Part shown: one piece after another, positions 1 through 64,000 of the stretch
Position numbering within the stretch: position 1 is the first letter of the stretch
How the letters are laid out: each line of letters opens with the position of its first letter
Assembly: GCA_918797485.1 (NCBI GenBank)
Contig: CAKKNE010000004.1
Span: 4,898,001 to 4,962,000 of the forward strand
Reading direction: 5' to 3'
DNA length: 64,000 nucleotides
Origin: Pelagomonas calceolata
Taxonomy: Eukaryota
Made by a program: the position numbers and the translations under genes
The notes under the pieces: generated by a model
Told to the model about the DNA's origin: nothing
The model's input: only the letters and a program-made list of their open reading frames with translations
The model's database searches: none

Positions 1-3000
1 CGGGCCTGGAGCTTGGCCTTCAACGCGTTCTCGATCGCGTCCTCCCTGCGTGGCGAGCGACCGGTGAGTCGCGCAGACACACGGTACCGCGTCGCGTCGA
101 CGGCGTAGAAGGAAGGACGCAAGGACACCGGGTCAGCACCACTCGCTTGCGTCGATCTGGCCGTCGCGATCCGTGTCGAGCACGGCGAGCGCCTGCTGGA
201 GCCGCGCCGGCTCGAGGAGGTACATCAAGTTCTGGTTGCCGCAGGTCTGGAGGAAGTTGATCACCTTCTTGTTCGCCTTGACGGCGTCGATAATTTCGTC
301 CTTGTCCAGGTACCCCGACTCGTCCACATCTATCATATCGAAGACCTGGCGAGCCATGGTCAGGAACTCCGCCGAAAAGTCCTCGTCGGCGGCGGCCGCG
401 GCGCGCGCGCGGCGCTCCCGCTCCTCGGAGAGCTGCTCGAGGCGGCGCTTGAGGCCGCGCTGGATCGCCTCCTCCCTGCGCGCGACCGGCGTTATGCCTC
501 TACGTGGCGACGACGCGTCGATGGCGTGTGAACCGTGGAGGACGCCGCGTACCGCACCACTCCTCGACGTCGATCTCGCCCGAGCCGTCGGTGTCGAGGG
601 CCTTGAGCGCCTTCTTGAGGCGCGCGGGCTGCAGCAGGAACTGCAAGTTCTCCTCGCCGCAGTTCTGCAGAAACGAGATGACTTCTTGATCCGTCTTCAC
701 GGCCTGGACGATCTCGTCGATCTCGAGCGTGCCCGACATGTCCTTGTCGATGAGGTTGAAGCACTTGCGCGCGGCGTTCAGGAAATCCGAGGTAAAGGCC
801 GCGATCTCCTTCGCCGCGTTCTTGGCGTCGAGCTCGCGCTTCGCCGCGCGCGCGGCGAGCTTGTTCTGCAGCGCGATCTCGATGCACTGCTCCCACTCGT
901 CCGCGTCGATGGTGCCGTCGCGATCGGTGTCCATCTCCGCGAGCGCCTTGTCGAGGCGCGACGGCACCAGCAAGTACTGCAAGTTTTGGTTGCCGCAGTT
1001 GCAGAGGAATTTTATCACTTTTTTGTCGTTCTTCACGGCATCCACAATCTCAGCTTTATCGAGCGTTCCCGAGTCGTCCTTGTCGATCATTTGGAAGACC
1101 TCGCGGGCCGCGTTCAAAAATTCTAGCGTGAATTCGGCGTCGGCCCGCTCCGCGGCGCGCTGGCGGCGCTCGCGCTCGTCGGCCAGCTGCTCCAGGCGCT
1201 TCGCGAGGCCGCGGTTGATGGCGGCTTCCCCTGCGTAGCAGACAAACGGTCAAAAGAGCGCATCTCGCGGACACAAAAAGACGCCGGGCAGTACACTCTT
1301 CGATGTCGAGCTCCCCGGACTTGTCGGTATCCAGGGCATCGAGAGCTTTGTCGAGGCGCGGCGGGTGCAGCAGGAATTGCAAGTTTTCTTCGCCGCAGTT
1401 TTTGAGGAAGTCGATCACTTTTTTGTCCTCCTTCACGGCCTTGACGATCTCGGGCTTTTCGAGCGTGCCAGAGTTGTCCTTGTCGATCATAATAAAGCAT
1501 TGCCGGGCAGCCTGCGCGCGGGACCGTCGGTTACATACGCGAAGGCTTCGGACGCCGGGGGCCGTGCGTTCAGGAACTCGCTCGTGAATTTGGCGATCTC
1601 CTTCGCGGCGGCCTTGGCCTGGGCCTCGCGCGCCTTGGCGCGCTGCGCGAGCTTGTTCCGCAGCGCCGTCTCGATCGCGTCCTCCCTGCGCGGAACGTCG
1701 ACGGTCAGCCGCGTCGACGCCGTCGCCGCGTAGAAGCCCCCCCCCCCCAGCTTCGGACTCCGAAACGCACCACTCGTTGCAGTCGATCTCGCCGTCGCGG
1801 TCCGAGTCCAGCTGCGCGAGCGCCGCCTCGAGGCGCGAGGGGACCAGCAGGTACTGCAGATTCTTATTGCCGCAGTTCGTGAGGAAGTCAATCACTTCTT
1901 TATCTGCTCTGACGGCCGTAACGATCTCTTCCTTGTCGAGGAAGCCCGAGTCGTCCTTGTCGATCATTAGGAAAACTGCACGGGCCGCGCTGAGGAACTC
2001 CGCGGAGAATTCTTCGTCCGCTCTCGCATTTGCGCGGTCGCGGCGCTGGCGCTCGATCGACAGCTGCTCCAGGCGGTGCGCGAGGCCCTTCTGGATCGCC
2101 GTTTCCCATTCCTCGACATCAATCTCGCCGGACTTGTCCTCGTCGAGGACGGCCAGCGCCTTCTTGAGGCGCGGCGGGTGGAGGAGGAACTGCAGGTTCT
2201 CCTCGCCGCAGTTTTTCAGGAAGTCGATCACTTCCGCATCGCTCTTCACGGCCTCGACGATCTCGGCCGTCGACAGGGTGCCGCCGCCGTCCTTGTCGAT
2301 CAATTCGAAGCAGCGCCGCGCGGCGGAGAGGAACTCGTTCGTGAACTCCTCGATCTCCTTCGCAGCGTTCTTGGCGTCGAGCTCGCGCTTGGCGGCGCGC
2401 GCGGCCAATTTGTTTTTGAGGGCGTCTTTGATGCACGTCTCCCATTCATCTATATCAATATGCCCGTCGCGGTCCGTGTCCATCGCCGTGAGCGCGGCCT
2501 CGAGGCGCACCGGCACGAGCAGGTACTGCAGGTTTTTATTCCCGCAGTTAACAAGGAACGAGATAACTTTTTTGTTCGACGTGACGGCCTCGACGATTTC
2601 AGCTTTTTCCAGCGTCCCGGACTCGTCGACGTCGATCATTTCGAAGCACTTCCGCGCCGCGTTCAAAAATTCGACGCTAAATTCGGCGTCGGCCTTTTCC
2701 GCCGCGCGCTCGCGCCGCTCGCGTTCGGCGGCGAGCTGCGCGAGGCGCTTCGCCAGGCCGCGGTTGATCGCTTCCTCCCATTCCTCCATGTCCACCTCGC
2801 CGTCCTTGCTCGTGTCCAGCACTTCGAGCGCCTTGTGCAGGCGTGCTGGCTGAGTAAGGAACTCGAGGTTCGGCTCGCCGCACGTGGCGAGGAAGCTCTT
2901 CACCTTTTCGTCTTCCTTGACGGCCTTGATAATTTCGCCCTTGTCGAGCGTGCCGGAGTTGTCCTTGTCGATGAGGAGGAAGACTTGCTTCGCGGCCTGC

Positions 3001-6000
3001 GCGCGGGACCGTCGGCGACGCGTCGACATACACGAAGGATTCGGACGCCGGGGGCCGTGCGTTCAGGAACTCGCCAGTAAACTCTTCGATTTCCTTCTGC
3101 GCCGCCTTCCTCTGCGCCTCGCGGGCCGCGGAGCGCTGCTCGAGCTTGTTCGCGAGCGCCTTCTCGATGCACTCCTCCCTGCGCGGAACGTCGACCGGTG
3201 AGCCGGCGACGTGCTTCTACGCCACACGCACGCCATCGCCGCGTCGAAGGCGACCCAAGATTCCAGACTCCGACACACACCACTCGTCCGCGTCGATGGA
3301 GCCGTCGTTGTCCGTGTCCATCGCCGCGAGGGCGGCCTCGAGGCGCGACGGGACGAGCAGGTACTGCAGGTTCTTGTTGCCGCAGTCGGTCAGGAAATTT
3401 ATTACTTTTTTGTCCGCTCTGACGGCGTCCACGACCTCCTGTTTCTCGAGCGTGCCGGACTCGTCCTCGTCGATCATTTGAAAGACCTCACGCGCCGCGC
3501 TGAGGAACTCGGCGCTGAACTCCTCATCCGCTTTCGCCGCCGCGCGGTTGGCGCGCTCGCGCTCCTTCGACAGCGCCTCCAGCCGCTTGGCGAGGCCGCG
3601 GTTGATCGCCTCCTCCCCTGTGTGGCAGACGCGTCGGATCAAATCTCTGGGACAATAGGAGGACGCCGGGAAGCAGTACATTCGTCGATGTCGATCTCGC
3701 CCGATTTGTCGGTGTCCAGGATCGCGAGCGCCTTCTGCAGGCGCGGCGGGTGCAGCAGGAATTGCAGATTATCTTCGCCGCAGTTCTTTAGGAATTTGAT
3801 CACTTTGGCGTCCTCTTTCACGGCTCGGACGATCTCATCAGTGCTGAGCGAGCCGCCGCCGTCGGTGTCGATCATCTGGAAGCACTCGCGCGCGGCGTTT
3901 TTGAACTCGTTCGTAAATTCCTCGATCTCCTTCGCGGCCCGCGCGGCATCGAGCGAGCGCTTGGCCGCGCGGTCCGCGAGTTTGTTTTTGAGCGCGATCT
4001 CGATGCACTCCTCCCTGCGCGGAACATCGACCGGTGAGCCACAAGCACGTCATCGCCGCGTCGAAGGCGACCCAATGTTGCAGACTCCAAAACGCACCAC
4101 TCGTCCGCGTCGATGGTGCCGTCGTGATCCGTGTCCATCGCCGCGAGGGCGGCCTCGAGGCGCGCCGGCACCAACAAGTATTGGAGGTTCTTGTTGCCGC
4201 AGTTCACGAGGAAGTTAATCACCTTCTTGTTCCCGCGGATGGCGACAACCACCTCCTCCTTCTCGAGCGTGCCGGACTCGTCGACGTCGATCATCTCGAA
4301 CACCTTTCTAGCGGCGCTCAGGAACTCGACGGAGAAATTCTCGTCCTCAGCCCGGGCCGCCTTCTCGCGGCGCTCGCGCTCGTTCGCCAGCTGGTCGAGG
4401 CGCTTGGCGAGGCCGCGGTTGATCGCCTCCTCCCCTGTGCGCAAATCAATCAGTGAGACGCCGTCGAGCAGGCGTCGCGTCGATGGCGTCAGGTCACGAT
4501 TCAAGACGCCGGGACGGTACATTCGTCGATGTCGACCTCGCCGGACTTGTCCGTGTCCAAGATTTCGAGGGCCTTCTGGAGGCGCGGCGGGTGCAGCAGG
4601 AACGTCAGGTTGTCCTCGCCGCACGTCGTCAGGAACCGGATCACCGTCTGGTCGCTTCGGACGGCGTCGACGATCTCCTGTTTGGACAGCGACCCGCCGT
4701 GGTCCTTGTCGATGAGCTGGAAGCACTCGCGCGCGGCGTTTTTGAACTCGAACGTGAATTCTTCGATCTCCTTGCTGGCCGCCTTTGCGTCGAGCTCGCG
4801 AGCCTTGGCGCGCTGCTCGAGCTTGGCCGCGAGCGCGGTCTCGATCGCTTCCTCCCTGCGCGAAACGTCGACCGGTGAGCCGCGAAACCGCCCGTCCCCC
4901 CTCGCGAGACGCGTCGACGGCGTACGTCTACGCCCCCAGCACGCAGTCGCCGCGTCGAAGGCACCCCAAAATTTCAGACTCCGAAACGCACCACTCGATG
5001 GCGTCAATTGTTCCGTCCCTGTCGGTGTCGAGCACCGCCAATGCGGCTTCGAGCCGCGACGGCACCAACAGGTACTGGAGATTCTTGTTGCCACAGTTCG
5101 TGAGGAAGTTGATCACGTCCTGATCAGCCCGCACCGCGCGAAAAATTTCTTCTTTTTCGAGTGTGCCGGAGTCGTCCTTGTCGATCATCTGGAACGCCTT
5201 GCGCGCGAGGCCCAAAAACTCGGTGGAGAACTCTTCGTCGGCCGCGGTGCTCGCGCGCTCGCGGCGCTCGCGCTCCTTCTCGAGGTCCTTGAGGCGCTTC
5301 GCGAGGCCGCGGTTGATCGCCGTCTCCCTGTGTGCGTACGATGTTATGTTGACACGTAGCGGCAACGACGCGTCGATAGCGTCGAGGCGACGTCATGTGC
5401 CGTCGACACGGCCGCGAGAAAGAGTCTATATGTGATCACGGACGCCGCAAAACGCGCCATTCCTCAATGTCGATTTCTCCGGACTTGTCCTCATCCAGGG
5501 CCTCGAGCGCCTTCTTGAGGCGCGGCGGGTGGAGGAGGAACGACAGGTTCTCGTCGCCGCACGTCGTCAGGAATTTTATTACTTCCTTGTCAGACTTGAC
5601 GGCCTCGACGATCTCCGAGTGGCTCAGGGTCCCGCCCTGGTCCTTGTCGATGAGCTGGAAGCACTTGCGAGCTGCGTTTTTGAACTCGGCGGTGAAGTTC
5701 TCGATCTCACGCTGCGCGGCGGCCGCGTCGGCCTCGCGCTTCAGCGCGCGCTGCGCGAGCTTGTTCGACAGCGCGTCCTCGATGGCGTCCTCCCTGCGTA
5801 GCAAGCGACCGGTGAGTCGGACACGGCGTAGAAAGAAGTAAGGACACTGCGTCAGCACCACTCCTGGGCATCAATGTGGCCGTCGCGATCCGTGTCCAAC
5901 TGCTGGAGCGCCGACTCGAGGCGCGCCGGCACCAACAAATACTGGAGGTTCGGCTCGCCGCAGTTGACGAGGAAGTTGATCACCTTCTTGTCGGCGCTGA

Positions 6001-8699
6001 CGGCGTCGATGACCTCCTGCTTCTCGAGCGTGCCGGAGTCGTCCTTGTCGATCATGCGGAAGACCTTGCGCGACGTCGACAGGAAGTCGAGGCTGAACTG
6101 GAGGTCTTCCTCGCGCGCGGCGCGGTTCCGGCGCTCGCGCTCCTTCTCGAGGTCCTTGAGGCGCTTGGCGAGGCCCCGGTTGATCGCGCTCTCCCCTGTG
6201 TGCAAATAACCGGTGAATCATGATTCAGCCGCGGGCGGAGCGGACGCGTCGCGAAGCTCTAGCATGAATACTACACCGGGCCGTGCATTCGTCGACGTCG
6301 AGCTCGCCCGACTTGTCCGTGTCGAGGATCTCCAAGGCCTTCTGCAGCCGCGGCGGGTGCAATAGGAACTCGAGGTTCTCGTCGCCGCACGTCGTCAGAA
6401 ATTTAATGACTTCCTCGTCCTTCTTCACAGCTTCCACAATCTCCTCCTTGGACAGCGTCCCGCCTCCATCTTTATCGATGAGCTCGAAGCAGCGCCGCGC
6501 GGCGTTCAGGAACTGCGTCTTGAAGGCGTGGATCTCCCTAGCGGCCGACTCCTCCTCGCGCTTCCGGATCTCCTCCTCGGCCATGCCCTTGCCGATGTGG
6601 CGCTTGTGGATCTCGATGTTGCTAATCTTGACCTCGGACTGGGCGACGACGTCCTTGCCGAAGCCCGCGGCTTCCAAGGCCGCGGCGATGGCCTCCTCGT
6701 CGGTCGCGCTCTCCAAGAAGATCTCCATGACCAACGACCCGGCCTTGACGCCCTGGACGTGCACGTGCCGCGCCGTGACGTCCGCGCCCGTCTCGGTCAT
6801 GACCTTGCCCGACATCTTCTCGGCCATCTGGCCGCGGAAGCTCTTGTTCGCCGACCGCGGCGTGAAGTCGGGGATCGTGGCGATGAAGGACACGCCGCCG
6901 AGGCTGCGCATCTCGGCGGGGTCGACGGGGTCGCCCGCGCGCGGCGACTCGCCGGCGCGCTTCCTAGATTTCCGCTTCGCGCGGCGCGCGCGAGCTCTAG
7001 CTTCCGCGTCCTTGTTCGAGGCCATGGCCTGCTCCTCGAGGGCCTTGTAGTCTCGGGCCAAGCCACCGGCGCAGGGCTTCTCGATGATCGCCTTAAATAT
7101 ATCCTTGGGGATCTTGAGGCACTCGCACTCGGCCAGAGCAATACACGTCGCCGCGCGCGGCGCGCCCGTCGTCAGGGACAGCTCGCCGAAGAAGTCGCCC
7201 GTCTCGAGCGTCGGGCAGACCGAGTCGTTCGCGCCGGCGACGTAGCGCGTGCACTCGACGGAGCCGTTGAGGATGACGAAGAAGTCCGAGCCCGGCTCCG
7301 ACTCTCTGAGGATGAGCTGGCCCGTGTCGTAGTCGTGCGCCGTCGACGCGTCGACGATCTGCGCGACCTTGCTTCCATCTAACCCGCCGAGCAGCGGCAC
7401 GCGCTTCAAGGCCGCGGCGTAGAGCATGCGCTTCTTGTGCTGCGAGTCCTTGAGGATCTCGCTGAGCGTCAGCTTGTCGAGGGCCCAGGCCGAGCACGCC
7501 GTCGCCGCCGTCGCCGTGTGCGCGCGCGCCGCCTTCATCACATCCAAATCGCCGACGTGGCGCGTGCCGTCGGCCGCCGGCAGGTTGCGCTGGCCCGTGA
7601 AGCCGCCGTCGGCGTCGACGGCGACGTGGCCGTCCTCGATCAAGTAGAGGTAGTCCGTGCCCTTGCCCTGCACGTACAGGCGCTGGCCGCCCTGGAAGAC
7701 CTTGCGGCGGAACGCGTCTATCACCACTCCCTGCTCGCGGCGCGTGAGCTTCGCGAGGGCCGGCACCTTGCAGACCTGCTCGAGGAGCCAGCCCGACTCG
7801 CGCTCCGTCTTCTTCGACGCGAACGGCACCCACGCGCCGTCGCCGTCGATCTCGGGTTTGGTGGGAACGGGGTCCGGCTCGTAGGCCGAGTCGTCCATCA
7901 TGAGCGCCGCCGCCTCCGCACCCAAGATCGACATCTGCTCGAGGCCCTTGCGCGTCGACGAGCCGACCTCGTTGAGGTCGCCGGCCGACGACGCCCTGAC
8001 CAACTTGCGCAGGGCGTCGAGGACGACGGGCGGCCGGCAGTAGGGGTTCAGCACGCGCAGCGACCACTCGACGAAGTCCTTGCGCGGCAGCCGCGCGGCC
8101 TCCTGGCCCTGCGTGCCCGACGCGTCCGGCGCGCCGAGCTCGACGTCGGAGAAGTCCTCGCCGCCGCCGCGGCCCTCGCGCATGCCCTGCTTCAGGGCGC
8201 CGTCGTACTTGCCGACGGCCACGCGCGCCGCGTTGTCGAGCGCGGCCATGTCCTCGAAGGCGACGCACGACTTGCCGCGGCGCAGGCCCATGAACGACTC
8301 GAGCGCGCGGCCCAGGCTCAGGAGCAGGATCCCCAGCTCCGACGGCGTCAGCGCGCGCGCGCGGCCGAAGTCGAAGAGCGCGAACATGCGCCGCGCCTTG
8401 GCCTTGACGCCGTCCTCGCGGTCGCCGCCGCCGCCCGGCGCCGGCGTGCGGCACACGGCCACGGCGCCGCAGAGGAAGCTCAGCGCGTTGATCTTGCCTT
8501 CCTCGCCGGCCTCGAGCTGCGCGATGATGGCCGCCGCGTCCTTGACCTTGGGGCCGACGACCGCCTCGAGCTCCTGCGGCGTCACCATGAACGCGCCGTC
8601 GAGCTGCGTCCGGTGGCGGATGATCATCTCGTCGACGTCGCTGAGCGACAGCCGGCTGAACTGCGCGAACGGCCCCGGGAGGGAGACCGAGGCGCCCAT
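1..8699 (-). CDS. Giant Ca2+/cyclic-nucleotide-binding protein: N-terminal MGASVS, two cNMP-binding (PKA-R-like) domains, then >=16 tandem 112-aa repeats each with two EF-hand loops plus a coiled-coil linker; 3' end lies outside the window
   Basis: Start at ATG 8699. cNMP motif GDFFGELSLTTGAPRAATCIA; repeated IDKDxSGTLxxxE and DTDxxGxIDxxEW loops. Removing 14 introns gives one continuous frame of ~2,499 codons: 46-139, 476-557, 1231-1294, 1512-1567 (GC), 1686-1770, 2997-3060 (GC), 3179-3280, 3618-3679, 4015-4097, 4435-4520, 4856-4991, 5328-5457 (GC), 5794-5858, 6196-6286 (GC). Confidence 0.9.
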
Positions 8700-8700
8700 C

Positions 8701-8746
8701 CTTGCTTGCTTGCTTACTTGTTTGCTAGCTTGCTTGCTTGCTTGCT
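8701..8746. repeat. (CTTG)n / (CAAG)n microsatellite immediately upstream of the EF-hand gene start
   Basis: cttgcttgcttgcttacttgtttgctagcttgcttgcttgcttgct read directly. Confidence 0.8.
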
Positions 8747-9340
8747 ACTCAGGGCAGCTTCTTTCGAGCGGCTGCTTGCTGTTGCGGCGTGCGGGCAGCT
8801 TCCGACGACTGCTCGCGCAACACCGTGCGCTGCGGGTACCTTTTTGCGGTATTTTACACGCTTCGCAGCTAAAGCAGCGCCGTCGAGCCGGAGAAGCTAG
8901 TGGGCCCGGCAGTTATTTTTAGCGGCTCGCTGGGCTCGTCGCGATGAAAATGGCTGCCCGGGCGCTTCCCGGCGTCCCTACGGAGCCTTGCGACGCGTGG
9001 GCTACCTGGGAGTGAGCCCTGGTACCGGAGCCACTGCGAGTGTTCTCCTGTGGGCGTAAGAGTCATTTGCTGCTAGTGAGTGCGCTCAGCCGGCCGTTCG
9101 ATCCTTCTGTCAGCCTCTGATCCGACCTCGCGATATATCGAGCAAAGTGACTTATCCATGGAGGGGGGGGGGTAAAGTATGAAAGGTACTTAAGGTACTT
9201 TCATGCGATGTTGCGCCTGCCTGCGCCTGCGCAAAAAGTACCAGCTGGTACCTCTGTGCTTATTTTTACAGACACGCACGGCATATTTGACGTGTCCACG
9301 CGTGCTGGGGCGTGGTTATTTACCGCACTGCACGTCTAGA

Positions 9341-9486
9341 CCACTTGTAGCGCCTGCCAGAGGCTCTGCACGTCTGACCACTTGTAGCGCCTGCCAGAGG
9401 CTCTGCGCGTCTAAGACCACTTGTAGCGTCTGCCAGAGGCTCTGCGCGTCTAAGTCCACTTGTAGCGTCTGCCAGAGGCTCTGCAC
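9341..9486. repeat. Minisatellite, ~4 copies of a 37-39 bp unit, just upstream of the GPx start codon
   Basis: Unit ccacttgtagcg(c/t)ctgccagaggctctgc(a/g)cgtct(aa)g(a/t) starts at 9341, 9378, 9417 and 9456. Confidence 0.9.
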
Positions 9487-9494
9487 AAAACGAA

Positions 9495-9992
9495 ATGCAG
9501 CTGCACGAATTCCAAGCGACGGCGCTGTCCGGGCGCCGCGTCGAGTTCTCGAGCTTCGCCGGGAAGCCGGTGCTATTTGTGAACGTCGCCAGCGAATGAG
9601 GCGACACCGACAAGTCGTATCGGGCCATCGCCGCGCTGCGCGAGACATACGCTACGCTGGAGGTCGTGCTATGGCCCAGCGATGAGTTCGGGAACGAGGA
9701 ACTGCCTTCGGACCAAATAGCCGCATTCGTAGCACGCTACGGGCTATCTGCCGACGGCGAGGACCGCTGCACGGTGATGGCCAAGGCTACGGTAGGCGGC
9801 ACGGACGCGCATCCTTTATGGAAGGCCATAGTCGAAGCAGTCCCCGGCAGACCAGTAGACTGGAACTTCGCCGCGTGGGTGCTCTTCGACGGTACCGGCG
9901 CGCCGGTCGGCCGCTGGGGCTTCAGCCTCCAGGACATCGGCAACTCGTCCTTCCTGAGCCAGCTCGAGGCGGCGCTCGCGCGGCTCTCGTAG
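9495..9992 (+). CDS. GPX: Selenocysteine-containing glutathione peroxidase (165 aa; UGA at 9597-9599 read as Sec)
   Basis: Frame from ATG 9495 reads MQLHEFQATALSGRRVEFSSFAGKPVLFVNVASE-TGA-GDTDKSY...WPSDEFGNEE...DWNF. The in-frame TGA sits at the catalytic position of the GPx NVAS-x-U-G motif, and a SECIS-like hairpin follows. Confidence 0.9.
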
Positions 9993-10011
9993 CAGTGAGT
10001 GAGTGAGACGG

Positions 10012-10092
10012 CCCGGCGCACGCGACATGATGCGACGGCGGCGCGTTGCTTTATGCGCGCCGCCTCCGTCGCGGATACGGCGTGTCCCCGGG
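10012..10092 (+). promoter_or_regulatory. SECIS element in the GPx 3' UTR
   Basis: Lower stem CCCGG..CACGC / GCGTG..CCGGG; core ATGA(10027-10030)...GGAT; upper helix GCGACGG/CCGTCGC extended by CGGCGCG/CGCGCCG. Confidence 0.75.
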
Positions 10093-10264
10093 TTCTGTTG
10101 GTGATGTTATGTAACTTGAGTCTCTTATATACACAAGCTGTTCTATCCGCTGAGCCGACGCCTCGTCCCCGCCTAGCCGCACGCCGGCCTCGCCTTTAAA
10201 TTTTTTTAATTAATATATATTTTTTAGAAGCCAACGCAGTCTAGCCGACGCCATTCTTTTGGGT

Positions 10265-11257
10265 ATGGCCGCCGATAGCGACGATGAAAGTCCACTCCAT
10301 AAGGCCGCTTTCGATCGCGACCCGAAGGCCTTGCGACAATTACTTAGTCAGGGTGCTGTCGATCCTAATTTTTCACCAAATCAGCGTGATGGCAAGTTCG
10401 GGAGGACGCCTCTCCACGAGTTGTGCAAAAATTATAGTAGAGGTCATAGACACAAAGAAAGAAGCGTCATCTGTTTCGAATTACTTCGCGCGGCGGGCGC
10501 GGACGTAAACGCGCGGGAGAACCCGACGACCCAGGCGTTACAGGACGGTTACATTGGTGGTAGGAGACCACTTCACTGGGCTGCGGGGAATAGCGCACGT
10601 CAGCATCTTGTCCAGCGGCTGATTGCATCCGGCGCCCATGTGGATGCTGTGTCGGATGACGGTCGTACGCCTCTGCACCATGCAGCGAGGGCAGGCTGTG
10701 CCGACGCGGCTTGCCTGCTCATTAGAGCGGGCGCAGAAGTGAATTTGAGAGACTCGTGTCTTCCTCATTGTTTTTCTGGCTACACGCCGTTGGAAGCGGC
10801 GGTCGCGTGGAGTGAAAACGTCAAGGCTTTCCCCATACTTCTGCGTGCCGGCGCTACCTTGCCTGACCTCAGGACTGACTGGGCCTTGTACGAGGAGACC
10901 GAGCCTCGAGCAAGATGGTATATAGAAAGGGTGGAGGACGAAGGCGGCTTCGCGAACCTCGCACGTCTTCACCTCAATAAACTGACCGAGACGTTCGTAC
11001 CTAAGTTTGCTGGCCGTCTCCCGCCCGAAATCGTCCGGCATGTTGTCTCTTTTTGGTTACACGCTGGCTATTACGATGAAGGAGGAGAGAGAGTCGACGA
11101 AGCGAAGTACGACTCGCTCGTTGCCGACATCACTCGCAAGGTCGACGAGATGGCAAGTCTCAAGGTCGTCCCTCGCGCTTCGCGTAGGGCCCGTAAGCTC
11201 CGCCACGCGCTCGAGGCGGACCTGGATTCGGATGATGATTGGACCGCGGGTTCCTAA
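10265..11257 (+). CDS. Ankyrin-repeat protein with a C-terminal F-box-like motif
   Basis: Repeats SPLHKAA, GRTPLHEL, GRRPLHWAA, GRTPLHHAA, GYTPLEAA with GA.VN; C-terminal LPPEIVRHVVSFW. Confidence 0.85.
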   Translation: MAADSDDESPLHKAAFDRDPKALRQLLSQGAVDPNFSPNQRDGKFGRTPLHELCKNYSRGHRHKERSVICFELLRAAGADVNARENPTTQALQDGYIGGRRPLHWAAGNSARQHLVQRLIASGAHVDAVSDDGRTPLHHAARAGCADAACLLIRAGAEVNLRDSCLPHCFSGYTPLEAAVAWSENVKAFPILLRAGATLPDLRTDWALYEETEPRARWYIERVEDEGGFANLARLHLNKLTETFVPKFAGRLPPEIVRHVVSFWLHAGYYDEGGERVDEAKYDSLVADITRKVDEMASLKVVPRASRRARKLRHALEADLDSDDDWTAGS

Positions 11258-11310
11258 GTTGATACTAAGTATACACGATTACACCATCAAGGGGATATAG
11301 AAAACTAGGG

Positions 11311-14300
11311 CTACTTCGCCATCTGGTGCGCCACCAGAGCGTAGTAGTGCGCCTTCTTCGCCAGGAGCGCGTTGTGCGTGCCCTCCTCCAGGAGGCCACC
11401 CTTGCCGAAGACGCAGATCTTTGAAGCCGACCGGATCGTGCTGAGGCGGTGGGCTATCACCAGCGTCGTACATGAGGACGCGGCCACGAGCTCGTCGAGG
11501 GCGGCCTGCACTACTTTCTCAGAATTCGCGTCGAGCGCAGACGTGGCCTCGTCTAGTATCAACAAACGTGGTTTTCTCACAATTGCGCGGGCAATCGCGA
11601 TTCGTTGCTTCTGACCACCAGAGAGTTGTATACCGCGACTACCAACCTCGGTGTCAAAACCGTCCGGGAAGCCACTGATGAAGTCGTATGCATTCGCGAG
11701 CCGCGCCGCGCGCTCGCAGTCGCTTCGCGTTGCGCCCTCGCGACCGTACGCTATGTTTTCGAATATACTGCCAGTGAATAGCACAGGCTCCTGACTCACG
11801 AGCCCGATACTTGCGCGCAGAGCAGATACGTCCCAACTTCGCACATCGGTGCCATCCACAGAAATACGGCCGCCGTCGACGTCGTAGTAGCGCAGTATTA
11901 GTTGAACCGCCGTCGATTTACCGCTGCCGCTTTCCCCCACGAGCGCGCAAACTTCACCCGCTGCGATGGAAAATGTGAGCCTGTGTGGAAATCAACCAAT
12001 GAGTTAGGTTATCCTGAGCATAATTGCGAGAGACCATCGTCAACCTCCACGCCATCGAGCCAGCGCAGTCATGTGAACAACATCGCGTCGATGGCGTGGA
12101 ATCTCCACGCCATCGAGCAGACGCAGTCACAGGGACAATTGTCGCGTCGATGGCGGGGTACCATGAATTTGATTTCTACACGGACGTGAGCCGCTCATAG
12201 ACCGGGCGGTCGGCCCGCGTCGGGTAGGCGAAGGCGACGTCCTCAAAAGAAACCGTCGCCGCGGCGCCACCCTTGCCCCCGTCGTAACCGGACGGCGCGA
12301 GCGCGTCGATGGGCGATTTGAGGTGGACGATGTCCCACGCTTTCTTGGCTGCCGTCATGGCCTGTAGAAGCGACCGATGAGTCGCGGCGCCGTGGACTTC
12401 CAAACACCGAGCTACTAACCTCGGCCTTGTCGATGGAATCACCAGCCACCGCTCCGATTCCAAACGCCATGAATATAATTACGAGTAGGACCGTCATCAA
12501 GTCGGAAAAGGAGACCCAGCCCTTGCGGAAGAAAATACCGCCGACGTAGTACTGGAAGGCTGCGCCTAACAGAATGGTCGCCGCCTGTGTGCAACGGCGG
12601 TGAGAAAAGACTATCCTCACAAACTAGATCGACGACGCCGTGAAATTTGATTTGTGCACGGGTTGCTACCGCGACACCGGCGCCCAGGCCTCCCGCGAGG
12701 CCCTTTCGAATGGCCTGTCGTTCCGGCAACTCCAAAAAGTCGTCGAACTTTCGCGAGACGGCCGCCTCAATTCCGTAAGCTCGCACTGTTCTCATGTGTA
12801 AAACTGCTTCGGTCGCGATGCCACCGGCCCTGACCAACGACTCCTGGGCAGCTTCCGCGACTCGAGCCACATAAGAACCGGTCACCGCAATAGGTGCGAC
12901 AATAAGAGGGATTATACCCAGCGTGACGAGCGTCAGCCGCCACGACGCGTCGAACGAGATGCCGAGGCCTGTGCGGAAACCAGCCAGTGAGTTGGGTGCA
13001 TCGAGAAGGCGGCGCGTCGATGGCGCGAGAAGCTCCACTGCATTGATTTTATGCACTGACAGAGACCGCCCACAACGATAACGACCATTGCAACGGATAG
13101 GGCGATGCGTTGCCCGACGAGGGCGCGTACGGCTTGCGTGTCTTGGGCGAGTCGCGACGCTAGAGCTCCGGCGGCTCGCTCGGGCGCATCGTGCCCTGTG
13201 TGACAACCGCGTGACAAAAGGCTACTGATCCTCTCCGTCTGGCTTCGCGTTGATGGTGACCGCATCGGCGCGGCCGGGCTAAGTCAATACGAAGAGGGAA
13301 AATTGGACGCCGATTGCGCGCAGGAGATCGGCTGGCGGACCATGGCCTCAAAGGACTTGGTCCGAACATCCCTAACAACGTGCTCGGCTGCACGACTCAA
13401 GCCGTAGGACTTCCAGAGCTCGCCGATCGCGGCACATCCAGCCATCGCCACGAACATCAAGGCCCAGAACCGGGCCTCGCGGCGCATATGGCTCGTCGAG
13501 TGGTTGAAGAACGCCACGAGAAACTCAGCCATCAAAAAGCCCAGCAGCGGTTGCGTCGCGCCGCCGATGGCCGAGCCCACGACGCCCAAGGCGACGAAGG
13601 GCCGCTCGTCGCGCGCCGTCCGCCAGAGCCAGCTCACGACGCGAGATGCCGTCGCCTTGTCCACAGGCGCCGGCGCCTCGACGTCGTCGGCTTTCGTCGA
13701 CCCGGCGTCCGTGTCCGTGACGGCCTCGGCGAGGACGACGTCGTCCTCGGCCACGGGCGCGACGCTCGCGACGCTCGTGCCGCCGTCGTCGGACGACGAC
13801 ACCTGCGCCTCGACGAGCGCCTTGTACGCGCCGCCCTTGGCCATGAGCTCGTCATGCGTGCCGCGCTCGGCCACGGCGCCCTCGTTGAGGACACATATCT
13901 GGTCCGCGCGGCGGATCGTGCTGAGGCGGTGGGCTATCACAAGCGTCGTCCGCGCCTTCGAGGACGTGATGCTGTCGAGCGCCTCCTGGACGACGCGCTC
14001 GGACTTGGCGTCTAGGGCCGAGGTCGCCTCGTCGAGGACCAAGATTTCGGGGTCGCGAACCAACGCCCGCGCAATTGCGACGCGCTGGCGCTGGCCGCCG
14101 CTCAGCTTTACGCCGCAGTCGCCGACCTCGGTGTCAAAACCGTCCGGAAAGCCGCTGATGAAGTCGTAGGCGTTCGCGAGCCGCGCCGCACGCGCGCACT
14201 CGTCGCGCGTCGCGCCACTGCGGCCGAACGCGATGTTCTCAAAGATAGTTCCAGTGAATAGCACAGGCTCCTGCGCGACCAGCCCCATCTTCGACCGGAG

Positions 14301-15668
14301 CGTCGCGACGTCGAGCGTCCGCGCGTCGACGCCGTCGACGACCACGGCGCCGCCCGAGACCTCGTAGAAGCGCAGCAGCAGCTGCACGACCGTGGACTTG
14401 CCGCAGCCCGAGGGGCCCACGAGCGCGCACGTCGTCCCCGCCGGGATGTCGAGGCAGAGTCCCGCGCAGACGGGCCGGTCCGGCCGCGCCGGGTAGCTGA
14501 ACTGGACGTCGACGAACTCGATGGTCCCGGCGCCCCGCGTCGTCGAGACGGACGCCCGCCGCGCCGCGGCCTTCACGTTGGCGGCGTCGGTGATGGACGT
14601 GGCGTCGGCTTCGTCGATGATCTTGAAGACGCGCGTGGCCTCGGACCGGGCGAGCTGGTAGGCGGCGATGCCCGGGAGGGCCTGGAGCAGCGCCAAACCG
14701 CCGAACAACACGCAGAGGAAGGCCGTCATCACGTCGCCGCCCGAGATGCACTTGTTGTTCGGCTCGCGGAGGTCGCCGGAAGAATCGCGGCGGTAGTTGC
14801 AGTAGTCGTGGCGCTTCATGTCCTGGCGGATGAGGTAGCTCCCGTACCACAACCCGAGGGCCCAGGTGCCGTAGAGGATGCACGAGACGAGCGCCGCGTT
14901 CGCGCCCGTCGACACGGCGGCGCCGAGCGTCGCGTCCGCCGCGCGCGCGCACGCCGCCGCGTAGCGGTTCATCTCCCGGCGCTCGCCGCCGAACGCCGCC
15001 ACGGTCCGCACGTTGACGAGCGCCTCGTTCGCGACGGCCGACGCGGCCGCCGACGCGTCTGCCGCCTTGGCGTTCGCCCGGCTCGCGACCTTTGACGCGA
15101 GGCCCAGGAGCACGACCACGATGGGCAGCGCGCCGACCGACACCAACGCCAGCGACCAAGCGTAGTAGAGCGACACGGCCAGACCAAAGACGAAGGCGAA
15201 GACGCCCTGCAGCGCGGTGGTGAGCTTCTCGCCGAGCCCGTCTTGGATGGCGAGCGTGGATTCGAGCACCGACGCGCCGACGGCGCCCTGGTCGCTCTGG
15301 TCGAACCAGCTGATCGGTCGTGATAAGACGGCGGCAAAGTACTTCTCGCGGCAGCGCCGCGCTTGCGCCGCGGCGACGCGCGTCGCCAGCGCGGTCTGGA
15401 GCGTGATCGTGATGAGCTGTTGGATGCCCACGACGGCGTACATGAGCGCGAAGAAGTGGACGAGTTTTACAGCCTCGGCCGTGTCGGCCGTGTTGAAGCT
15501 GTCGAGGAGATTGCCGAAGATGATGAGCTGCGCCGGCTGGTTCAGGCCGCTGACCATCACCGTCACGAAGGCGGCGGCGTACATGGCGACGTCCTTGCAG
15601 GACGCGTAGCGGAGGATGTGCTGCGCGCGGCGCGGCGGCTTCTTTTTGTTCTCGGCGGGCTCCACCAT
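11311..15668 (-). CDS. Full-length ABC transporter, subfamily B (MDR/P-glycoprotein-like), ~1,259 aa, 5 introns
   Basis: Two TMD+NBD halves; Walker A GPSGCGKST and GESGSGKST, LSGGQ(R/K)QR signature, DEATSALD. Introns 13196-13321 (GC), 12969-13066, 12585-12669, 12362-12419, 11981-12191 (GC) leave 3,780 nt in frame from ATG 15668. Confidence 0.92.
11981..12191 (-). mobile_element. Introner element (TIR family) forming a GC-AG intron in the ABCB gene
   Basis: Element 11981-12183 has TIRs CTGTGTGGAAATCA / TGATTTCTACACGG; flanking 8-bp TSD atgtgagc (11973-11980) vs acgtgagc (12184-12191). Confidence 0.9.
12969..13066 (-). mobile_element. Degenerate TIR-family introner intron in the ABCB gene (a similar one is at 12585-12669)
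   Basis: Intron starts GTCTCTGT, resembling the next exon start GCCTCGGC, followed by CAGTGCATAAAATCA...TGGTTTCCGCACAG. Confidence 0.7.
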
Positions 15669-16089
15669 CGGTGCTTTACACATTTGTACGCAGGTGCAGC
15701 GTTTTCGCACTGTTCAGCAACTTGTAGATGAGGTGGCTGCTTGAGCTCTATTTGTTGATTTGCGCAATCGTTGGAATTGTAACGCAGCACCGGTTTTATC
15801 GATGCAAACGCGATCGATGTGAGCGTCCGGCAGCACCTTTTGTCCGGCACCACGCTGTTTACAAACTTGCGTGCGACAGAGCTGGCACTCTCCAGAGACA
15901 TACTAGGCCGACAGCAGCCCGGCAATTGGTCTGGGGACTTACTACGACTACTTGGAGAGGATACCAAGTAATTTGGAATGAGAGGCTACTAAAAAACGGC
16001 GGTCAAGCAGACCCCGCGTCGTCGGCGATCGACGGGGGCTGCAAGCTCGTAGGCGGCCTAGCTCTAAGCAAAGTATAAAAATGTATAAC

Positions 16090-17388
16090 TCACTTACCGT
16101 TAGCCTCGCGCCGTTGCCGCTCCTTGGCTGCCAATTCCTCATCCTCCGCCGCCGCAGCCGACGCGAGACGCTCTCGCTCGCTCCGAGTAGGCCGCAGCAG
16201 CGCCGTCGCCGCGCGGTCGAAGAGCGGCCCGACGAGGTGCGGCGCGTAGCAGTACGTCGTACAGTCGACGTCGTGGCCGCGCTGGCCGAGGTGGAGGTCC
16301 CCGCGGTCCTTGTAGAGGTCGAAGACCTCGACGACGGGCACGCCGCTCTTCGACTGCGCTCGGATTTTGGCCTCGAGGGCCGCGTAGCCGCCGCCCGTGA
16401 CGTTCGGCGCGCAGAGTGTCGGCGTCCCGACCGCGGCCCGCCTGAGCCCCGAGCCGTCGCCGGTCACGAAATGCTGCGGGTACGTCTCGCGCCAGGCCAG
16501 CAGCACGCGCGCGGGGTCCGGCAGCGCGTTGCGCCACCGCGTGATCGCGTCCAAGAAGCCCACGACGCTCGCGACGTAGGCGTCCTCGGGCTGGTCCGCG
16601 CCGGACCCGAGGCCGTCCATGGACCCGTCGTTGAAGACGTGCGCGACGCGCGCGCCGGCCGTCGGCGCGAGCGCGTTCGCCGCGTCGAGCACCGCCGCGA
16701 CGCCCCGGAACCGCGCGACGCCGAAGAGCCGCATCGCGTGCACGCGCAGGCATCGGCCAGTCCGCTGGCACGCCTTGAAGCTCTTGAACGGCAGCCGCTC
16801 GTGCGGCCGGAGCGCCGCCCACGTCGCGTTGCCGACTTTTTGCCGCAGGTCCGCCGCGAACGCGCCAGAATCTTTCTCCTCGACCGCCCAGTGCGCGCGC
16901 AGCAGCTCGCAGAAGAGGTGGTGCGCGTCGGCCACGGAAGTTGCGTCGCCCCAGATGTAGAGGTCGCCGACGCCGCGCGACGCAAGCCGCGCCGCGGCCT
17001 CGCCGGCCGAGCTGCTGCCGGCGTGGTTGTCGTGCGCGTGCCAGAACCTACGCTGCGATTCCGTCGTCGTCTCGAGGCAGTGCGCGCGCGGCTGATGGTG
17101 GATGGCGCAGCGCCGCTTGTAGAGCTCGGTCTCCTCATCCCCCGCCATGCAGCCGTCCGCGGCGGCGAGCTGCGCCGCCCGCCGGAGCGTGACGCCCTCA
17201 TGCGCCAGCACGCAGCGCTCGCCCTTCGTGAAGTCGACCTGCACCGACGCGGGGACGAGCTCCGCCGCCGCCGTCGTGTGCGCCTGCATCCATTTAGCTG
17301 CCGGGTACTCGTTCTCCCGGAGCGGCCCGAAGCCGATGCGCTTGGCGGCTCCCGCCGCGAAGAGCAGGGGCAGCCATCGGTTGCGCAT
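16090..17388 (-). CDS. Secreted protein with a degenerate SGNH/PC-esterase (TBL-like) fold
   Basis: Signal-like MRNRWLPLLFAAGAA; motifs YIWGDA, LAWRETYPQHF and DCTTYC correspond to the GDS, xRxxxPxHF and DCxHWC motifs. Confidence 0.55.
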   Translation of the reverse strand: MRNRWLPLLFAAGAAKRIGFGPLRENEYPAAKWMQAHTTAAAELVPASVQVDFTKGERCVLAHEGVTLRRAAQLAAADGCMAGDEETELYKRRCAIHHQPRAHCLETTTESQRRFWHAHDNHAGSSSAGEAAARLASRGVGDLYIWGDATSVADAHHLFCELLRAHWAVEEKDSGAFAADLRQKVGNATWAALRPHERLPFKSFKACQRTGRCLRVHAMRLFGVARFRGVAAVLDAANALAPTAGARVAHVFNDGSMDGLGSGADQPEDAYVASVVGFLDAITRWRNALPDPARVLLAWRETYPQHFVTGDGSGLRRAAVGTPTLCAPNVTGGGYAALEAKIRAQSKSGVPVVEVFDLYKDRGDLHLGQRGHDVDCTTYCYAPHLVGPLFDRAATALLRPTRSERERLASAAAAEDEELAAKERQRREANGK

Positions 17389-17651
17389 CGTGCTGCCCCA
17401 GAGCTTCGACGCCTCGGAGGCTTGGCTGCCCCAGAGCTCGCGGGGCTCGGCTCGAGCGGAGGCTGGCAATTTTTGTTGTCGCGCACGGGTTTTGACAGAA
17501 GATGTGAATCTGATGTTTCCGTAGCTCTCAGAGAGTTGCAGAGATTGATCATTAAGCTGGTATAAGGCGATATCGATCGTTGCGGGTTTTCGGGTCATTT
17601 TGGGTCACTTTGTTAGCTCCACTTGCATTGGAGAACAGCCGCCGTGGCGCC

Positions 17652-18002
17652 ATGGCGGCGGAATTGGCGGCTTCGATTGTCGCGGCGGCTTCTACGTTGC
17701 ATGAGCAACACACGGAGCGCAAGCTTGTCCGCGTGAGAGAGGGCTTCGTCCGCGGTGGTGATGCTAAGTTCGAGGACATCCCGCGGGAGCTTAAGGCAAT
17801 TTGGCACGAGCAGAAAGAATTTGAATTCGGAGGAGAGACCTTTGAAAGAGGTGAAACCGTGCAAGTGCCGCTCGCAAAGATGCTCGCGGAGGGTTGGACC
17901 GTCGAGCGCGAGATCAAGCCCGCGGCGGACGTCTCATACCTCGTGCTCGCGCGAACGGCGCCGCGCCCGCGCCCGGGGCCGCCGGCCGCGGGCGGCGTCT
18001 AG
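17652..18002 (+). CDS. Small hypothetical protein (~116 aa)
   Basis: ATG 17652 ORF with natural-looking composition (MAAELAASIV...MLAEGWTVERE); no recognised motif. Confidence 0.5.
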   Translation: MAAELAASIVAAASTLHEQHTERKLVRVREGFVRGGDAKFEDIPRELKAIWHEQKEFEFGGETFERGETVQVPLAKMLAEGWTVEREIKPAADVSYLVLARTAPRPRPGPPAAGGV

Positions 18003-18057
18003 CTAGCCCAAGGGCCTGTTCGGGCGCGACGTAAGGTACAGAAAAAGCATAGATATG

Positions 18058-20268
18058 TTAAAACTCCTCGACCCGCGTCCCGTCGTCCGGCGCAGCGAAC
18101 GCCGGCGCGCGCGTCTCGACGGGGTCCACGAACGTTGGTGGCCGAAGGGCCCGCAGCCGCTTCTTCTCGGCGATGAGCAGCTTGTATTTGGCCTGGTACT
18201 CGCGGATGGGTCGCGCGTGCCCGAGCGCGCGGCGCACGTCCCGCCAGACGGCGGCGTACCAGTCGGCGCGCTCCGTCGCGCCGCCGGCGCGCGCGCGCTT
18301 GTACGCGTCGGCGACGACGATCTTCAGGCGCCGGACCTCGGCGTCCGTCCAGGGCGTCGGGTCGTCGTTCTCGTCACGTTGGTCGTTTTGCCAGGCGGCC
18401 GGGCTCGCCGCGGCGCGCGCCCGCGCGAGCAGCGACGGCGGCGACGCACGGGCCGGCGTCGCGTCGATGGCCGGGATGGCCGGCGGCGAAAAGATGGGCG
18501 TCGCCGGGCTAATATCGCAGGTCGACGGCGAGGCGCGCGTGCTCGGCGTCGCGTCCGCCGCGTCCGCCGCGCGCGGCGCCTCGTCGCCGTCCGACGACGA
18601 CGAGTCGTCGATGGACGAGCCGAGCACGCGCGCGGCCCGCGCCGCCGTGTCGTCCGGCGACGGCATCGGGCCGCGCGGCGACGCCTCCGGCGACGACGAC
18701 GCGTCCGAGTCCGAGGCGTCCCCGTCGGACGCCGGCGACGCGGCGAGCGCCGGCACCGACACAGGCGTCGGGACGGCCGCGCGGCCCGCCGCGAGGACCT
18801 CGGGCGAGTCGCTCGCCGCCGTCGAGGCGAGCGCCGACGGGCTGTCCTTGCGTGGGACCTCGGGCGAGCTCGAGGTCGTCGAAGCGAGGACCTCGGGCGA
18901 CGTCGACGCCGTCGTCGACGCCGTCGAGGCGAGGAACGAGGGACCCGCGCGCGGCGAGGCGAAGGCGACGGGCGACGGCAGGGCCGGCGGCGGCGACGGC
19001 AGCTGGCAGACCGGCGCGACGTCGTCGCCGTCGCTCGCGTCGGCGCGCGGCGGCGGCAGGCCGAAGGCGGCGAAGGCGCCGGCCACGGGGCTCGCGGCGA
19101 CGGCGGCGTCCGCGGCCGCGAGGTCGAGGGGCGCGCCGTCGCCGACGCGCCCGAAGTCGTACGAGAAGGCGGCGCTCGGCTCGAAGCGCCGCGGCTTGTC
19201 GGCCTCGGGCGCGGCGGCGGCCGGGGGCGCCGCGTCGTCGAAGAGGCCGCCGTACGAGAAGCGCGCGCTCGGGTCCGGCAGGGCCTTCGCGCGCGCCGGC
19301 GGCGCGGCGGTCGTGGTCGTCGTCGTCGGGGCGGGCGCCGCCGCCGCGACCGTGGCGGGCGGCTCGTCGCGCGGCGCATTCCTTAGGAACGCGTGGTCGA
19401 GCGCGGCCTGGGCCGACGGCCGCGCCGCAGGGTCGAGGCGGAGCAGCGCATCACATAAATCGGTGCCGCTCACATCGGCGCCGCGCAGCTCCAGGGGAAA
19501 GGCGCGGCGCCTCCGCTTATCCGCCGGCGGCTCCAACCTTAATCCAGTGGCCAATCTTATACCGTCCTGCCAGCCCGCCTGCCACGGGTTGCCCCTCGCC
19601 TGAAAAATTTTGTGGACTAAATCAGCCTCAGAGGAAGCCGGGAAGAGGGGCCGCCCCTTCGTCAACAACTCGCCCAACACACACCCACAGGCCCAGACGT
19701 CGACGGGACTCGAGTAGACCTTCGACCGCAGCGCGTTCTCGGGCGCGCGGTACCAGCGCGTCGACACGTAGTCCGTGTAGGGCGGCGCGGACCGCACCTC
19801 GCGCGCGCAGCCCAGATCCGCGATCTTGCATAACCCCTTGGTGACGAGGACGTTCTCCGGCTTGATGTCCCGATGGAAGAAGCCGCGGCGGTGCATGTGA
19901 CTTAAACCTCGCAGGACGTCCCGCGCGACGCCCGCCGCCTTTTCACGACTAAAGTAGTCCCCCTTCTTCATGGCGTCGTATAAATTGCCGCCGTCCACAA
20001 ATTCCATCACAATAAAGACGGACCCGTCGGCCTTCGCGTGGATCACCTCCATGACTCGTATGAGGTTGGCGTGGCCGCCTCGATCCTGGCACTTTTTGAG
20101 GGATGAAATCTCGCGCTGCTGGAGGCACTCGGTCCAGCTCCGGAATCGCTTCGCGATGTGTTTTATTGCTACGGTCTTGTGGTCTTTTGTCGCTCGACAC
20201 ACGCTGCCGAAGGCGCCCCTTCCTAATAATCTATCTACTTTGTAGCCGTAGGCCTCGCACACAGCCAT
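18058..20268 (-). CDS. CMGC/RCK Ser/Thr kinase (MAK/MOK-like) with a low-complexity linker and a C-terminal Myb/SANT-like domain
   Basis: GRGAFG, VAIK, FFHRDIKPEN, DLG, PPYTDYVSTRWYRAPE (TDY activation loop); C-terminal WTDAEVRRL...WRDV...YQAKY. Confidence 0.9.
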   Translation of the reverse strand: MAVCEAYGYKVDRLLGRGAFGSVCRATKDHKTVAIKHIAKRFRSWTECLQQREISSLKKCQDRGGHANLIRVMEVIHAKADGSVFIVMEFVDGGNLYDAMKKGDYFSREKAAGVARDVLRGLSHMHRRGFFHRDIKPENVLVTKGLCKIADLGCAREVRSAPPYTDYVSTRWYRAPENALRSKVYSSPVDVWACGCVLGELLTKGRPLFPASSEADLVHKIFQARGNPWQAGWQDGIRLATGLRLEPPADKRRRRAFPLELRGADVSGTDLCDALLRLDPAARPSAQAALDHAFLRNAPRDEPPATVAAAAPAPTTTTTTAAPPARAKALPDPSARFSYGGLFDDAAPPAAAAPEADKPRRFEPSAAFSYDFGRVGDGAPLDLAAADAAVAASPVAGAFAAFGLPPPRADASDGDDVAPVCQLPSPPPALPSPVAFASPRAGPSFLASTASTTASTSPEVLASTTSSSPEVPRKDSPSALASTAASDSPEVLAAGRAAVPTPVSVPALAASPASDGDASDSDASSSPEASPRGPMPSPDDTAARAARVLGSSIDDSSSSDGDEAPRAADAADATPSTRASPSTCDISPATPIFSPPAIPAIDATPARASPPSLLARARAAASPAAWQNDQRDENDDPTPWTDAEVRRLKIVVADAYKRARAGGATERADWYAAVWRDVRRALGHARPIREYQAKYKLLIAEKKRLRALRPPTFVDPVETRAPAFAAPDDGTRVEEF

Positions 20269-20780
20269 CTTTTTTTTGGTTTTGGTCCTCTCGGTGGTTT
20301 GATCTGTTGCGTGGGTCCGGCGGTGCCGGCGCTGGCTGTTTTGATCTTTGTCAGTAGATTTGCTTGCGCGGGCAGCGTTTCGGCTGGCGCCCGCCCGCGC
20401 GCGGTTCGGCCGAGGTCACTGGTCGGACTGAATTTGCCCGGACATTTTAGTGTTTCTATGCCTCGGAGGGGGAAAGGTCGTCCTGGACGTTGTGTTTGCA
20501 AGGATGGATGCTTCAAAAAAAAAGCTAGTGGCTTTACGCTATCGAGGTCTATCGATAGTCCACACACGCAGTCGCTGAGAGCAAGCTACGCTGCTTCCCG
20601 GCGGCGGCCGGTGGCGTCTGGCGCCGTAGACTTTCGCCTCTAAGCCGCGCATACGCTGTGTGCGTTGCGCCGAGCTCCGCGGCCGCATACACGCGTAACT
20701 TGGCGCGGAGGCAGCAGAGCGCGCCTGTTTGCGCCGCGCCGAGCTTCCGCGGCACAACTCACGGGCTCGCGCACGCGAAG

Positions 20781-22157
20781 ATGGACCCGACAGTCGCCGC
20801 GCCCACGTTGGGCGGCCTCGGCGGCCTCCCGCCGCCGGGCGTCGACGAGGTCGTGACGACGGGCTACGCGGGGGGACCGCTCGGCGTCGCGCTGCCGCCG
20901 CCCGCGTCGAGCGACATCGGCCTCGGCGCCTTGGGCCCGCCGAACGACCCGCCCGTGCCGCCGGGCGCGGCAAGCCTGGGCGGCCTGCCGCTGGGGGCGG
21001 CCGCGCCGGGCATGCAGCCCCCGCCCTCGGCTTTCGGGCCGACGTCGCTCAGCGAGGCCGTGAGCCACCGCCTCGACGCGGGGGCCCTGCGCGCGCTCGC
21101 CGAGCTCGAGACGGCCGAGGCCGACGCCATCGCGCAGCGCCTCGAGCAGGCCGGCGCGACCGTCCGCAACCCCAGCGCCTACGTGCACCGCGCGGTCAAC
21201 AACGCGCGGCGCCGCGGCACGCAAGCGCCGCCCTACGGCCAGCCCGGCGGCGCCTACGGCGGCGGCGCGGCCGCAGGCCAGCTCGACCAGAACGCCCTGA
21301 GCGCGCTGCAGGAGCTGCCCCAGGAGCAGGCGACGTCGATCCTCGACGAGCTCGCGTCCAAGGGCGCCGGCGTGCGCAACCCGTCGGCCTACGTCGTCAA
21401 GGCCGTCGGCAACGCGCGGCGCCAGTTGGAAGGAGGCGGCCGCTTCTACGGCGGCGGCCCGCCCGGCGGCCCGCCGCGGGGCTACGGCGGCGGCGGCTAC
21501 GGCCGGCCGCCGATGCACGGCCAGCCGCCGGCGCCGCGCGGCTACGGCGCGCCGCAGCAGCCCTTCGGCCCCACGGGCCAGCAGCTCGACTACCCCGGCG
21601 GCCACTACTACGAGCACCACGCGGCGCCGCCGCCGTCGCAGCCCTTCGACACGGACGCGGCGGTGGCTGCCGAGTATGCTCACTTAGATCAAAAGGCCGT
21701 CGCGGCCCTGCAGGCCTTGCCGGCGCTCCAGTCGACGCAGATCCTTTTGGAGCTGCGCAGGAAGAGAGGTGCCATCCGCAACCCGAGCGCTTATGTGATG
21801 CGTGCCACGGCGAACGCCGCCGCGGGCACGGTGCCCGACACGGCGCGGTCGCCGCAGTACGCCCAGTATCATCAACAGCAGCAGCAGCAGCAGTACCAGT
21901 ACGACCCGTCCCAACAGCAGTACGGCCAGCCGCCGGCGCCGGCCGACCAGCAGGCGGCGTACCAGCAGCAGCAGTACGCGCAGTACGGCCCGCCGGCGGG
22001 CTACGCCGCCGCGCCGGGCGCCGCGCCGGGCGCCGCGCCCGACTACGCGGCCTACGCCGACGCCGAGGCGGCCTATGCCGCGTACGCGGCCGGCGGCCAG
22101 CCGGCGGCCTACGCTCAGCCGGGCTCCGCGCCCGGCGCGCCGGAACCCGGCGCCTAA
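20781..22157 (+). CDS. Protein with three hnRNP-Q acidic-domain-like helical repeats and Pro/Gly/Gln/Tyr-rich low-complexity regions (putative RNA-associated)
   Basis: Three LD..AL.AL..L......IL..L......VRNPSAYV repeats; GYGGGGYG and poly-Q/Y tracts. Confidence 0.7.
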   Translation: MDPTVAAPTLGGLGGLPPPGVDEVVTTGYAGGPLGVALPPPASSDIGLGALGPPNDPPVPPGAASLGGLPLGAAAPGMQPPPSAFGPTSLSEAVSHRLDAGALRALAELETAEADAIAQRLEQAGATVRNPSAYVHRAVNNARRRGTQAPPYGQPGGAYGGGAAAGQLDQNALSALQELPQEQATSILDELASKGAGVRNPSAYVVKAVGNARRQLEGGGRFYGGGPPGGPPRGYGGGGYGRPPMHGQPPAPRGYGAPQQPFGPTGQQLDYPGGHYYEHHAAPPPSQPFDTDAAVAAEYAHLDQKAVAALQALPALQSTQILLELRRKRGAIRNPSAYVMRATANAAAGTVPDTARSPQYAQYHQQQQQQQYQYDPSQQQYGQPPAPADQQAAYQQQQYAQYGPPAGYAAAPGAAPGAAPDYAAYADAEAAYAAYAAGGQPAAYAQPGSAPGAPEPGA

Positions 22158-22394
22158 CTCCTCGAACCACGTCCTCGCGGAGTACGCGCCTGAAGAAACC
22201 GCTCCACCAAGAACCTCCTCGTGCCGCGCACGCACACCGTCCTCGATCGCGCCCGATCTTCTGCCGGGTGTCGCGTTGCAGCAGTCCCCTCCCCTCCCCG
22301 TTTAGCCCCTCGCCGGGCTTGTTACTAATTATGATCGAAAAAAAATGTACTAGATATGAGAGTTAAATACAGAGGTCGCCCCTAAAAACGCCGC

Positions 22395-23430
22395 TCAGCC
22401 GGACGACGGGCTCCGCAGGTCGAGCACGAAGATCGACTCGAGGCAGTCCTGGATGGCGAGGCGCGTGCGCTTGAAGTCGTCGATGTCGTCCATGTAGTGT
22501 CCGCTCTTCGAAAGACTGACAGTCACGTCCTCCGTCTTGATCCGGTTCGCGAGGCGCACGGCCGTCGTGTAGGGCACCTCCTCGTCCTCGAGGCCGTGCA
22601 GGAGTCTAACGGGGCACTGGACGTCTAGGCCGCCGTCGGGGCCCTTTAGCAGTAGGTGATCGCGCGCGTCCTCGATCAGCTTGCGCGAGATCGGATACGA
22701 ACAATCACCCCACTTGATGAGCTCCATGCCCTGTGCGGAAAGCGACCGGTGAGCCTCGATGGCCGGGCAGGCCTCGCGTCGATGGCGTGTTGATGTCTGC
22801 GCTGCTGCGTGCATCCATGATCCTCTCGATGACGTCGGGCTTGAGCCTCTTCAGGAGCAGGTCCTCCGTGAAGTCGGGGTCGGCCGCGAGACCAACGACG
22901 CCACCGACGAGCTCGGGATCTGTTTGAGCGAGCCGTACGGCTATCCACCCACCAACTCCGGCGCCGACGAGCACGACGCGGCGGTGGTCGTTCGGCGAGG
23001 CAACCGTTTCGATCAACTGCTTCGTATCGGCGAGCCACTTCGAGAGACAAGCCTCCTCGATGTTACCCTTCGAGCGTCCCACGCCGTGGTAATCGGCCAC
23101 GACGAAGCTATATTTGTTCTTGCGGCACCAGGTCCGCAAGGAAGAAGACATGGCGTTCACTTTCGGCAGAGCAAGAGACGGCAAAAACACGATAGCCGCG
23201 GGATCTCCGCCGGCTGGCGCGTGCTCCGCGTCAAAGACGATGTCCGACGTGCCATCCGTGCTCTTCAATATGAGATCTCGCCCAGAGGTCTCCCAATTTG
23301 TGCGGTCCACTGCGGAGACGACCGCCGAGCGGAGCGCCGTGGGACTGCTTACGCTGCGAGCCGGCGCCGCGCGAGGGGCCATGCGCTGTAGCGCGCCCGC
23401 AAACGCGGGAACGAGTGCTAGCACCCTCAT
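22395..23430 (-). CDS. Alpha/beta hydrolase, ABHD10-like, with an N-terminal signal; one GC-AG intron (22731-22812)
   Basis: [49 protein letters not shown]; splicing leaves 954 nt in frame. Confidence 0.8.
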
Positions 23431-23575
23431 CCTCTGCGGTCACAAGCTACGCTGAAATGGGACGGCTCTGGGCGCGTCGAGAAGCTCGGACGCGGCTCTG
23501 GGCTTTTGCTAGTGTCTTACATGACGCTAGCGGATTCCTAAACGAAGAAAGAGTCTTTATAGATAGTTAAGTACA

Positions 23576-25649
23576 CTACTTGCGCCCGCCGATGGCGTCC
23601 AGCGCCCGCGCGACGGAGGGGTGGGAGGCGTCTTCATAGAGCACGAGCCGCGGCTGGAGGTGTTGCCTCCCGCACGTCCGCACCGCCTCGTCCCACGTGA
23701 CGGCGGCCCGCATTTCCGGCGGCCCGTCGGACGCAGCGTTTGCATACTTGCTCTTGGACCCGCGGCTCGGCCGCGCGCCGCCGGACAGGTGCGGCAGGTC
23801 GTTGAAAAAGAGGAACGCGTCGCTCGTCTGCCGCTTGACGTAGGCTACGTAGTGCTGAAGCCGGTGGCAGTAGCAGACGAGCGCGTAGAGGGCGATGGGC
23901 GCGTCGGGCTGCGGTGTGAAGGCGCGTGCGAGCGCCTCGATCCGAGCCGCGTCGCGCGTCGGCGGCCAGGCGAGGTCGAGGGCGATGATGGACGCCCCGG
24001 CCCGAACGACCGGCGGCGGTGTCACCGTGGCGGCGCCCGTGGACCGTCCCCGCCGCGGCCGTGCCGGCGCACCGGGCCGCGGCGTCTCGGGCGCGGCGGC
24101 GAGCGGCGTCGCCAGGGCGTGCACCAATAATGCCTGGACCCGCGCCGTGTCGATGCCGTCGCCCCAGGGCACGGGCTGGATGCGGTACAAATCGGAGAGG
24201 CAGCGCGCTTGCGACGGGACATTCGGGTGGTCCAGCGCCCGCTGCACGGCCGAGAGCGCGTCGCTCGTGTCGCCGAAGCCGTGGCGGTCGCCCTCGGGCG
24301 CGAAGGCCTCGGCCAGCCGCGCCGGCGAGACGCTGTCCGCCTGGTCGAGGTCGGGCACCGTGTCCACCGAGGCCCCGATTCTAGCCTTCTTCGGCGGCGG
24401 CGGCGCGTGCGACGCGAGCGTCTGGCGGTACTCGCGCCACGTGTCCACGAGGGCCTCGATCTTCGGCGCGCCGGGCGTGTCCCATTCACTGGTCTCGAGC
24501 GCGCCCGCCTCCAGGGCCGCCTCGAAGCACGTGTGCCACGCACGCGAGTGCCACAATACTTGAAACGCGCACGAGAGCCAGCAGGACTTGGCGCGGGGGT
24601 TGGCGAAGGGCGCGTGCACGTAAGACCGCGACGGCTGGATGGAGCTGCCCGTCGGCGCCGCAGGGGTTTTTGGCACCGGGGGCACGCTCGGCGCCGGCGC
24701 CGGCGACGCCGCGATTTGCGCGCGCCGCGCGCGCGCCGCCAGCGCCTCCAAAAATAGGCCCGCGCGCGCAGCGTCGAAGCCGCAGCGCGGGCCCGAGAGC
24801 TCGCGCGCAACGGCCGCGCGGGCAGCGTCGTCGGCCGCGGCCTCGCAGCGCTGGAGCAGCGCCGCGGACACGCGCACGACGCCGGCCCGCGGCTGCTCGC
24901 CGTCCTGGTAGAGCTGGCGCCGCCCGTCGTCCGTCGCGTCGAGGCGGCAGAAGCCCGCCCGCGCGAGCTCCTCCTCGGTCCCGTCGGCGCGCTTGACGGC
25001 GACGACCTGTGTGGAAATCAGAATTTACGGCGCGTTCGCGTCGACCTCCACGCCATCGACGACGCACCCGCCACACTGGTTGATTTCCACACAGGCCACG
25101 ACGTGGACCCACCCTCCCCGCGGCGTCGCCGCGCCGCCCGGCGCCACCGCGCCGTCGCCCTCCCTTAAGTCCGTGAGGGGTGCGGATCTCAAATCCCGGC
25201 CCGACAGCACGGGCCACGCGCCGAAGCGCCCGCCGTAGACGAGGCGGTACGTCCGGCGCCCCGCGCGCTCCCGCTCGCGCGCCGCCTCGAGCGCCGCGTC
25301 ATCCTCTGCGGCTCGCCGCCGCGTGTCCTCGCCCACGGCGCCGATCCTGCCCCGGAGGCCGTTGATCCGCCGCGACTTGACGAACTGGACGACCGCCGCC
25401 TCCGTCGAGAAGTAGTCCCGGCCCTCGAGCGCGCCCTTGCGGAGCGACGTGTTCGCGCCCGGCCGGAAGTACGAGTAGGGGTGGAGGCCGGAGCCCTGCT
25501 TCCAGGTCCAGCCGACCTGCTTTAATCTCGCCCACATGATGTTGAAGGGCAGCTCGTGCCTGTGTGAGGTGCGCCTCGGGCGCGTCGCTTCGAAGACAGG
25601 GGACGCCGGAAACGCGCAACTCGACGAACTCGCCGCTCGGGCCCAGCAT
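23576..25649 (-). CDS. USP/peptidase C19-like cysteine protease with an N-terminal W..L...GW.W...Y.RPG...G.DYF domain; 2 introns (25560-25617 GC-AG, 25007-25102)
   Basis: Cys box PFANPRAKSCWLSCAFQVLWH; His box YALVCY...HYVAYVKR...FFND; splicing leaves 1,920 nt in frame from ATG 25649. Confidence 0.7.
25007..25102 (-). mobile_element. Introner element with perfect 14-bp TIRs and an 8-bp TSD, forming a GT-AG intron
   Basis: Element 25007-25094 CTGTGTGGAAATCA...TGATTTCCACACAG; flanks gcgacgac (24999-25006) and gccacgac (25095-25102). Confidence 0.92.
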
Positions 25650-26134
25650 CTTTGCTCGGCTCTGTTTGGCTTCGCTCTCCCCGGCGGCGTTCTTTTCCGG
25701 TCTTCTGGCTGGATCTTGCGCCGACGGCGTTGATTTTGTAGCAGGTCCTCTCCCTGACTTTTTGTTTGCAGGTTCGCCTCCCGCGCTATTTTCGGCTCAG
25801 CGACTTTGTCGCGTGCAGTGCCGTGCTGCAGGGGTGTCCCACAGTTGTCTGTAGCAGCAGTAGCGAGGCCCAGGTGCAACGCGAAGGCGTAATCTGCGAG
25901 TAGCTGCTGATGAGCAGCCGAGTGCGAGGGCGGAGCGGACGTCCGGCGAGCCAGGCCTCGGAGCCCTCGTCCGGCCCAACGTATCCGTAGGCGAGTGATC
26001 CGGACGCAAAAGCGGGAAATTTTCGGACCCGGCCAATCCGCCCGCCCGCGTCCACAGTCCTAGCACTCCTAGCACCTAGACAACACATCGAGAGGAGAGC
26101 ACGGATGTACTAAGTTAAGCCGACCGACGCCTAC

Positions 26135-27589
26135 CTAGGCCGACGCCGGCGGTATAGGCGGGTCCTCGTCCATGCCGTCGTCGAAGCAGAGCCGCTCGAC
26201 GGCGAGCGTCTCCAGATCTAAAACGGCGCAGACGCCCGTCTCCGCGAAGGACGGCAGGCACACCAGGCGCGCGCAGGCCTCGCCCGCTTTCGTGGAAGCG
26301 AGGGACGTGGCGAAGGCCGGCGCGGCGCCACTAATAAGAATGTCGGGCGGGTCCTCAAGCACAAAGGGATCGCCGTCCTTGAAGGGATACGACGGTAAAG
26401 TATCGGGCGCGGTGGGCGCGGCATGGCGCCACCAGAGCGTGTCTTCCAAGCAGGCGAGGAAGGCATCATCACTATCGCCGTCGACGTGGCGTTCTTTACA
26501 TTTCGCGCCGTCCCCCATTACTCGCTCGGCGCCGCCTTGCTCGTAGGACGCCGACCTCAAAAAGTCGGTGACGGGCTGGCCCGCGTGCGCTAACAGAGCA
26601 CGGCCGCCGACGGTTGATTCGCAGGGGTTGGTCAGCGAGGTAAAGGTCGAGTAGCGGTTCGCCTCCGGGAGTAGCAGCGGGTGTAAGGGCTGCTGCGGCA
26701 GCGCGAAGGACGTCGGGTCGCGGGCCCCCGGTAAGCAAGCCGTCGGGAGGAGGGAAGCTAGTCTAGCAAGTCGCACGTCGGCGGCGCGCACCGGCGCGAG
26801 GACCGTGTGCTTGTCCTCCGTGTCGCCGTTCTTGTTGTCCAAAGCGCGCGCTGTGCGCTCCCTACCTTTGGCCGCCGCCGGATCGAGGCAGACGACATCC
26901 CCAACACAGAAGCAGCGCGCGACGCTTCTCGTGAACTCGTCATCATCAGAAAGCCGGCCCCCGAGCCAGTCCGTCAAGAGCGCGAAGCGCGCCATGGCCT
27001 TGAGCTCCGTGGCGCGGTCCTCACCGCTATAGGCTAGACCACCGATCAACAACACCTTGGCGCCGTCGCTCTCCATCGGACTCGACTGAGGCTTTCGGAA
27101 GCCGCATCCGACCAAACGCTCGACCTCGAAGCCTGTTTGAGTGTTCTTTCCTACACAGGCGACGGGCAGGCCCGTCACGAGCGTCCTTGAATCGACTTTC
27201 AGCAGTTTGAGGCGGCCGCTCTCGTCCTCCAATACAATTTCGTCGTCCGGCGCCGCTAGCGAAGAGGGAGGCGCCGCCTTGGCGCCGAACAACTCCCTAT
27301 TGCCCTCGATGACGTCGGGCCGCTGCGAGCACGCCTTGAACGTCGTTCCGAGGACGACGAGCCTCTGGTCGCCCTTGGCCTCGGCGGCCTGGACGACGCG
27401 GCCCACTATCTTAATACCGGGGAAAGCTTTCCGGGCCGCCTTTTCCAATTCGCCCCGTAAAGCGGCTGCTCTCTTGTTGTAGACGTGCGAGTACTGCTGG
27501 ACGTAGCTGCGCTGGCCCGGCGCGACGCTGTACTTGTGGCTCGTTTTGGCGTCGAAGGGCGCCGTGAGACGCGCGAGCTGTGCTGCCAT
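26135..27589 (-). CDS. POLD2: DNA polymerase delta small (regulatory) subunit
   Basis: YVQQYSHVY, LEDESGRLKL, LVTG, PGARDPT...LPQQPLHP, TNP, HAAPTAPDTL..YPF..GDPFVLE, LPSFAETG. Confidence 0.93.
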   Translation of the reverse strand: MAAQLARLTAPFDAKTSHKYSVAPGQRSYVQQYSHVYNKRAAALRGELEKAARKAFPGIKIVGRVVQAAEAKGDQRLVVLGTTFKACSQRPDVIEGNRELFGAKAAPPSSLAAPDDEIVLEDESGRLKLLKVDSRTLVTGLPVACVGKNTQTGFEVERLVGCGFRKPQSSPMESDGAKVLLIGGLAYSGEDRATELKAMARFALLTDWLGGRLSDDDEFTRSVARCFCVGDVVCLDPAAAKGRERTARALDNKNGDTEDKHTVLAPVRAADVRLARLASLLPTACLPGARDPTSFALPQQPLHPLLLPEANRYSTFTSLTNPCESTVGGRALLAHAGQPVTDFLRSASYEQGGAERVMGDGAKCKERHVDGDSDDAFLACLEDTLWWRHAAPTAPDTLPSYPFKDGDPFVLEDPPDILISGAAPAFATSLASTKAGEACARLVCLPSFAETGVCAVLDLETLAVERLCFDDGMDEDPPIPPASA

Positions 27590-29515
27590 GACTATCCGGT
27601 ATCAGGCGCGGCGCCGGCGCGGCCAGGTGTGAGATGGATTTTGAAATCTGCTGGCTCAGCGGAGCTCCTGCGGCGTGTCGCGGCGCAGGGCGTCGACGCA
27701 GCGCTACGGCTTGCTGTGACAATGCTGTCTTGTTGACGCAGCGGTCTGCGCGTCGCTACGACCCCCCTGCAATCAAAACTCGGGCGCGCGAGATGCGAGC
27801 TAGCGGCATGTAAGACACTAGCAAGCAAATTCGGAACGCGCATGCAGCCGATTGAGTATCCTTCAGTTCGCCACTGGTCCAAAGAGAGCAATGGGACACG
27901 TACTGGGGGCCGAAAAACGAAATTTTTTAATTCGCGCTGACGATGGTGCCATGGTCATGGCGGCCGCGCCCGATTAATTCTGTCAATCCCTGCCCAAGAG
28001 GTCTCCCTGGGGTCGCCTAGGGTCGGTACTATACACGTGCAAGCGCCTGCGCCGCATGCGCCGCCGCTTCAAGCATTTTTGGCCGATTTCTCTCAGCAGC
28101 ACGCGGCGTTTTAGCAGGTTTAGCCGGTCTGGCTTTTCAGAGCTCTCCGAGAGCACTAGGCTGCCGCATCGACGGCGTATGCGGTGCAGGCGCGTACCCA
28201 CAACCAGACCTACCCCGAGAGGCCACCAGGAGCCGATCTGCCCCCGGAAAAAGTGTGCAATTTGGACCCGATGGCGCCCCGTCCCCGTAAAAAACGTCAA
28301 TTTCTCTAGGGCCCCAGGAATCGTAATAGCGGTCTCGCTGGGTCCCATACTACCCCACCGATAGTCAACTACAAGTATTTGACATCTACATTATAAGAAG
28401 GGTACTTTTGGCTGCCCACGCTTGGGACGTGAACATCTTGATCTGGACCTCGCACAAGTCGGTCGGTCATGGAACAAACGATCGCATCATGGTCCATGGT
28501 GATGGTACACGCGCTGCTGGTCGCAGGTCCAGGTATTTAGCGTCGAATTGACGTGATGTTGTGGTCCCGAGACCGACGACCCGCGCCGAGCATCTTTGGG
28601 TCTCGGAGCAATGTAGTACACGCACAGGCCGGTTATCTGGCCCGTCCCGTAACCGAAGCGCCTGAAACGCAAATTTATTCTATAACTCACCGGTCTGGGG
28701 CCTTTCCGGTGCCCCGCGTACGTACCGTCGTCCGCGGAGAACGGGCAAGTCGGTCGATCGTGAACAGAACAACGGCGTTATGGTCCATCTATATAGTGGC
28801 GTCGCTGATACTCGCGGATTCTGGAATACCTGCCCCTTACGCCATCGAAGAGTGGCCGCGGAAATGCCGATTCGCGCGGCTCTAACGGAGCACCTAAAAT
28901 AGATGAGTATTTGTTCAATCGGCCTAGATGGACTCTAACACTAACAAACGGAAGGAAACGGACATAAACTCGGGAGTTGTCTAGTAGAATTCTTCTCCCG
29001 CCCTCCGAGCGCGGGCCGTCGGCTCCGGTTCCGTCGATTGTGGATGAAAACTGGGCTGGAGTTGATATAATGTACCAATTGGATAGTAGAAGGCGGCGTC
29101 AATCGCTGGTGAAAATTGGCAAGCCGTAAGATTCATCCGCGAATGTCGCTGGCGGTGCCTTCCGGGAGGCGCGAGGGTATGTTCCCGGGCCGCTACTCTG
29201 AAATATTTGGTCTCGGCGAACGACTAGGATGTATTCTGAATTTTGGTCGTTCTTTGAACGCTATCGAGGCGTATCGTTGGATTTGCTAGTGTGTCGATAT
29301 ACGCTAGCTCTTCTTTATGGCGGGGCCTGGTACATGGGACTACTTCGGGCGCTCGCGCAGCCATCGACGCCATCGACGCGATATATATATATATCATATA
29401 CTTATCGGGCCGGGAGGGCGGAGACCTACGCGGCGCGGGAGCCACGAGTACGCAAGGAATTCCACAGATGACCCGCTTAGGCAAGGGAGAGGCGAAGGAA
29501 GGGCCTCCATCGAAC

Positions 29516-32500
29516 CTAGGCCGTCTCGTTCGCGAGGAGCGCCACGCCCCGCAGCGTCCAGTGGTTCCGCGGCTTCTCGACCGTGCACTTCAAAGTGACG
29601 TAGAAGATGAAGCACTTGATGTCGGGGTTGCCCGGGTAGCCGTCTCCCCTAACGGGGTACTTGTAGACGGGGCACTCGTAGGGGCCGTGCTTGCCGAAGA
29701 GCTCGATGCGCCGTTTGATGGCCTCGTCCCTTACGAGACCCGACACGAAGAGCACCGGGAGGGGCACGATGAGCGTCTTCGGGACACTTTCTACTAATAA
29801 CCCTTGCTTGTTGTCCAACGCCGCGCCGTCCAGGAATAGCCCGTGCACATACACGCCTTCCGGCGGCGCCGCGCGACACTGGTCCACCCGCTCCATGGTA
29901 GTAACCTCCGTCCGGTAATCCACTTCGTCCAACGCCCACTTGTCCGCCTTATGTTTTCTAGTAACTTCCTGCTTCATCGCTGTTAAGAATCCGGTAGGAT
30001 TAAACCACCCCGTCATCCAGAACGCCGGCGGCCGCGACTTGTTGAGCCACGTGCGATCCTGGTCGTCTCGCGCGAGGAGCGACGAGAACCACTGGCCCAG
30101 CGACGGCAGGATCCAGGAGAACTCCGTGCCGCTCAAGGTGTAGATCCACGAATGCGGGACCCGAGCCCCGCCGATCGCACCTAATGCTTGCGCCAATTCA
30201 TCGGTCAAGACCACCTCGCCCTTGATCGCTAATTTGAGCTGCACGAGCTGGAAGCCGACCTTCGATAAGACATCTTGTAATCTTTGTATTTCTTGGAACA
30301 AAAATATATTTAACGGTATGGTCAGCCCGCCGAGCTTGTTGATCTTGTGCTTGTAGTCGTCCTCGTTGTACTCCTCCGGGAGGCGCGAGATGAGCTCCGT
30401 CGCTTTGCGCGTCACGGCGTCCTCGATGGACTCGCCGCCGCCCCCACCACCTTTAGGTTGCGTTTCTCCGAGCGTGGCGATCATCGCGTTCACCTCGTTG
30501 ATGCGGAAGGTCAGTTCGGCGTTGGGATGGAGACCGGAAATTTCCGGCGAGTCGGCCTCCGGGAACGTCTCGATGTAGTCCTGTGTGGCACGACGCCGTC
30601 GCGATACTGTCTCCGTTCACTCACGCGACGCTCAGACTCTCGCACGGCCACGTCGACGGCGTCACGGCGGTGTGGCATCGCGTTGACGCCATCGACGCGA
30701 AGTTGAAGTTCGGAAAACGTGAGAAAAAGACGCTGAGTCACGGACCTTGAAGGGCTTGAGTTCCGTATGTCCGGGCACCGTATACTTGTAGTTCTGGGGG
30801 ATGGGCATCACTGGTGCAGAGGGCGTATACGAAAAACCTTCCTCGCAGACGCCGGGCCTCAAAAACTCCTCCGCGTACGTGTTGAACATGCGGCGGTCGA
30901 CCGAGTCCGTTATTTTGCCTCCGTACTGGACCTCGCTCACCATGTACTGTAATGTGGACCAAGAAATGGGCCCGGCATACAAATGCCCTTCCAAGAACAA
31001 GATACACGCCGTCAGGTCCGCCGTGTTGTACTCGTACTTGATGCACCAGCCTGCGTGGCACGGACGCCGTCGCGATACTGTCTCCGTTCACTCACGCGAC
31101 GCGCAGACTCTCGCACGGCCACGTCGACGGCGTCACGGTGTCGGAACGTCGCATTGACGCCATCGACGCGAAGTTGAAGTTGAGAAACTCGAAGAAAATG
31201 ACGCTGAGTCAGCACCGATCGCGCCGAACTTTCGCCGCTCCTGAACCACGCTATGGAGGAAGGATAGACCGAACAGCAGCTTGCGCCACTGCTCCGTCTC
31301 GACCCTCTCTAACCTCTCTTGATCTACTGTGACCGTATACGTACGTAAGAGTCCGGCTTTTAAACCCATCGGCGGTTCATTAGTTACTTTCGTACTCATC
31401 TGCAGCAAGCCCAAAGGAAAGTCCTTGTGCGGCAGGCACGTGATGAATAATCTAAAGTTCGGATCGATGGCCTCCATCTTCGCGAACATCTGCGTGGGAC
31501 CGACGCCGTCACGAGGCGCGTCGACGCTCGTGTGATCATGAAGACGGCGTCATGACGCCATCGACGCGAAGTTCAAGTTGAGAAATTCAAGGAAACGGAC
31601 GCGGAGTCCGCACCTGCTCCATGTCCGCCATGAGCTCTAAAGCCAATTCGCAGTTCTGGAGCATGACCCACAGACCTTCTTGCGCGGCCCCGTTCAACGC
31701 TTTGATGGCGACGGGCTCCTGGCCCTCGCCCAGACTGATGACGGCGGGCGGCGGCAGCTTCTTCTTCCTTGCTAGGAGTTCAATGGACTCCGTCGGGTCC
31801 ACGCCCGCAGACAGTAGGAAAATAGTAGGCACCTCGGCGCACGACTCGTCGTAGGTCATCTCCATGGTATCTGTGACCGGTTCAACAAATCTAGGACCCA
31901 TCTGGGGCGTCGCCTTGATGAAGTCGCGCGCCTGCGGGATGCACCGGTCCATGCGGAGCATCCGGACCACTAGTAATCGCAAAAAGGGTCCGATCTCGAC
32001 GTTCTCCGAAATCCTCGTTTCGTAGTCGGGGATAGCTAATTGCTCGGGCTCGTTGTCCTCGTACCACTTCCTCCAAATACTTTCGTTCGCACCTGCGCGG
32101 AGCATTTCGAGTCAAGAACGGCCTCAAAAATCAAAAAGAAACCGCCCACCGCCATGATTCTAGGAAACGAGTCGTATTAATGAAGTGAAACCACCACAAC
32201 ACGACGGGACGCCGAGATACGCACTCATATCAGAAGGCATGTTCGCGAAAAATTTGAGCGCGTCCGCTAAGGCGAGAATGTTCAGCCAGGAATCGTTCGT
32301 CATCCAGCCGAAGGGCTTGCGCTTCGCCGTGTTGATGTCCAAAGCCGCGCCTCCTCGTAAGAACAGCGTCACGTCGCCGGACTTCAATAAACCGGCAGTG
32401 ACCAAAATCTTCAGCGTACAGATCAAGATAAACGTAAGTTTGTCCTTCTCGTACAACCCCCGATTAATATAGCGGTACGTGATGTACGTCATGCAGTCAA

Positions 32501-35500
32501 TAATATTTTCGACGCGTTTCGACGCCAGAGAAGCCCGCTCGGCCTTGTCCATGCTGGACATAAACAGCCCCAAAAACTGAGCTAATGAGGTTTGATACAT
32601 GGGATTGACGGCGGACATCTCGACGATGGCAAAATACAAGCACGAGCCCCGCGTCGCCACTGGTCTAAATTGTTCCCTCTTCTCATTAATGCTGATCTTC
32701 GTCTCGTCGGCGGCCTTCAACTTCTCGCCGACCTCCTGGGCCTTCGCCTTCGTCGAGGCGAGGACATCCACTAATTCCTCGTCGTCTAGGAGGTTCCCCG
32801 TGTTACTCGTGAGTCTTTCGAGTAACGAAGCGTCCAGCGCCAAGAGACTCTTCGTGTTGGCGTTGACCTCCTGCAGCACTAAAGCTAGTTGCTCCTCCAA
32901 AGCGCGCTGCTCCTTGCCGATCACTTTCCCGAGGAGCTGCTCCTCGAGGCCCTTTTGCGTGACCTGTGTGCGAAACTGTCGCGAAACTGCCGCAGCTCTC
33001 TCACGCGAGGTGTAGACGCTCTGATCATCATGAAGACGCCCTCGTCCCAAAGTTCAAGTTGAGAAATGGATTTACATTTGACGCCGAGTCACGGACCGTG
33101 AAGTCGACGACCGTCGTCTTCGCCTGGAGCTCCGGCGAGAAGGTCGGGTTCGGCAGTCTCGTAATAAAATAGGCCATGAAGGCCATGTCGTAGTCCATCT
33201 GCTTGTCGGAGATCGTGATGATGTACCTGCGGGGCGTCGGCGGCTCGGGACGCCGTCGGCGCGACGCGAACGCGTCTTCCAGAGACTCAACATCGGACAA
33301 GGAGACGAGTCGTATCAATGAAGTAAGACGCCGCGAGCGCGCCGCCGGCCCTTTTGCACGTACTCCTTCTCCAAGACGGGGTCGAACATCGGGTCGATCT
33401 CGTTCTCGACGCCTAATACAATAAAGGCCTTGCCCTCCTGCATGGCGAACTCGAGCTTGTCCTTGATCTTCGGATCGAGGAGCTGGACCGTGGGCGACGC
33501 CGCCGGTAATCTTTCTTTCTCCCGACACGTGATCCAGCCGACGGCCTGGCCCTGGGGATCGATCAGCAGCGGGAACCGCGAACTTCGCGTCACGAGGATG
33601 CCGTTCTGGATCGACAGGGGGTCCGTCGGTAACCCTTCCTGGTTCCAGTCGCCGATCGTGCCGATGTCCGCGAGGAACTCAATAATATTCAGGTTTTGCG
33701 TCACGGGCACGTGCCGCGTCTCGCACTCGTTGCTGTACTTGTCGACGATGCAGTAGCTTCGGTACTCCTGGTTGAAGGGGCCGCAGTACGACACGAACGC
33801 GCACGCCACCGCGCAGTCGCCGACGAGCCTTAGTTTCTCCGACGCGAAGCCGTTCGCGTCCTCGGTCCAGCGCTTCTGCTCTCCACTGAGACCGCCGATC
33901 AAATCCGTGGCCTGCGTCATCTTCTTCATGAGCCTGCGCGGCGCGTCGCGTGTGGTCCGAACGGCCTCAAATTCGAAAAACAAACTACCCACGACCTCGT
34001 CTGATGGACACGAGTCGTATGAATGAAGTGAACACGTCAAGACGCCGCGACCCCACATGTTCGCGTTGTCCTCCAAAATCTTCTTCTCGCCCATCTGGCG
34101 CTCGAACATGGCCTGCGGGCGTGTCGCGTCGCGCGGCCGTCTTCATGAATCTCGACGGGGTCGTGGGGGTCGCTCTCCATCAGAGAAGGCGAAACGACGG
34201 ACGCCGGGGATCGTGCCTGCAATTCCCCCAACTTCGCGTTGACTTCGGCTAATTTCGCTTCGGCCTGCTTGAGCTTCTCGGCCGCCTCGTTTAACGACGC
34301 TTCAGCTAGTGCGAGAGCCTCTAGTTTCGGCTTGACAATACGACTAGCGTAGAAGTAGTCCTTCATCGCCGCCGCAAAAATACAAAGACCCTCCGCCGCC
34401 GACGACGCGGATTTAGCTACTTTAGGAGTGAAGTACTCGCCGCCCTCTTCGGTGCCGAGGTCGACGTACGGAAATAAAAACTCGACCGTCTCCTCGTTCA
34501 TCAGGTCTTTCCCTTCGGCCCCGAAGGCCTGGAGGTCCGTCAGGAAGTTGGCGCCGCCGAGCATGGCCTGGCCCGAGAATTTAAATGAGGTGCCAAAAAA
34601 GGGCAGGTCCTCTTTTTTGACGTAGAGCGTCTCGGGGACGACCTGCGCGGCGCGACGCCGTCGACGCGCGTCGTCGCCATCTCAGCATGCCGGGGGTGGT
34701 CTCTTCGTCGATTTCGGGCCGTGTCGAGGCGTGCCGCGGTCCCGAGGCTCTCTGACGGCCCCGTCGACGGCGTCGCGTGGGCGTGGCGTCGCGCCGACGC
34801 CATCTTCATGATATTGAAGTTCGGAAACGTTCCGAGAAAAACACCGAGTCGGCACCTTCTCGAGCGGGAGCTTAAATAAAATCAAAATGCAGTCGAAGAT
34901 CATCTTGATGATGTCCGTCGGGTTCTTGTTGGCTTTTATTTCTTGGATATCTTTCGGTTTGATGGACGCGATCGCTTTGTTGGCCTGCGCGGAGTTTTGG
35001 GGTCGTGGAGTGGTACGGGAGGATCGTGTCCGGGAATGGCGGCGGTGGGTCGTTTCTCGTTGAATTTTGAGGCGATTTCGAGGTGATTCGGTCGACGTTG
35101 CTCGACGCGGTCCGAACGGCCTCGATATCGAAAAAGAAACCACCCACGACCTCGTCTGATGGACACGAGTCGCATTGAAGTGAAGGCACCGTACGGGACG
35201 CCGCGAGCGCGCCTTGTCGACGAACGGCTGCGCCTTCGCCAAATCAATTTCCGCCAAGGCCTTCTCCTTGCCGATCCGCTCCGCATCCGCTTCGCAGGCC
35301 GCCTTGTCCTTGGCTACTTTATCTCCTTCGCGCTGCGCCTCCGCCGACGAGATCTGCAGCCCCTCGAGCATCTTATTCGTCTCCTCCGACGCGACGGCCA
35401 ATTTTTTATCTTCCTCCGCGAGCACGAGTTTCATGTCCTCCACGTCTTTACCGCCCTGCTCGAGCTTCTCGAGACCCAACAAAATGGACGCCTCCTTGTG

Positions 35501-38500
35501 CTCGATCTCCGCGAGCTTCGTCTTGTACCTGCATTGATACCGTCGCGACACGGCCACAGCTCTCTCAGAGCCACGTCGACGGCGTCGCGGTGGCGGCGCG
35601 TCGCGTGGACGCCATCTTCCCAAAGTTCAACTTGAAAAATTGATGAGCATCGGACGCTGAGTCACCGTACATGACCTGGTAGGCCGCGATGAAGCTGAGG
35701 TACGACTTCGGCGTCTGGTAGACCTGGCGCCGCATCTTCTCGAAGTACTCGAGGCAGACGTCCGTCGTGTGCGCGTGGCACATGCCTGCGTTTGATGGAC
35801 GCCGTCGCGACACGGCCTCTGGACATCCACGCGACGCGGAGGCTCTCGCGTGGCCACGTCGACGGCGTCACGGTGCCGTGAGACGTCTTCACGAAAACTT
35901 CAAGTTGAGAAATTGAAGGAAACTTCAACGCCGCGTCCGCGCCCATCGTCGTCATGACGTTGTTTTTGATGTCGTCGTCGCAGGCCATCTCGAACTTGCC
36001 CAGGAAGCCCTTCGAGACGGCGACGAGCGCCTCTTCGGGCCACGGCAGGAACCAGTCGATCGTCGGCGCGGACACGAGGCCCGGGAACCGTCTCGCCCTC
36101 TCGGGGAATTTCGGGTTCAAGGGCGACATGCAGAGCATGAGGTGCAAGTTGTCCCTTGTTACATCAGTTAAATACGCCTTGAGGTTGTCCTGCGTCTCTT
36201 CGACGCCCGGCCGATTTTTGATGAAGGACGGCCGCAATTCCGCCTGTGTTGATACAAACAATCACGAAACTCGTCGAGAAGCGAGGCACGTCTCCATGAA
36301 GATGGCGTGGAGCGCGTGACGACGCTCTCGGACGCCATCGACGCGACCACGTCAAGTTCAAGTTCATTTTCTGCTCTGAGTCACTGACCGTCATGGCCAT
36401 GATCTCGTCCTTCGCAAACAAGCCGGGCACCTCGCCCGTCATGAGCACACTATTCAACGTCTCGAGGAACGACTCGGCCTTGATCTCCGACTCGGTGAAG
36501 AGGAACGTGGTCCCTTTGCCGGCGCCGGCGTTTCTGTATAGAGTGCGGATGTCCTCCAGCAGCGAGGCCTGGTTGTACGTCTTCGTGAGCGTGATCTGGA
36601 AGCACATGAATCGACTGATGTAACTGGAGAGTCGTGTTAACGACTGTTTACCACTACCACCCACACCTACAAGAAGTCCAGAGCCGCGCGGCATCTCCAT
36701 CAATCTGTTGATCTTCAGCATGTGCTTCAACGCGTCGTCGAAGAGCACCAGGTCCATTTTTTTGGACGGGTTTTCCTCGTTGTACTTGTCGAGGAACATG
36801 TCGACCCTAGATTTGATCTCTTTCAGGGTTCCTCCCGGCTCATACACTTTAGGAGCCTCCTCCTGCATGACGCCGTCCTCGTCGTAGATGTCGTCTCTCA
36901 AAAAGTTGACCATCAGTAGTTCACTGTCAGAAGGAATACCGGCCACGACGGCCTCGTCAAACACTTCCGTGATGGTCTCTTGGATCGCGCCCGTGCAGAC
37001 GTCCTTGTCTTTATAGTTCGTGAGCTTGTCGTTGAAGACGCGCTCGCACCTGCGCGGAACGACCTCGTCTGATGGCCACGAGACACTTCAAAACGCCGCG
37101 AGCGCACTCGTGCTTCCAGACGTTGACGAGCGTCGAGGGTGGTGCGACGGTGTACGTGCCCTCCTGGCCGCGCGTGCCGCCCGTGTTGATCGAGTCGTGC
37201 GGGACAGCTAAAACGCCCTGGAAGACGCGCGACAGGTCGCGCATGTTGAAGACGTAGTGGAACCTGCGCGGCGCGTCGCGGTTCGTATCTCGGCGTGCGA
37301 CGGTCGACGCGCGTCGTGTCCACCTCATGATGAAGTGGGTGCATTCGGACGCGACGCGGTCCGAACGGCCTCTTCAGCAAAAAAGAAACGACCCACAACA
37401 TGATACGGGACGCCGCAACGGACTTCGCCGGCGTCGGCAGCATCTTGTTCTGCATGAAGGTCCACAACTTGATCGTGGCCTTCGTTAGCGCGTTCACCAC
37501 TAGCTTGAGATCCGTCTCCGTCTGGCGCGCGGGAAAGCGCCCGGCGAGCATCTGGCCGTAGATGTCGTTGATGCTGTTGATGGACGGCGGCGTCAGGTTG
37601 ATCGTGTAGAACTGCCGCTTCAAGCGATTCGGAATGTCATTCCTCCCCCCACCGGGGTGGCCCATGGCCCCGATGTAGTAGACGTCCTCGCAGGTCTTGA
37701 AGTCGCCCCTCTTATCCTTGTCGAGGAAGCAAAAACCCGAATATTCGACCAATTGGCGCATCAATTCGAGCGTCGGCTGGTCCGTCCACTTGTTGACCTG
37801 TGTGTGATACGTGTCGAGGCGCCTCCACGCCATCGACGCGCGTCGTCTCTAGGAATGATGGAAGTGGGTAGTTTCTTTGTCGAATTTGAGTGCATTCGGA
37901 CCGCGTCGAGTATATCGAGTCGCGATCTCGCTCAATATCGAAAAAGAGACCACTCACGGCCTCGTCTGATGGACACGAGTCTGATGAACTACATGACGGG
38001 ACGCCGCGAGCGCACCTCCGGCATCGACATGTCGTCGATGAAAAACGTCATCTTGTTGCCGTTCGGCGGGCCGAAGTTCTTGCCGCCCCTTTTGTCGAGC
38101 TCGGCCTCGACGGCGTTCTGCGCGCCGAACCTGCGCGGCGCATGTCCGTCAAAGCGGTCCGAATTCACTCATGGCCACGCGTCGAAGGCACCACTTCAAA
38201 ACGCCGAGGTCGCACATCGTCGTCGCGAACGAGTAGTTGACCGTCCTCGTGAGCATGTCCAGCGACTGCAGGAACATCCTTACCGTTGCTGTTTTTGCGG
38301 TACCGGCAGAACCAATAAGTAGAGCGGCCTTCTTCTGCTTGTGGGCCTGTTTAATTAAGTACTGCGTCCGCTCCGCGTCGACCGTCGGCACCAAGATACT
38401 CGCAAAGTCCAGCGTGTCGCCGTCGGGGTACTTCCAGACCGGCGCGCTCCACTCGACCCAGTCGCAGCTCTCGTGGTCGAGCTTAAACTCGAAAACATTT

Positions 38501-41500
38501 CCAGAGGGCATGTGCGTCTTGTCTACTGAAGACATCCACTCGTTGAGCTTGTCGCGGTCGTCGGCCTCGAGTAACGCGCCAAAGGACCACGTGAAGGCCA
38601 GGATGAAAATCTTCTCCAAGTTGACGGCGAGGTCTCCCTGATCAATTTTGATGGCCGTTTGCACCGGTGCCCCGGCTTCTAACGTAAAGCCGTCAATTAA
38701 GGTCAGCATGGCCTGGAGAATCGCCATCCGACCCGTCGCGAGCTTCGGGGACGTCTGCCTTTGTAAAAAGGAAAAGGCCGGGCCCGGCTCGATGGGGTCT
38801 GTGTGGAACGACACCGTCGCGAAACTGCCGGCAGTCACGGTGGCGGAACGTCGCATTGGCGCCGTCTTCCCAAAGTTCAAGTTGAGAAATTCGAAGAAAA
38901 TGACGCCGAGTCACTGACCGCACTTGCCGAGCCACTTCTCCTTGAGTTGTGTAAGAATGTCGCGTTGATCCTCCGGCCTCGTCTGCACCCACGCCGTGAA
39001 CAGCGCCTCCCAGTCCAATTCCACTTCAGACAAGTAAATGATGCCCGCGCGAGAGACCGTCGCCGGCGACGCGTTTTTGAGCGTCTCGACCTCGAACATC
39101 ATCTTGACCTGCGCGTGGCGGCGGTTTCGCGCGTTGCGAGGGGTTCGCGGCGCTCTCACTTCCTCAATACGACGCGTCTCCATCGCAGGAGGCCAGGCGT
39201 GGTCTCAGTTTCGATTCTGGGGCCGTTCTCTGGCGTCGCGTCGACGGCGTGAAGGCACCGCAGGACGCCGCGTGTCACGTTGTCCGTCATGGGCATGCGG
39301 TCGCCGTTCGCCAGCGTGAGGATTTTATTGTCGTCCAAGACCGTGTTCAGGTCCTCGATCCAGATCGCGTCGACGGGCCCGTCGGCCGTGATCCACGTGT
39401 TGTAGGGGTTGTCGCGGTTGCAGGCCTTGGCCCACATGGCCGCGAAGACGCCCGTCGTCCACTCCTGGCTGACGGGGTCGACCTCGCCGTACATCTGCTG
39501 CGCGCGGATCGCCTTCGGGTTGAATCGACACGCTCGGTGCTGCAGGTCCATGATCTTGTGTAATACTCTCCTCAACAAGTAGAAAATGGTCGACTTGCCG
39601 CCTCCGGTGGGCCCGACGAGCATGATGCCGTGGCGGACCTGTGTGTGACATGTGTCGAGTCGCGACCTCGCCCGAAACCACTCTCATGGACGTGAGATGG
39701 ACACCAGTCGCGTCGATTGCGTATGAGCCCGACGCCATCGCCGCGACCCGTGAAGATTGCTCTCTGCCTCTCTCGGGAGTCCGAGGCGACCGCGTGGTCC
39801 GAAACGCCTCAAAATCGAAAATGAGACCAGCCACGGCCTCCTCTCCTGGAGACGACGCGTTTGAATGAAGTGAAGGCGCCTCTACACTTCAAAACGCGGA
39901 GACCGCACCTTCGTCGTCTCGTAGAGCTGGATGACCTTGCCGACCCAGCCGCCGCGCGTGCCCTCGGACCCCTCGGGCCCCTCATAAAAGATCTTGCCGT
40001 CCTTCTCGCATTCCTCCATCAACGCTTGTTCCATGTCGGGGTATTCGGCCTTCGGCGGGGCGCTCATGGAAGGGAACAAGTCGGCCAAGATCGATAGGAA
40101 CAGGGGCACGTCCTGGGCCACGAGCTTCGACAGGTTCATGTCCCGCAGCGTCTGGTACACTAAGTAAGATTCGGGCTTGTCCATGTTGTTTCTCTTGGAG
40201 GCGCCCATCGTCCGCAAAACACTGAGGATGTTCCGCAGGCCCCAGTCGTAGTGCTTTTGATTTGATAACTGTAATTTACACGTGTCATAAAGGACAAAAA
40301 ATTTGAAGGACAGCATCTCGTACTGCGAGTAGCCTGCGCGGGATCATACTCGCGTTGACGCCATCTTCCCAAAGTTGAAGTTGACGCCGAGTCAGCACCG
40401 ACACTACACAATTTCACCTTCTTGATAATTTGAAAATTCGGCACCATCATCATGACGCCGCGGAAGAGGGCCTTGAGGTTCTCGGGCAGCGCTTGGCGGC
40501 CCGCGTAGCCCGGGTTCATCGTGATGAAGTAGCCGACGGCCTTGTTGAGGCGCACCTGTGCGTGGCGGCGGTGTCGCGCGTTGCCGCGGTGTTCGGGCGC
40601 TCTCGCTTCATTGATACGACTCGTGGCCATCAGAGGAGCCGGAGTCACGACGTCGGTCCGAAGGCGCCTCCACACGACGGGACGCCGGCGCGCACGTCCT
40701 GCGGGTCGCCGGGGAACTGGAAGAAGGCCTTGTCCGCCTTCTTGGCGTTCTGGATGCTCAAAACTTGTTGCGCCACCACTGACAAAACGGGTAAGCGAAT
40801 CCGGTTGAACTCGTCGAAGCAGCCCCAGATGCCGCTCTGACACAAGCCTTTAAAGATCTTGGCGCAGTCCTTGTAGGACATCTGGTCGCCGCAGTTCGTG
40901 ACGACCACGAAGATGCCTAAAGATGCGCCCAGATCCTTCGTCGTTTCCGTCTTGCCCGTGCCGGCCGGCCCGGCCGGCGCGCCGCCAAACGACATGCCCA
41001 GGGCCTGGGCCAACGTGATGTAGCACCGATCCGTGAGCGGCGTCACAACTAGTCGCTCCTTCGACCCTAGATACTCGTAGGAGTAGGCGAAGTCCTGCGC
41101 GGGGCGTCGTATTCACTGGAAGCGGTCCGAATGGCCTCAAAATCTCTCAAAAAACTACCCCCGGCATCGTGCGATGGCCACGAGTCACATCAACAAAGTG
41201 AAGGCACCTCCACACGACGGGACGCCGCGAGCGCACGAAGTTCGTGATCGCGATGACGACGCTCCCGTCCGGCGAACAATCATCCGAAGCTTGGGGCCGC
41301 CAGTAGAATCTAGCTTGTTTGGTCCACTCGAAGTCGTTCGCGTCGTGGATGAGCTTCTTCTTGTAGAGCTGGAACATCTCCGTCGTGACCTGTGTGGCAC
41401 GGACACCGTCACGAAACTGCCGCGGGAGGCGCGTAGACGCTCGTGCGGCCACGTCGACGGCGTCATGTTGACGCCATCTTCACAAAGTTCAAGTTGAGAA

Positions 41501-44500
41501 ATTGAAGGAAACCACGCTGAGTCAGACGTCCTTTTGGTGCACGTGGATCGTAACTAAAGTTTCGATCTTCTTGCGGTTGACCTTCGTGCCCAGGTCCTGC
41601 AGGCACCACGACGACAGCTCCAGCAACAAGTTATTTTGGCGCGCGTTACACTCCTTCATGCCCGACTTCTTTCTTTTGCACTCCTCGAGCGCCGTCTGCG
41701 TGTCGGCCGTCCACATGAACTGGATGCCCAACAGAGCGATTTGCGCTTTGCTGTCGTCGACGAAGCGTCTTAACCCAGGAATGTCGACGCCCGTGGCCGC
41801 GCAGTACTCGCCCGCGGTCGCGCATAAACTTTTTACTGTTAACTGCATGTAATGTAATAAGGTCGTGAGCCAGTCCTCGATGTTGCCCGACGCCGGCACG
41901 GGCTTGATGAAGGGGAACTCCTCGTGGCCGACGCCGCCGGAGCCGTGGATCGTGCGGATGATGGCCTGCGCGGAGCATCGCGGTTCGGTCCGAATTCACT
42001 CAAAATCACAAAATAAACCACCCACGTCATCGTGCGATGGACACGAGTCGTATCAGTGAAGTGAAGGCGCCTCTACACGACGGGACGCCGCGAGCAGACC
42101 TTGTCCTTTTTGTCGTGGTCGACCTTCTCCAAGGCGTCGAAGACGGTCTCGTAGTGGGCGTTCATCGTCGTCGGGTCGCTGCCCTGCGACAGGATCTGGA
42201 GCAGCTTCGAGTTGGAGCAGAAGTAGAACCGCGGGAACTTGCTCCGTTTTTGCTCGAGGTAGCCCTCGAGGGCCTTGGAGCACTTTTCTAGTTCGCCGTA
42301 CATCTCGGGCAGCTTCGCCTTGAGCATCTCGTTCTGGCAGCAGGGGACGACGAGCGACGTCGACTGCGACACTTGCCTGCGCGGAGCATCACGATTGGCC
42401 TCAAATCCGAAAAAGAGACCACCCACACCATGCTACGAGTCCCAGCGACAACGTGAAGGCACCGTAGAAGACGCCGAGTCCGCGCATGATCTTCGTCCAG
42501 TCCTTGTCCACTTTACTAAATTTTTTGGCCTCCATCGGGAGCCTGTGTGGACATCAAAGTTCAACTTGGGCTTCAAGTCGGGGTCTCTCTCCCTTGAAGT
42601 GAGGTGCTGCTCGCTCCAGTCGGTCGAGTGTGTCTCTCGGAGATCGTGTCCGAGTTTGGGCCTCTCCGAGGACCGCGGCGCCGAGATCGCGAGACGCGAA
42701 TAATTTCCACACAGTGGCAGGCTGCTTGGCGATGTCGCCGCCCGTGAAGACCGATTCGAGGGAGCACCACATGAGCTGGACCTTGACCCACTGCTCGAGC
42801 GTGTCCGCGGCGTCGTTCAAATTAGCTAACAGCTCCGCGGCCTCCTCGCGGAACGGCGCGACGTGGCGCATGGTGAGGAAGGTCTGCATCTGCATGATGC
42901 TTTCTTCCAGTTCTTCGGTCAGGATGCCCGTGCCTTGTAAAGTAGGTATAGGTCTAGATTTCCAGTCCTGCGTGGGAACGACGCCGTCACGTCTCACGAG
43001 GCGCGTGGGCGCCCTGGTGATCATGAAGACCACGTCAAGTTCAAGTTCAATGAAGACGCTGAGTCAGTACCTTGAACGTGAACTCGCGGACCTCCCAGAT
43101 GCCGTTAATTTCCTTTATATCTTGTTCTATTTTTAATTGTTTATCGGCGCCGTCCGTGATCTCCAGCACCTCATCCGCCACGTTCTCCAATTTGAGGGAA
43201 ATGATGAATTCTAATGTAAAATCCGCGCTCTCCTGGTCGAAGTCGTTCTTGACCAAAGCTCGGAGCTCGTCCCAGTGCCGCACCATCACGCTGGGTTTGG
43301 CGAGTTCCTGGAGCAAGGGCAGCACGATCTGGAAGTCCTCGATGCGCTTATTTAAATTTTTATACGCGTCAAAAGCTCTAAGTCGACCGGGCATCTTCTT
43401 GCACCGCAAGGCAAAGTTGTCCATCGCCGCCGTCATGTCCTCCATGCCCGCGACGATGGCGGCAAATTGCAGCAGGTTCCACTCGTTCATGTTCTCCTTG
43501 ACGTCCGTGTAGAGCGAAAACCTGTGCGTGATATATCGCGTCCCGTCGTGGGGAGGCGCCTCCACGCCATCGAGGCGACTCGTGTCCATCTCACAGTGAA
43601 GTGGGTGGTCTCTTTTTCGATTTTGAGGCCGTTCGGACCGCGTCGATATATCGAGTCGCGACCTCGTCTTCCAGAGACTCAAATTCGACAAAGAGACCAC
43701 TCACGGCATCGTGAGATCGTATCAATGAAGTGAAGGCGCCTCTACACGTCAAAACGCCGAGATCAGACAGCTGGTCGAACAGCTTTATGTCCTTTTCCGT
43801 CTGCGCGAGCTCCGGGTATTCGCTAAATGGCAAAGCGAAGAGCTCCTCGCCGTTGTGGGCCATCTCGTACTTGCGCACGCACTGGGCCAGGTGGTCCTTG
43901 GCGAAGCGCAACCGATCGAGCGCCACCTCCGGGTCGACGCCCGGGACGCCCGGCCCCGCGTTGATCCAGTTGTCCCTGAGTTTGTCGACCTCCTTCCTTA
44001 GGACATTCTTGCTGACTTTCAGGTTCTTCTTCTGGACGTGCTGCTTGTTGCTCATCTCCTCGGCCCTGTGTGGGATCATGCAATCACGAAACTGCCGCGG
44101 CTCGCTCACGAGACCCGTAGACTCTCTCACGGCCCCGTCGAGGGCGTCGCGGCGGTGCGGCATCGCGTCGACGCCATTTTCACAAAGTTGAAGTTCGGAA
44201 AAGGCTGGAAACAGACGCTGAGTCAGCACCTTACGGAAGCGGTCGCGACCATCTTCCGCCAGCCGCTCTCGAGCACCGTCCGCTTGTCGACTTCCGACTT
44301 GTCCATGAAGCCGGACGGTAAATTGCGCTCGAGCATGGCGTACATCTCCTCGATGGGCCGCATCTCCATGCTGATGCCTGCGTGTGACACGTATCGAGTC
44401 AAATTCGACGAAGAAAGCACCCACGTCATCGTGAGGAAGTGAAGGCACCGCCACACGTCAAGACGCCGCGAGCGGACCCGACTCGCGCTCGCGGATCGTC

Positions 44501-47500
44501 TTGAAGAGCGCCATCATGACCCCCAAGGCGTCGAGGTCGTCGTCGGCGACGACCTTCTCGAGCTTCACGGACGTCGCCCTTATGTACTCGGACAGGTCGT
44601 CGAGCTTCTCGCGCGCCTCCTTGTGCCTGCGAGGAACGACGCTCTCCGAGCCCCATCGAAGTTGAAGTTCAACACTGAGTCACGCAGGTTGTTGCAGTAC
44701 GTCTTCTGCCAGACCTCGACGTCCGCTTTCAATTGCCCTTTGAGTTGGGTGGTATTGAGAGATAACGCCCCGATGTTGTGGCACGTCGCGATCTGCCCGA
44801 TGTCGTCGTCGGTGCCCTGGAAACTCTTGAGTTGGGAAGCGTAGTCCTCGAGCGACGGATTTGTAGAGAGAAACTCCTTGTAGGCCTCCTGCTTGTCCTT
44901 CTGCCAGAGCCAGTCGAACTGGCCAAAACTATGTAAGTAATCTGCTACCGTGTTCCGAATGCCTTGCAAACTACCGGTGAGTAGCAATGCCACGCGCACG
45001 ATTTCGATGTCCTTCGTTATTCTCTCAAAGAAGCTGGGGGCGTCCGCGGTTCTATATTTCTCCAAAGCGACAATCCTCCAATCTTTCACGCGCTTGAAAC
45101 ACCCTAAAACGGCTTGCGCCGACCGGTTGATGCAATTTTGCACATCATCAAGAGACGGCGACAAGACGCATTCCTCTGAACCGAGACGAACCCCGATCTC
45201 GAAGAAGGGTCTCGCCGTGTAGAGAAAACCAGAAGCGACCCGACAGGCGATCCTCTTCTTCAGCGCGTTCAGCGAGTTCTTCGCGCTATGCAATAACGCC
45301 TGGTACATGAAGTGGTTGTAGTGCTTCTTGAGCTTGGCGACCTCGTCCGGTTCTACATGCGAACCGGGCTGCTCGAAGCGGTAGGCCATGATGACCTGCG
45401 CGGAGCATCGCGGTGATGTGGCGTCGCGTCGACGGCGTCCCGAGGACCACGGAGACTCTCGTGGGATCACGACGACGGTCTCATGAAGGCGCTGTCTCGT
45501 GAAGACGCCATCGACGCGTGACACGCCGCGACGGCCCCGACGCGGTCCGAAACAGCTCAAACTCGAAAAAGAAACGACCCCCGGCATCGTGCGATGGCCA
45601 TGAGTCGCGTCGATGGCGTAAGAAGGCAAAAGGACGCCGAGATCGGACCTGGACCAAATCGTCGACGGCCGCCTCGATCTCGAGGTTCTTTCCTGTTAAA
45701 ACATCCACTTCCACCTCGATGTGGTCGTGCTGGTTGTGCACAAAGTCGTCGACCGTGAACGACTGGTCGTCGGGCAGGTCCACCAACCGCGTGCGCGAGA
45801 CGACCTTCAAATTGTTCTCGATGCGGTGCTCGATCACATCATTGATGCCCGTCACGAGCTGCTCCAGGCGCTTCAAACCGTGGTGCACGTGCGCTTTGTA
45901 GCTATCAATGTTCATCGACGTCCAGGTCAGCGTCACCATGCCCGGCCGGAGCTCGGCCTCCATGTCGTTGAAGTGCGGCCGCAGGACCATGGCCGTGACC
46001 GGAATCACCATGCTCACGACGCGATCATATTCATTTAAAGCCCAGTGCAGGTCGTTGTAGTAGGACTTCAATTTGTCCTCTTGAAATAGAATTATTTTGG
46101 CCGACTCGGGCACCTCGACGCCCATGCGATCCAGGCACTTCGCCTCCCTCACCAACTGCAACAGCTCCAAATCAAAGTTCACGTACAATTTTTGATCTTC
46201 CGGATGTCTTATGATCAGAGTAGCTTGTAAACCCGATTTGGCTTGATCTATACTAGAAACCCAGGCCTGGTGCCAGAGGTACTCGAAGGCGACCAGCGTA
46301 CGAGCCAATTTGTTGTACATCTTGATGATGCGCCGCGCCCCCGGTCCATCCAAGACATTTTGATTTAATTCAAATTGCCGCATCGGGCCCTCGATCCTTT
46401 TTAACAGGTGTCGGCTCCACGTGATGTTCCCGGCCACCGGGGGTAGATTGCGGGGAATGGGCGGGTCGTGCTTCTGCTTCTCGTAGAGCTGTTGCACCTG
46501 CTCGAGCTCGATGCCTGTGCGGAGCATTTCCGTCAAAGTCCGAACGGCCCCAAAGTCGAAAAAGAAACGACCCCCGGCATCGTGAGATGGACACGAGTCC
46601 ATCCAAGGATGTGAAGGCACCGCAACGCCTCAAAACGCGGAGATACGCACCATAGTTCTGGAAAATGACGTTGAGCTTGCTGTCGAGGTCCGACTTCAGC
46701 GTTTCTCTTTGCAGTATTGCTTGGAACGTCGCCAGCAGCCCCAGACTGTTTTCGATGGACGTGATGTTCTCGAAGGACTGGTTGATGAAGTGCTGGAGGG
46801 CGCCTTCGAGGTCCGAGATCTTGACCTGCGCGGCGCATCGCGGTCGCTCGACTCGGTCCGTAGACTCTCGTGCGGTCGCGTCGGCGGCGTCGCGGTGGCG
46901 TGACGTCGCGCTGACGCCATCGCGGCGGCGCTGTCGCGTGAAGACGCCATCGACGCGACCGCCGTCTCTCTGACACGCCGCGGTCGCTCGACACGGTCCG
47001 AACGGCCCCAAACTCGAAAAAGAGACCACCCACGTCCATCATTCCTGGAGACGATTCGTATTGAAGTGAAGGCACCGACGCGGGACGCCGGGATCTTCAC
47101 ATTAAATTCGACGTAGTCCCTATCAAATTTGTTGTTGTGGTAGTCCAGCAGATCGTGGCCCTTGCCCCGGAACTCCTTCACGATCCGGTGGAAGCGCGCG
47201 ATGAGCTGCTCCATGCCCTCCAATTTATTGACACTGAGCGACTTGAACTGATCAATGGTCGAAAACATGTCTATCAATTTAATGACGCGCCGGCAGAACA
47301 AGTCGAACTTCCCGAAGATGTGCATCTCGTTGAAGTCGAACTGCTTGCCCTTGGGCATCTGCTGGAGCTTCTTTTTCGTGAGTCGGTACTGGTCCTGGTA
47401 CGCCTCCGAGAGTTTTAAACAGGCTTCTAAGCGCCGCACGAGGTCTTGTTCATTGGACTCCCAGAGCGTTTCTGCACGACTAGCGTCGGAGTGGCAGACT

Positions 47501-48648
47501 TCCGAGGGATCAATACTCCAGATCGACGCCTTGCAGTTGACGATCATCTGGTCCGTGATGCAAGCAAATAAAGCCGTCATCCTTTCTGAGGTACTGTAGT
47601 ACCTTGCGATGGTGTGGATCATTTTTATGGAATTCGTCAGGGCCGGGAGCGTGTCTACTATTGTTGTTGTCGTCCCCTTATACAAAGGCTCAATAAATCT
47701 CTCCAAAGTAAACAAGTACTTGACGTTGTCCTTGGCCTCGTTCGCCGCCTCCGTGATGTTCACGTCCGTCTGCTTCCACCTCCTTAACAACGCGACGAGC
47801 TTCTGCTTCGACGGATCCCCGGTGTTCTTCGTCACCGCCTGCAGGAGGTTGACGACGGCCTTGCAGTCCTTGCGCTTGAGCTGTTCGCTGATCGAGGTCA
47901 AGCGCTGCATGCGGTTGCGCCAATTATTTAATTCTCGTAAGGGCCCGACGTCGTCGCTGCTGAGCGACGCCGGCCTGTCCAGATATTGCTGGATCGCGTC
48001 GCACCAGCCCTCCAACAAACTTTCGAACTGGGGGATGAGCTCGGGGTTCTGGCGCGCCTGGGAGTTGAAGGTTTTTGTGGTCTGCGCCATCTGCGAGCCC
48101 TCGGGCTTGGCCAATTCCAAACCGCCGTCGAGGCTGACCACGGCGTCCTTGACCGTGGCCGCTAAGGCAGACATATCACTGGAAAAGTCGCGGCGCTGGT
48201 CCGGGCCCGCGCGGCCCCACTGCTCGCTGTGCGCGAAGGCCGGCACGCCGTAGCCGTCGAGGAAGGTAGATAAAGCGCCTAACGCTGACGAGTGCATCTC
48301 CGTGAACATGAGCTCCGTGGTCGAGGCTTTGTCCGCGGCGATGGGCTCGCCCGGCTTGACGCCTCTCACAAAAGCGCAGCAGCGGCCCGCCATTCTACTC
48401 ACCGTTCCGACGCCGAGCGTGAGCTCGGGCGCGGCGCCCTCTTCCGCTTCGCCCTCGTCGTTGCAGGGCGGCTGGTGGAAGACGAAGACGCGCTGCTCGC
48501 CGTTCGACCCGTCGAAGAAGCCCTTGAGGAAGGCGTTGTTCTCGGCGCGCCGCAGACAACTATTCGCCTTGACCGCGTCCACCCCATCCTGGGCGAAGCA
48601 GCCCACGATCTTCTGGACCATCCACTTGCCGCGCTCCGTGCCGGCCAT
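29516..48648 (-). CDS. Axonemal dynein heavy chain, outer-arm gamma / DNAH5-DNAH8-like, 36 exons, ~4,619 aa
   Basis: P-loops [41 protein letters not shown]-terminal CPVYK...WTLRGVALL. Introns: 46826-47100, 46515-46650, 45396-45648, 44627-44685, 44378-44477, 44066-44229, 43522-43768, 42968-43070, 42543-42722, 42377-42485, 41966-42099, 41390-41527, 41095-41236, 40556-40695, 40334-40398, 39639-39908, 39109-39278, 38799-38918, 38131-38215, 37798-38015, 37264-37423, 37050-37107, 36244-36388, 35786-35942, 35529-35670, 34985-35212, 34643-34855, 34113-34216, 33934-34056, 33227-33342, 32964-33096, 32093-32224, 31490-31613, 31051-31215, 30581-30745. Exons sum to 13,860 nt (4,620 codons). Confidence 0.93.
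30581..30745 (-). mobile_element. Introner family A intron (near-twin of 31051-31215)
   Basis: 165 bp, colinear with the 165-bp intron at 31051-31215 (shared gacgccgtcgcgatactgtctccgttcactcacgcgacg...gacgccatcgacgcgaagttgaagtt...gacgctgagtca). Confidence 0.85.
31051..31215 (-). mobile_element. Introner family A intron (near-twin of 30581-30745)
   Basis: Same length and colinear sequence as 30581-30745, at an unrelated exon position. Confidence 0.85.
42543..42722 (-). mobile_element. TIR-family introner forming a GC-AG intron in dynein
   Basis: ctgtgtggacatca at 42543 and taatttccacacag ending at 42714, followed by exactly 8 nt (42715-42722) that supply the GC donor. Confidence 0.8.
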
Positions 48649-49161
48649 GGTGTCCTCTTATCTCCTGTGGCGCGTTCTGCGCGCGGCGCTTCCGCGGCGG
48701 CGCTGTTGCTTTTTCTACCGGGCGCTGCCCGCTGCCCTCCGGGCTGCGCGTCCGCTGGCGTGCGGCGGAGACCTCGGTGCCGGCCGCCCTCGGAGAGGCG
48801 CGGTTCCTTCCCGGCGTGGAGATCGCGCCCACTATAAAGCCAGCAGACAGCTCGGCGTTTTGCGCCGGGCTGCCCTCCCTAGTGGGGTAAACAACGACCT
48901 GACATAACCCTAGCGCAAAATCGAGGAGAAGCGGACGTTAGTCGTACCAAGGAAGACTGCTCCGCCCTCCACGCCGTGCCGGAGGAGCGGTCTTGGCCGG
49001 GCCGCACCTGGCTAGCGCACCCGGCGGCGTCGAGGGCTGCCCCCGCCGCGGCGTCAACGCACCAATCGTATATTGCGGCCGCGACGGGCTCCCTTCATAC
49101 GTTCGGAGCGTCCGCAGAGCAAAAAACGCGACCGCTCGGCGCTTTCTAGGCACCAAAGACC

Positions 49162-50397
49162 ATGACGGGCAAGCTCTCGGCGGCGCAGCTCGCCGAGCGC
49201 CTGCCCGACGAGGCCGACGACGGCCCGACGCAGCTCGCGGACCGCTACCCCCAGATCGACGCCCCTTTACGGATAGAGCCGCCGCCGAGCATGAAGGCGC
49301 CGGCCAGGAACGACGCGCCGAGCCGCGATGCCCACATAAGGCGGTCGGCCTTCGCCCCGGCCGCCGCCACCATCAAAGGCGACGTCCTGAAGGCGCTCGG
49401 CGCCGTCGACGATCCTACGAAGTTCCTGGACCCGCGGACGGCCGAAGGATCGAAACTGAGGAGCCTCGACCGCGCCGTCCCGGACCCGGCGGCGCGCGGC
49501 CCCTTCGACACGAAGATAAGCAACTTCCGGCACCTCGCCTTCTCGTCGCGCCGCGCCGGGCGAAGGGAGACGGAGGCCCAGGCCTACTTTAGCATCGGCG
49601 TGATGCACGACAACGAGGGCCAATTCGACGAAGCGCTGCGGGCCTACGGCCAGTTCCTGGCCGTGGCCCGGGACGTCGACGACGTGGAGAAGGAGGCCCT
49701 GGCCTACAACGCCATGGGCGTCGACGAGATGGCCGCGGCGTGCCCCGCGAAGACGACCGGCGAGGGCTTCGGCGCGGCGGCGCTCGCTGATCAGAGCGTC
49801 GAGCGCCTCGAGAAAGCAATCAAACTCCACGAGCGCCATTTGGAAATCGCGGACGCCGGCGGGCGCTTCGCGGCGCTCACGAACCTGGGCTTGTGCCGGG
49901 GCGCGCTCGGCGACGCCGACGGCGCCGCGCGGCACCACCAGGACGCGCTGCGCCTCGCGATCGAGCTCGAGTCGTCGTCGGGCCAGTCCATCGCCGTGGG
50001 CAACCTCGGGAGCCTCGCGCTGCGGCGCGGCGACCTCGCGACGGCGCGGCCCTGCGTCGAGCAGCACCTCCAGCTCGCGCGGTCCCTGGGCGACGCCGGC
50101 GCCGAGGTCCACGCGCATCTGAAACTCGGCCACCTCGCGGCGGCCGAGGGCGACGACGGCCGCGCGCTCGCGGCGTTCGAGGCCGCGGCGGCCGTGGCCG
50201 AGCAGGTCGGCGAGATCGGGACGCTCAAGCGGGCGAACTGCTACGTCGGCGTCGCGCGGGGCTCGCTGACCATGGACGCCATGTTCCGCGGCCTCGCGGA
50301 CCGCGTCCGCGCCGACGAGGCGCGCTGGGCCGCCGAGGCCGCGGCGGACGCGCCGGCGCCGGCGCCGGCGCCGGCGCCCGCGCCCGCCGCGGAGTGA
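49162..50397 (+). CDS. Tetratricopeptide-repeat protein
   Basis: Repeats AYFSIGVMH, AYNAMG, ALTNLG, AVGNLG, AHLKLG with L.LA..LGD..E spacing. Confidence 0.85.
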   Translation: MTGKLSAAQLAERLPDEADDGPTQLADRYPQIDAPLRIEPPPSMKAPARNDAPSRDAHIRRSAFAPAAATIKGDVLKALGAVDDPTKFLDPRTAEGSKLRSLDRAVPDPAARGPFDTKISNFRHLAFSSRRAGRRETEAQAYFSIGVMHDNEGQFDEALRAYGQFLAVARDVDDVEKEALAYNAMGVDEMAAACPAKTTGEGFGAAALADQSVERLEKAIKLHERHLEIADAGGRFAALTNLGLCRGALGDADGAARHHQDALRLAIELESSSGQSIAVGNLGSLALRRGDLATARPCVEQHLQLARSLGDAGAEVHAHLKLGHLAAAEGDDGRALAAFEAAAAVAEQVGEIGTLKRANCYVGVARGSLTMDAMFRGLADRVRADEARWAAEAAADAPAPAPAPAPAPAAE

Positions 50398-50836
50398 GTA
50401 AGGGTATTGAAAATGGTAGCGCTTGTTTACGCGAAAGCACACGCCGTCAGGCTCAGGCTAGTTACGTCGCGGGGTCCCCCGTACCCCTCCCGCTCCCCCC
50501 GGGCCCACCCGTCCGGCTGGACTAGGACGCAATTGCTGAGTCGCAGGGACTCGCACCCGCCTCAGGCTCAGGCCACGGTCGATGTTACGGTGCTAGGACT
50601 AGTGGGCGGAGCCCCTGGGGGGGAGACACCGCGCGTCGCCGATTCATCGGCGGCGGGCGCGGGCCGCTTCTTCAGGCTCACTGGCTCACTCATTCTAGTG
50701 TCTAGCAGCTAGCTCGTAGAGGCTTGGAGCCGAGGCCAGACTGATCGCAAGGCCAGCCGAGGACGCCCTGCAAAGGTCCTGGCCAGTTCTCTGCTGCCAG
50801 CGCACGACTGCTAACCCACCCATCTGGGGAGTGGTC

Positions 50837-51439
50837 ATGGCCTCTCTTGCGACCAGCGTCGGCGCCGAGCCGAGCGTCCGCTTCGCGATCGACTACGCCG
50901 AGGAGCAGCCGAAGATCAGCGACGCGTGCAAGAATTTCCTGGCCTACCGTATCGCGCAAGCGAAGACGGACGCCAACACGTCACAGGCCGACGCGGACCG
51001 CGCGGCGCGCCTGACCATGCTCTGCGGCCGGAAAGCGATGCGCGCGGTCAACGCGGCCGCGCCCGCCACGGGCGACGCCGCGGCTGCCTACGCGGCCAAG
51101 GAAGACGCCCTGGCGACGCGAAGCTTCGGCAAGTCGTACCTGTGCGACCCCGTCGTCGCCGCGGCCGTGCGCGCGGTCCCGGCGGACCCCGCGATGGACG
51201 GCGCGGACACGGAGTTCCTCGAGGCGTTCCTCGCGACGGCCGGCGACGCCTCCGACGATCTGACCTGGGCTCCAGATTACGCGCAGGTGTTGCGCGCGCG
51301 CGACGCGGCGCGGCGCCGCGAAGCGGCGAGGCGTGCGCCAGTGCGGATCGAGGCGCGGCATGCGGGGGGGGCGCCGTCGCGGCCGCTGCCGGCGCTGGCC
51401 CGCATCCCGGGAGGCGCCTCGATGCGTTTTACTAAGTGA
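50837..51439 (+). CDS. Hypothetical protein (~200 aa)
   Basis: ATG 50837 ORF with strong GC3 codon bias; no recognised motif. Confidence 0.6.
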   Translation: MASLATSVGAEPSVRFAIDYAEEQPKISDACKNFLAYRIAQAKTDANTSQADADRAARLTMLCGRKAMRAVNAAAPATGDAAAAYAAKEDALATRSFGKSYLCDPVVAAAVRAVPADPAMDGADTEFLEAFLATAGDASDDLTWAPDYAQVLRARDAARRREAARRAPVRIEARHAGGAPSRPLPALARIPGGASMRFTK

Positions 51440-52331
51440 ATGAAGGTCTTCTTTAGAACTGTCTAGCCGTTGCGTCGGGTCTGTATAGCCTTATGCTAGG
51501 GACGGGATGGCCTTGTGCCAGGGTATAGGACTCCCCCGACGACGATCGACGGCGCGCGGTCGTAAGCTCTCAGGTGACGCCCGGCTCATCTGACTTGTAT
51601 CGCGCGTTGAATGTTGTTTTGTGGCGTACCTCGTGGTCTATGTGAGCTGGATGGGCTGTCGATTCTTCCACTTTCGCTCTCAACTGAACGGCCCAGTGGC
51701 CCTTGGTAGCAATAAGCTCACACAATGCCGCGGTCTGCGGAGCAAATCTAGATAGCTTGGCGAGGCGCTCGCGGTACTTGAGCTTCATGAGCTCGCCCGG
51801 CGCAATGAAATTGACCAACATCATCTTCGAGACGGACCCCTTACCTTCGAAGGTCCCGAGCACCTTGCTTGCAAAGAGCTCTAGTGTCTTACAGGCCGCT
51901 AGCTAATTCGCGTCTCCACAAGGGCGTCACAAGGGCGCGTCGGACTTGACGGTCGAGATGGATCCGGACCTCGCCGCGGAGGCGGAACGCGTGCACCAGG
52001 CCGTCGTGGCCGCGTCGTCCGAGGGCGAGGACGCCGCGCGGCCGTTGCCGAACTTGCCGCCGCTCCGGTGAGAAGAGCCGTCGTGTGTGTTGGTAGCGGA
52101 GGGGTCCCGTTACGTGTAAAATTGAACTCTGCGCCATTAGCACACAGAGACACACTAGACTGGAGGTGGTTACTCCTCGACGGAGAAGCTGCACTCACAG
52201 CCTCCAGGGCGTAAGTACGTAACGCGGGCCAGACAACGCCGCGGCGCTAGCCTTCCCTTTTGCAAAGAATCGCTGCTCTTGAACGCGCTGCGGGAGCAAA
52301 ACACCGCAGTGCACCCCTGGCCTCCAGCAGC

Positions 52332-53073
52332 ATGCGCACGCTCCTACTCGCCCTCGCGGCGACGGTCAGCGCATTCGCGCCGGCCGCGCGGCCGGCGGCG
52401 ACAACAAAGCTCCACGAGCGCCCGAAGATCGCCGACGACATCACGCAGCTCATCGGCGGCACGCCCCTCTGCCGGTTGCGGCGCGTCGTCGGCCCCGACT
52501 GCAAGGCCGAGATCGTGGTCAAGCTCGAGTCCATGGAGCCCTGCAACAGCGTCAAGGACCGCATCGGGCTGAGCATGATCCGCGAGGCCGAGGACCGCGG
52601 CGACATCGCGCCCGGCAGAACGACGCTCGTCGAGCCGACGTCGGGCAACACGGGCATCGCGCTCGCCATGGTCGCCGCGTCCAAGGGGTATGATATTGTC
52701 CTGACCATGCCCGAGTCCATGTCCATGGAGCGCCGCGTGCTGCTCAAGGCGTTCGGCGCCGACCTGGTCCTGACGCCCGCCGCGAAGGGCATGGGCGGCG
52801 CCGTGAAGAAGGCGGAAGACATCGCCGCGGACCTCGGCGACAAGGGCTACCTGCTCCAGCAGTTCAACAACCCGGACAACCCGAAGGTCCACCGCGAGAC
52901 GACGGGCCCGGAGATCTGGGCCGACACGGACGGCGCGCTCGACATTTTGCTCGGCGGCGTGGGCACGGGGGGCACGCTCACGGGCAGCGCCCAGTACCTC
53001 AAGCCCCTCAAGCCCTCGCTCAAGGTCGTCGCGGTCGAGCCGACGGAGTCGCCCGTCCTGAGCGGCGGCTCGC

Positions 53074-53104
<31 letters not shown>

Positions 53105-53387
53105 GGGCTTCATCCCGGGCAACGCCGACACGTCGCTCATCGACGAGGTCGTGCAGATCTCGAGCGAGGACGCGATCGCCATGGCGCGCGGCCTCGCCAA
53201 GGAGGAGGGCATCTTCTGCGGCATCTCGTCGGGCGCCGCCGTCCTCGCGGCGAAGATCGTCGGCGAGCGCGCCGAGAACGCGGGCAAGCGCATCGTCGTC
53301 ATCATCCCGTCCTTCGGCGAGCGCTACCTGTCGACGCTCCTCTTCCAGAACCTCTGGGACGAGGCGAGCGCGATGAAGGCCGAGTAG
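52332..53387 (+). CDS. cysK: Cysteine synthase A (O-acetylserine thiol-lyase), plastid-targeted
   Basis: SVKDRIG (PLP lysine), [35 protein letters not shown]; bipartite signal [17 protein letters not shown] (ASAFAP-type). Confidence 0.95.
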
Positions 53388-53798
53388 GTTCGCCCCCCGC
53401 GAGCGATAAAGTAGACGAGTAAGAAGAAGAGGCGCCTCGCCTTTCTGTCGCTGGGGAGCACTGGGACCGGTGACCGGACTCGTGCGGGCCGGCGGCACGG
53501 TAGAGCCTCCAGATCGCTGGTGCTAGGCCTCTAGACGCGACGGGGGGCCACCGCGGGCCGAAGTCCGTTCGACGCGCTTCCTAGTGGCGGCGTTGTTGGT
53601 GAAGGACGAGGCGCTGCAAAATCGGCGCTGAGCGCCTCGGGCAGCGTTGGGCAGCGTCGGCGGCTCCTGACGGCCCAGCGGAGCTGCTCCAGCGCACGCG
53701 AGGCAGCGGAGCGCCGGCGAGGCCGCAGCTCGCATCCGAGGCCCTTCGAGGCGGCCGCGGCACCGACACGGCGGCAGAATAAGACAGAAGCAACAAGC

Positions 53799-56700
53799 AT
53801 GCAGCACGAGGCCCACCCGGGCCTGCCCGACTACGGCGAGGTGAGCAGCCGCGAGCGCGCGCTCGAGCAGTACGCGCAGGACCTGCACCGCCGCGAGATC
53901 CAGCTCATGCGCGACCGCATCCACAAGAAGCCCGTGGGCGGCGGGCCGACGCTGGGCAACGCGCCGGGGCGCCGCGCGGCCGGCGCGGAGCGCGTGCAGG
54001 CCGCGCGCGCGGCGGCGTTCGAGGGCGACGCCGACGGCCTGCTGCTCTCGGGCGGGGCCGCCTCGCCGCGCGCGCGCGAGACGACCTTCGGGCGGACGGC
54101 GCGCGAGGTCACGGCGCCCGTCGCGCGGCCGGAGCCGCCGTCGCCGGCCGAGATCCGCGACGCGGACGACCGCGCGACGCGGCGCCGGACGCGGGGCGGC
54201 TGGTCGAGCCGCGCGGCGACGGACCGGGCGCGCCCGTCCTACGTCGACGACCCGCGCTGGCGCGGCGAGGCCGCGACGCCGACGCCGCGGCCGCGGCCGC
54301 GGACGGCCGGCGCCGGCGAGCGGCGGCGGCAGCTGCGCGAGGCCCACGCGTCGCTCGAGACGCTCATGTCGGACTACGGACTGGGGGCGGCGGCCCGGAG
54401 CCCCGAGGTCCTGCGGCGGCCGCGGACGGCGTCCGTCGTCGACCGGCGGCGCCGCGCGGCGCCGCGCGCGGACGAGCGCGCCGCGACGCTCGCGGGCGAG
54501 GTGGAGCGCCTCTTCAAGGGCGAGCCCTCGGTGAGCGTGCCCTCGGCCGTCGCGCCGCCGCAGTACGGCGCGACGCGGCGGCGCTGGTTCCAGGAGGTGC
54601 CCCCCACCGAGTGGTTCCGCCACCACCACCTCATCGACCCCTGGGTGCGCTACCACACCGAGGGCTTCCCCACGCCGCCGCCCGAGCCCGAGCCGGCGCC
54701 GCCGCCGCGGCGCAAGAAGAAGAAGAGGGCCAAGAAGAAGCGCGCGCCGAGCCCGCCGCCGCCCGTCGCCAGGACGCCGAGGAAGAAGAAGAAGAAGGTC
54801 GTCAAGAAGAAGGCGACGCCGCCGCCGTCGCCCGTCCCGTCGCCGCGGCCCGCGACGCCCAAGCCGGTCCTGCGGCACTCGTCGGCGCAGACGCCGCCGC
54901 TGGAGCGGCCGCGCGCGCCCGAGGCGGCGCCGCCGCCCTTCGACGCCGTGGCGGCGCGGCGGGCGCGGGACGCGCGGCGCCGGCGCGAGCAGAAGGCGCG
55001 CGTCGTCCTGCAGGCCGGCGGGCGCGGCCTGCTCGCGCGGCGCCGCGCGGCGCGGCTGCGGCGGCGCCTCGCGGCGGCGCGGCGCGCGGCGCGGAAGCGC
55101 AAGGACAAGGACGCGCGCCTGAAGATCCGGCAGAAGGCCGCGGCCGTCCGGCTGCAGGCGCGCGAGCGCGGCGCGCAGGCGCGGAAGAAGTACCGCGCCC
55201 GGAAGCAGGCGCGCCTGCGGGAGCTGCAGCGCCGGAAGGAAAGGCGGCAGCGCGAGGTCCGGAAGGAGCAGCAGAAGCGGCTCCGGCTGAGCGCCGTCGC
55301 GCTCGTCGTCGCGCGGCTCCGCGGGCTGCGCGACCGGCGGCGCTTCGTCAAGGACCGCGACCGGGCGCGCCAGCAGAAGCGGCGCCGCGAGCGGGAGCAG
55401 GCCGCGAAGTCGCTGGCCGTCGCCCAGAAGCTGGAGCGGAGCCGCGCGGCCACGCGCGTCCAGGCGGCGGCGCGCGGGCGGCGCGCGCGGAACGAGCTCC
55501 GGCGGCGGCGCGCGGCGCAGAAGCGCCGGGCCCAGGCGAAGCGGCAGCGCGAGCGGGAGCAGGCCCAGCGCAGCCAGGCCGCGCTGCAGCGCATGGAGCG
55601 CGGCCGCGCGGCGACGACCATCGCCGCGGCGGCGCGCGGGCGCCGCGCCCGCGACGAGCTGCGGCGGCTGCGCGCGGCCGCGCGGCGGCGGGCGCAGGCC
55701 CGCCGCCAGCAGGAGCGGGAGCAGGCCGCGCGGAGCCAGGCCGCGCTGCAGCGCGTCGTCCGCAACGACGCGGCGACGACGGTGCAGAGCGCGTGCCGCG
55801 GGAGCGTCGCCCGCCGGGAGAAGCAGAAGCTCGTGGAGCGGAAGGAGCGGGCGGCGCAGAAGCGGCGGGAGCTCGCCGCCGAGCGCAGCCGCGCGGCGAA
55901 GCGGCTGTGGCGGACGAAGCTCATGGCGACGCGCCTCGCGGCGCGGTACCGCGGCAAGATCGCGCGGCGCGAGGCCGCGGCGCTGCGGGACGCGGCGCGG
56001 CGGCGCGAGGCCCAGCGCGAGGCGGCGCGGCGCCGCCGCGAGGCCGAGGCCGCGCGGCTCTTCCGGATCGCGCGCCTGGCGACGCGGCTCGCGGCGCGCT
56101 ACCGCGGCAAGGTCGCCCGCGACGCCGCGGCCGCGCTGCGCGAGGACCGGCGCCGCCGGGAGGCGCAGCGCGAGGCGCTCCGGCGCAAGCGCGAGCTCGA
56201 GGCCCGGCGGGCGCGCGCGGCGACGCGCCTCGAGGCGCGGCAGCGCGGCGCCTCGGCGCGCGCGAGGACGCGCGGCCTCTTCGAGGCCGAGCGGCGGCGG
56301 CGGCGCGAGCGGGACGCCCTGCGCCGGCGGCGCGAGGCCGAGGCGGCGCTGCGGCGGCGCCGGCTGGCGGCCGTCAAGAGGCTGCACTCGTTCTTCCGCT
56401 CGTGCCTCGCGCTGAAGAAGCTGCGGCTGCTGCGGGACCTCGCGGAGGCGGCGCGCCTGCGGGACCTCGAGATGCGCGCGCGCGCGGCGCGCGCGCGCGA
56501 GGATGCGCGGCGCGCCGAGCGCGAGGCCGCGCGCCAGGCCGCGAACCGCGCCGTCGAGGCCGAGCGCGTCCGGCTCGAGGAGGAGGCCGAGGAGGCGCGG
56601 CGCCGCGCGGCCCAGGACGCCGAGGACGCGCGGCTGGCGGAGCTCGCGCGCCAGGCGGAGCGGAAGCGCCGCGAGGCCGCCGAGGAGCGCGAGCGGCTCC

Positions 56701-57905
56701 GGCGCGAGGCCATGCGGAAGCGGCGGAACCAGGTGCTGGCCGCGACGCGCATCGCGAACCAGGTGCGGCGGTGGCTCGCGGGCGTGGCCTACGACGAGCT
56801 CAGGGCCCAGCTGCACGCGCGGCGCGCGGCGCTGGCGGCGGAGCGGCGCGCGATGACGGCCGTCGCGGCGGCCGAGGCGCGCCGCCAGGCCGAGGCGGCG
56901 CGCGAGCGGGCGCGCAAGCTCGAGGCGACGGCCCGGCGGCAGGCCCAGGTCGAGCGCATGCGGAAGCGGCGCCAGGCGGCCGTCGAGATCCAGCGCCGCG
57001 CGCGCGGCTTCGTCGAGCGCGCGGGGCGGTCCGCGGAGAAGCTGCGGGCGCTCGAGCGGGACCGGCGGCTCGCGGCGAAGGCGGCGGAGCGCGCGCGCAA
57101 GGACCTGGCCGAGGCGCTCGAGCGGGACCGCGCCGCGGCGGCGGCGGCGGCGAACAACGCGCGCGATTTCCTCGACGACCTGGCGCGCCGGCGGCGCGAG
57201 GCCGAGGAAGCGCGGCGGCGCCGCGCGAAGCTGGAGCACGACGCGGCGACGCGCCTCCAGGTCTGGGCGCTGGAGTGCCGCGCGAACCGGTACATGCTGC
57301 CCTACCGCAAGCACCGGGGCGGCCACTACCGGGGCTGCCCGTGCTGCGTGAACAAGCCGGGCAAGTACTCGCGGGTCTTCGGGCGCTACTCCGCCCGGGC
57401 GTCGACGCCGCCCGGCGCCGCGCCGCCGGCCCGCCGCGAGAAGCCGCGGCCGCGTCCGGAGCCGCGCGACTTCGAGGCCGTCGCGATGGAGTTCGGCTAC
57501 CGGGGCCCGCCCCGGCGCGACGACGACCGCGGGCCGCCGCGCGGCTACGAGACCGACCGCCGGCGGCCGCACCCGTCGGAGCAGCACTGGCAGTTCGACC
57601 CGCGGCGGCCGCGCCTGAACCGCTCGGACTCGTACGACCGCACGACGCGCGAGTACGAGGAGCTCCAGGAGCGCGTCGAGAACCTGCGGCGGGCGCAGCA
57701 CGAACTCATGGTCGCGGACATGCGACGCGTGCCGCTCTACGACCAGCCGGCGCGGGACCCCGGGCTCCTGACCGTCGCGCGCGCCGAGATCGACGGGACG
57801 CTCGGCCACGTGCTCGGCGACGCGTCGCCGCCGCGGTCCGGCGCGCCCTACGCGTCGCGCCGCCCGCGTCAACCGCGGACGCGGAGGCAACTCGGGTACG
57901 AATAA
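53799..57905 (+). CDS. Arg/Ala-rich coiled-coil protein with multiple IQ-like motifs (1,368 aa)
   Basis: Repeated AATRVQAAARGRRAR, AATTVQSACRG, AAVEIQRRARG, ATRLAARYRG motifs; poly-K/P region. Confidence 0.75.
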   Translation: MQHEAHPGLPDYGEVSSRERALEQYAQDLHRREIQLMRDRIHKKPVGGGPTLGNAPGRRAAGAERVQAARAAAFEGDADGLLLSGGAASPRARETTFGRTAREVTAPVARPEPPSPAEIRDADDRATRRRTRGGWSSRAATDRARPSYVDDPRWRGEAATPTPRPRPRTAGAGERRRQLREAHASLETLMSDYGLGAAARSPEVLRRPRTASVVDRRRRAAPRADERAATLAGEVERLFKGEPSVSVPSAVAPPQYGATRRRWFQEVPPTEWFRHHHLIDPWVRYHTEGFPTPPPEPEPAPPPRRKKKKRAKKKRAPSPPPPVARTPRKKKKKVVKKKATPPPSPVPSPRPATPKPVLRHSSAQTPPLERPRAPEAAPPPFDAVAARRARDARRRREQKARVVLQAGGRGLLARRRAARLRRRLAAARRAARKRKDKDARLKIRQKAAAVRLQARERGAQARKKYRARKQARLRELQRRKERRQREVRKEQQKRLRLSAVALVVARLRGLRDRRRFVKDRDRARQQKRRREREQAAKSLAVAQKLERSRAATRVQAAARGRRARNELRRRRAAQKRRAQAKRQREREQAQRSQAALQRMERGRAATTIAAAARGRRARDELRRLRAAARRRAQARRQQEREQAARSQAALQRVVRNDAATTVQSACRGSVARREKQKLVERKERAAQKRRELAAERSRAAKRLWRTKLMATRLAARYRGKIARREAAALRDAARRREAQREAARRRREAEAARLFRIARLATRLAARYRGKVARDAAAALREDRRRREAQREALRRKRELEARRARAATRLEARQRGASARARTRGLFEAERRRRRERDALRRRREAEAALRRRRLAAVKRLHSFFRSCLALKKLRLLRDLAEAARLRDLEMRARAARAREDARRAEREAARQAANRAVEAERVRLEEEAEEARRRAAQDAEDARLAELARQAERKRREAAEERERLRREAMRKRRNQVLAATRIANQVRRWLAGVAYDELRAQLHARRAALAAERRAMTAVAAAEARRQAEAARERARKLEATARRQAQVERMRKRRQAAVEIQRRARGFVERAGRSAEKLRALERDRRLAAKAAERARKDLAEALERDRAAAAAAANNARDFLDDLARRRREAEEARRRRAKLEHDAATRLQVWALECRANRYMLPYRKHRGGHYRGCPCCVNKPGKYSRVFGRYSARASTPPGAAPPARREKPRPRPEPRDFEAVAMEFGYRGPPRRDDDRGPPRGYETDRRRPHPSEQHWQFDPRRPRLNRSDSYDRTTREYEELQERVENLRRAQHELMVADMRRVPLYDQPARDPGLLTVARAEIDGTLGHVLGDASPPRSGAPYASRRPRQPRTRRQLGYE

Positions 57906-58089
57906 TTCATGTTACAAGTTACACCCTTGGAAGTGCGCGCCGCAGGAGGGGCCGCGCGAGGCGCCGCTCCCGCCTCGCCCGGCGCGGGCCCAAATTCGCC
58001 GTTCAGCCGCGCGGCGAAATTCCGGGCGAATGAGCACAGTAATTAAAGCGACAAAGGCTAGGATAAACACAATTCCCCTTACTTCTTGA

Positions 58090-58266
58090 CTATTGACAAC
58101 CTTGCTCACCGCGTCATTGGCTGCGCGCGGAACGCGCAGGAATACCGCCTTGGAGCATAAACCGCCATTCAATAGCCGCTATTGACTAACCTTGCTCACC
58201 GCGTCATTGGCTGCGCGCGGAACGCGCAGGAATACCGCCTTGGAGCATAAACCGCCACTCAATAGC
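58090..58266. repeat. Tandem direct duplication with a 90-bp period, between convergent genes
   Basis: cttgctcaccgcgtcattggctgcgcgcggaacgcgcaggaataccgccttggagcataaaccgcca(t/c)tcaatagc at 58101 and 58191. Confidence 0.92.
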
Positions 58267-58364
58267 TGCAGGGAGAGAACGCCTTGTGCGCCTCTGGAGA
58301 TCTCCGTCTAGATCTAATTCTTTTTCTTCGCCCGCGCCCGCCGCTTCGGCCGCGACGCCAATGT

Positions 58365-61300
58365 TCACGCCTCGCCCGGGAAGAGCGCGCGCTTGAGCTC
58401 CTGCTCCTCCGGCTTCGTGATCTTGCGGAAGTACATCCACGGGCCCGTCGCCTTGATCGACGATCCGCGCTCGTGTGGTCCATCGAGCGAACGGAGGGCC
58501 CAGGGCCCGTCCGTGCCGCCGGGCCAGACGCTCGCGTCGACGTCTCCCTTCGGCTTGAAGAAGCCCGAATTAGCATCGTATTCGGGCGCGTGGCCGAGGA
58601 AGCGCGCGGGCAGGCCCGCTCGGGTGGTCGGCCACTCCGACTGCGAGAGGATCGGGAGCAACTCGTGGGTCTCCGGGTCGATGCGCGCGATGAGTATGGC
58701 GTCCTTATAACGGCACCCGACCAGTTGCTGGAGGGTCTTCGTCTCCTCCTTCTTCTTGCGCTTCTTGGCCCGCGGCTTCTTCTCCTTCTCGCCGTCCTTG
58801 TCAATTTCAGATAAATCGACGCGCTGCTTGCGCACGCGCGTCTTCGGCAGGTCAGAACACTCGTCAGCTACCACCACCTCCTCCTCGGACTCCGGCTTCG
58901 ACCTCGCCCGCTTGCGCTTGTCTCGGCTTTTGCGTTTCTCCAACTCTTGATGATACCTCGCGCTGGGCTCGTACTTCTCCAGCGGAGGAAAGCCGTACCT
59001 ATTTCCCGCAAGCTGATGATCGCGCGCGTCACAGAGCCGCATGCAGCACGTCAGACTAATTTGGGCGTCGACGCGCGCCTGGTGCCGCATCTTCGAGCAC
59101 AATTCCCCAGTCTTCAGATCCGTGAGGTCGTTGCCGAGCGTGTTGGTCAAGAACGTGCACGACGTACTAATACTATGCGCCGCTCCCGCAATAGCCATAG
59201 GGTGGTCGTGCCGCGGCCGGCCGAGCGCATCCAAACCACACAATACGCACATGATGTCGACGAGGTCTACTACGTCGACGTCGTCCGCGTCTTTGGGCAT
59301 ATTTTTCTTAAGGAACTTATAGTCAGGCCCGCGGTGCGTCCCGATGACGTCCACCTTACTTGCCACCTTCCGCAGACCGTCGTCCAGCGCATCGGGGCAC
59401 ACCTCCATGAGGGTCGGGCGGCGCAGGGGCCGGTAGCGGCCGCCCATCGGGTTCGCTATCGTCTTCTCCATATCACGCAGACTGATCTCGAACAAAATAC
59501 TCGCGGCGTCCTCGTCTTTATTAGGGATGTAAACAAAAGCTTGTTCGTAGGTAAGAAACTCATCCATGCCGTGCGTTCCCTCGCCGTCGTTGCCCGCGAC
59601 TTTCTTCCCCGACTTTCTGGCTTTCAGGAAGGTGATCGTGCTCTTGTGCGCTCGGTAATCCCAGCTCTTCGGAGGAAGCCGTGCCAGCCGTGCCTCGAGC
59701 ACCTTGATGGACACTTGCTTGGGGCACCGCTCCAAAAGACAAGCCGCGGCCTTTCTCGGATCCTTCTCCTCCTCTAGGATCTTCCTGATCTGGATGCCGA
59801 GGGGTGAATTGATCGCCTCGACGGCCCTGGAGCCTTTCCGCAAGTCCCGGCCCTTGCCGTGGCCCGTGGGCTTGCCCTCGGCCTGACACTTCTGGACCCA
59901 TTTCGTTTGTTCATCGACCCTTTGCTTTGCATAATCGTCATCCTCGATAAAAACGATTTGTGACGATCCTCGATGGCCTTGTAAACGAACCACATATACA
60001 ACGCCGTCGATCCTGACTCTAGTTAGCGTCCCGCGCTCATTGAACTTGTCCTGCCAGGTCTCAAATATACCTAAGTGCGTACCACTAGAGATAGCTCCAT
60101 GAGCTTCAATGCCGCCTGTGTAACCCGCCTTCTTTGCTAGCGCCTCCACCCGCGCTCGAAGCACTTGCATCTTCGCAAGTTCCGACGTCTTACCCGATGG
60201 GCCGTCTTCCAGTCGCCGTATCATCGCTGATGCGTTAGTGTAACTCGTTAGCCCAGGTGACCGGAACCCTCTATTTCCGCTATTATAAGCTACCACCACG
60301 ATCCCGTCCGCATCCTTGTTCTCGAGCGTCTTGTGGGCGGCCACTTTTTGTTCTAGCAGCGTCACGCCTTTCTCGGCGTGACGCTGGCGCCTTGGTGTCA
60401 GCGGTTCTCCTTGCACACATGATGATGATGATCTGAAATACCCATCGCTCGGCACCCAAACCCTCGGGGGCCCCGACGGCGGCGGCGGCAGGTTGACGAC
60501 TAAGTCATGAATCTTGTGCACATCGAACGTCTCGGTAGACCCGTCGTCGCACGGCTCGGCCGTCGGCTCGTCCACGTCGACGTCGCTGCCGGTAGAATCG
60601 ACGCCCGTGGGTGCTGGATTACCGCGCCGCGCTTCAGCATCGCGCAGCGCCGTGGAAGCCGGCGCCGTGGAAGGCCGCGCCTTGGGAGGCCGCGAAGCCG
60701 GCGCCTTGTTGGAAGGCCGCGCCGTGAAGACGCCCAGCAGCGAGTCCGCCTCCGCCGCGTCCTTGTCCGAGCCGTCCGAGGCGTAGTCCATCTCTTCGTC
60801 GCTGGACGCCTCGGCCACGCTCTCCTCCTTCGCCGACTCGTCGTCCTCCTCTTCAGACGCAGACTCGCTGTAGGCCTGGCCTCGCCACTCGCACCAGGCC
60901 CGCAGCAGCCGCTCGCTTAGATCGTCCGGCCAACTATCTAGGTTCAGGGCGCTCGCTAGCTCGTCGGCGCTCTCGCACGCCTCGACGTTCACTATCTCGA
61001 GCGCCTCGTCCAATTCATAGAGCAAAAACTCGTCTTTGACGTTCGCCTCGGCCCACGCTTTAAGTGATACCGCGACGTCGACCGGCAGACACGGCGGCGA
61101 CGGCGGCGGCGGCGGCGCGACGGCGTCGCCGCCCGCGCGCGGCGCCGGCGCCGCGGACAGGATGCGGACGTCGGGGTTCGGGAACGTTATGACGTCGGTC
61201 GGGCCGTCGTCGTACTGGACCTCGGCGGTGGACATGCACAGCACCTTCCGGATGGTGCCCTCGACCTCGCCGTCCTCGAAGCCCACGACCACGCGGGTGC

Positions 61301-62039
61301 CGAGCGGCGGCGCGAGCTGGGGCGGCGGCGCCGCCGCCGGCAGCGCGGCGACCGCCGTGGCCGCCGCCGCCGCCGTGCGCGCGGAGGGCCGCGGCTGCGG
61401 CGCTTCTAGCGACGTCGGGTCGCGGACGTTGGCCGGCGGCCCGCGCGGCCCGCGGCGCGGCGCCGGCGGCGCGACTGGGGAAGTTGGCGCCGTCGGCACA
61501 GCCGGCGCCTCCCGGACGCGGCTGAAGCGCGGCGGCGTCGCCGGGGCTTCTAGCGCCGGCGGCGGCGGGTTGCGGACCTCGGCCGCCAGCGTCGCCGGCG
61601 TGTCGCGTCTCGCGAAGTCGTCGTCGGCCGCGAACGCGCCGGCGGCGAGCGGCAGCGCCGTGGCCGCGCCCGCGGCCGCGAGGGACTGCTCGCCGTCGTC
61701 GTCGAAGCCGCAGCTCGGCGGCGGCGCCGCCAGAGGCGCACTCGCGGGCGGCGCCAGGCTCTGGAACGGCCGCATGTTCGACGTCCGCTGCCACGGTAGC
61801 GCGGCCTCTTGCGGACGATGCGCTTCGGTCGTGACCGGCGGCTCCTCGCGTGCGTGCGGCGCCGTGCGCGGCCGCTTTGCAGGCTTTGCAGGCTCCGGAG
61901 GCCGAAACCGCTTGAACTTGGGCTCCCCGGCCCGTGGCGGTTGCGCGCGGTGGCGCATGACGGTGCGCGCGGCGAAGACGGACTTTGCTTGCCTGCGAAG
62001 ACGCTCGTAAAGCGGCGCGCGCGCGGCGAAGCCACTCAA
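58365..62039 (-). CDS. Large multidomain protein: Pro-rich N-terminus, Tudor-like and SAM-like domains, C-terminal DEDDh-exonuclease-like region (start uncertain; first ATG at 61959)
   Basis: 1,224-codon ORF; LGTRVVVGFEDGEVEGTI...AEVQYDDG (Tudor-like); GNDGEGTH, GTHRGPDYKFL, HQARVDA (ExoI/II/III-like). Confidence 0.7.
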   Translation of the reverse strand: MSGFAARAPLYERLRRQAKSVFAARTVMRHRAQPPRAGEPKFKRFRPPEPAKPAKRPRTAPHAREEPPVTTEAHRPQEAALPWQRTSNMRPFQSLAPPASAPLAAPPPSCGFDDDGEQSLAAAGAATALPLAAGAFAADDDFARRDTPATLAAEVRNPPPPALEAPATPPRFSRVREAPAVPTAPTSPVAPPAPRRGPRGPPANVRDPTSLEAPQPRPSARTAAAAATAVAALPAAAPPPQLAPPLGTRVVVGFEDGEVEGTIRKVLCMSTAEVQYDDGPTDVITFPNPDVRILSAAPAPRAGGDAVAPPPPPSPPCLPVDVAVSLKAWAEANVKDEFLLYELDEALEIVNVEACESADELASALNLDSWPDDLSERLLRAWCEWRGQAYSESASEEEDDESAKEESVAEASSDEEMDYASDGSDKDAAEADSLLGVFTARPSNKAPASRPPKARPSTAPASTALRDAEARRGNPAPTGVDSTGSDVDVDEPTAEPCDDGSTETFDVHKIHDLVVNLPPPPSGPPRVWVPSDGYFRSSSSCVQGEPLTPRRQRHAEKGVTLLEQKVAAHKTLENKDADGIVVVAYNSGNRGFRSPGLTSYTNASAMIRRLEDGPSGKTSELAKMQVLRARVEALAKKAGYTGGIEAHGAISSGTHLGIFETWQDKFNERGTLTRVRIDGVVYVVRLQGHRGSSQIVFIEDDDYAKQRVDEQTKWVQKCQAEGKPTGHGKGRDLRKGSRAVEAINSPLGIQIRKILEEEKDPRKAAACLLERCPKQVSIKVLEARLARLPPKSWDYRAHKSTITFLKARKSGKKVAGNDGEGTHGMDEFLTYEQAFVYIPNKDEDAASILFEISLRDMEKTIANPMGGRYRPLRRPTLMEVCPDALDDGLRKVASKVDVIGTHRGPDYKFLKKNMPKDADDVDVVDLVDIMCVLCGLDALGRPRHDHPMAIAGAAHSISTSCTFLTNTLGNDLTDLKTGELCSKMRHQARVDAQISLTCCMRLCDARDHQLAGNRYGFPPLEKYEPSARYHQELEKRKSRDKRKRARSKPESEEEVVVADECSDLPKTRVRKQRVDLSEIDKDGEKEKKPRAKKRKKKEETKTLQQLVGCRYKDAILIARIDPETHELLPILSQSEWPTTRAGLPARFLGHAPEYDANSGFFKPKGDVDASVWPGGTDGPWALRSLDGPHERGSSIKATGPWMYFRKITKPEEQELKRALFPGEA

Positions 62040-64000
62040 AACGTGCGCGACGACGCGCGCGCCGCGAAGAGCTCTGAGTACGCGTGGCGAAACAGGCGAA
62101 GGCCTCGAGACGCCGCGGCGGACTACTGGTGCGCGCTCGAAAGGCAGGCCTCGATGCGGCCTCGAGCTTGGACAGACAGAACGGCGCGCGAGGCGCGCTT
62201 CGCGGGCCGCCGCTTTCTCCGAAGCCCTGCGCGGTCACAATGGTGTGGCGCGGCGAGTCTCAGGGGGTAGCAGCTTCTCTCTCGAGCTGCGAGAGCGCTC
62301 TCAATGTTTAAATGCGTAAACGGCCTTTTTGAGCGCGTTTCCGCGCGCGCGGACGCGCGCCATCGCTGCGCGCGACTTTGAGGGACGCTGGGACCGCACG
62401 GCGGCCTCGCGGGGTGAATCGGTGGCCCCGCAGAGCAGCGCGGCGCTGCGCGCGCAAACGCGGCCAGGAGGACGACTAGTAGCTTACTGTAGCTAGCCAT
62501 TTTTGCCATACAACTCTTCCTAGCAGCGTTTTTGGGATGCGGGGGTGTTAGTATGGCAAAAGCAGCTTCTATGGCTGCGGCAAGGCGCAGCTAGCACCTA
62601 TTTGACACTAGGTGATTATAGAACGACGAGGCTCGGCCAAAAATCGGGCAAATTTTGCGAGTTCAGCAAATTCGCTGGCGCTGTTGCCGGCGTTTACGGG
62701 GGCCTTGAATAGGCCTACGAACGCCCAGTCAACGATTTTAGCCGCCGTGCGCGCTAGCGCGAGCATTCGGCGGTTTCACCTACGATGCTCTCCGAGCAAT
62801 GAAACCGCGCGCGCCGGCGCTCAATTGCGTTAGCGCAATGCTCGCTTGTACGGCGGCAACGTGGCCTGCACCAGCGCTATCCAGCTCTCTCTCAACCGTC
62901 GCGTGGTCGCCGCGGCGGCGGGAGACGCGCATGGCGCACGGCGGCGCGTTTACACGGCGGGCACGCCCACGGTCGTCGAGCCGGCCGCTTGACGGGCGTG
63001 ATCGGTCCTATGGCCGCGGGTCTATTTTCGAACTCAGCGAGCTCTGAAGCGCCCCAGCACCTTCAGCTGCGCGAATTCAGAGCCACCGGTCGCCGCCGAC
63101 GGAATGGAGCGGAGGTGCTGAGGATCCTTGGTCGCGGCGCCGGCCGATGAAGGAGATCACGGCGACGCCCTCTACACGCCGTCGACGCCCAGCAGCTGTC
63201 TGCCATGTCTGCAGATTGCGACGCCTGCGACCGAGCGTGGCGAAGTGCGTTCCGAGGGAGGCCGACCGCGTCGATGGCGTCGGTGCCAAACAGCGCCCTT
63301 TAGGCTTCTGGGGCAACGACCGCGGGCGTCGCGCGAGTCCAGGGCCTCTGAGCGGGCAGCGAAAGCCGCTGCCGCGACTCTTCTCCATGGGTTGGTACGG
63401 CGTCGTCGTGCACGAAGCTGCCGGGGCGCGTGCTGGCCCCGATCGAACCGCTGGGCCGGGCCCGCGACGGCCGTCGGCAGCGTCTGATGGACCGCGCCGT
63501 CGCGTTCGGGCCGTGCGGCACTCCTTCTGATCTCGTCGACGGACGCGGCGAGCTCTACGAGCGATGCGGCCGGCGGACGCGGCACGCGGCATCATCCAAG
63601 CGCTGTGGCTCTGCCCGATGGCGAGCGCGCACGCGTCGAGTTCGTGCGTAGCCGCGGACGTCGCGCGCGCGCTACTGCTGCTCTCGTCGGCGTGGCGAGC
63701 CGTTGAGATACTACGGCCGCGCCTCCGACAACATGCCGGCCGATTTGTTAAGTGACTCATTATTGTATATAGTATCTTACATGCAACGGCTCTTGGTGGA
63801 ACAACCGGCGCTCGAGCTCGTGTCCTGCGCCGACTGCGATCAGTGCCCGGGGCCCCCGCGCGCCGTCTCGAGACTCGAGCCCCGGCGGCCGGCAGCTGTC
63901 TGGCGTGGGCGCCCGCGCCGCCGGTCGCGCTCTCGACGGCGTATCTGCGTCGCCGACGAGGTCTGCGTGCGCACGGACAGCAGCTGCACGCGTACGTCGC

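Follow-up and report, generated by a model that had tools for sequence, protein, structure and literature searches.

The window, a 64,000-nucleotide stretch of DNA from a marine pelagophyte alga, contains four minus-strand genes, in which we annotated 56 introns with open reading frames in all four genes. The genes are as follows.

1..8699, minus strand: cNMP-binding/EF-hand repeat gene with 14 short introns, running off the window
11311..15668, minus strand: ABC transporter gene with five introns
about 25.6 kb, minus strand: unnamed gene with two introns
29516..48648, minus strand: dynein heavy chain gene with 35 introns (GY..CAG, 58–275 nt)

When spliced, the dynein frame comprises 4620 codons with one stop, which is terminal; the gene is identified by a DHC_N1 Pfam match and by 75% identity to the dynein of Chrysophaeum taylorii. 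The ABC transporter frame closes, the cNMP-binding/EF-hand frame is open up to the window edge, and both genes have Pfam matches. The unnamed gene is open over the 332 codons checked.

Intron boundaries were placed manually, guided by sequence and RNA joints and with the motif described below already known, and were then checked by frame closure; a codon-usage dynamic programme had mis-called donors. RNA joints compatible with GY-AG boundaries were present for at least 18 of the 56 introns (15 in the dynein gene and three in the ABC gene, among the joints listed). The dynein joints came from three raw-read runs of one sample and one contig run, and all 15 listed, out of 93, fall on annotated introns. 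For the ABC gene, introns 12669, 12419, and 12191 are RNA joints (three among the 15 listed of 49). The remaining 38 introns, including all those of the EF-hand gene, are supported by frame closure, and motif counts are partly circular for these 38.

A sequence-only reading of this DNA had suggested that a motif, CGGCGTC, stands in place of the canonical donor consensus. As it had stated, no intron starts with GTRAGT (0/56), and 14 of 56 have GC donors. However, G is retained at +5 in 40 introns, and the exonic AG is partly kept, with A at −2 and G at −1 each found at 20 of 35 dynein introns, so full replacement was not borne out. Its description of the acceptors was accurate: 37 of 56 are CGCGCAG or CACACAG, and the T fraction of 0.21 at −20 to −8 indicates that there is no pyrimidine tract.

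The motif was strongly associated with annotated donors. C(G/A)GCGT(C/T) starts at +9 to +12 in 36 of 56 introns, above the earlier estimate of at least 25 across the four genes, compared with 6 of 1757 exonic GT/GC decoys. By gene, this strict form occurs in 27/35 dynein, 7/14 EF-hand, 1/5 ABC, and 1/2 unnamed-gene introns, and exact CGGCGTC is present in 27 of 56. The eight donors that had been quoted as examples are at correct minus-strand coordinates with CGGCGTC at +9 to +11; intron 34056 alone among them is a listed RNA joint, and 47100 and 45648 fit the ends of contig pieces. A looser frame, C-N-G-N-G-Y at +9 to +12, was found in 55 of 56 introns versus 66 of 1757 decoys and in none (0/56) at +3 to +8, with position and strand fixed relative to the donor. 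Of the dynein introns confirmed by RNA, 12 of 15 contain the strict motif and all 15 the frame. In the best register, C, G, and G are each present in 55 introns and T in 53 of 56, and positions 2 and 4 are variable; all 14 EF-hand introns, 1294 and 1567 included, carry Y-R-G-N-G-T at +9 to +12. Within intron interiors, GGCGTC occurs 24 times in sense and 17 times in antisense. At the second CpG of the motif, C has changed to T or A in 15 cases and G to A in none, an asymmetry that we left uncounted because of the kinship among copies and because CpGs in the interiors likewise vary in one direction.

Introns with three or four mismatches to CGGCGTC (36388, 12669, and 12191) are still spliced according to their RNA joints, so the exact heptamer is dispensable. 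Nor is the motif sufficient, since exonic GY-plus-motif sites were not depleted relative to synonymous shuffles of three dynein coding sequences, a comparison of low power (strict form, 6 vs 3.1; C.G.GT, 19 vs 23.2, P 0.20). This lack of depletion is in keeping with the motif being merely the end of a mobile element, shared through descent and maintained either because mobility is selected (transposase binding) or through gene conversion. Splicing would then depend on GY, the +5 G, the exonic AG, and the acceptor together with the branch point. We regard that explanation as possible but doubtful. Individual introns of note are listed below (A and B denote families).

47084..47090, minus strand: motif of intron 47100–46826, at +11; clear 8-nt target duplication (7/8)
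45633..45639, minus strand: motif of family A intron 45648–45396, at +10
42470..42476, minus strand: motif of family A GC-donor intron 42485–42377, at +10
34041..34047, minus strand: motif of intron 34056–33934, at +10; RNA-confirmed
30581..30745, minus strand: family B intron, CAGCGTC at +11, without target duplication; RNA-confirmed
36244..36388, minus strand: family B intron, motif with three mismatches (CAGAGCA); spliced (joint with 31, 23, and 25 reads)
42543..42722, minus strand: classic-type introner intron in the dynein gene; 8 nt, CTGTGTGG, end CCACACAG; ends paired
25007..25102, minus strand: classic introner, target duplication 7/8, perfect 15-nt inverted ends; missing in related lineage L090
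25560..25617, minus strand: 58-nt GC intron, motif at +10 (25602–25608); identical copy in L090
13321, minus strand: ABC intron, motif at +10
12419, minus strand: ABC intron, CGGTGTT at +11
13066, 12669, and 12191, minus strand: ABC introns, classic-type

The position of the motif points to an origin in a mobile element. Classic introners in the window have a left end of CTGTGT, CCGTGT, CCGTGC, or CAGTGC at +9, in the motif's frame, and their left inverted repeat begins after the 8-base target duplication, which is where the motif sits. The reverse complement of the acceptor end matches the frame in 51 of 56 introns, as recognition of both ends by a transposase would leave. Given this placement and mirroring, the motif is most likely the element's left end, and its origin as a terminal inverted repeat (TIR) is well supported. 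Both observations are also what an element end without any splicing role would produce. However, the ends are now asymmetrical, which weighs against that explanation: inverted repeats are perfect in 25102, families A and B mirror just the C-N-G-N-G frame, and in 54 of 56 introns motif position 2 is mismatched to the A of the acceptor. A splice determinant and a TIR remnant had earlier been posed as alternatives; the TIR origin stands, but the two are not exclusive.

Pairing between the ends could also matter at the RNA level, with the motif and the intron 3' end forming a hairpin that unites the splice sites. Predicted folds of the classic introns 25102 and 42722 pair the motif with −1 to −7, and several family A introns pair it near −6 to −14. 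Over all 56 folds, however, partner positions span −1 to −256 with no common hairpin, and no position covaried with the 3' end (lowest P 0.29). We therefore rejected this idea as highly improbable; for families A and B it is largely refuted.

Duplications of 8 nt were found in 25102, 12191, and 47100 (7/8) and in one inferred intron of a second related lineage, L091 (8/8); 47100 is the sole family A or B intron with a clear one. Across the dynein introns, matches between +3 to +8 and the target numbered 57 versus 56.5 by chance (P 0.50), showing no duplication signal, and motif-anchored shifts of the duplication gave nothing beyond one P of 0.045 among seven tests. Aligned blocks of copy interiors are still 80%–97% alike. 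With the +3 to +8 duplication gone but interiors still alike, insertion through cutting at the motif and renewed 8-nt duplication misfits families A and B. The family B spacer has its own sequence, 82% alike among copies versus 23% for family B targets. The absence of duplication weighs against the motif being an element end alone, although targets start with GY at 29 of 35 dynein sites versus a 13% background, as expected of duplication-derived donors. By family, target GY was found at 19/20 A and 9/14 B sites (P 0.06). The earlier proposal that arbitrary donors derive from target site duplications thus fits the classic introns, 47100, and the one inferred L091 intron, but not the dynein set overall or family B with its own spacer.

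Of 65 dynein loci, 6 close ones were aligned as DNA and 19 distant ones via tblastn. All 35 dynein intron sites are empty in L090 (98.3% amino acid identity) and L091 (88.7%), with no gap within 15 nt, so we interpret the introns as recent, length-neutral gains, that is, introners. Such recency is also consistent with the motif being simply an element end. Intron 25617, present and identical in L090, is therefore older than the dynein introns. At the 34056 site, another locus (L115) has a rearranged intron with CCGCGTC at +10. Introns inferred in L091, of which a 63-nt one leaves the frame open when unspliced, include one with TGGCGTC at +8 and another with CGGTGTC at +9 after the perfect 8-nt duplication. 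Two loci whose host lineage is not fixed (L130 and L131) have ordinary pyrimidine-rich introns, with the motif absent by eye. One locus with a 7/8 duplication and a motif at +7 (L120) was dropped, as it looks chimeric (66% upstream vs 85% downstream of the intron). DNA pattern matches in viral contigs (83 and 5 loci) were taken as chance; scanning viral contigs at the protein level and prokaryote genomes for the pattern yielded no matches.

The signal might instead predate the elements: C-N-G-N-G-T near +10 would have been recognized by the pelagophyte spliceosome beforehand, and a transposon with a chance match at its left end would then have become a genome-wide intron maker. The frame holds across classic, family A, family B, and unlinked introns, it is present in the older shared intron 25617 and in L091, and the modal +10 position and CRG differ from the +9 and CTG of the classic end. 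We nevertheless consider this order of events improbable, as no intron common to non-pelagophytes was identified and an inverted-repeat origin explains the exact acceptor mirroring more simply. Likewise, no ancient intron was demonstrated among those examined.

Kinship among the introns accounts for part of the shared motif. The introns had been described as otherwise dissimilar, but when those of the window and the other loci are pooled, 45 of 64 are linked by interior sequence at 32 bits or more, compared with at most 24.3 in shuffles. All the introns examined may belong to one element superfamily; because of this possible common descent the 56 in the window are not independent, and descent explains part of the sharing, as it would for a simple element end. 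However, for 17 of the 64 no interior similarity ties them to another intron, and in 16 of these 17 the C, G, and G of the frame are still at their positions. Among the 7-mers of family A, the motif is the most conserved (0.91; the next separate block reaches 0.79). Persistence of the core in short unlinked introns and the family A ranking both weigh against an element end alone, but family B, in which an interior block is kept equally well (0.92 vs 0.90–0.93 for the motif), agrees with it. Deletions in the family alignments often start directly 3' of the motif, which itself is never lost to them. The claim that the motif persists where the rest of the intron has decayed thus finds support in family A and in introns without interior likeness, but not in family B, where motif and interior block tie.

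Overall, we lean towards the motif being an altered introner left end that is kept as the spliceosome's fixed-distance marker for weak GT/GC donors 8–11 bases upstream. Retention for splicing is favored because the motif outlasts the duplication, the end symmetry, and, in some introns, interior likeness. Under this model, an element with ends CTGYGY...RCRCAG would insert and generate an 8-nt duplication, its right end supplying the acceptor and the duplication a GY donor, which would place the left end at +9. This end would change to C-R-G-C-G-T-Y in descendant families and no longer pair with its right-hand counterpart, and the spacer would become family-specific, either travelling with the intron or being replaced through gene conversion. 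Finally, within C-N-G-N-G-T only the four bases C, G, G, and T would be held, on the sense strand and at one distance, as expected for a site in single-stranded pre-mRNA. The reader might be, as a guess, the RNA or a protein of U1 snRNP, sitting 3' of the point of cleavage and aiding a donor that still carries the +5 G rather than substituting for it. An Rfam search that covered the window and 8 of the 65 dynein loci found no snRNA match.

A broader version, which we put forward tentatively, is that pelagophyte 5' splice sites are chosen by a ruler. A C-N-G-N-G-T core 8–11 bases inside the intron would be recognized either through U1/U6 pairing in a variant register or by a protein devoted to it, the core coming from, or being matched by, a transposon left end, so that one inverted repeat would provide both the acceptor and the donor-positioning signal. 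Later families without duplication and symmetry would have spread as whole introns with the core kept, making it a lineage-wide splice signal. These models address how a spliceosome recognizes donors taken from arbitrary duplicated GT/GC, and the core, at a fixed position in 55 of 56 introns, offers a four-base, directly mutable candidate answer. If correct, a transposon end would have been turned into a splice signal, and gene models could be improved in a group rich in GC-AG introns. Independently, the 35-versus-0 intron difference from a lineage with 98% protein identity provides a clean system for dating intron gain.

Pelagophyte introners are already known. In Aureococcus anophagefferens, one splice site is element-borne and the other comes from target duplication (Huff, Zilberman and Roy 2016, via 10.1101/2020.10.14.339549, PMC11282704), and the 8-nt duplication pattern, common GC donors, and length-neutral gains described there resemble those found here. 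GC-AG introns make up about 14%–17% in Aureococcus and Pelagomonas (10.1101/2024.10.30.620910). Families A and B differ from Aureococcus introners in that duplication is limited to the first one or two bases, the ends are unmatched, the spacer is family-specific, and a fixed left-end core lies at +9 to +12. Putative introners of Pelagomonas calceolata have been published (Guerin et al. 2022); the portions of that paper considered here neither report a motif nor suggest a role in splicing, although the logo in its Fig. S3b may show the block. Pelagomonas MAG introner families are entered with "?" for TSD and TIR in PMC9860276, and the string CGGCGTC is absent from the rows of its supplement examined. 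Families with shifted splice frames and element-carried splice sites are known (PMC9860276, 10.1101/2020.10.14.339549), but the parts of PMC9860276 and of Roy et al. considered describe no internal donor-side signal such as that proposed here. Our literature search found no description of the left-end motif, leaving aside the two key introner logos (Huff 2016; Guerin et al.), and no pelagophyte snRNA. Action of U1 downstream of a donor has precedent in engineered exon-specific U1s and a natural enhancer in PAH intron 11 (PMC10572768), where U1 promotes the donor from an intronic site, as guessed here. In Fritillaria borealis, the spliceosome adapts to transposon-made introns (PMC13326754), with donors foreign to the host machinery as in our genes; unlike in that case, boundaries here stay GY-AG, and a core fixed within the intron is the candidate signal.

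We found a short motif at a fixed position inside introns annotated across four genes of the window:

Dynein heavy chain gene, minus strand, 35 introns
cNMP/EF-hand repeat protein gene, minus strand, 14 introns
ABC transporter gene, minus strand, 5 introns
Unnamed gene near 25.6 kb, minus strand, 2 introns

Open frames result once these 56 introns are removed. Since boundaries were placed by hand, RNA-backed introns alone escape circularity; the RNA evidence comprised raw reads from one sample and one further contig run. All 15 RNA joints listed over the dynein gene (15 of 93) match annotated introns, and three of those listed in a second region (15 of 49) match ABC transporter introns. GC content is 64%, and the closest named homologues come from the pelagophyte Chrysophaeum taylorii for dynein (70%–75% identity) and from Pelagophyceae sp. 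for the polymerase delta subunit (44%).

Some further observations concern the annotation. Another probable minus-strand intron, ending in CGCACAG, lies in an unannotated gene (22731–22820); its donor is not fixed, and it was excluded from the counts. Over the EF-hand gene (1–9300), reads fall mostly on the opposite first-mate strand to those of the minus-strand dynein and ABC genes, which suggests antisense transcription. Some EF-hand repeat units (1–6290) have an intron at the same repeat position, in two adjacent phases, and others have none, a patchiness that possibly reflects introns being gained or lost, or repeats converting one another.

In its strict form, C(G/A)GCGT(C/T), the motif begins at +9 to +12, counted from the first intron base, in 36 of 56 introns versus 6 of 1757 exonic GT/GC decoys, and in 12 of 15 RNA-backed dynein introns, bearing out the sequence-only reading, which had reported at least 25 such introns in four genes. 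A looser frame, C-N-G-N-G-Y, matched 55/56 introns and 66/1757 decoys, with zero matches at +3 to +8 in the 56 introns. Best-register counts (n = 56) were C 55, G 55, G 55 and T 53, with variable intervening bases, and C-N-G-N-G-T describes the signal better than CGGCGTC. That reading was also right that acceptors are mostly CGCGCAG or CACACAG (37/56) with no pyrimidine tract, and that no intron starts with GTRAGT (0/56). A branch-point-like A occurs at −19 to −22 (22 matches), and 14/56 donors are GC. The proposal that the motif stands in place of a canonical donor holds as far as GTRAGT is absent, but 40/56 introns retain G at +5; the signal would supplement this residual donor and not supplant it.

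A metagenome scan yielded 65 dynein loci. The dynein of L090, a syntenic genomic locus, is 98.3% identical to that of the window in amino acids and 81% in nucleotides, and that of L091 is 88.7% identical. All 35 dynein intron sites are empty in both, with no length change within 15 bases of them. Because these sites are also empty in L091, the more distant lineage, gain in the lineage of the window is the simpler reading. A third lineage, L115, has the intron site at 34056 in common with the window and lacks that at 34216; its own extra intron carries CAGTGTT at +11, without a target duplication. Three introns of a dynein paralogue (L136) have the same block at +10. Motif-bearing intron 25617 is identical and shared in L090, but its flanks are also 96%–97% alike, so this says little.

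Divergence from L090 is very uneven along the locus. Identity is 96%–100% near 25 kb, and between 29516–48648 and L090 1–13582 third codon positions are just 56% identical, with 35 introns versus 0. The stretch between the dynein and polymerase delta genes (27834–29104) has no frame above 135 codons and no Rfam match; it is 71% identical to L091 over 1.3 kb and partly absent from L090. In L120 (712–983), an intron at the 33096 site connects a paralogous dynein exon with one resembling that of the window's gene, an arrangement due either to chimeric assembly or to conversion via intron repeats.

Among the window introns, five belong to the classic pelagophyte type of introner, a transposable element that makes introns. 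Their first eight bases resemble the downstream exon (7/8 at 25102 and 12191, fewer in others). At +9 they have CTGTGT, CCGTGT, CCGTGC or CAGTGC, matched by CACAG at the other end. These left ends obey C-N-G-N-G, as does the acceptor end, read as its reverse complement, in 51/56 introns. An inferred 63-nt intron in L091, whose frame is open with or without splicing, has a perfect 8-nt duplication followed immediately by CGGTGTC. Given these observations, the motif is most likely the element's left inverted-repeat end, an origin already raised in the sequence-only reading.

The dynein introns align as 20 in family A, 14 in family B and one classic. Interior sequence (likeness of at least 32 bits; shuffles at most 24.3) connects 45 of 64 introns in the window and loci, contradicting the description of them as otherwise dissimilar. 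Family B introns share a fixed spacer, and 5/14 sit at targets not starting with GT/GC (38799–38918, 31490–31613; L115 897–1021), so copies of this family may spread as complete introns, donor included, and not by cut-and-paste. In family A intron 43522–43768, the 5′ half is repeated inverted in the 3′ half, a foldback with two arm pairs of ~40 nt. A 14-nt module, CGCGTCGAYGGCGT, has 16 copies in introns, in both orientations, and three outside (22775, 29380, 63267), and could represent a subterminal binding repeat. On one copy (4458–4489), ~3000 RNA reads originating elsewhere in the genome accumulate.

A remnant of the element and nothing more is probably not enough to explain the motif. Dynein targets begin with GY in 29/35 cases versus a 13% background, and position 2 matches the target in 22 introns versus 16.4 (P = 0.015), but matches at +3 to +8 number 57 versus 56.5, limiting the duplication signal to +1 and +2. 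Donors derived from target duplications, as had been proposed, fit the classic introns, 47100 and one inferred L091 intron, but not the dynein set as a whole. Aligned interior blocks are still 80%–97% alike, and the six bases preceding the motif in family B are 82% alike at targets only 23% alike. Alike without matching their targets, these spacers appear either to have travelled with the family or to be the product of overwriting. Transposase cleavage at the motif followed by a fresh duplication does not describe families A and B.

The ends are also no longer symmetrical, with position 2 unable to pair in 54/56 introns; no covariation of intron positions with the 3′ end was found, and predicted folds share no common partner. 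Interior deletions often begin directly 3′ of the motif, leaving it intact. It is the best-kept 7-mer of family A (0.91, against 0.79 for the next block apart from it and a mean of 0.65), and C, G and G persist in 16 of 17 introns without an interior link, which agrees with the earlier claim that the motif outlasts its surroundings. Family B departs from that claim: an interior block scores 0.92 versus 0.90–0.93 for windows over the motif, so homogenisation could preserve the family B motif. Recognition of both DNA ends would account for the mirrored frame just as well. Also counting against a splicing role, exons show no avoidance of GY-plus-motif sites (6 against 3.1 expected), introns departing from CGGCGTC at three or four positions are still spliced, GGCGTC is frequent in intron interiors on both strands, and no introns predating the elements were identified among those examined. 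On balance, we lean slightly towards retention by splicing selection, with the motif aiding weak donors.

Under such selection, U1 snRNP might read the motif from downstream of the donor, an action with engineered and natural precedents in human genes (PMC10572768). An Rfam search of the window and eight dynein loci found no snRNA. Among the entries listed from the P. calceolata annotation are U1-70K, U1C and a pair of Luc7 proteins, but none for U11, so loss of the U1 snRNP is improbable here, provided that the window comes from this genus. The stronger reading, of a C-N-G-N-G-T core 8–11 bases inside the intron as a splice ruler for pelagophyte donors, is doubtful.

We found no literature account of the motif or of a splicing role for it, the Huff and Guerin logos being outside the comparison. 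Pelagophyte introners are already known from Guerin et al. 2022 and Gozashti et al. (PMC9860276), and the intron style of the window would fit the published Pelagomonas introns. Aureococcus introners, according to Roy et al. (10.1101/2020.10.14.339549), carry one splice site and obtain the other from the duplication, a pattern that the classic introns of the window show.

Follow-up and report, generated by a model that had tools for sequence, protein, structure and literature searches.

Introns probably made by introners in a Pelagomonas calceolata locus, and a nearly identical dynein allele without them

How new introns arise and become fixed is a long-standing question, to which introners are the accepted main answer. 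Such elements were reportedly described in Aureococcus anophagefferens by Huff, Zilberman and Roy in 2016. As far as the sources available to us describe them, Aureococcus introners carry one splice site and recruit the other from an 8-nt duplication (10.1101/2020.10.14.339549, PMC9860276). For Pelagomonas calceolata itself, 956 putative introner elements have been reported (Guerin et al. 2022, PMC9481584), and the accessible part of a later catalogue (Gozashti et al. 2025, PMC12130899) contains 11 introner families. One of these, fam2 (340 copies, hAT, 13-nt TIR), co-opts its donor and carries its acceptor ('co-opt 5' carry 3''), five families have 2-nt duplications and two are 'direct insertion' families. 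Micromonas introners are found at lineage-specific sites in wild populations with intron-bearing and intron-free orthologues, as here, and an effect on recombination has been proposed for them (Simmons et al. 2015, PMC4540971). However, Micromonas is a green alga with unrelated sequences, in which, according to the available text of PMC11282704, a 3-nt duplication supplies the acceptor, whereas at the present locus a single gene has 35 introns in one version and 0 in another, the two proteins being 98% identical. In Polarella and Symbiodinium, the accessible account (10.1101/2020.10.14.339549) describes introner-like elements that fall, within a single genome, into several classes whose duplications differ in length, and a conserved G at the start of the downstream exon as a relic of the duplication, both as here; GA donors are common there, but none occurs here.

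The stretch of P. calceolata DNA that we analysed, 64 kb in all and hereafter called the window, contains 57 introns with GT/GC-AG ends (42 GT-AG and 15 GC-AG, 56-275 nt), all on the minus strand and spread over five genes: 35 in a dynein heavy chain gene, 14 in a cNMP/EF-hand repeat gene, five in an ABC transporter gene, one in a hydrolase gene and two in an unnamed gene (Table 1). Donors were placed by reading combined with a homologue check, as the codon-score parser alone returned 39 introns that were partly wrong. An earlier sequence-only reading had also counted 57 introns in five genes, which agrees with our set, but the span that it gave (11981-47100) holds only 43 of them, the 14 EF-hand introns lying at 46-6286. 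It must also be stressed that 57 overstates the number of independent insertions. Twelve of the 14 EF-hand introns lie in one and the same Trp codon of a duplicated 112-aa repeat, filled in 12 of 16 units, and they are therefore not independent insertions.

Table 1. Genes and introns in the 64-kb window (positions are those of the window).
Feature	Position	Strand	Remarks
ABCB-type transporter gene	11311..15668	-	1259 aa, 5 introns; open frame
ABC transporter introns not assigned to a family	13196-13321, 12362-12419	-	in ABCB-type gene
cNMP-binding/EF-hand repeat gene introns (14)	46..6286	-	gene start 8699; gene runs off window
58-nt intron not assigned to a family	25560..25617	-	5' leader motif as in others; 100% identical in L003
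Axonemal dynein heavy chain gene	29516..48648	-	36 exons, 4619 aa, hosts 35 introns
Family C, intact	25007..25102	-	14/14 terminal inverted repeat; 7/8 target duplication gives GT donor
Family C	11981..12191	-	12/14 inverted repeat; 7/8 duplication; GC donor
Family C ends in dynein gene	42543..42722	-	12/14; duplication 4/8; GC donor
C-type, decayed	12969..13066	-	duplication 5/8; right end 12/14, left 7/14; assigned by eye
C-type, decayed	12585..12669	-	duplication 5/8; right end 9/14, left 10/14; assigned by eye
Possible decayed C-type, alpha/beta hydrolase gene	22731..22812	-	duplication 1/8; weakest C assignment
Family A copies 1-5	30581-30745, 31051-31215, 31490-31613, 32964-33096, 34643-34855	-	clustering and alignment
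Family A copies 6-10	35529-35670, 35786-35942, 36244-36388, 38799-38918, 40334-40398	-	clustering and alignment
Family A copies 11-14	41390-41527, 42968-43070, 44066-44229, 44627-44685	-	clustering and alignment; last (short) by motif alone
Family A, total	30581..44685	-	14 copies
Family B copies 1-5	32093-32224, 33227-33342, 33934-34056, 34113-34216 (weak), 34985-35212	-	clustering
Family B copies 6-10	37050-37107, 37264-37423, 37798-38015, 38131-38215 (weak), 39109-39278	-	clustering
Family B copies 11-15	39639-39908, 40556-40695, 41095-41236, 41966-42099, 42377-42485	-	clustering
Family B copies 16-20	43522-43768, 44378-44477, 45396-45648, 46515-46650, 46826-47100	-	clustering
Family B, total	32093..47100	-	20 copies

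The junctions are predicted ones, and splicing at them would restore exactly the frame of intron-free orthologues. Excision of the 35 dynein introns gives an open 4619-aa frame that is co-linear with homologues and with the intron-free orthologues L003 and L005-L007; 31 of these junctions are crossed by homologues and the remaining four by L003/L005. Pelagophyte-like homologues likewise align without gaps across the junctions of the ABC transporter. With regard to relatedness, 43 of the 57 introns paired with another intron of the window at a score exceeding the maximum from 1500 shuffles, and dynein-to-dynein pairs made up 193 of the 208 links within the window. A 9-nt subterminal motif was found 18 times in introns and twice in exons.

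Six C-type copies were picked by eye from their ends. The terminal repeats and duplications noticed in the earlier reading proved correct for 25007-25102 and 11981-12191, but the duplication at 42543-42722 is less complete than it implied. At positions 3-8 of the intron, where the match to the next exon is a measure of the duplication, the six copies agree at 20 of 36 positions against 10.0 expected. Inverted-repeat pairing has fallen to 7-8/14 in three decayed copies. L003 has an empty site at 25007-25102, and intron 42543-42722 is missing from both L003 and L005. On these data, family C conforms to the Aureococcus model, with paired repeats of which the right one ends in AG and an 8-nt duplication giving the GY donor; the two are alike in combining a carried with a recruited splice site, and family C follows the same plan as fam2, as far as the latter is described, with GT/GC-AG ends and terminal inverted repeats common to both. 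A non-autonomous element would thus insert by hAT-like cut-and-paste, making an 8-nt target duplication; its right inverted repeat would serve as acceptor and the first duplication copy, beginning GT or GC, as donor, so that splicing would restore the mRNA exactly. The end structure is observed, and we infer the transposition. Several waves of insertion are plausible, judging from intact versus decayed C ends and from median pairwise identities of 0.71 in family A and 0.65 in family B.

The search for an autonomous transposase with C ends, as the earlier reading had proposed, yielded neither a transposase nor an autonomous element in the window, in L003-L007 or in 120 of about 220 viral loci matching the C 14-mer. 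Two of these 120 loci had a facing near-match, without a duplication, and the one of the two that was inspected holds phage-like genes. A 1289-aa frame at 58365-62234, considered as a transposase, had no Pfam hit, from which we conclude that there is no transposase nearby. The A pattern in two viral and five prokaryote loci and an 18-nt subterminal motif in five viral loci were dismissed as chance matches, since no alignment extended past the motif. The combination of a C end and the subterminal motif was found 0 times outside the alga, the viral and prokaryote collections contained no dynein relatives, and an Rfam search gave 0 hits.

Families A and B are almost confined, in this window, to the dynein gene. 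The two family A motifs pointed out previously are borne out, with 9 and 11 occurrences, all intronic and none in 28 kb of exon; those of family B occur as described but are exact in only 4-5 copies each. The bodies of both families are patchworks of common modules, some of them fold-back and some A/B chimeras: copy 34643-34855 consists of A plus an inverted B module, and copies 45396-45648 and 46826-47100 of B plus A modules. A long internal fold-back is present in only three B copies (43522, 37798 and 34985), the first of which folds end to end (z=-7.0), and A copy 30581-30745 shows no unusual folding (z=-0.5). Unlike Aureococcus introners as described in the available sources, the 34 A/B copies have no paired terminal repeats (own-end pairing 0-8/14) and no 8-nt duplication in aggregate, the match at positions 3-8 being 55/204 against 55.1 expected. 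The earlier claim that donors are made from an 8-nt target duplication is supported for family C but not, in aggregate, for A and B. Nor could we confirm that the first 8 nt of an intron often copy the start of the next exon, as had been stated: over all 57 introns, position 2 alone exceeds chance (27 versus 18.7, p=0.003), and positions 3-8 give 97 matches against 89 expected (p=0.14). The 34 A/B copies nevertheless retain some residual signal, their summed prefix match being 67 versus 54 (p=0.0025). No duplication on the upstream side, with the exon end copied at the intron end, was found.

What A and B do match of their target amounts to about two bases. Downstream exons that start with G begin GY in 29 of 33 cases (background 44.5%, p=3e-7), and a GC exon follows a GC donor in 5/6 cases versus a GT donor in 8/28 (p=0.02). 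The 5' leaders, on the other hand, are common to copies at unrelated sites: five B copies at five different targets have positions 3-14 in common, and a copy found only in orthologue L004 has the same first 12 bases as window copy 41527. We consider it likely that these introns, which are of spliceosomal type and present in this lineage, were made by introners, with C hAT-like and A/B derived. From the target, the A/B elements would draw no more than about two bases (GY), followed by the family leader; their ancestors may have been inverted-repeat elements whose left terminus was lost, and copy-to-copy recombination or conversion may keep reshaping the bodies of the copies. We infer a transposon origin for A and B, and slightly prefer that new copies land with the leader attached over its later acquisition. 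This plan is also that of the P. calceolata 2-nt-duplication and direct-insertion families, as far as these are described.

A quite conceivable alternative, which we nevertheless do not favour, is that A and B inserted like C with an 8-nt duplication, of which position 3 onwards and the left repeat were later overwritten through selection for splicing and ectopic conversion from other copies. The two readings differ solely in what happened to the 5' ends of A and B. A common leader core begins at intron position 10-13 in 42 of the 57 introns, just beyond the 8-nt slot; four of the 34 A/B copies, including 47100 and 32224, match at least six of eight positions (6-7/8; 1.1 expected, p=0.007), favouring an eroded long duplication for some; and orthologous intron 24 has the same GC in the window and L004, with different bases following. 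In four decayed C-type copies, moreover, left ends score 7-12/14 and right ends 9-14/14. However, the aggregate signal at positions 3-8 is zero whichever of three target-site versions is used, although the bodies are still 65-71% alike, and lineage-specific copies match at only 1-3/8.

The comparison of orthologues for intron presence and absence, which had been suggested as a check, showed that close relatives lack these introns wholly or in part. The syntenic orthologue L003 has 98.2% amino-acid identity and 0/35 dynein introns, and three further orthologues (L005-L007), at about 89% identity, have no introns in the gene, or in as much of it as is covered. L004 (98.7%) differs from the window at four sites: three of the five window introns in its span are present (intron 25 is identical at 95/105 positions), two are absent, and it has two family-A introns of its own; beyond the 14 window copies of family A, four more are found in L004. 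Since L003 and L005-L007 lack all 35 introns and L004 has a different set, the dynein introns are lineage-specific and repeated. L003 is genomic sequence, as it retains another intron, that of 58 nt. P0160, which crosses three junctions, fits both alleles almost equally, with 15 mismatches to the intron-free L003 and 12 to the window.

These alleles could also be explained if the common ancestor of L003, L004 and the window already had the introns and all 35 then disappeared from L003 by recombination with cDNA, which we regard as unlikely. The window and L004 do have three clearly related introns in common, the tree of the three alleles is close to a star (support 49), and GC3 is slightly raised in L003 beside the window's junctions (p=0.02). 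Yet L005 shows a similar GC3 rise (p=0.04), with no excess of codons shared by window and L003 near junctions; the young C copy at 25102 is also absent from L003, which keeps the neighbouring 58-nt intron; a 14-kb conversion would be required; and relative to L005 there would still be a gain.

Somewhat less probable again is an RNA route without any transposase, in which RNA copies of A and B would have reverse-spliced into proto-splice sites and then been reverse-transcribed. Consistent with this route, every leader is in sense orientation, preceding exons end AG in 11/35 (background 6.8%, p=1e-5) just as following exons begin GY, the left inverted repeat is absent and copies are clustered within one transcript. 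But the second donor base tracks the target base, which is unexpected from precise reverse splicing, inverted and fold-back modules and the motif in common with C point to DNA-level events, and splice-site bias can arise by selection after insertion. That the likeness reflects splice signals and local duplication only, with no mobile elements, is partly true of the 12 introns in the EF-hand gene's repeated codon, and 14 of the 57 introns have no significant partner, but for A, B and C this reading is contradicted by 80-120 nt modules common to non-homologous sites, by allelic presence/absence and by intact inverted repeats with duplications, and is hardly credible.

Introner families of both patterns have thus already been published for the P. 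calceolata lineage, and the locus adds no new principle. A search of 14 supplement files for three motifs gave no matches, no sequences of the published families were found in the supplements searched, and the likeness to named families is one of plan only. The additions of interest are the nearly identical dynein allele free of these introns and the mosaic structure of A/B copies, as neither allelic presence/absence nor mosaic copies are described in the available parts of PMC12130899 and PMC9481584. There is a hint of the nucleosome-scale spacing described for Aureococcus in the accessible text, in that exon lengths tend to fall close to multiples of 144 nt (R=0.43, p=0.054); the CG-linker profile at insertion sites is flat, with no clear CG peak. 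A more speculative view, which we think doubtful as a whole, is that A and B represent a second generation of one-ended introners that captured their own donor, lost the left terminal repeat and are copied between nearby sites in one gene without transposase. One dynein allele would thereby have acquired its load of 35 introns, an allele free of them would survive in the same species complex, and the load itself would block recombination across the gene, where synonymous sites are 52% different as against 3-38% in the neighbouring genes.

Because in most copies a target duplication has been lost or was never made, mechanisms assigned from a few examples mislead. The locus offers a natural experiment, in which one gene has 35, zero or different introns with near-identical proteins in ocean populations. 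Together with existing genomes and metagenomes, it can be used to test what rules govern insertion sites, how 5' ends turn over once a copy is in place, and whether intron polymorphism affects recombination as has been proposed.

Gene models built from coordinates placed 57 introns in five genes of the window, all on the minus strand (see the table below), which is exactly the number claimed in the sequence-only reading, but 14 of them fall outside the range 11981..47100 to which that reading had assigned them. The reading frames of all intron-bearing genes are open once the introns are removed. The splice ends are GT-AG in 42 introns and GC-AG in 15 (GC-AG introns have been put at about 14% by Sibbald et al., 10.1101/2024.10.30.620910), and G is the first base of the downstream exon in 55 of the 57. 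Homologues among 240 proteins covered 31 of the 35 dynein junctions, mostly without gaps; at junction 33 the distant homologues are gapped (20 of 101 gapless), whereas the two closest are not. Window composition is eukaryotic, with a GC content of mostly 56–70%, and the P. calceolata genome is described as having six chromosomes, a size of 32 Mb and 63% GC (PMC9481584; 10.1101/2024.10.30.620910). The dynein exons share 83–85% identity with proteins labelled as coming from Aureococcus and other pelagophytes, and the protein clusters of two single-exon window proteins are frequent in ocean metagenomes.

Intron-bearing genes of the window and their intron numbers
Gene	Coordinates	Strand	Introns
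Dynein heavy chain gene	48648 to 29516	-	35
cNMP/EF-hand repeat gene		-	14
ABCB transporter gene		-	5
Hydrolase gene		-	1
Unnamed gene		-	2

The repeated introns are real introners, of a kind already known and from a lineage whose introners are already catalogued. Guerin et al. (PMC9481584 and preprint) list 956 putative introners in P. calceolata with GT/GC donors and inverted repeats, and Gozashti 2025 (PMC12130899) distinguishes 11 families, among them some that co-opt the donor, some that duplicate 2 nt and some that insert directly, with one 340-copy family labelled hAT; Pelagomonas metagenome bins are listed in Gozashti 2022 (PMC9860276), and further context is given by Roy et al. (10.1101/2020.10.14.339549) and a review (PMC11282704).

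A metagenome scan of 173 candidates provided five loci orthologous to the dynein region, L003 to L007. L003 encodes a dynein of 4618 aa in a single frame with zero introns, 98.2% identical to that of the window. The locus is genomic, since it is syntenic with the window on both sides of dynein and retains the 58-nt intron 25560–25617 unchanged; it nevertheless has an empty site at the family C copy 25007–25102. No introns were seen over the part covered by L005–L007 (about 89%; near-identical to one another), and although metagenome contigs can be chimeric, the intron-free state is agreed by four independent contigs. L004, identical to the window dynein at 464 of 470 aa, has introns 22, 24 and 25 in common with the window and is without 23 and 26. 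It carries two family A introns of its own, which closely resemble copies located elsewhere in the window (85/91 and 48/49 bases). The branching order of the window, L003 and L004 is weakly supported (49). We found no report of intron-free versus intron-rich alleles in Pelagomonas, although subscription papers, figures and bioRxiv supplements may cover them; presence/absence polymorphism of introners is described in Micromonas (Simmons 2015, PMC4540971). Separately, about 860 nt of intergenic DNA (28290–29150), with no Rfam match, is absent from L003, although L005, which is more distant, aligns to it at about 71%.

Divergence between the window and L003 at fourfold-degenerate sites is 52% for dynein (1784 sites) and 22% for the polymerase delta subunit; two exons of the unnamed gene stand at 30% and 3%, and values along the TPR gene range over 6–38%. 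Stretches flanking dynein reach 95–100% identity, and the neighbouring genes are patchily diverged. Because the 52% difference stands alongside an orthologous intron 25 that is about 90% identical between the window and L004, two explanations offer themselves: the shared gene pool contains old dynein haplotypes, or synonymous sites in dynein change rapidly. Close to junctions synonymous identity is raised, which does not single out L003 and comes mainly from a rise in window GC3 there (about 0.91 up to six codons from an intron, against 0.80 at matched random positions, 29516–47100). Over the same interval there is a hint that internal exon lengths favour multiples of about 144 nt (p=0.054).

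When intron cores were aligned locally, 43 of the 57 introns were linked to another window intron with scores above the maximum of 1500 shuffles, and 193 of the 208 links lie within the dynein gene. Alignments gave 14 copies of family A and 20 of family B, three copies being weakly assigned, with median pairwise identities of 0.71 and 0.65, respectively. These copies are patchworks of modules: a fold-back structure occurs in three B copies, three copies combine A and B modules, and copy 43522–43768 folds end to end (z=-7.0). A six-base leader core, in the stretch following the GY (GT or GC) donor, begins at position 10–13 in 42 of the 57 introns; among controls the rate is 61 of 219 for interior windows and 14% for exon windows. 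In orthologous intron 24, leader and modules differ between the window and L004.

The sequence-only reading had derived the splice donors from an 8-nt target-site duplication. Comparing matched with random pairs, as in Gozashti 2022 (PMC9860276), this was borne out for family C, in which six introns, selected by eye on the basis of their ends, agree at 20 of 36 bases over positions 3–8 (10.0 expected), but it fails as a general rule: no excess was found at these positions in the 34 other dynein introns (55/204 versus 55.1) or in all 51 non-C introns (77/306 versus 79.9), and the result was the same when the sequence before insertion was taken from L003 or from L005. The signal left over is short: GY starts 29 of the 33 G-starting downstream exons in dynein (background 44.5%); the exon begins with GC after 5 of 6 GC donors and 8 of 28 GT donors, and 11 of 35 upstream exons end in AG. 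The A/B leader may have been carried in with the element or may have overwritten the 5' end later, and 36 copies fit either. Later overwriting accords with 4 of 34 A/B introns that retain 6–7 of 8 matches (p=0.007) and with a raised summed prefix match (p=0.0025). However, five B copies at five different targets have positions 3–14 in common, and one L004-only copy has the same first 12 bases as the family A window copy 41390–41527, at a target not starting with GY, as expected for a leader carried in.

End structure, the C duplication, empty sites, shared leaders and mosaic bodies were all seen directly. Target duplications of 8 nt are a mark of hAT elements, and family C would have been moved by a hAT-like transposase; none was found in the window, the orthologous loci or 120 viral loci with the C 14-mer. 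Families A and B probably descended from C-like elements, as suggested by a 9-nt subterminal motif (18 occurrences in introns, 2 in exons) and by right ends resembling the C end. Their left terminus would have been lost, and exchange from copy to copy probably reshapes them.

The EF-hand gene introns are mostly products of internal duplication. In 12 of 16 repeat units an intron lies in the same Trp codon (phase 1 in four, phase 2 in eight), and two further introns are common to another repeated site; the remaining four units are without the intron present in the other twelve. The protein (1–8699, minus strand) is longer than 2499 aa; its cyclic-nucleotide-binding domains precede a tandem series of at least 16 EF-hand units, each of 112 aa. 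P0279, at 87% to the ABC gene, is continuous over the first three ABC junctions, and its similarity ends at about residue 941, where, depending on how the P0279 gene was called, there may be an intron at a site without one in the window. Elsewhere, we noted by eye an intergenic tandem array of about four units of 35–40 nt (9330–9480) and a long plus-strand frame of about 80% GC (53535–57905) with Arg/Ala/Glu-rich, coiled-coil-like repeats. A 1289-codon open frame (58365–62234, minus strand) has no Pfam match; after it, near 58100–58260, comes a stretch of about 70 nt that is directly repeated.

The contrast between alleles and the mosaic, one-ended families A and B merit genome-wide follow-up.
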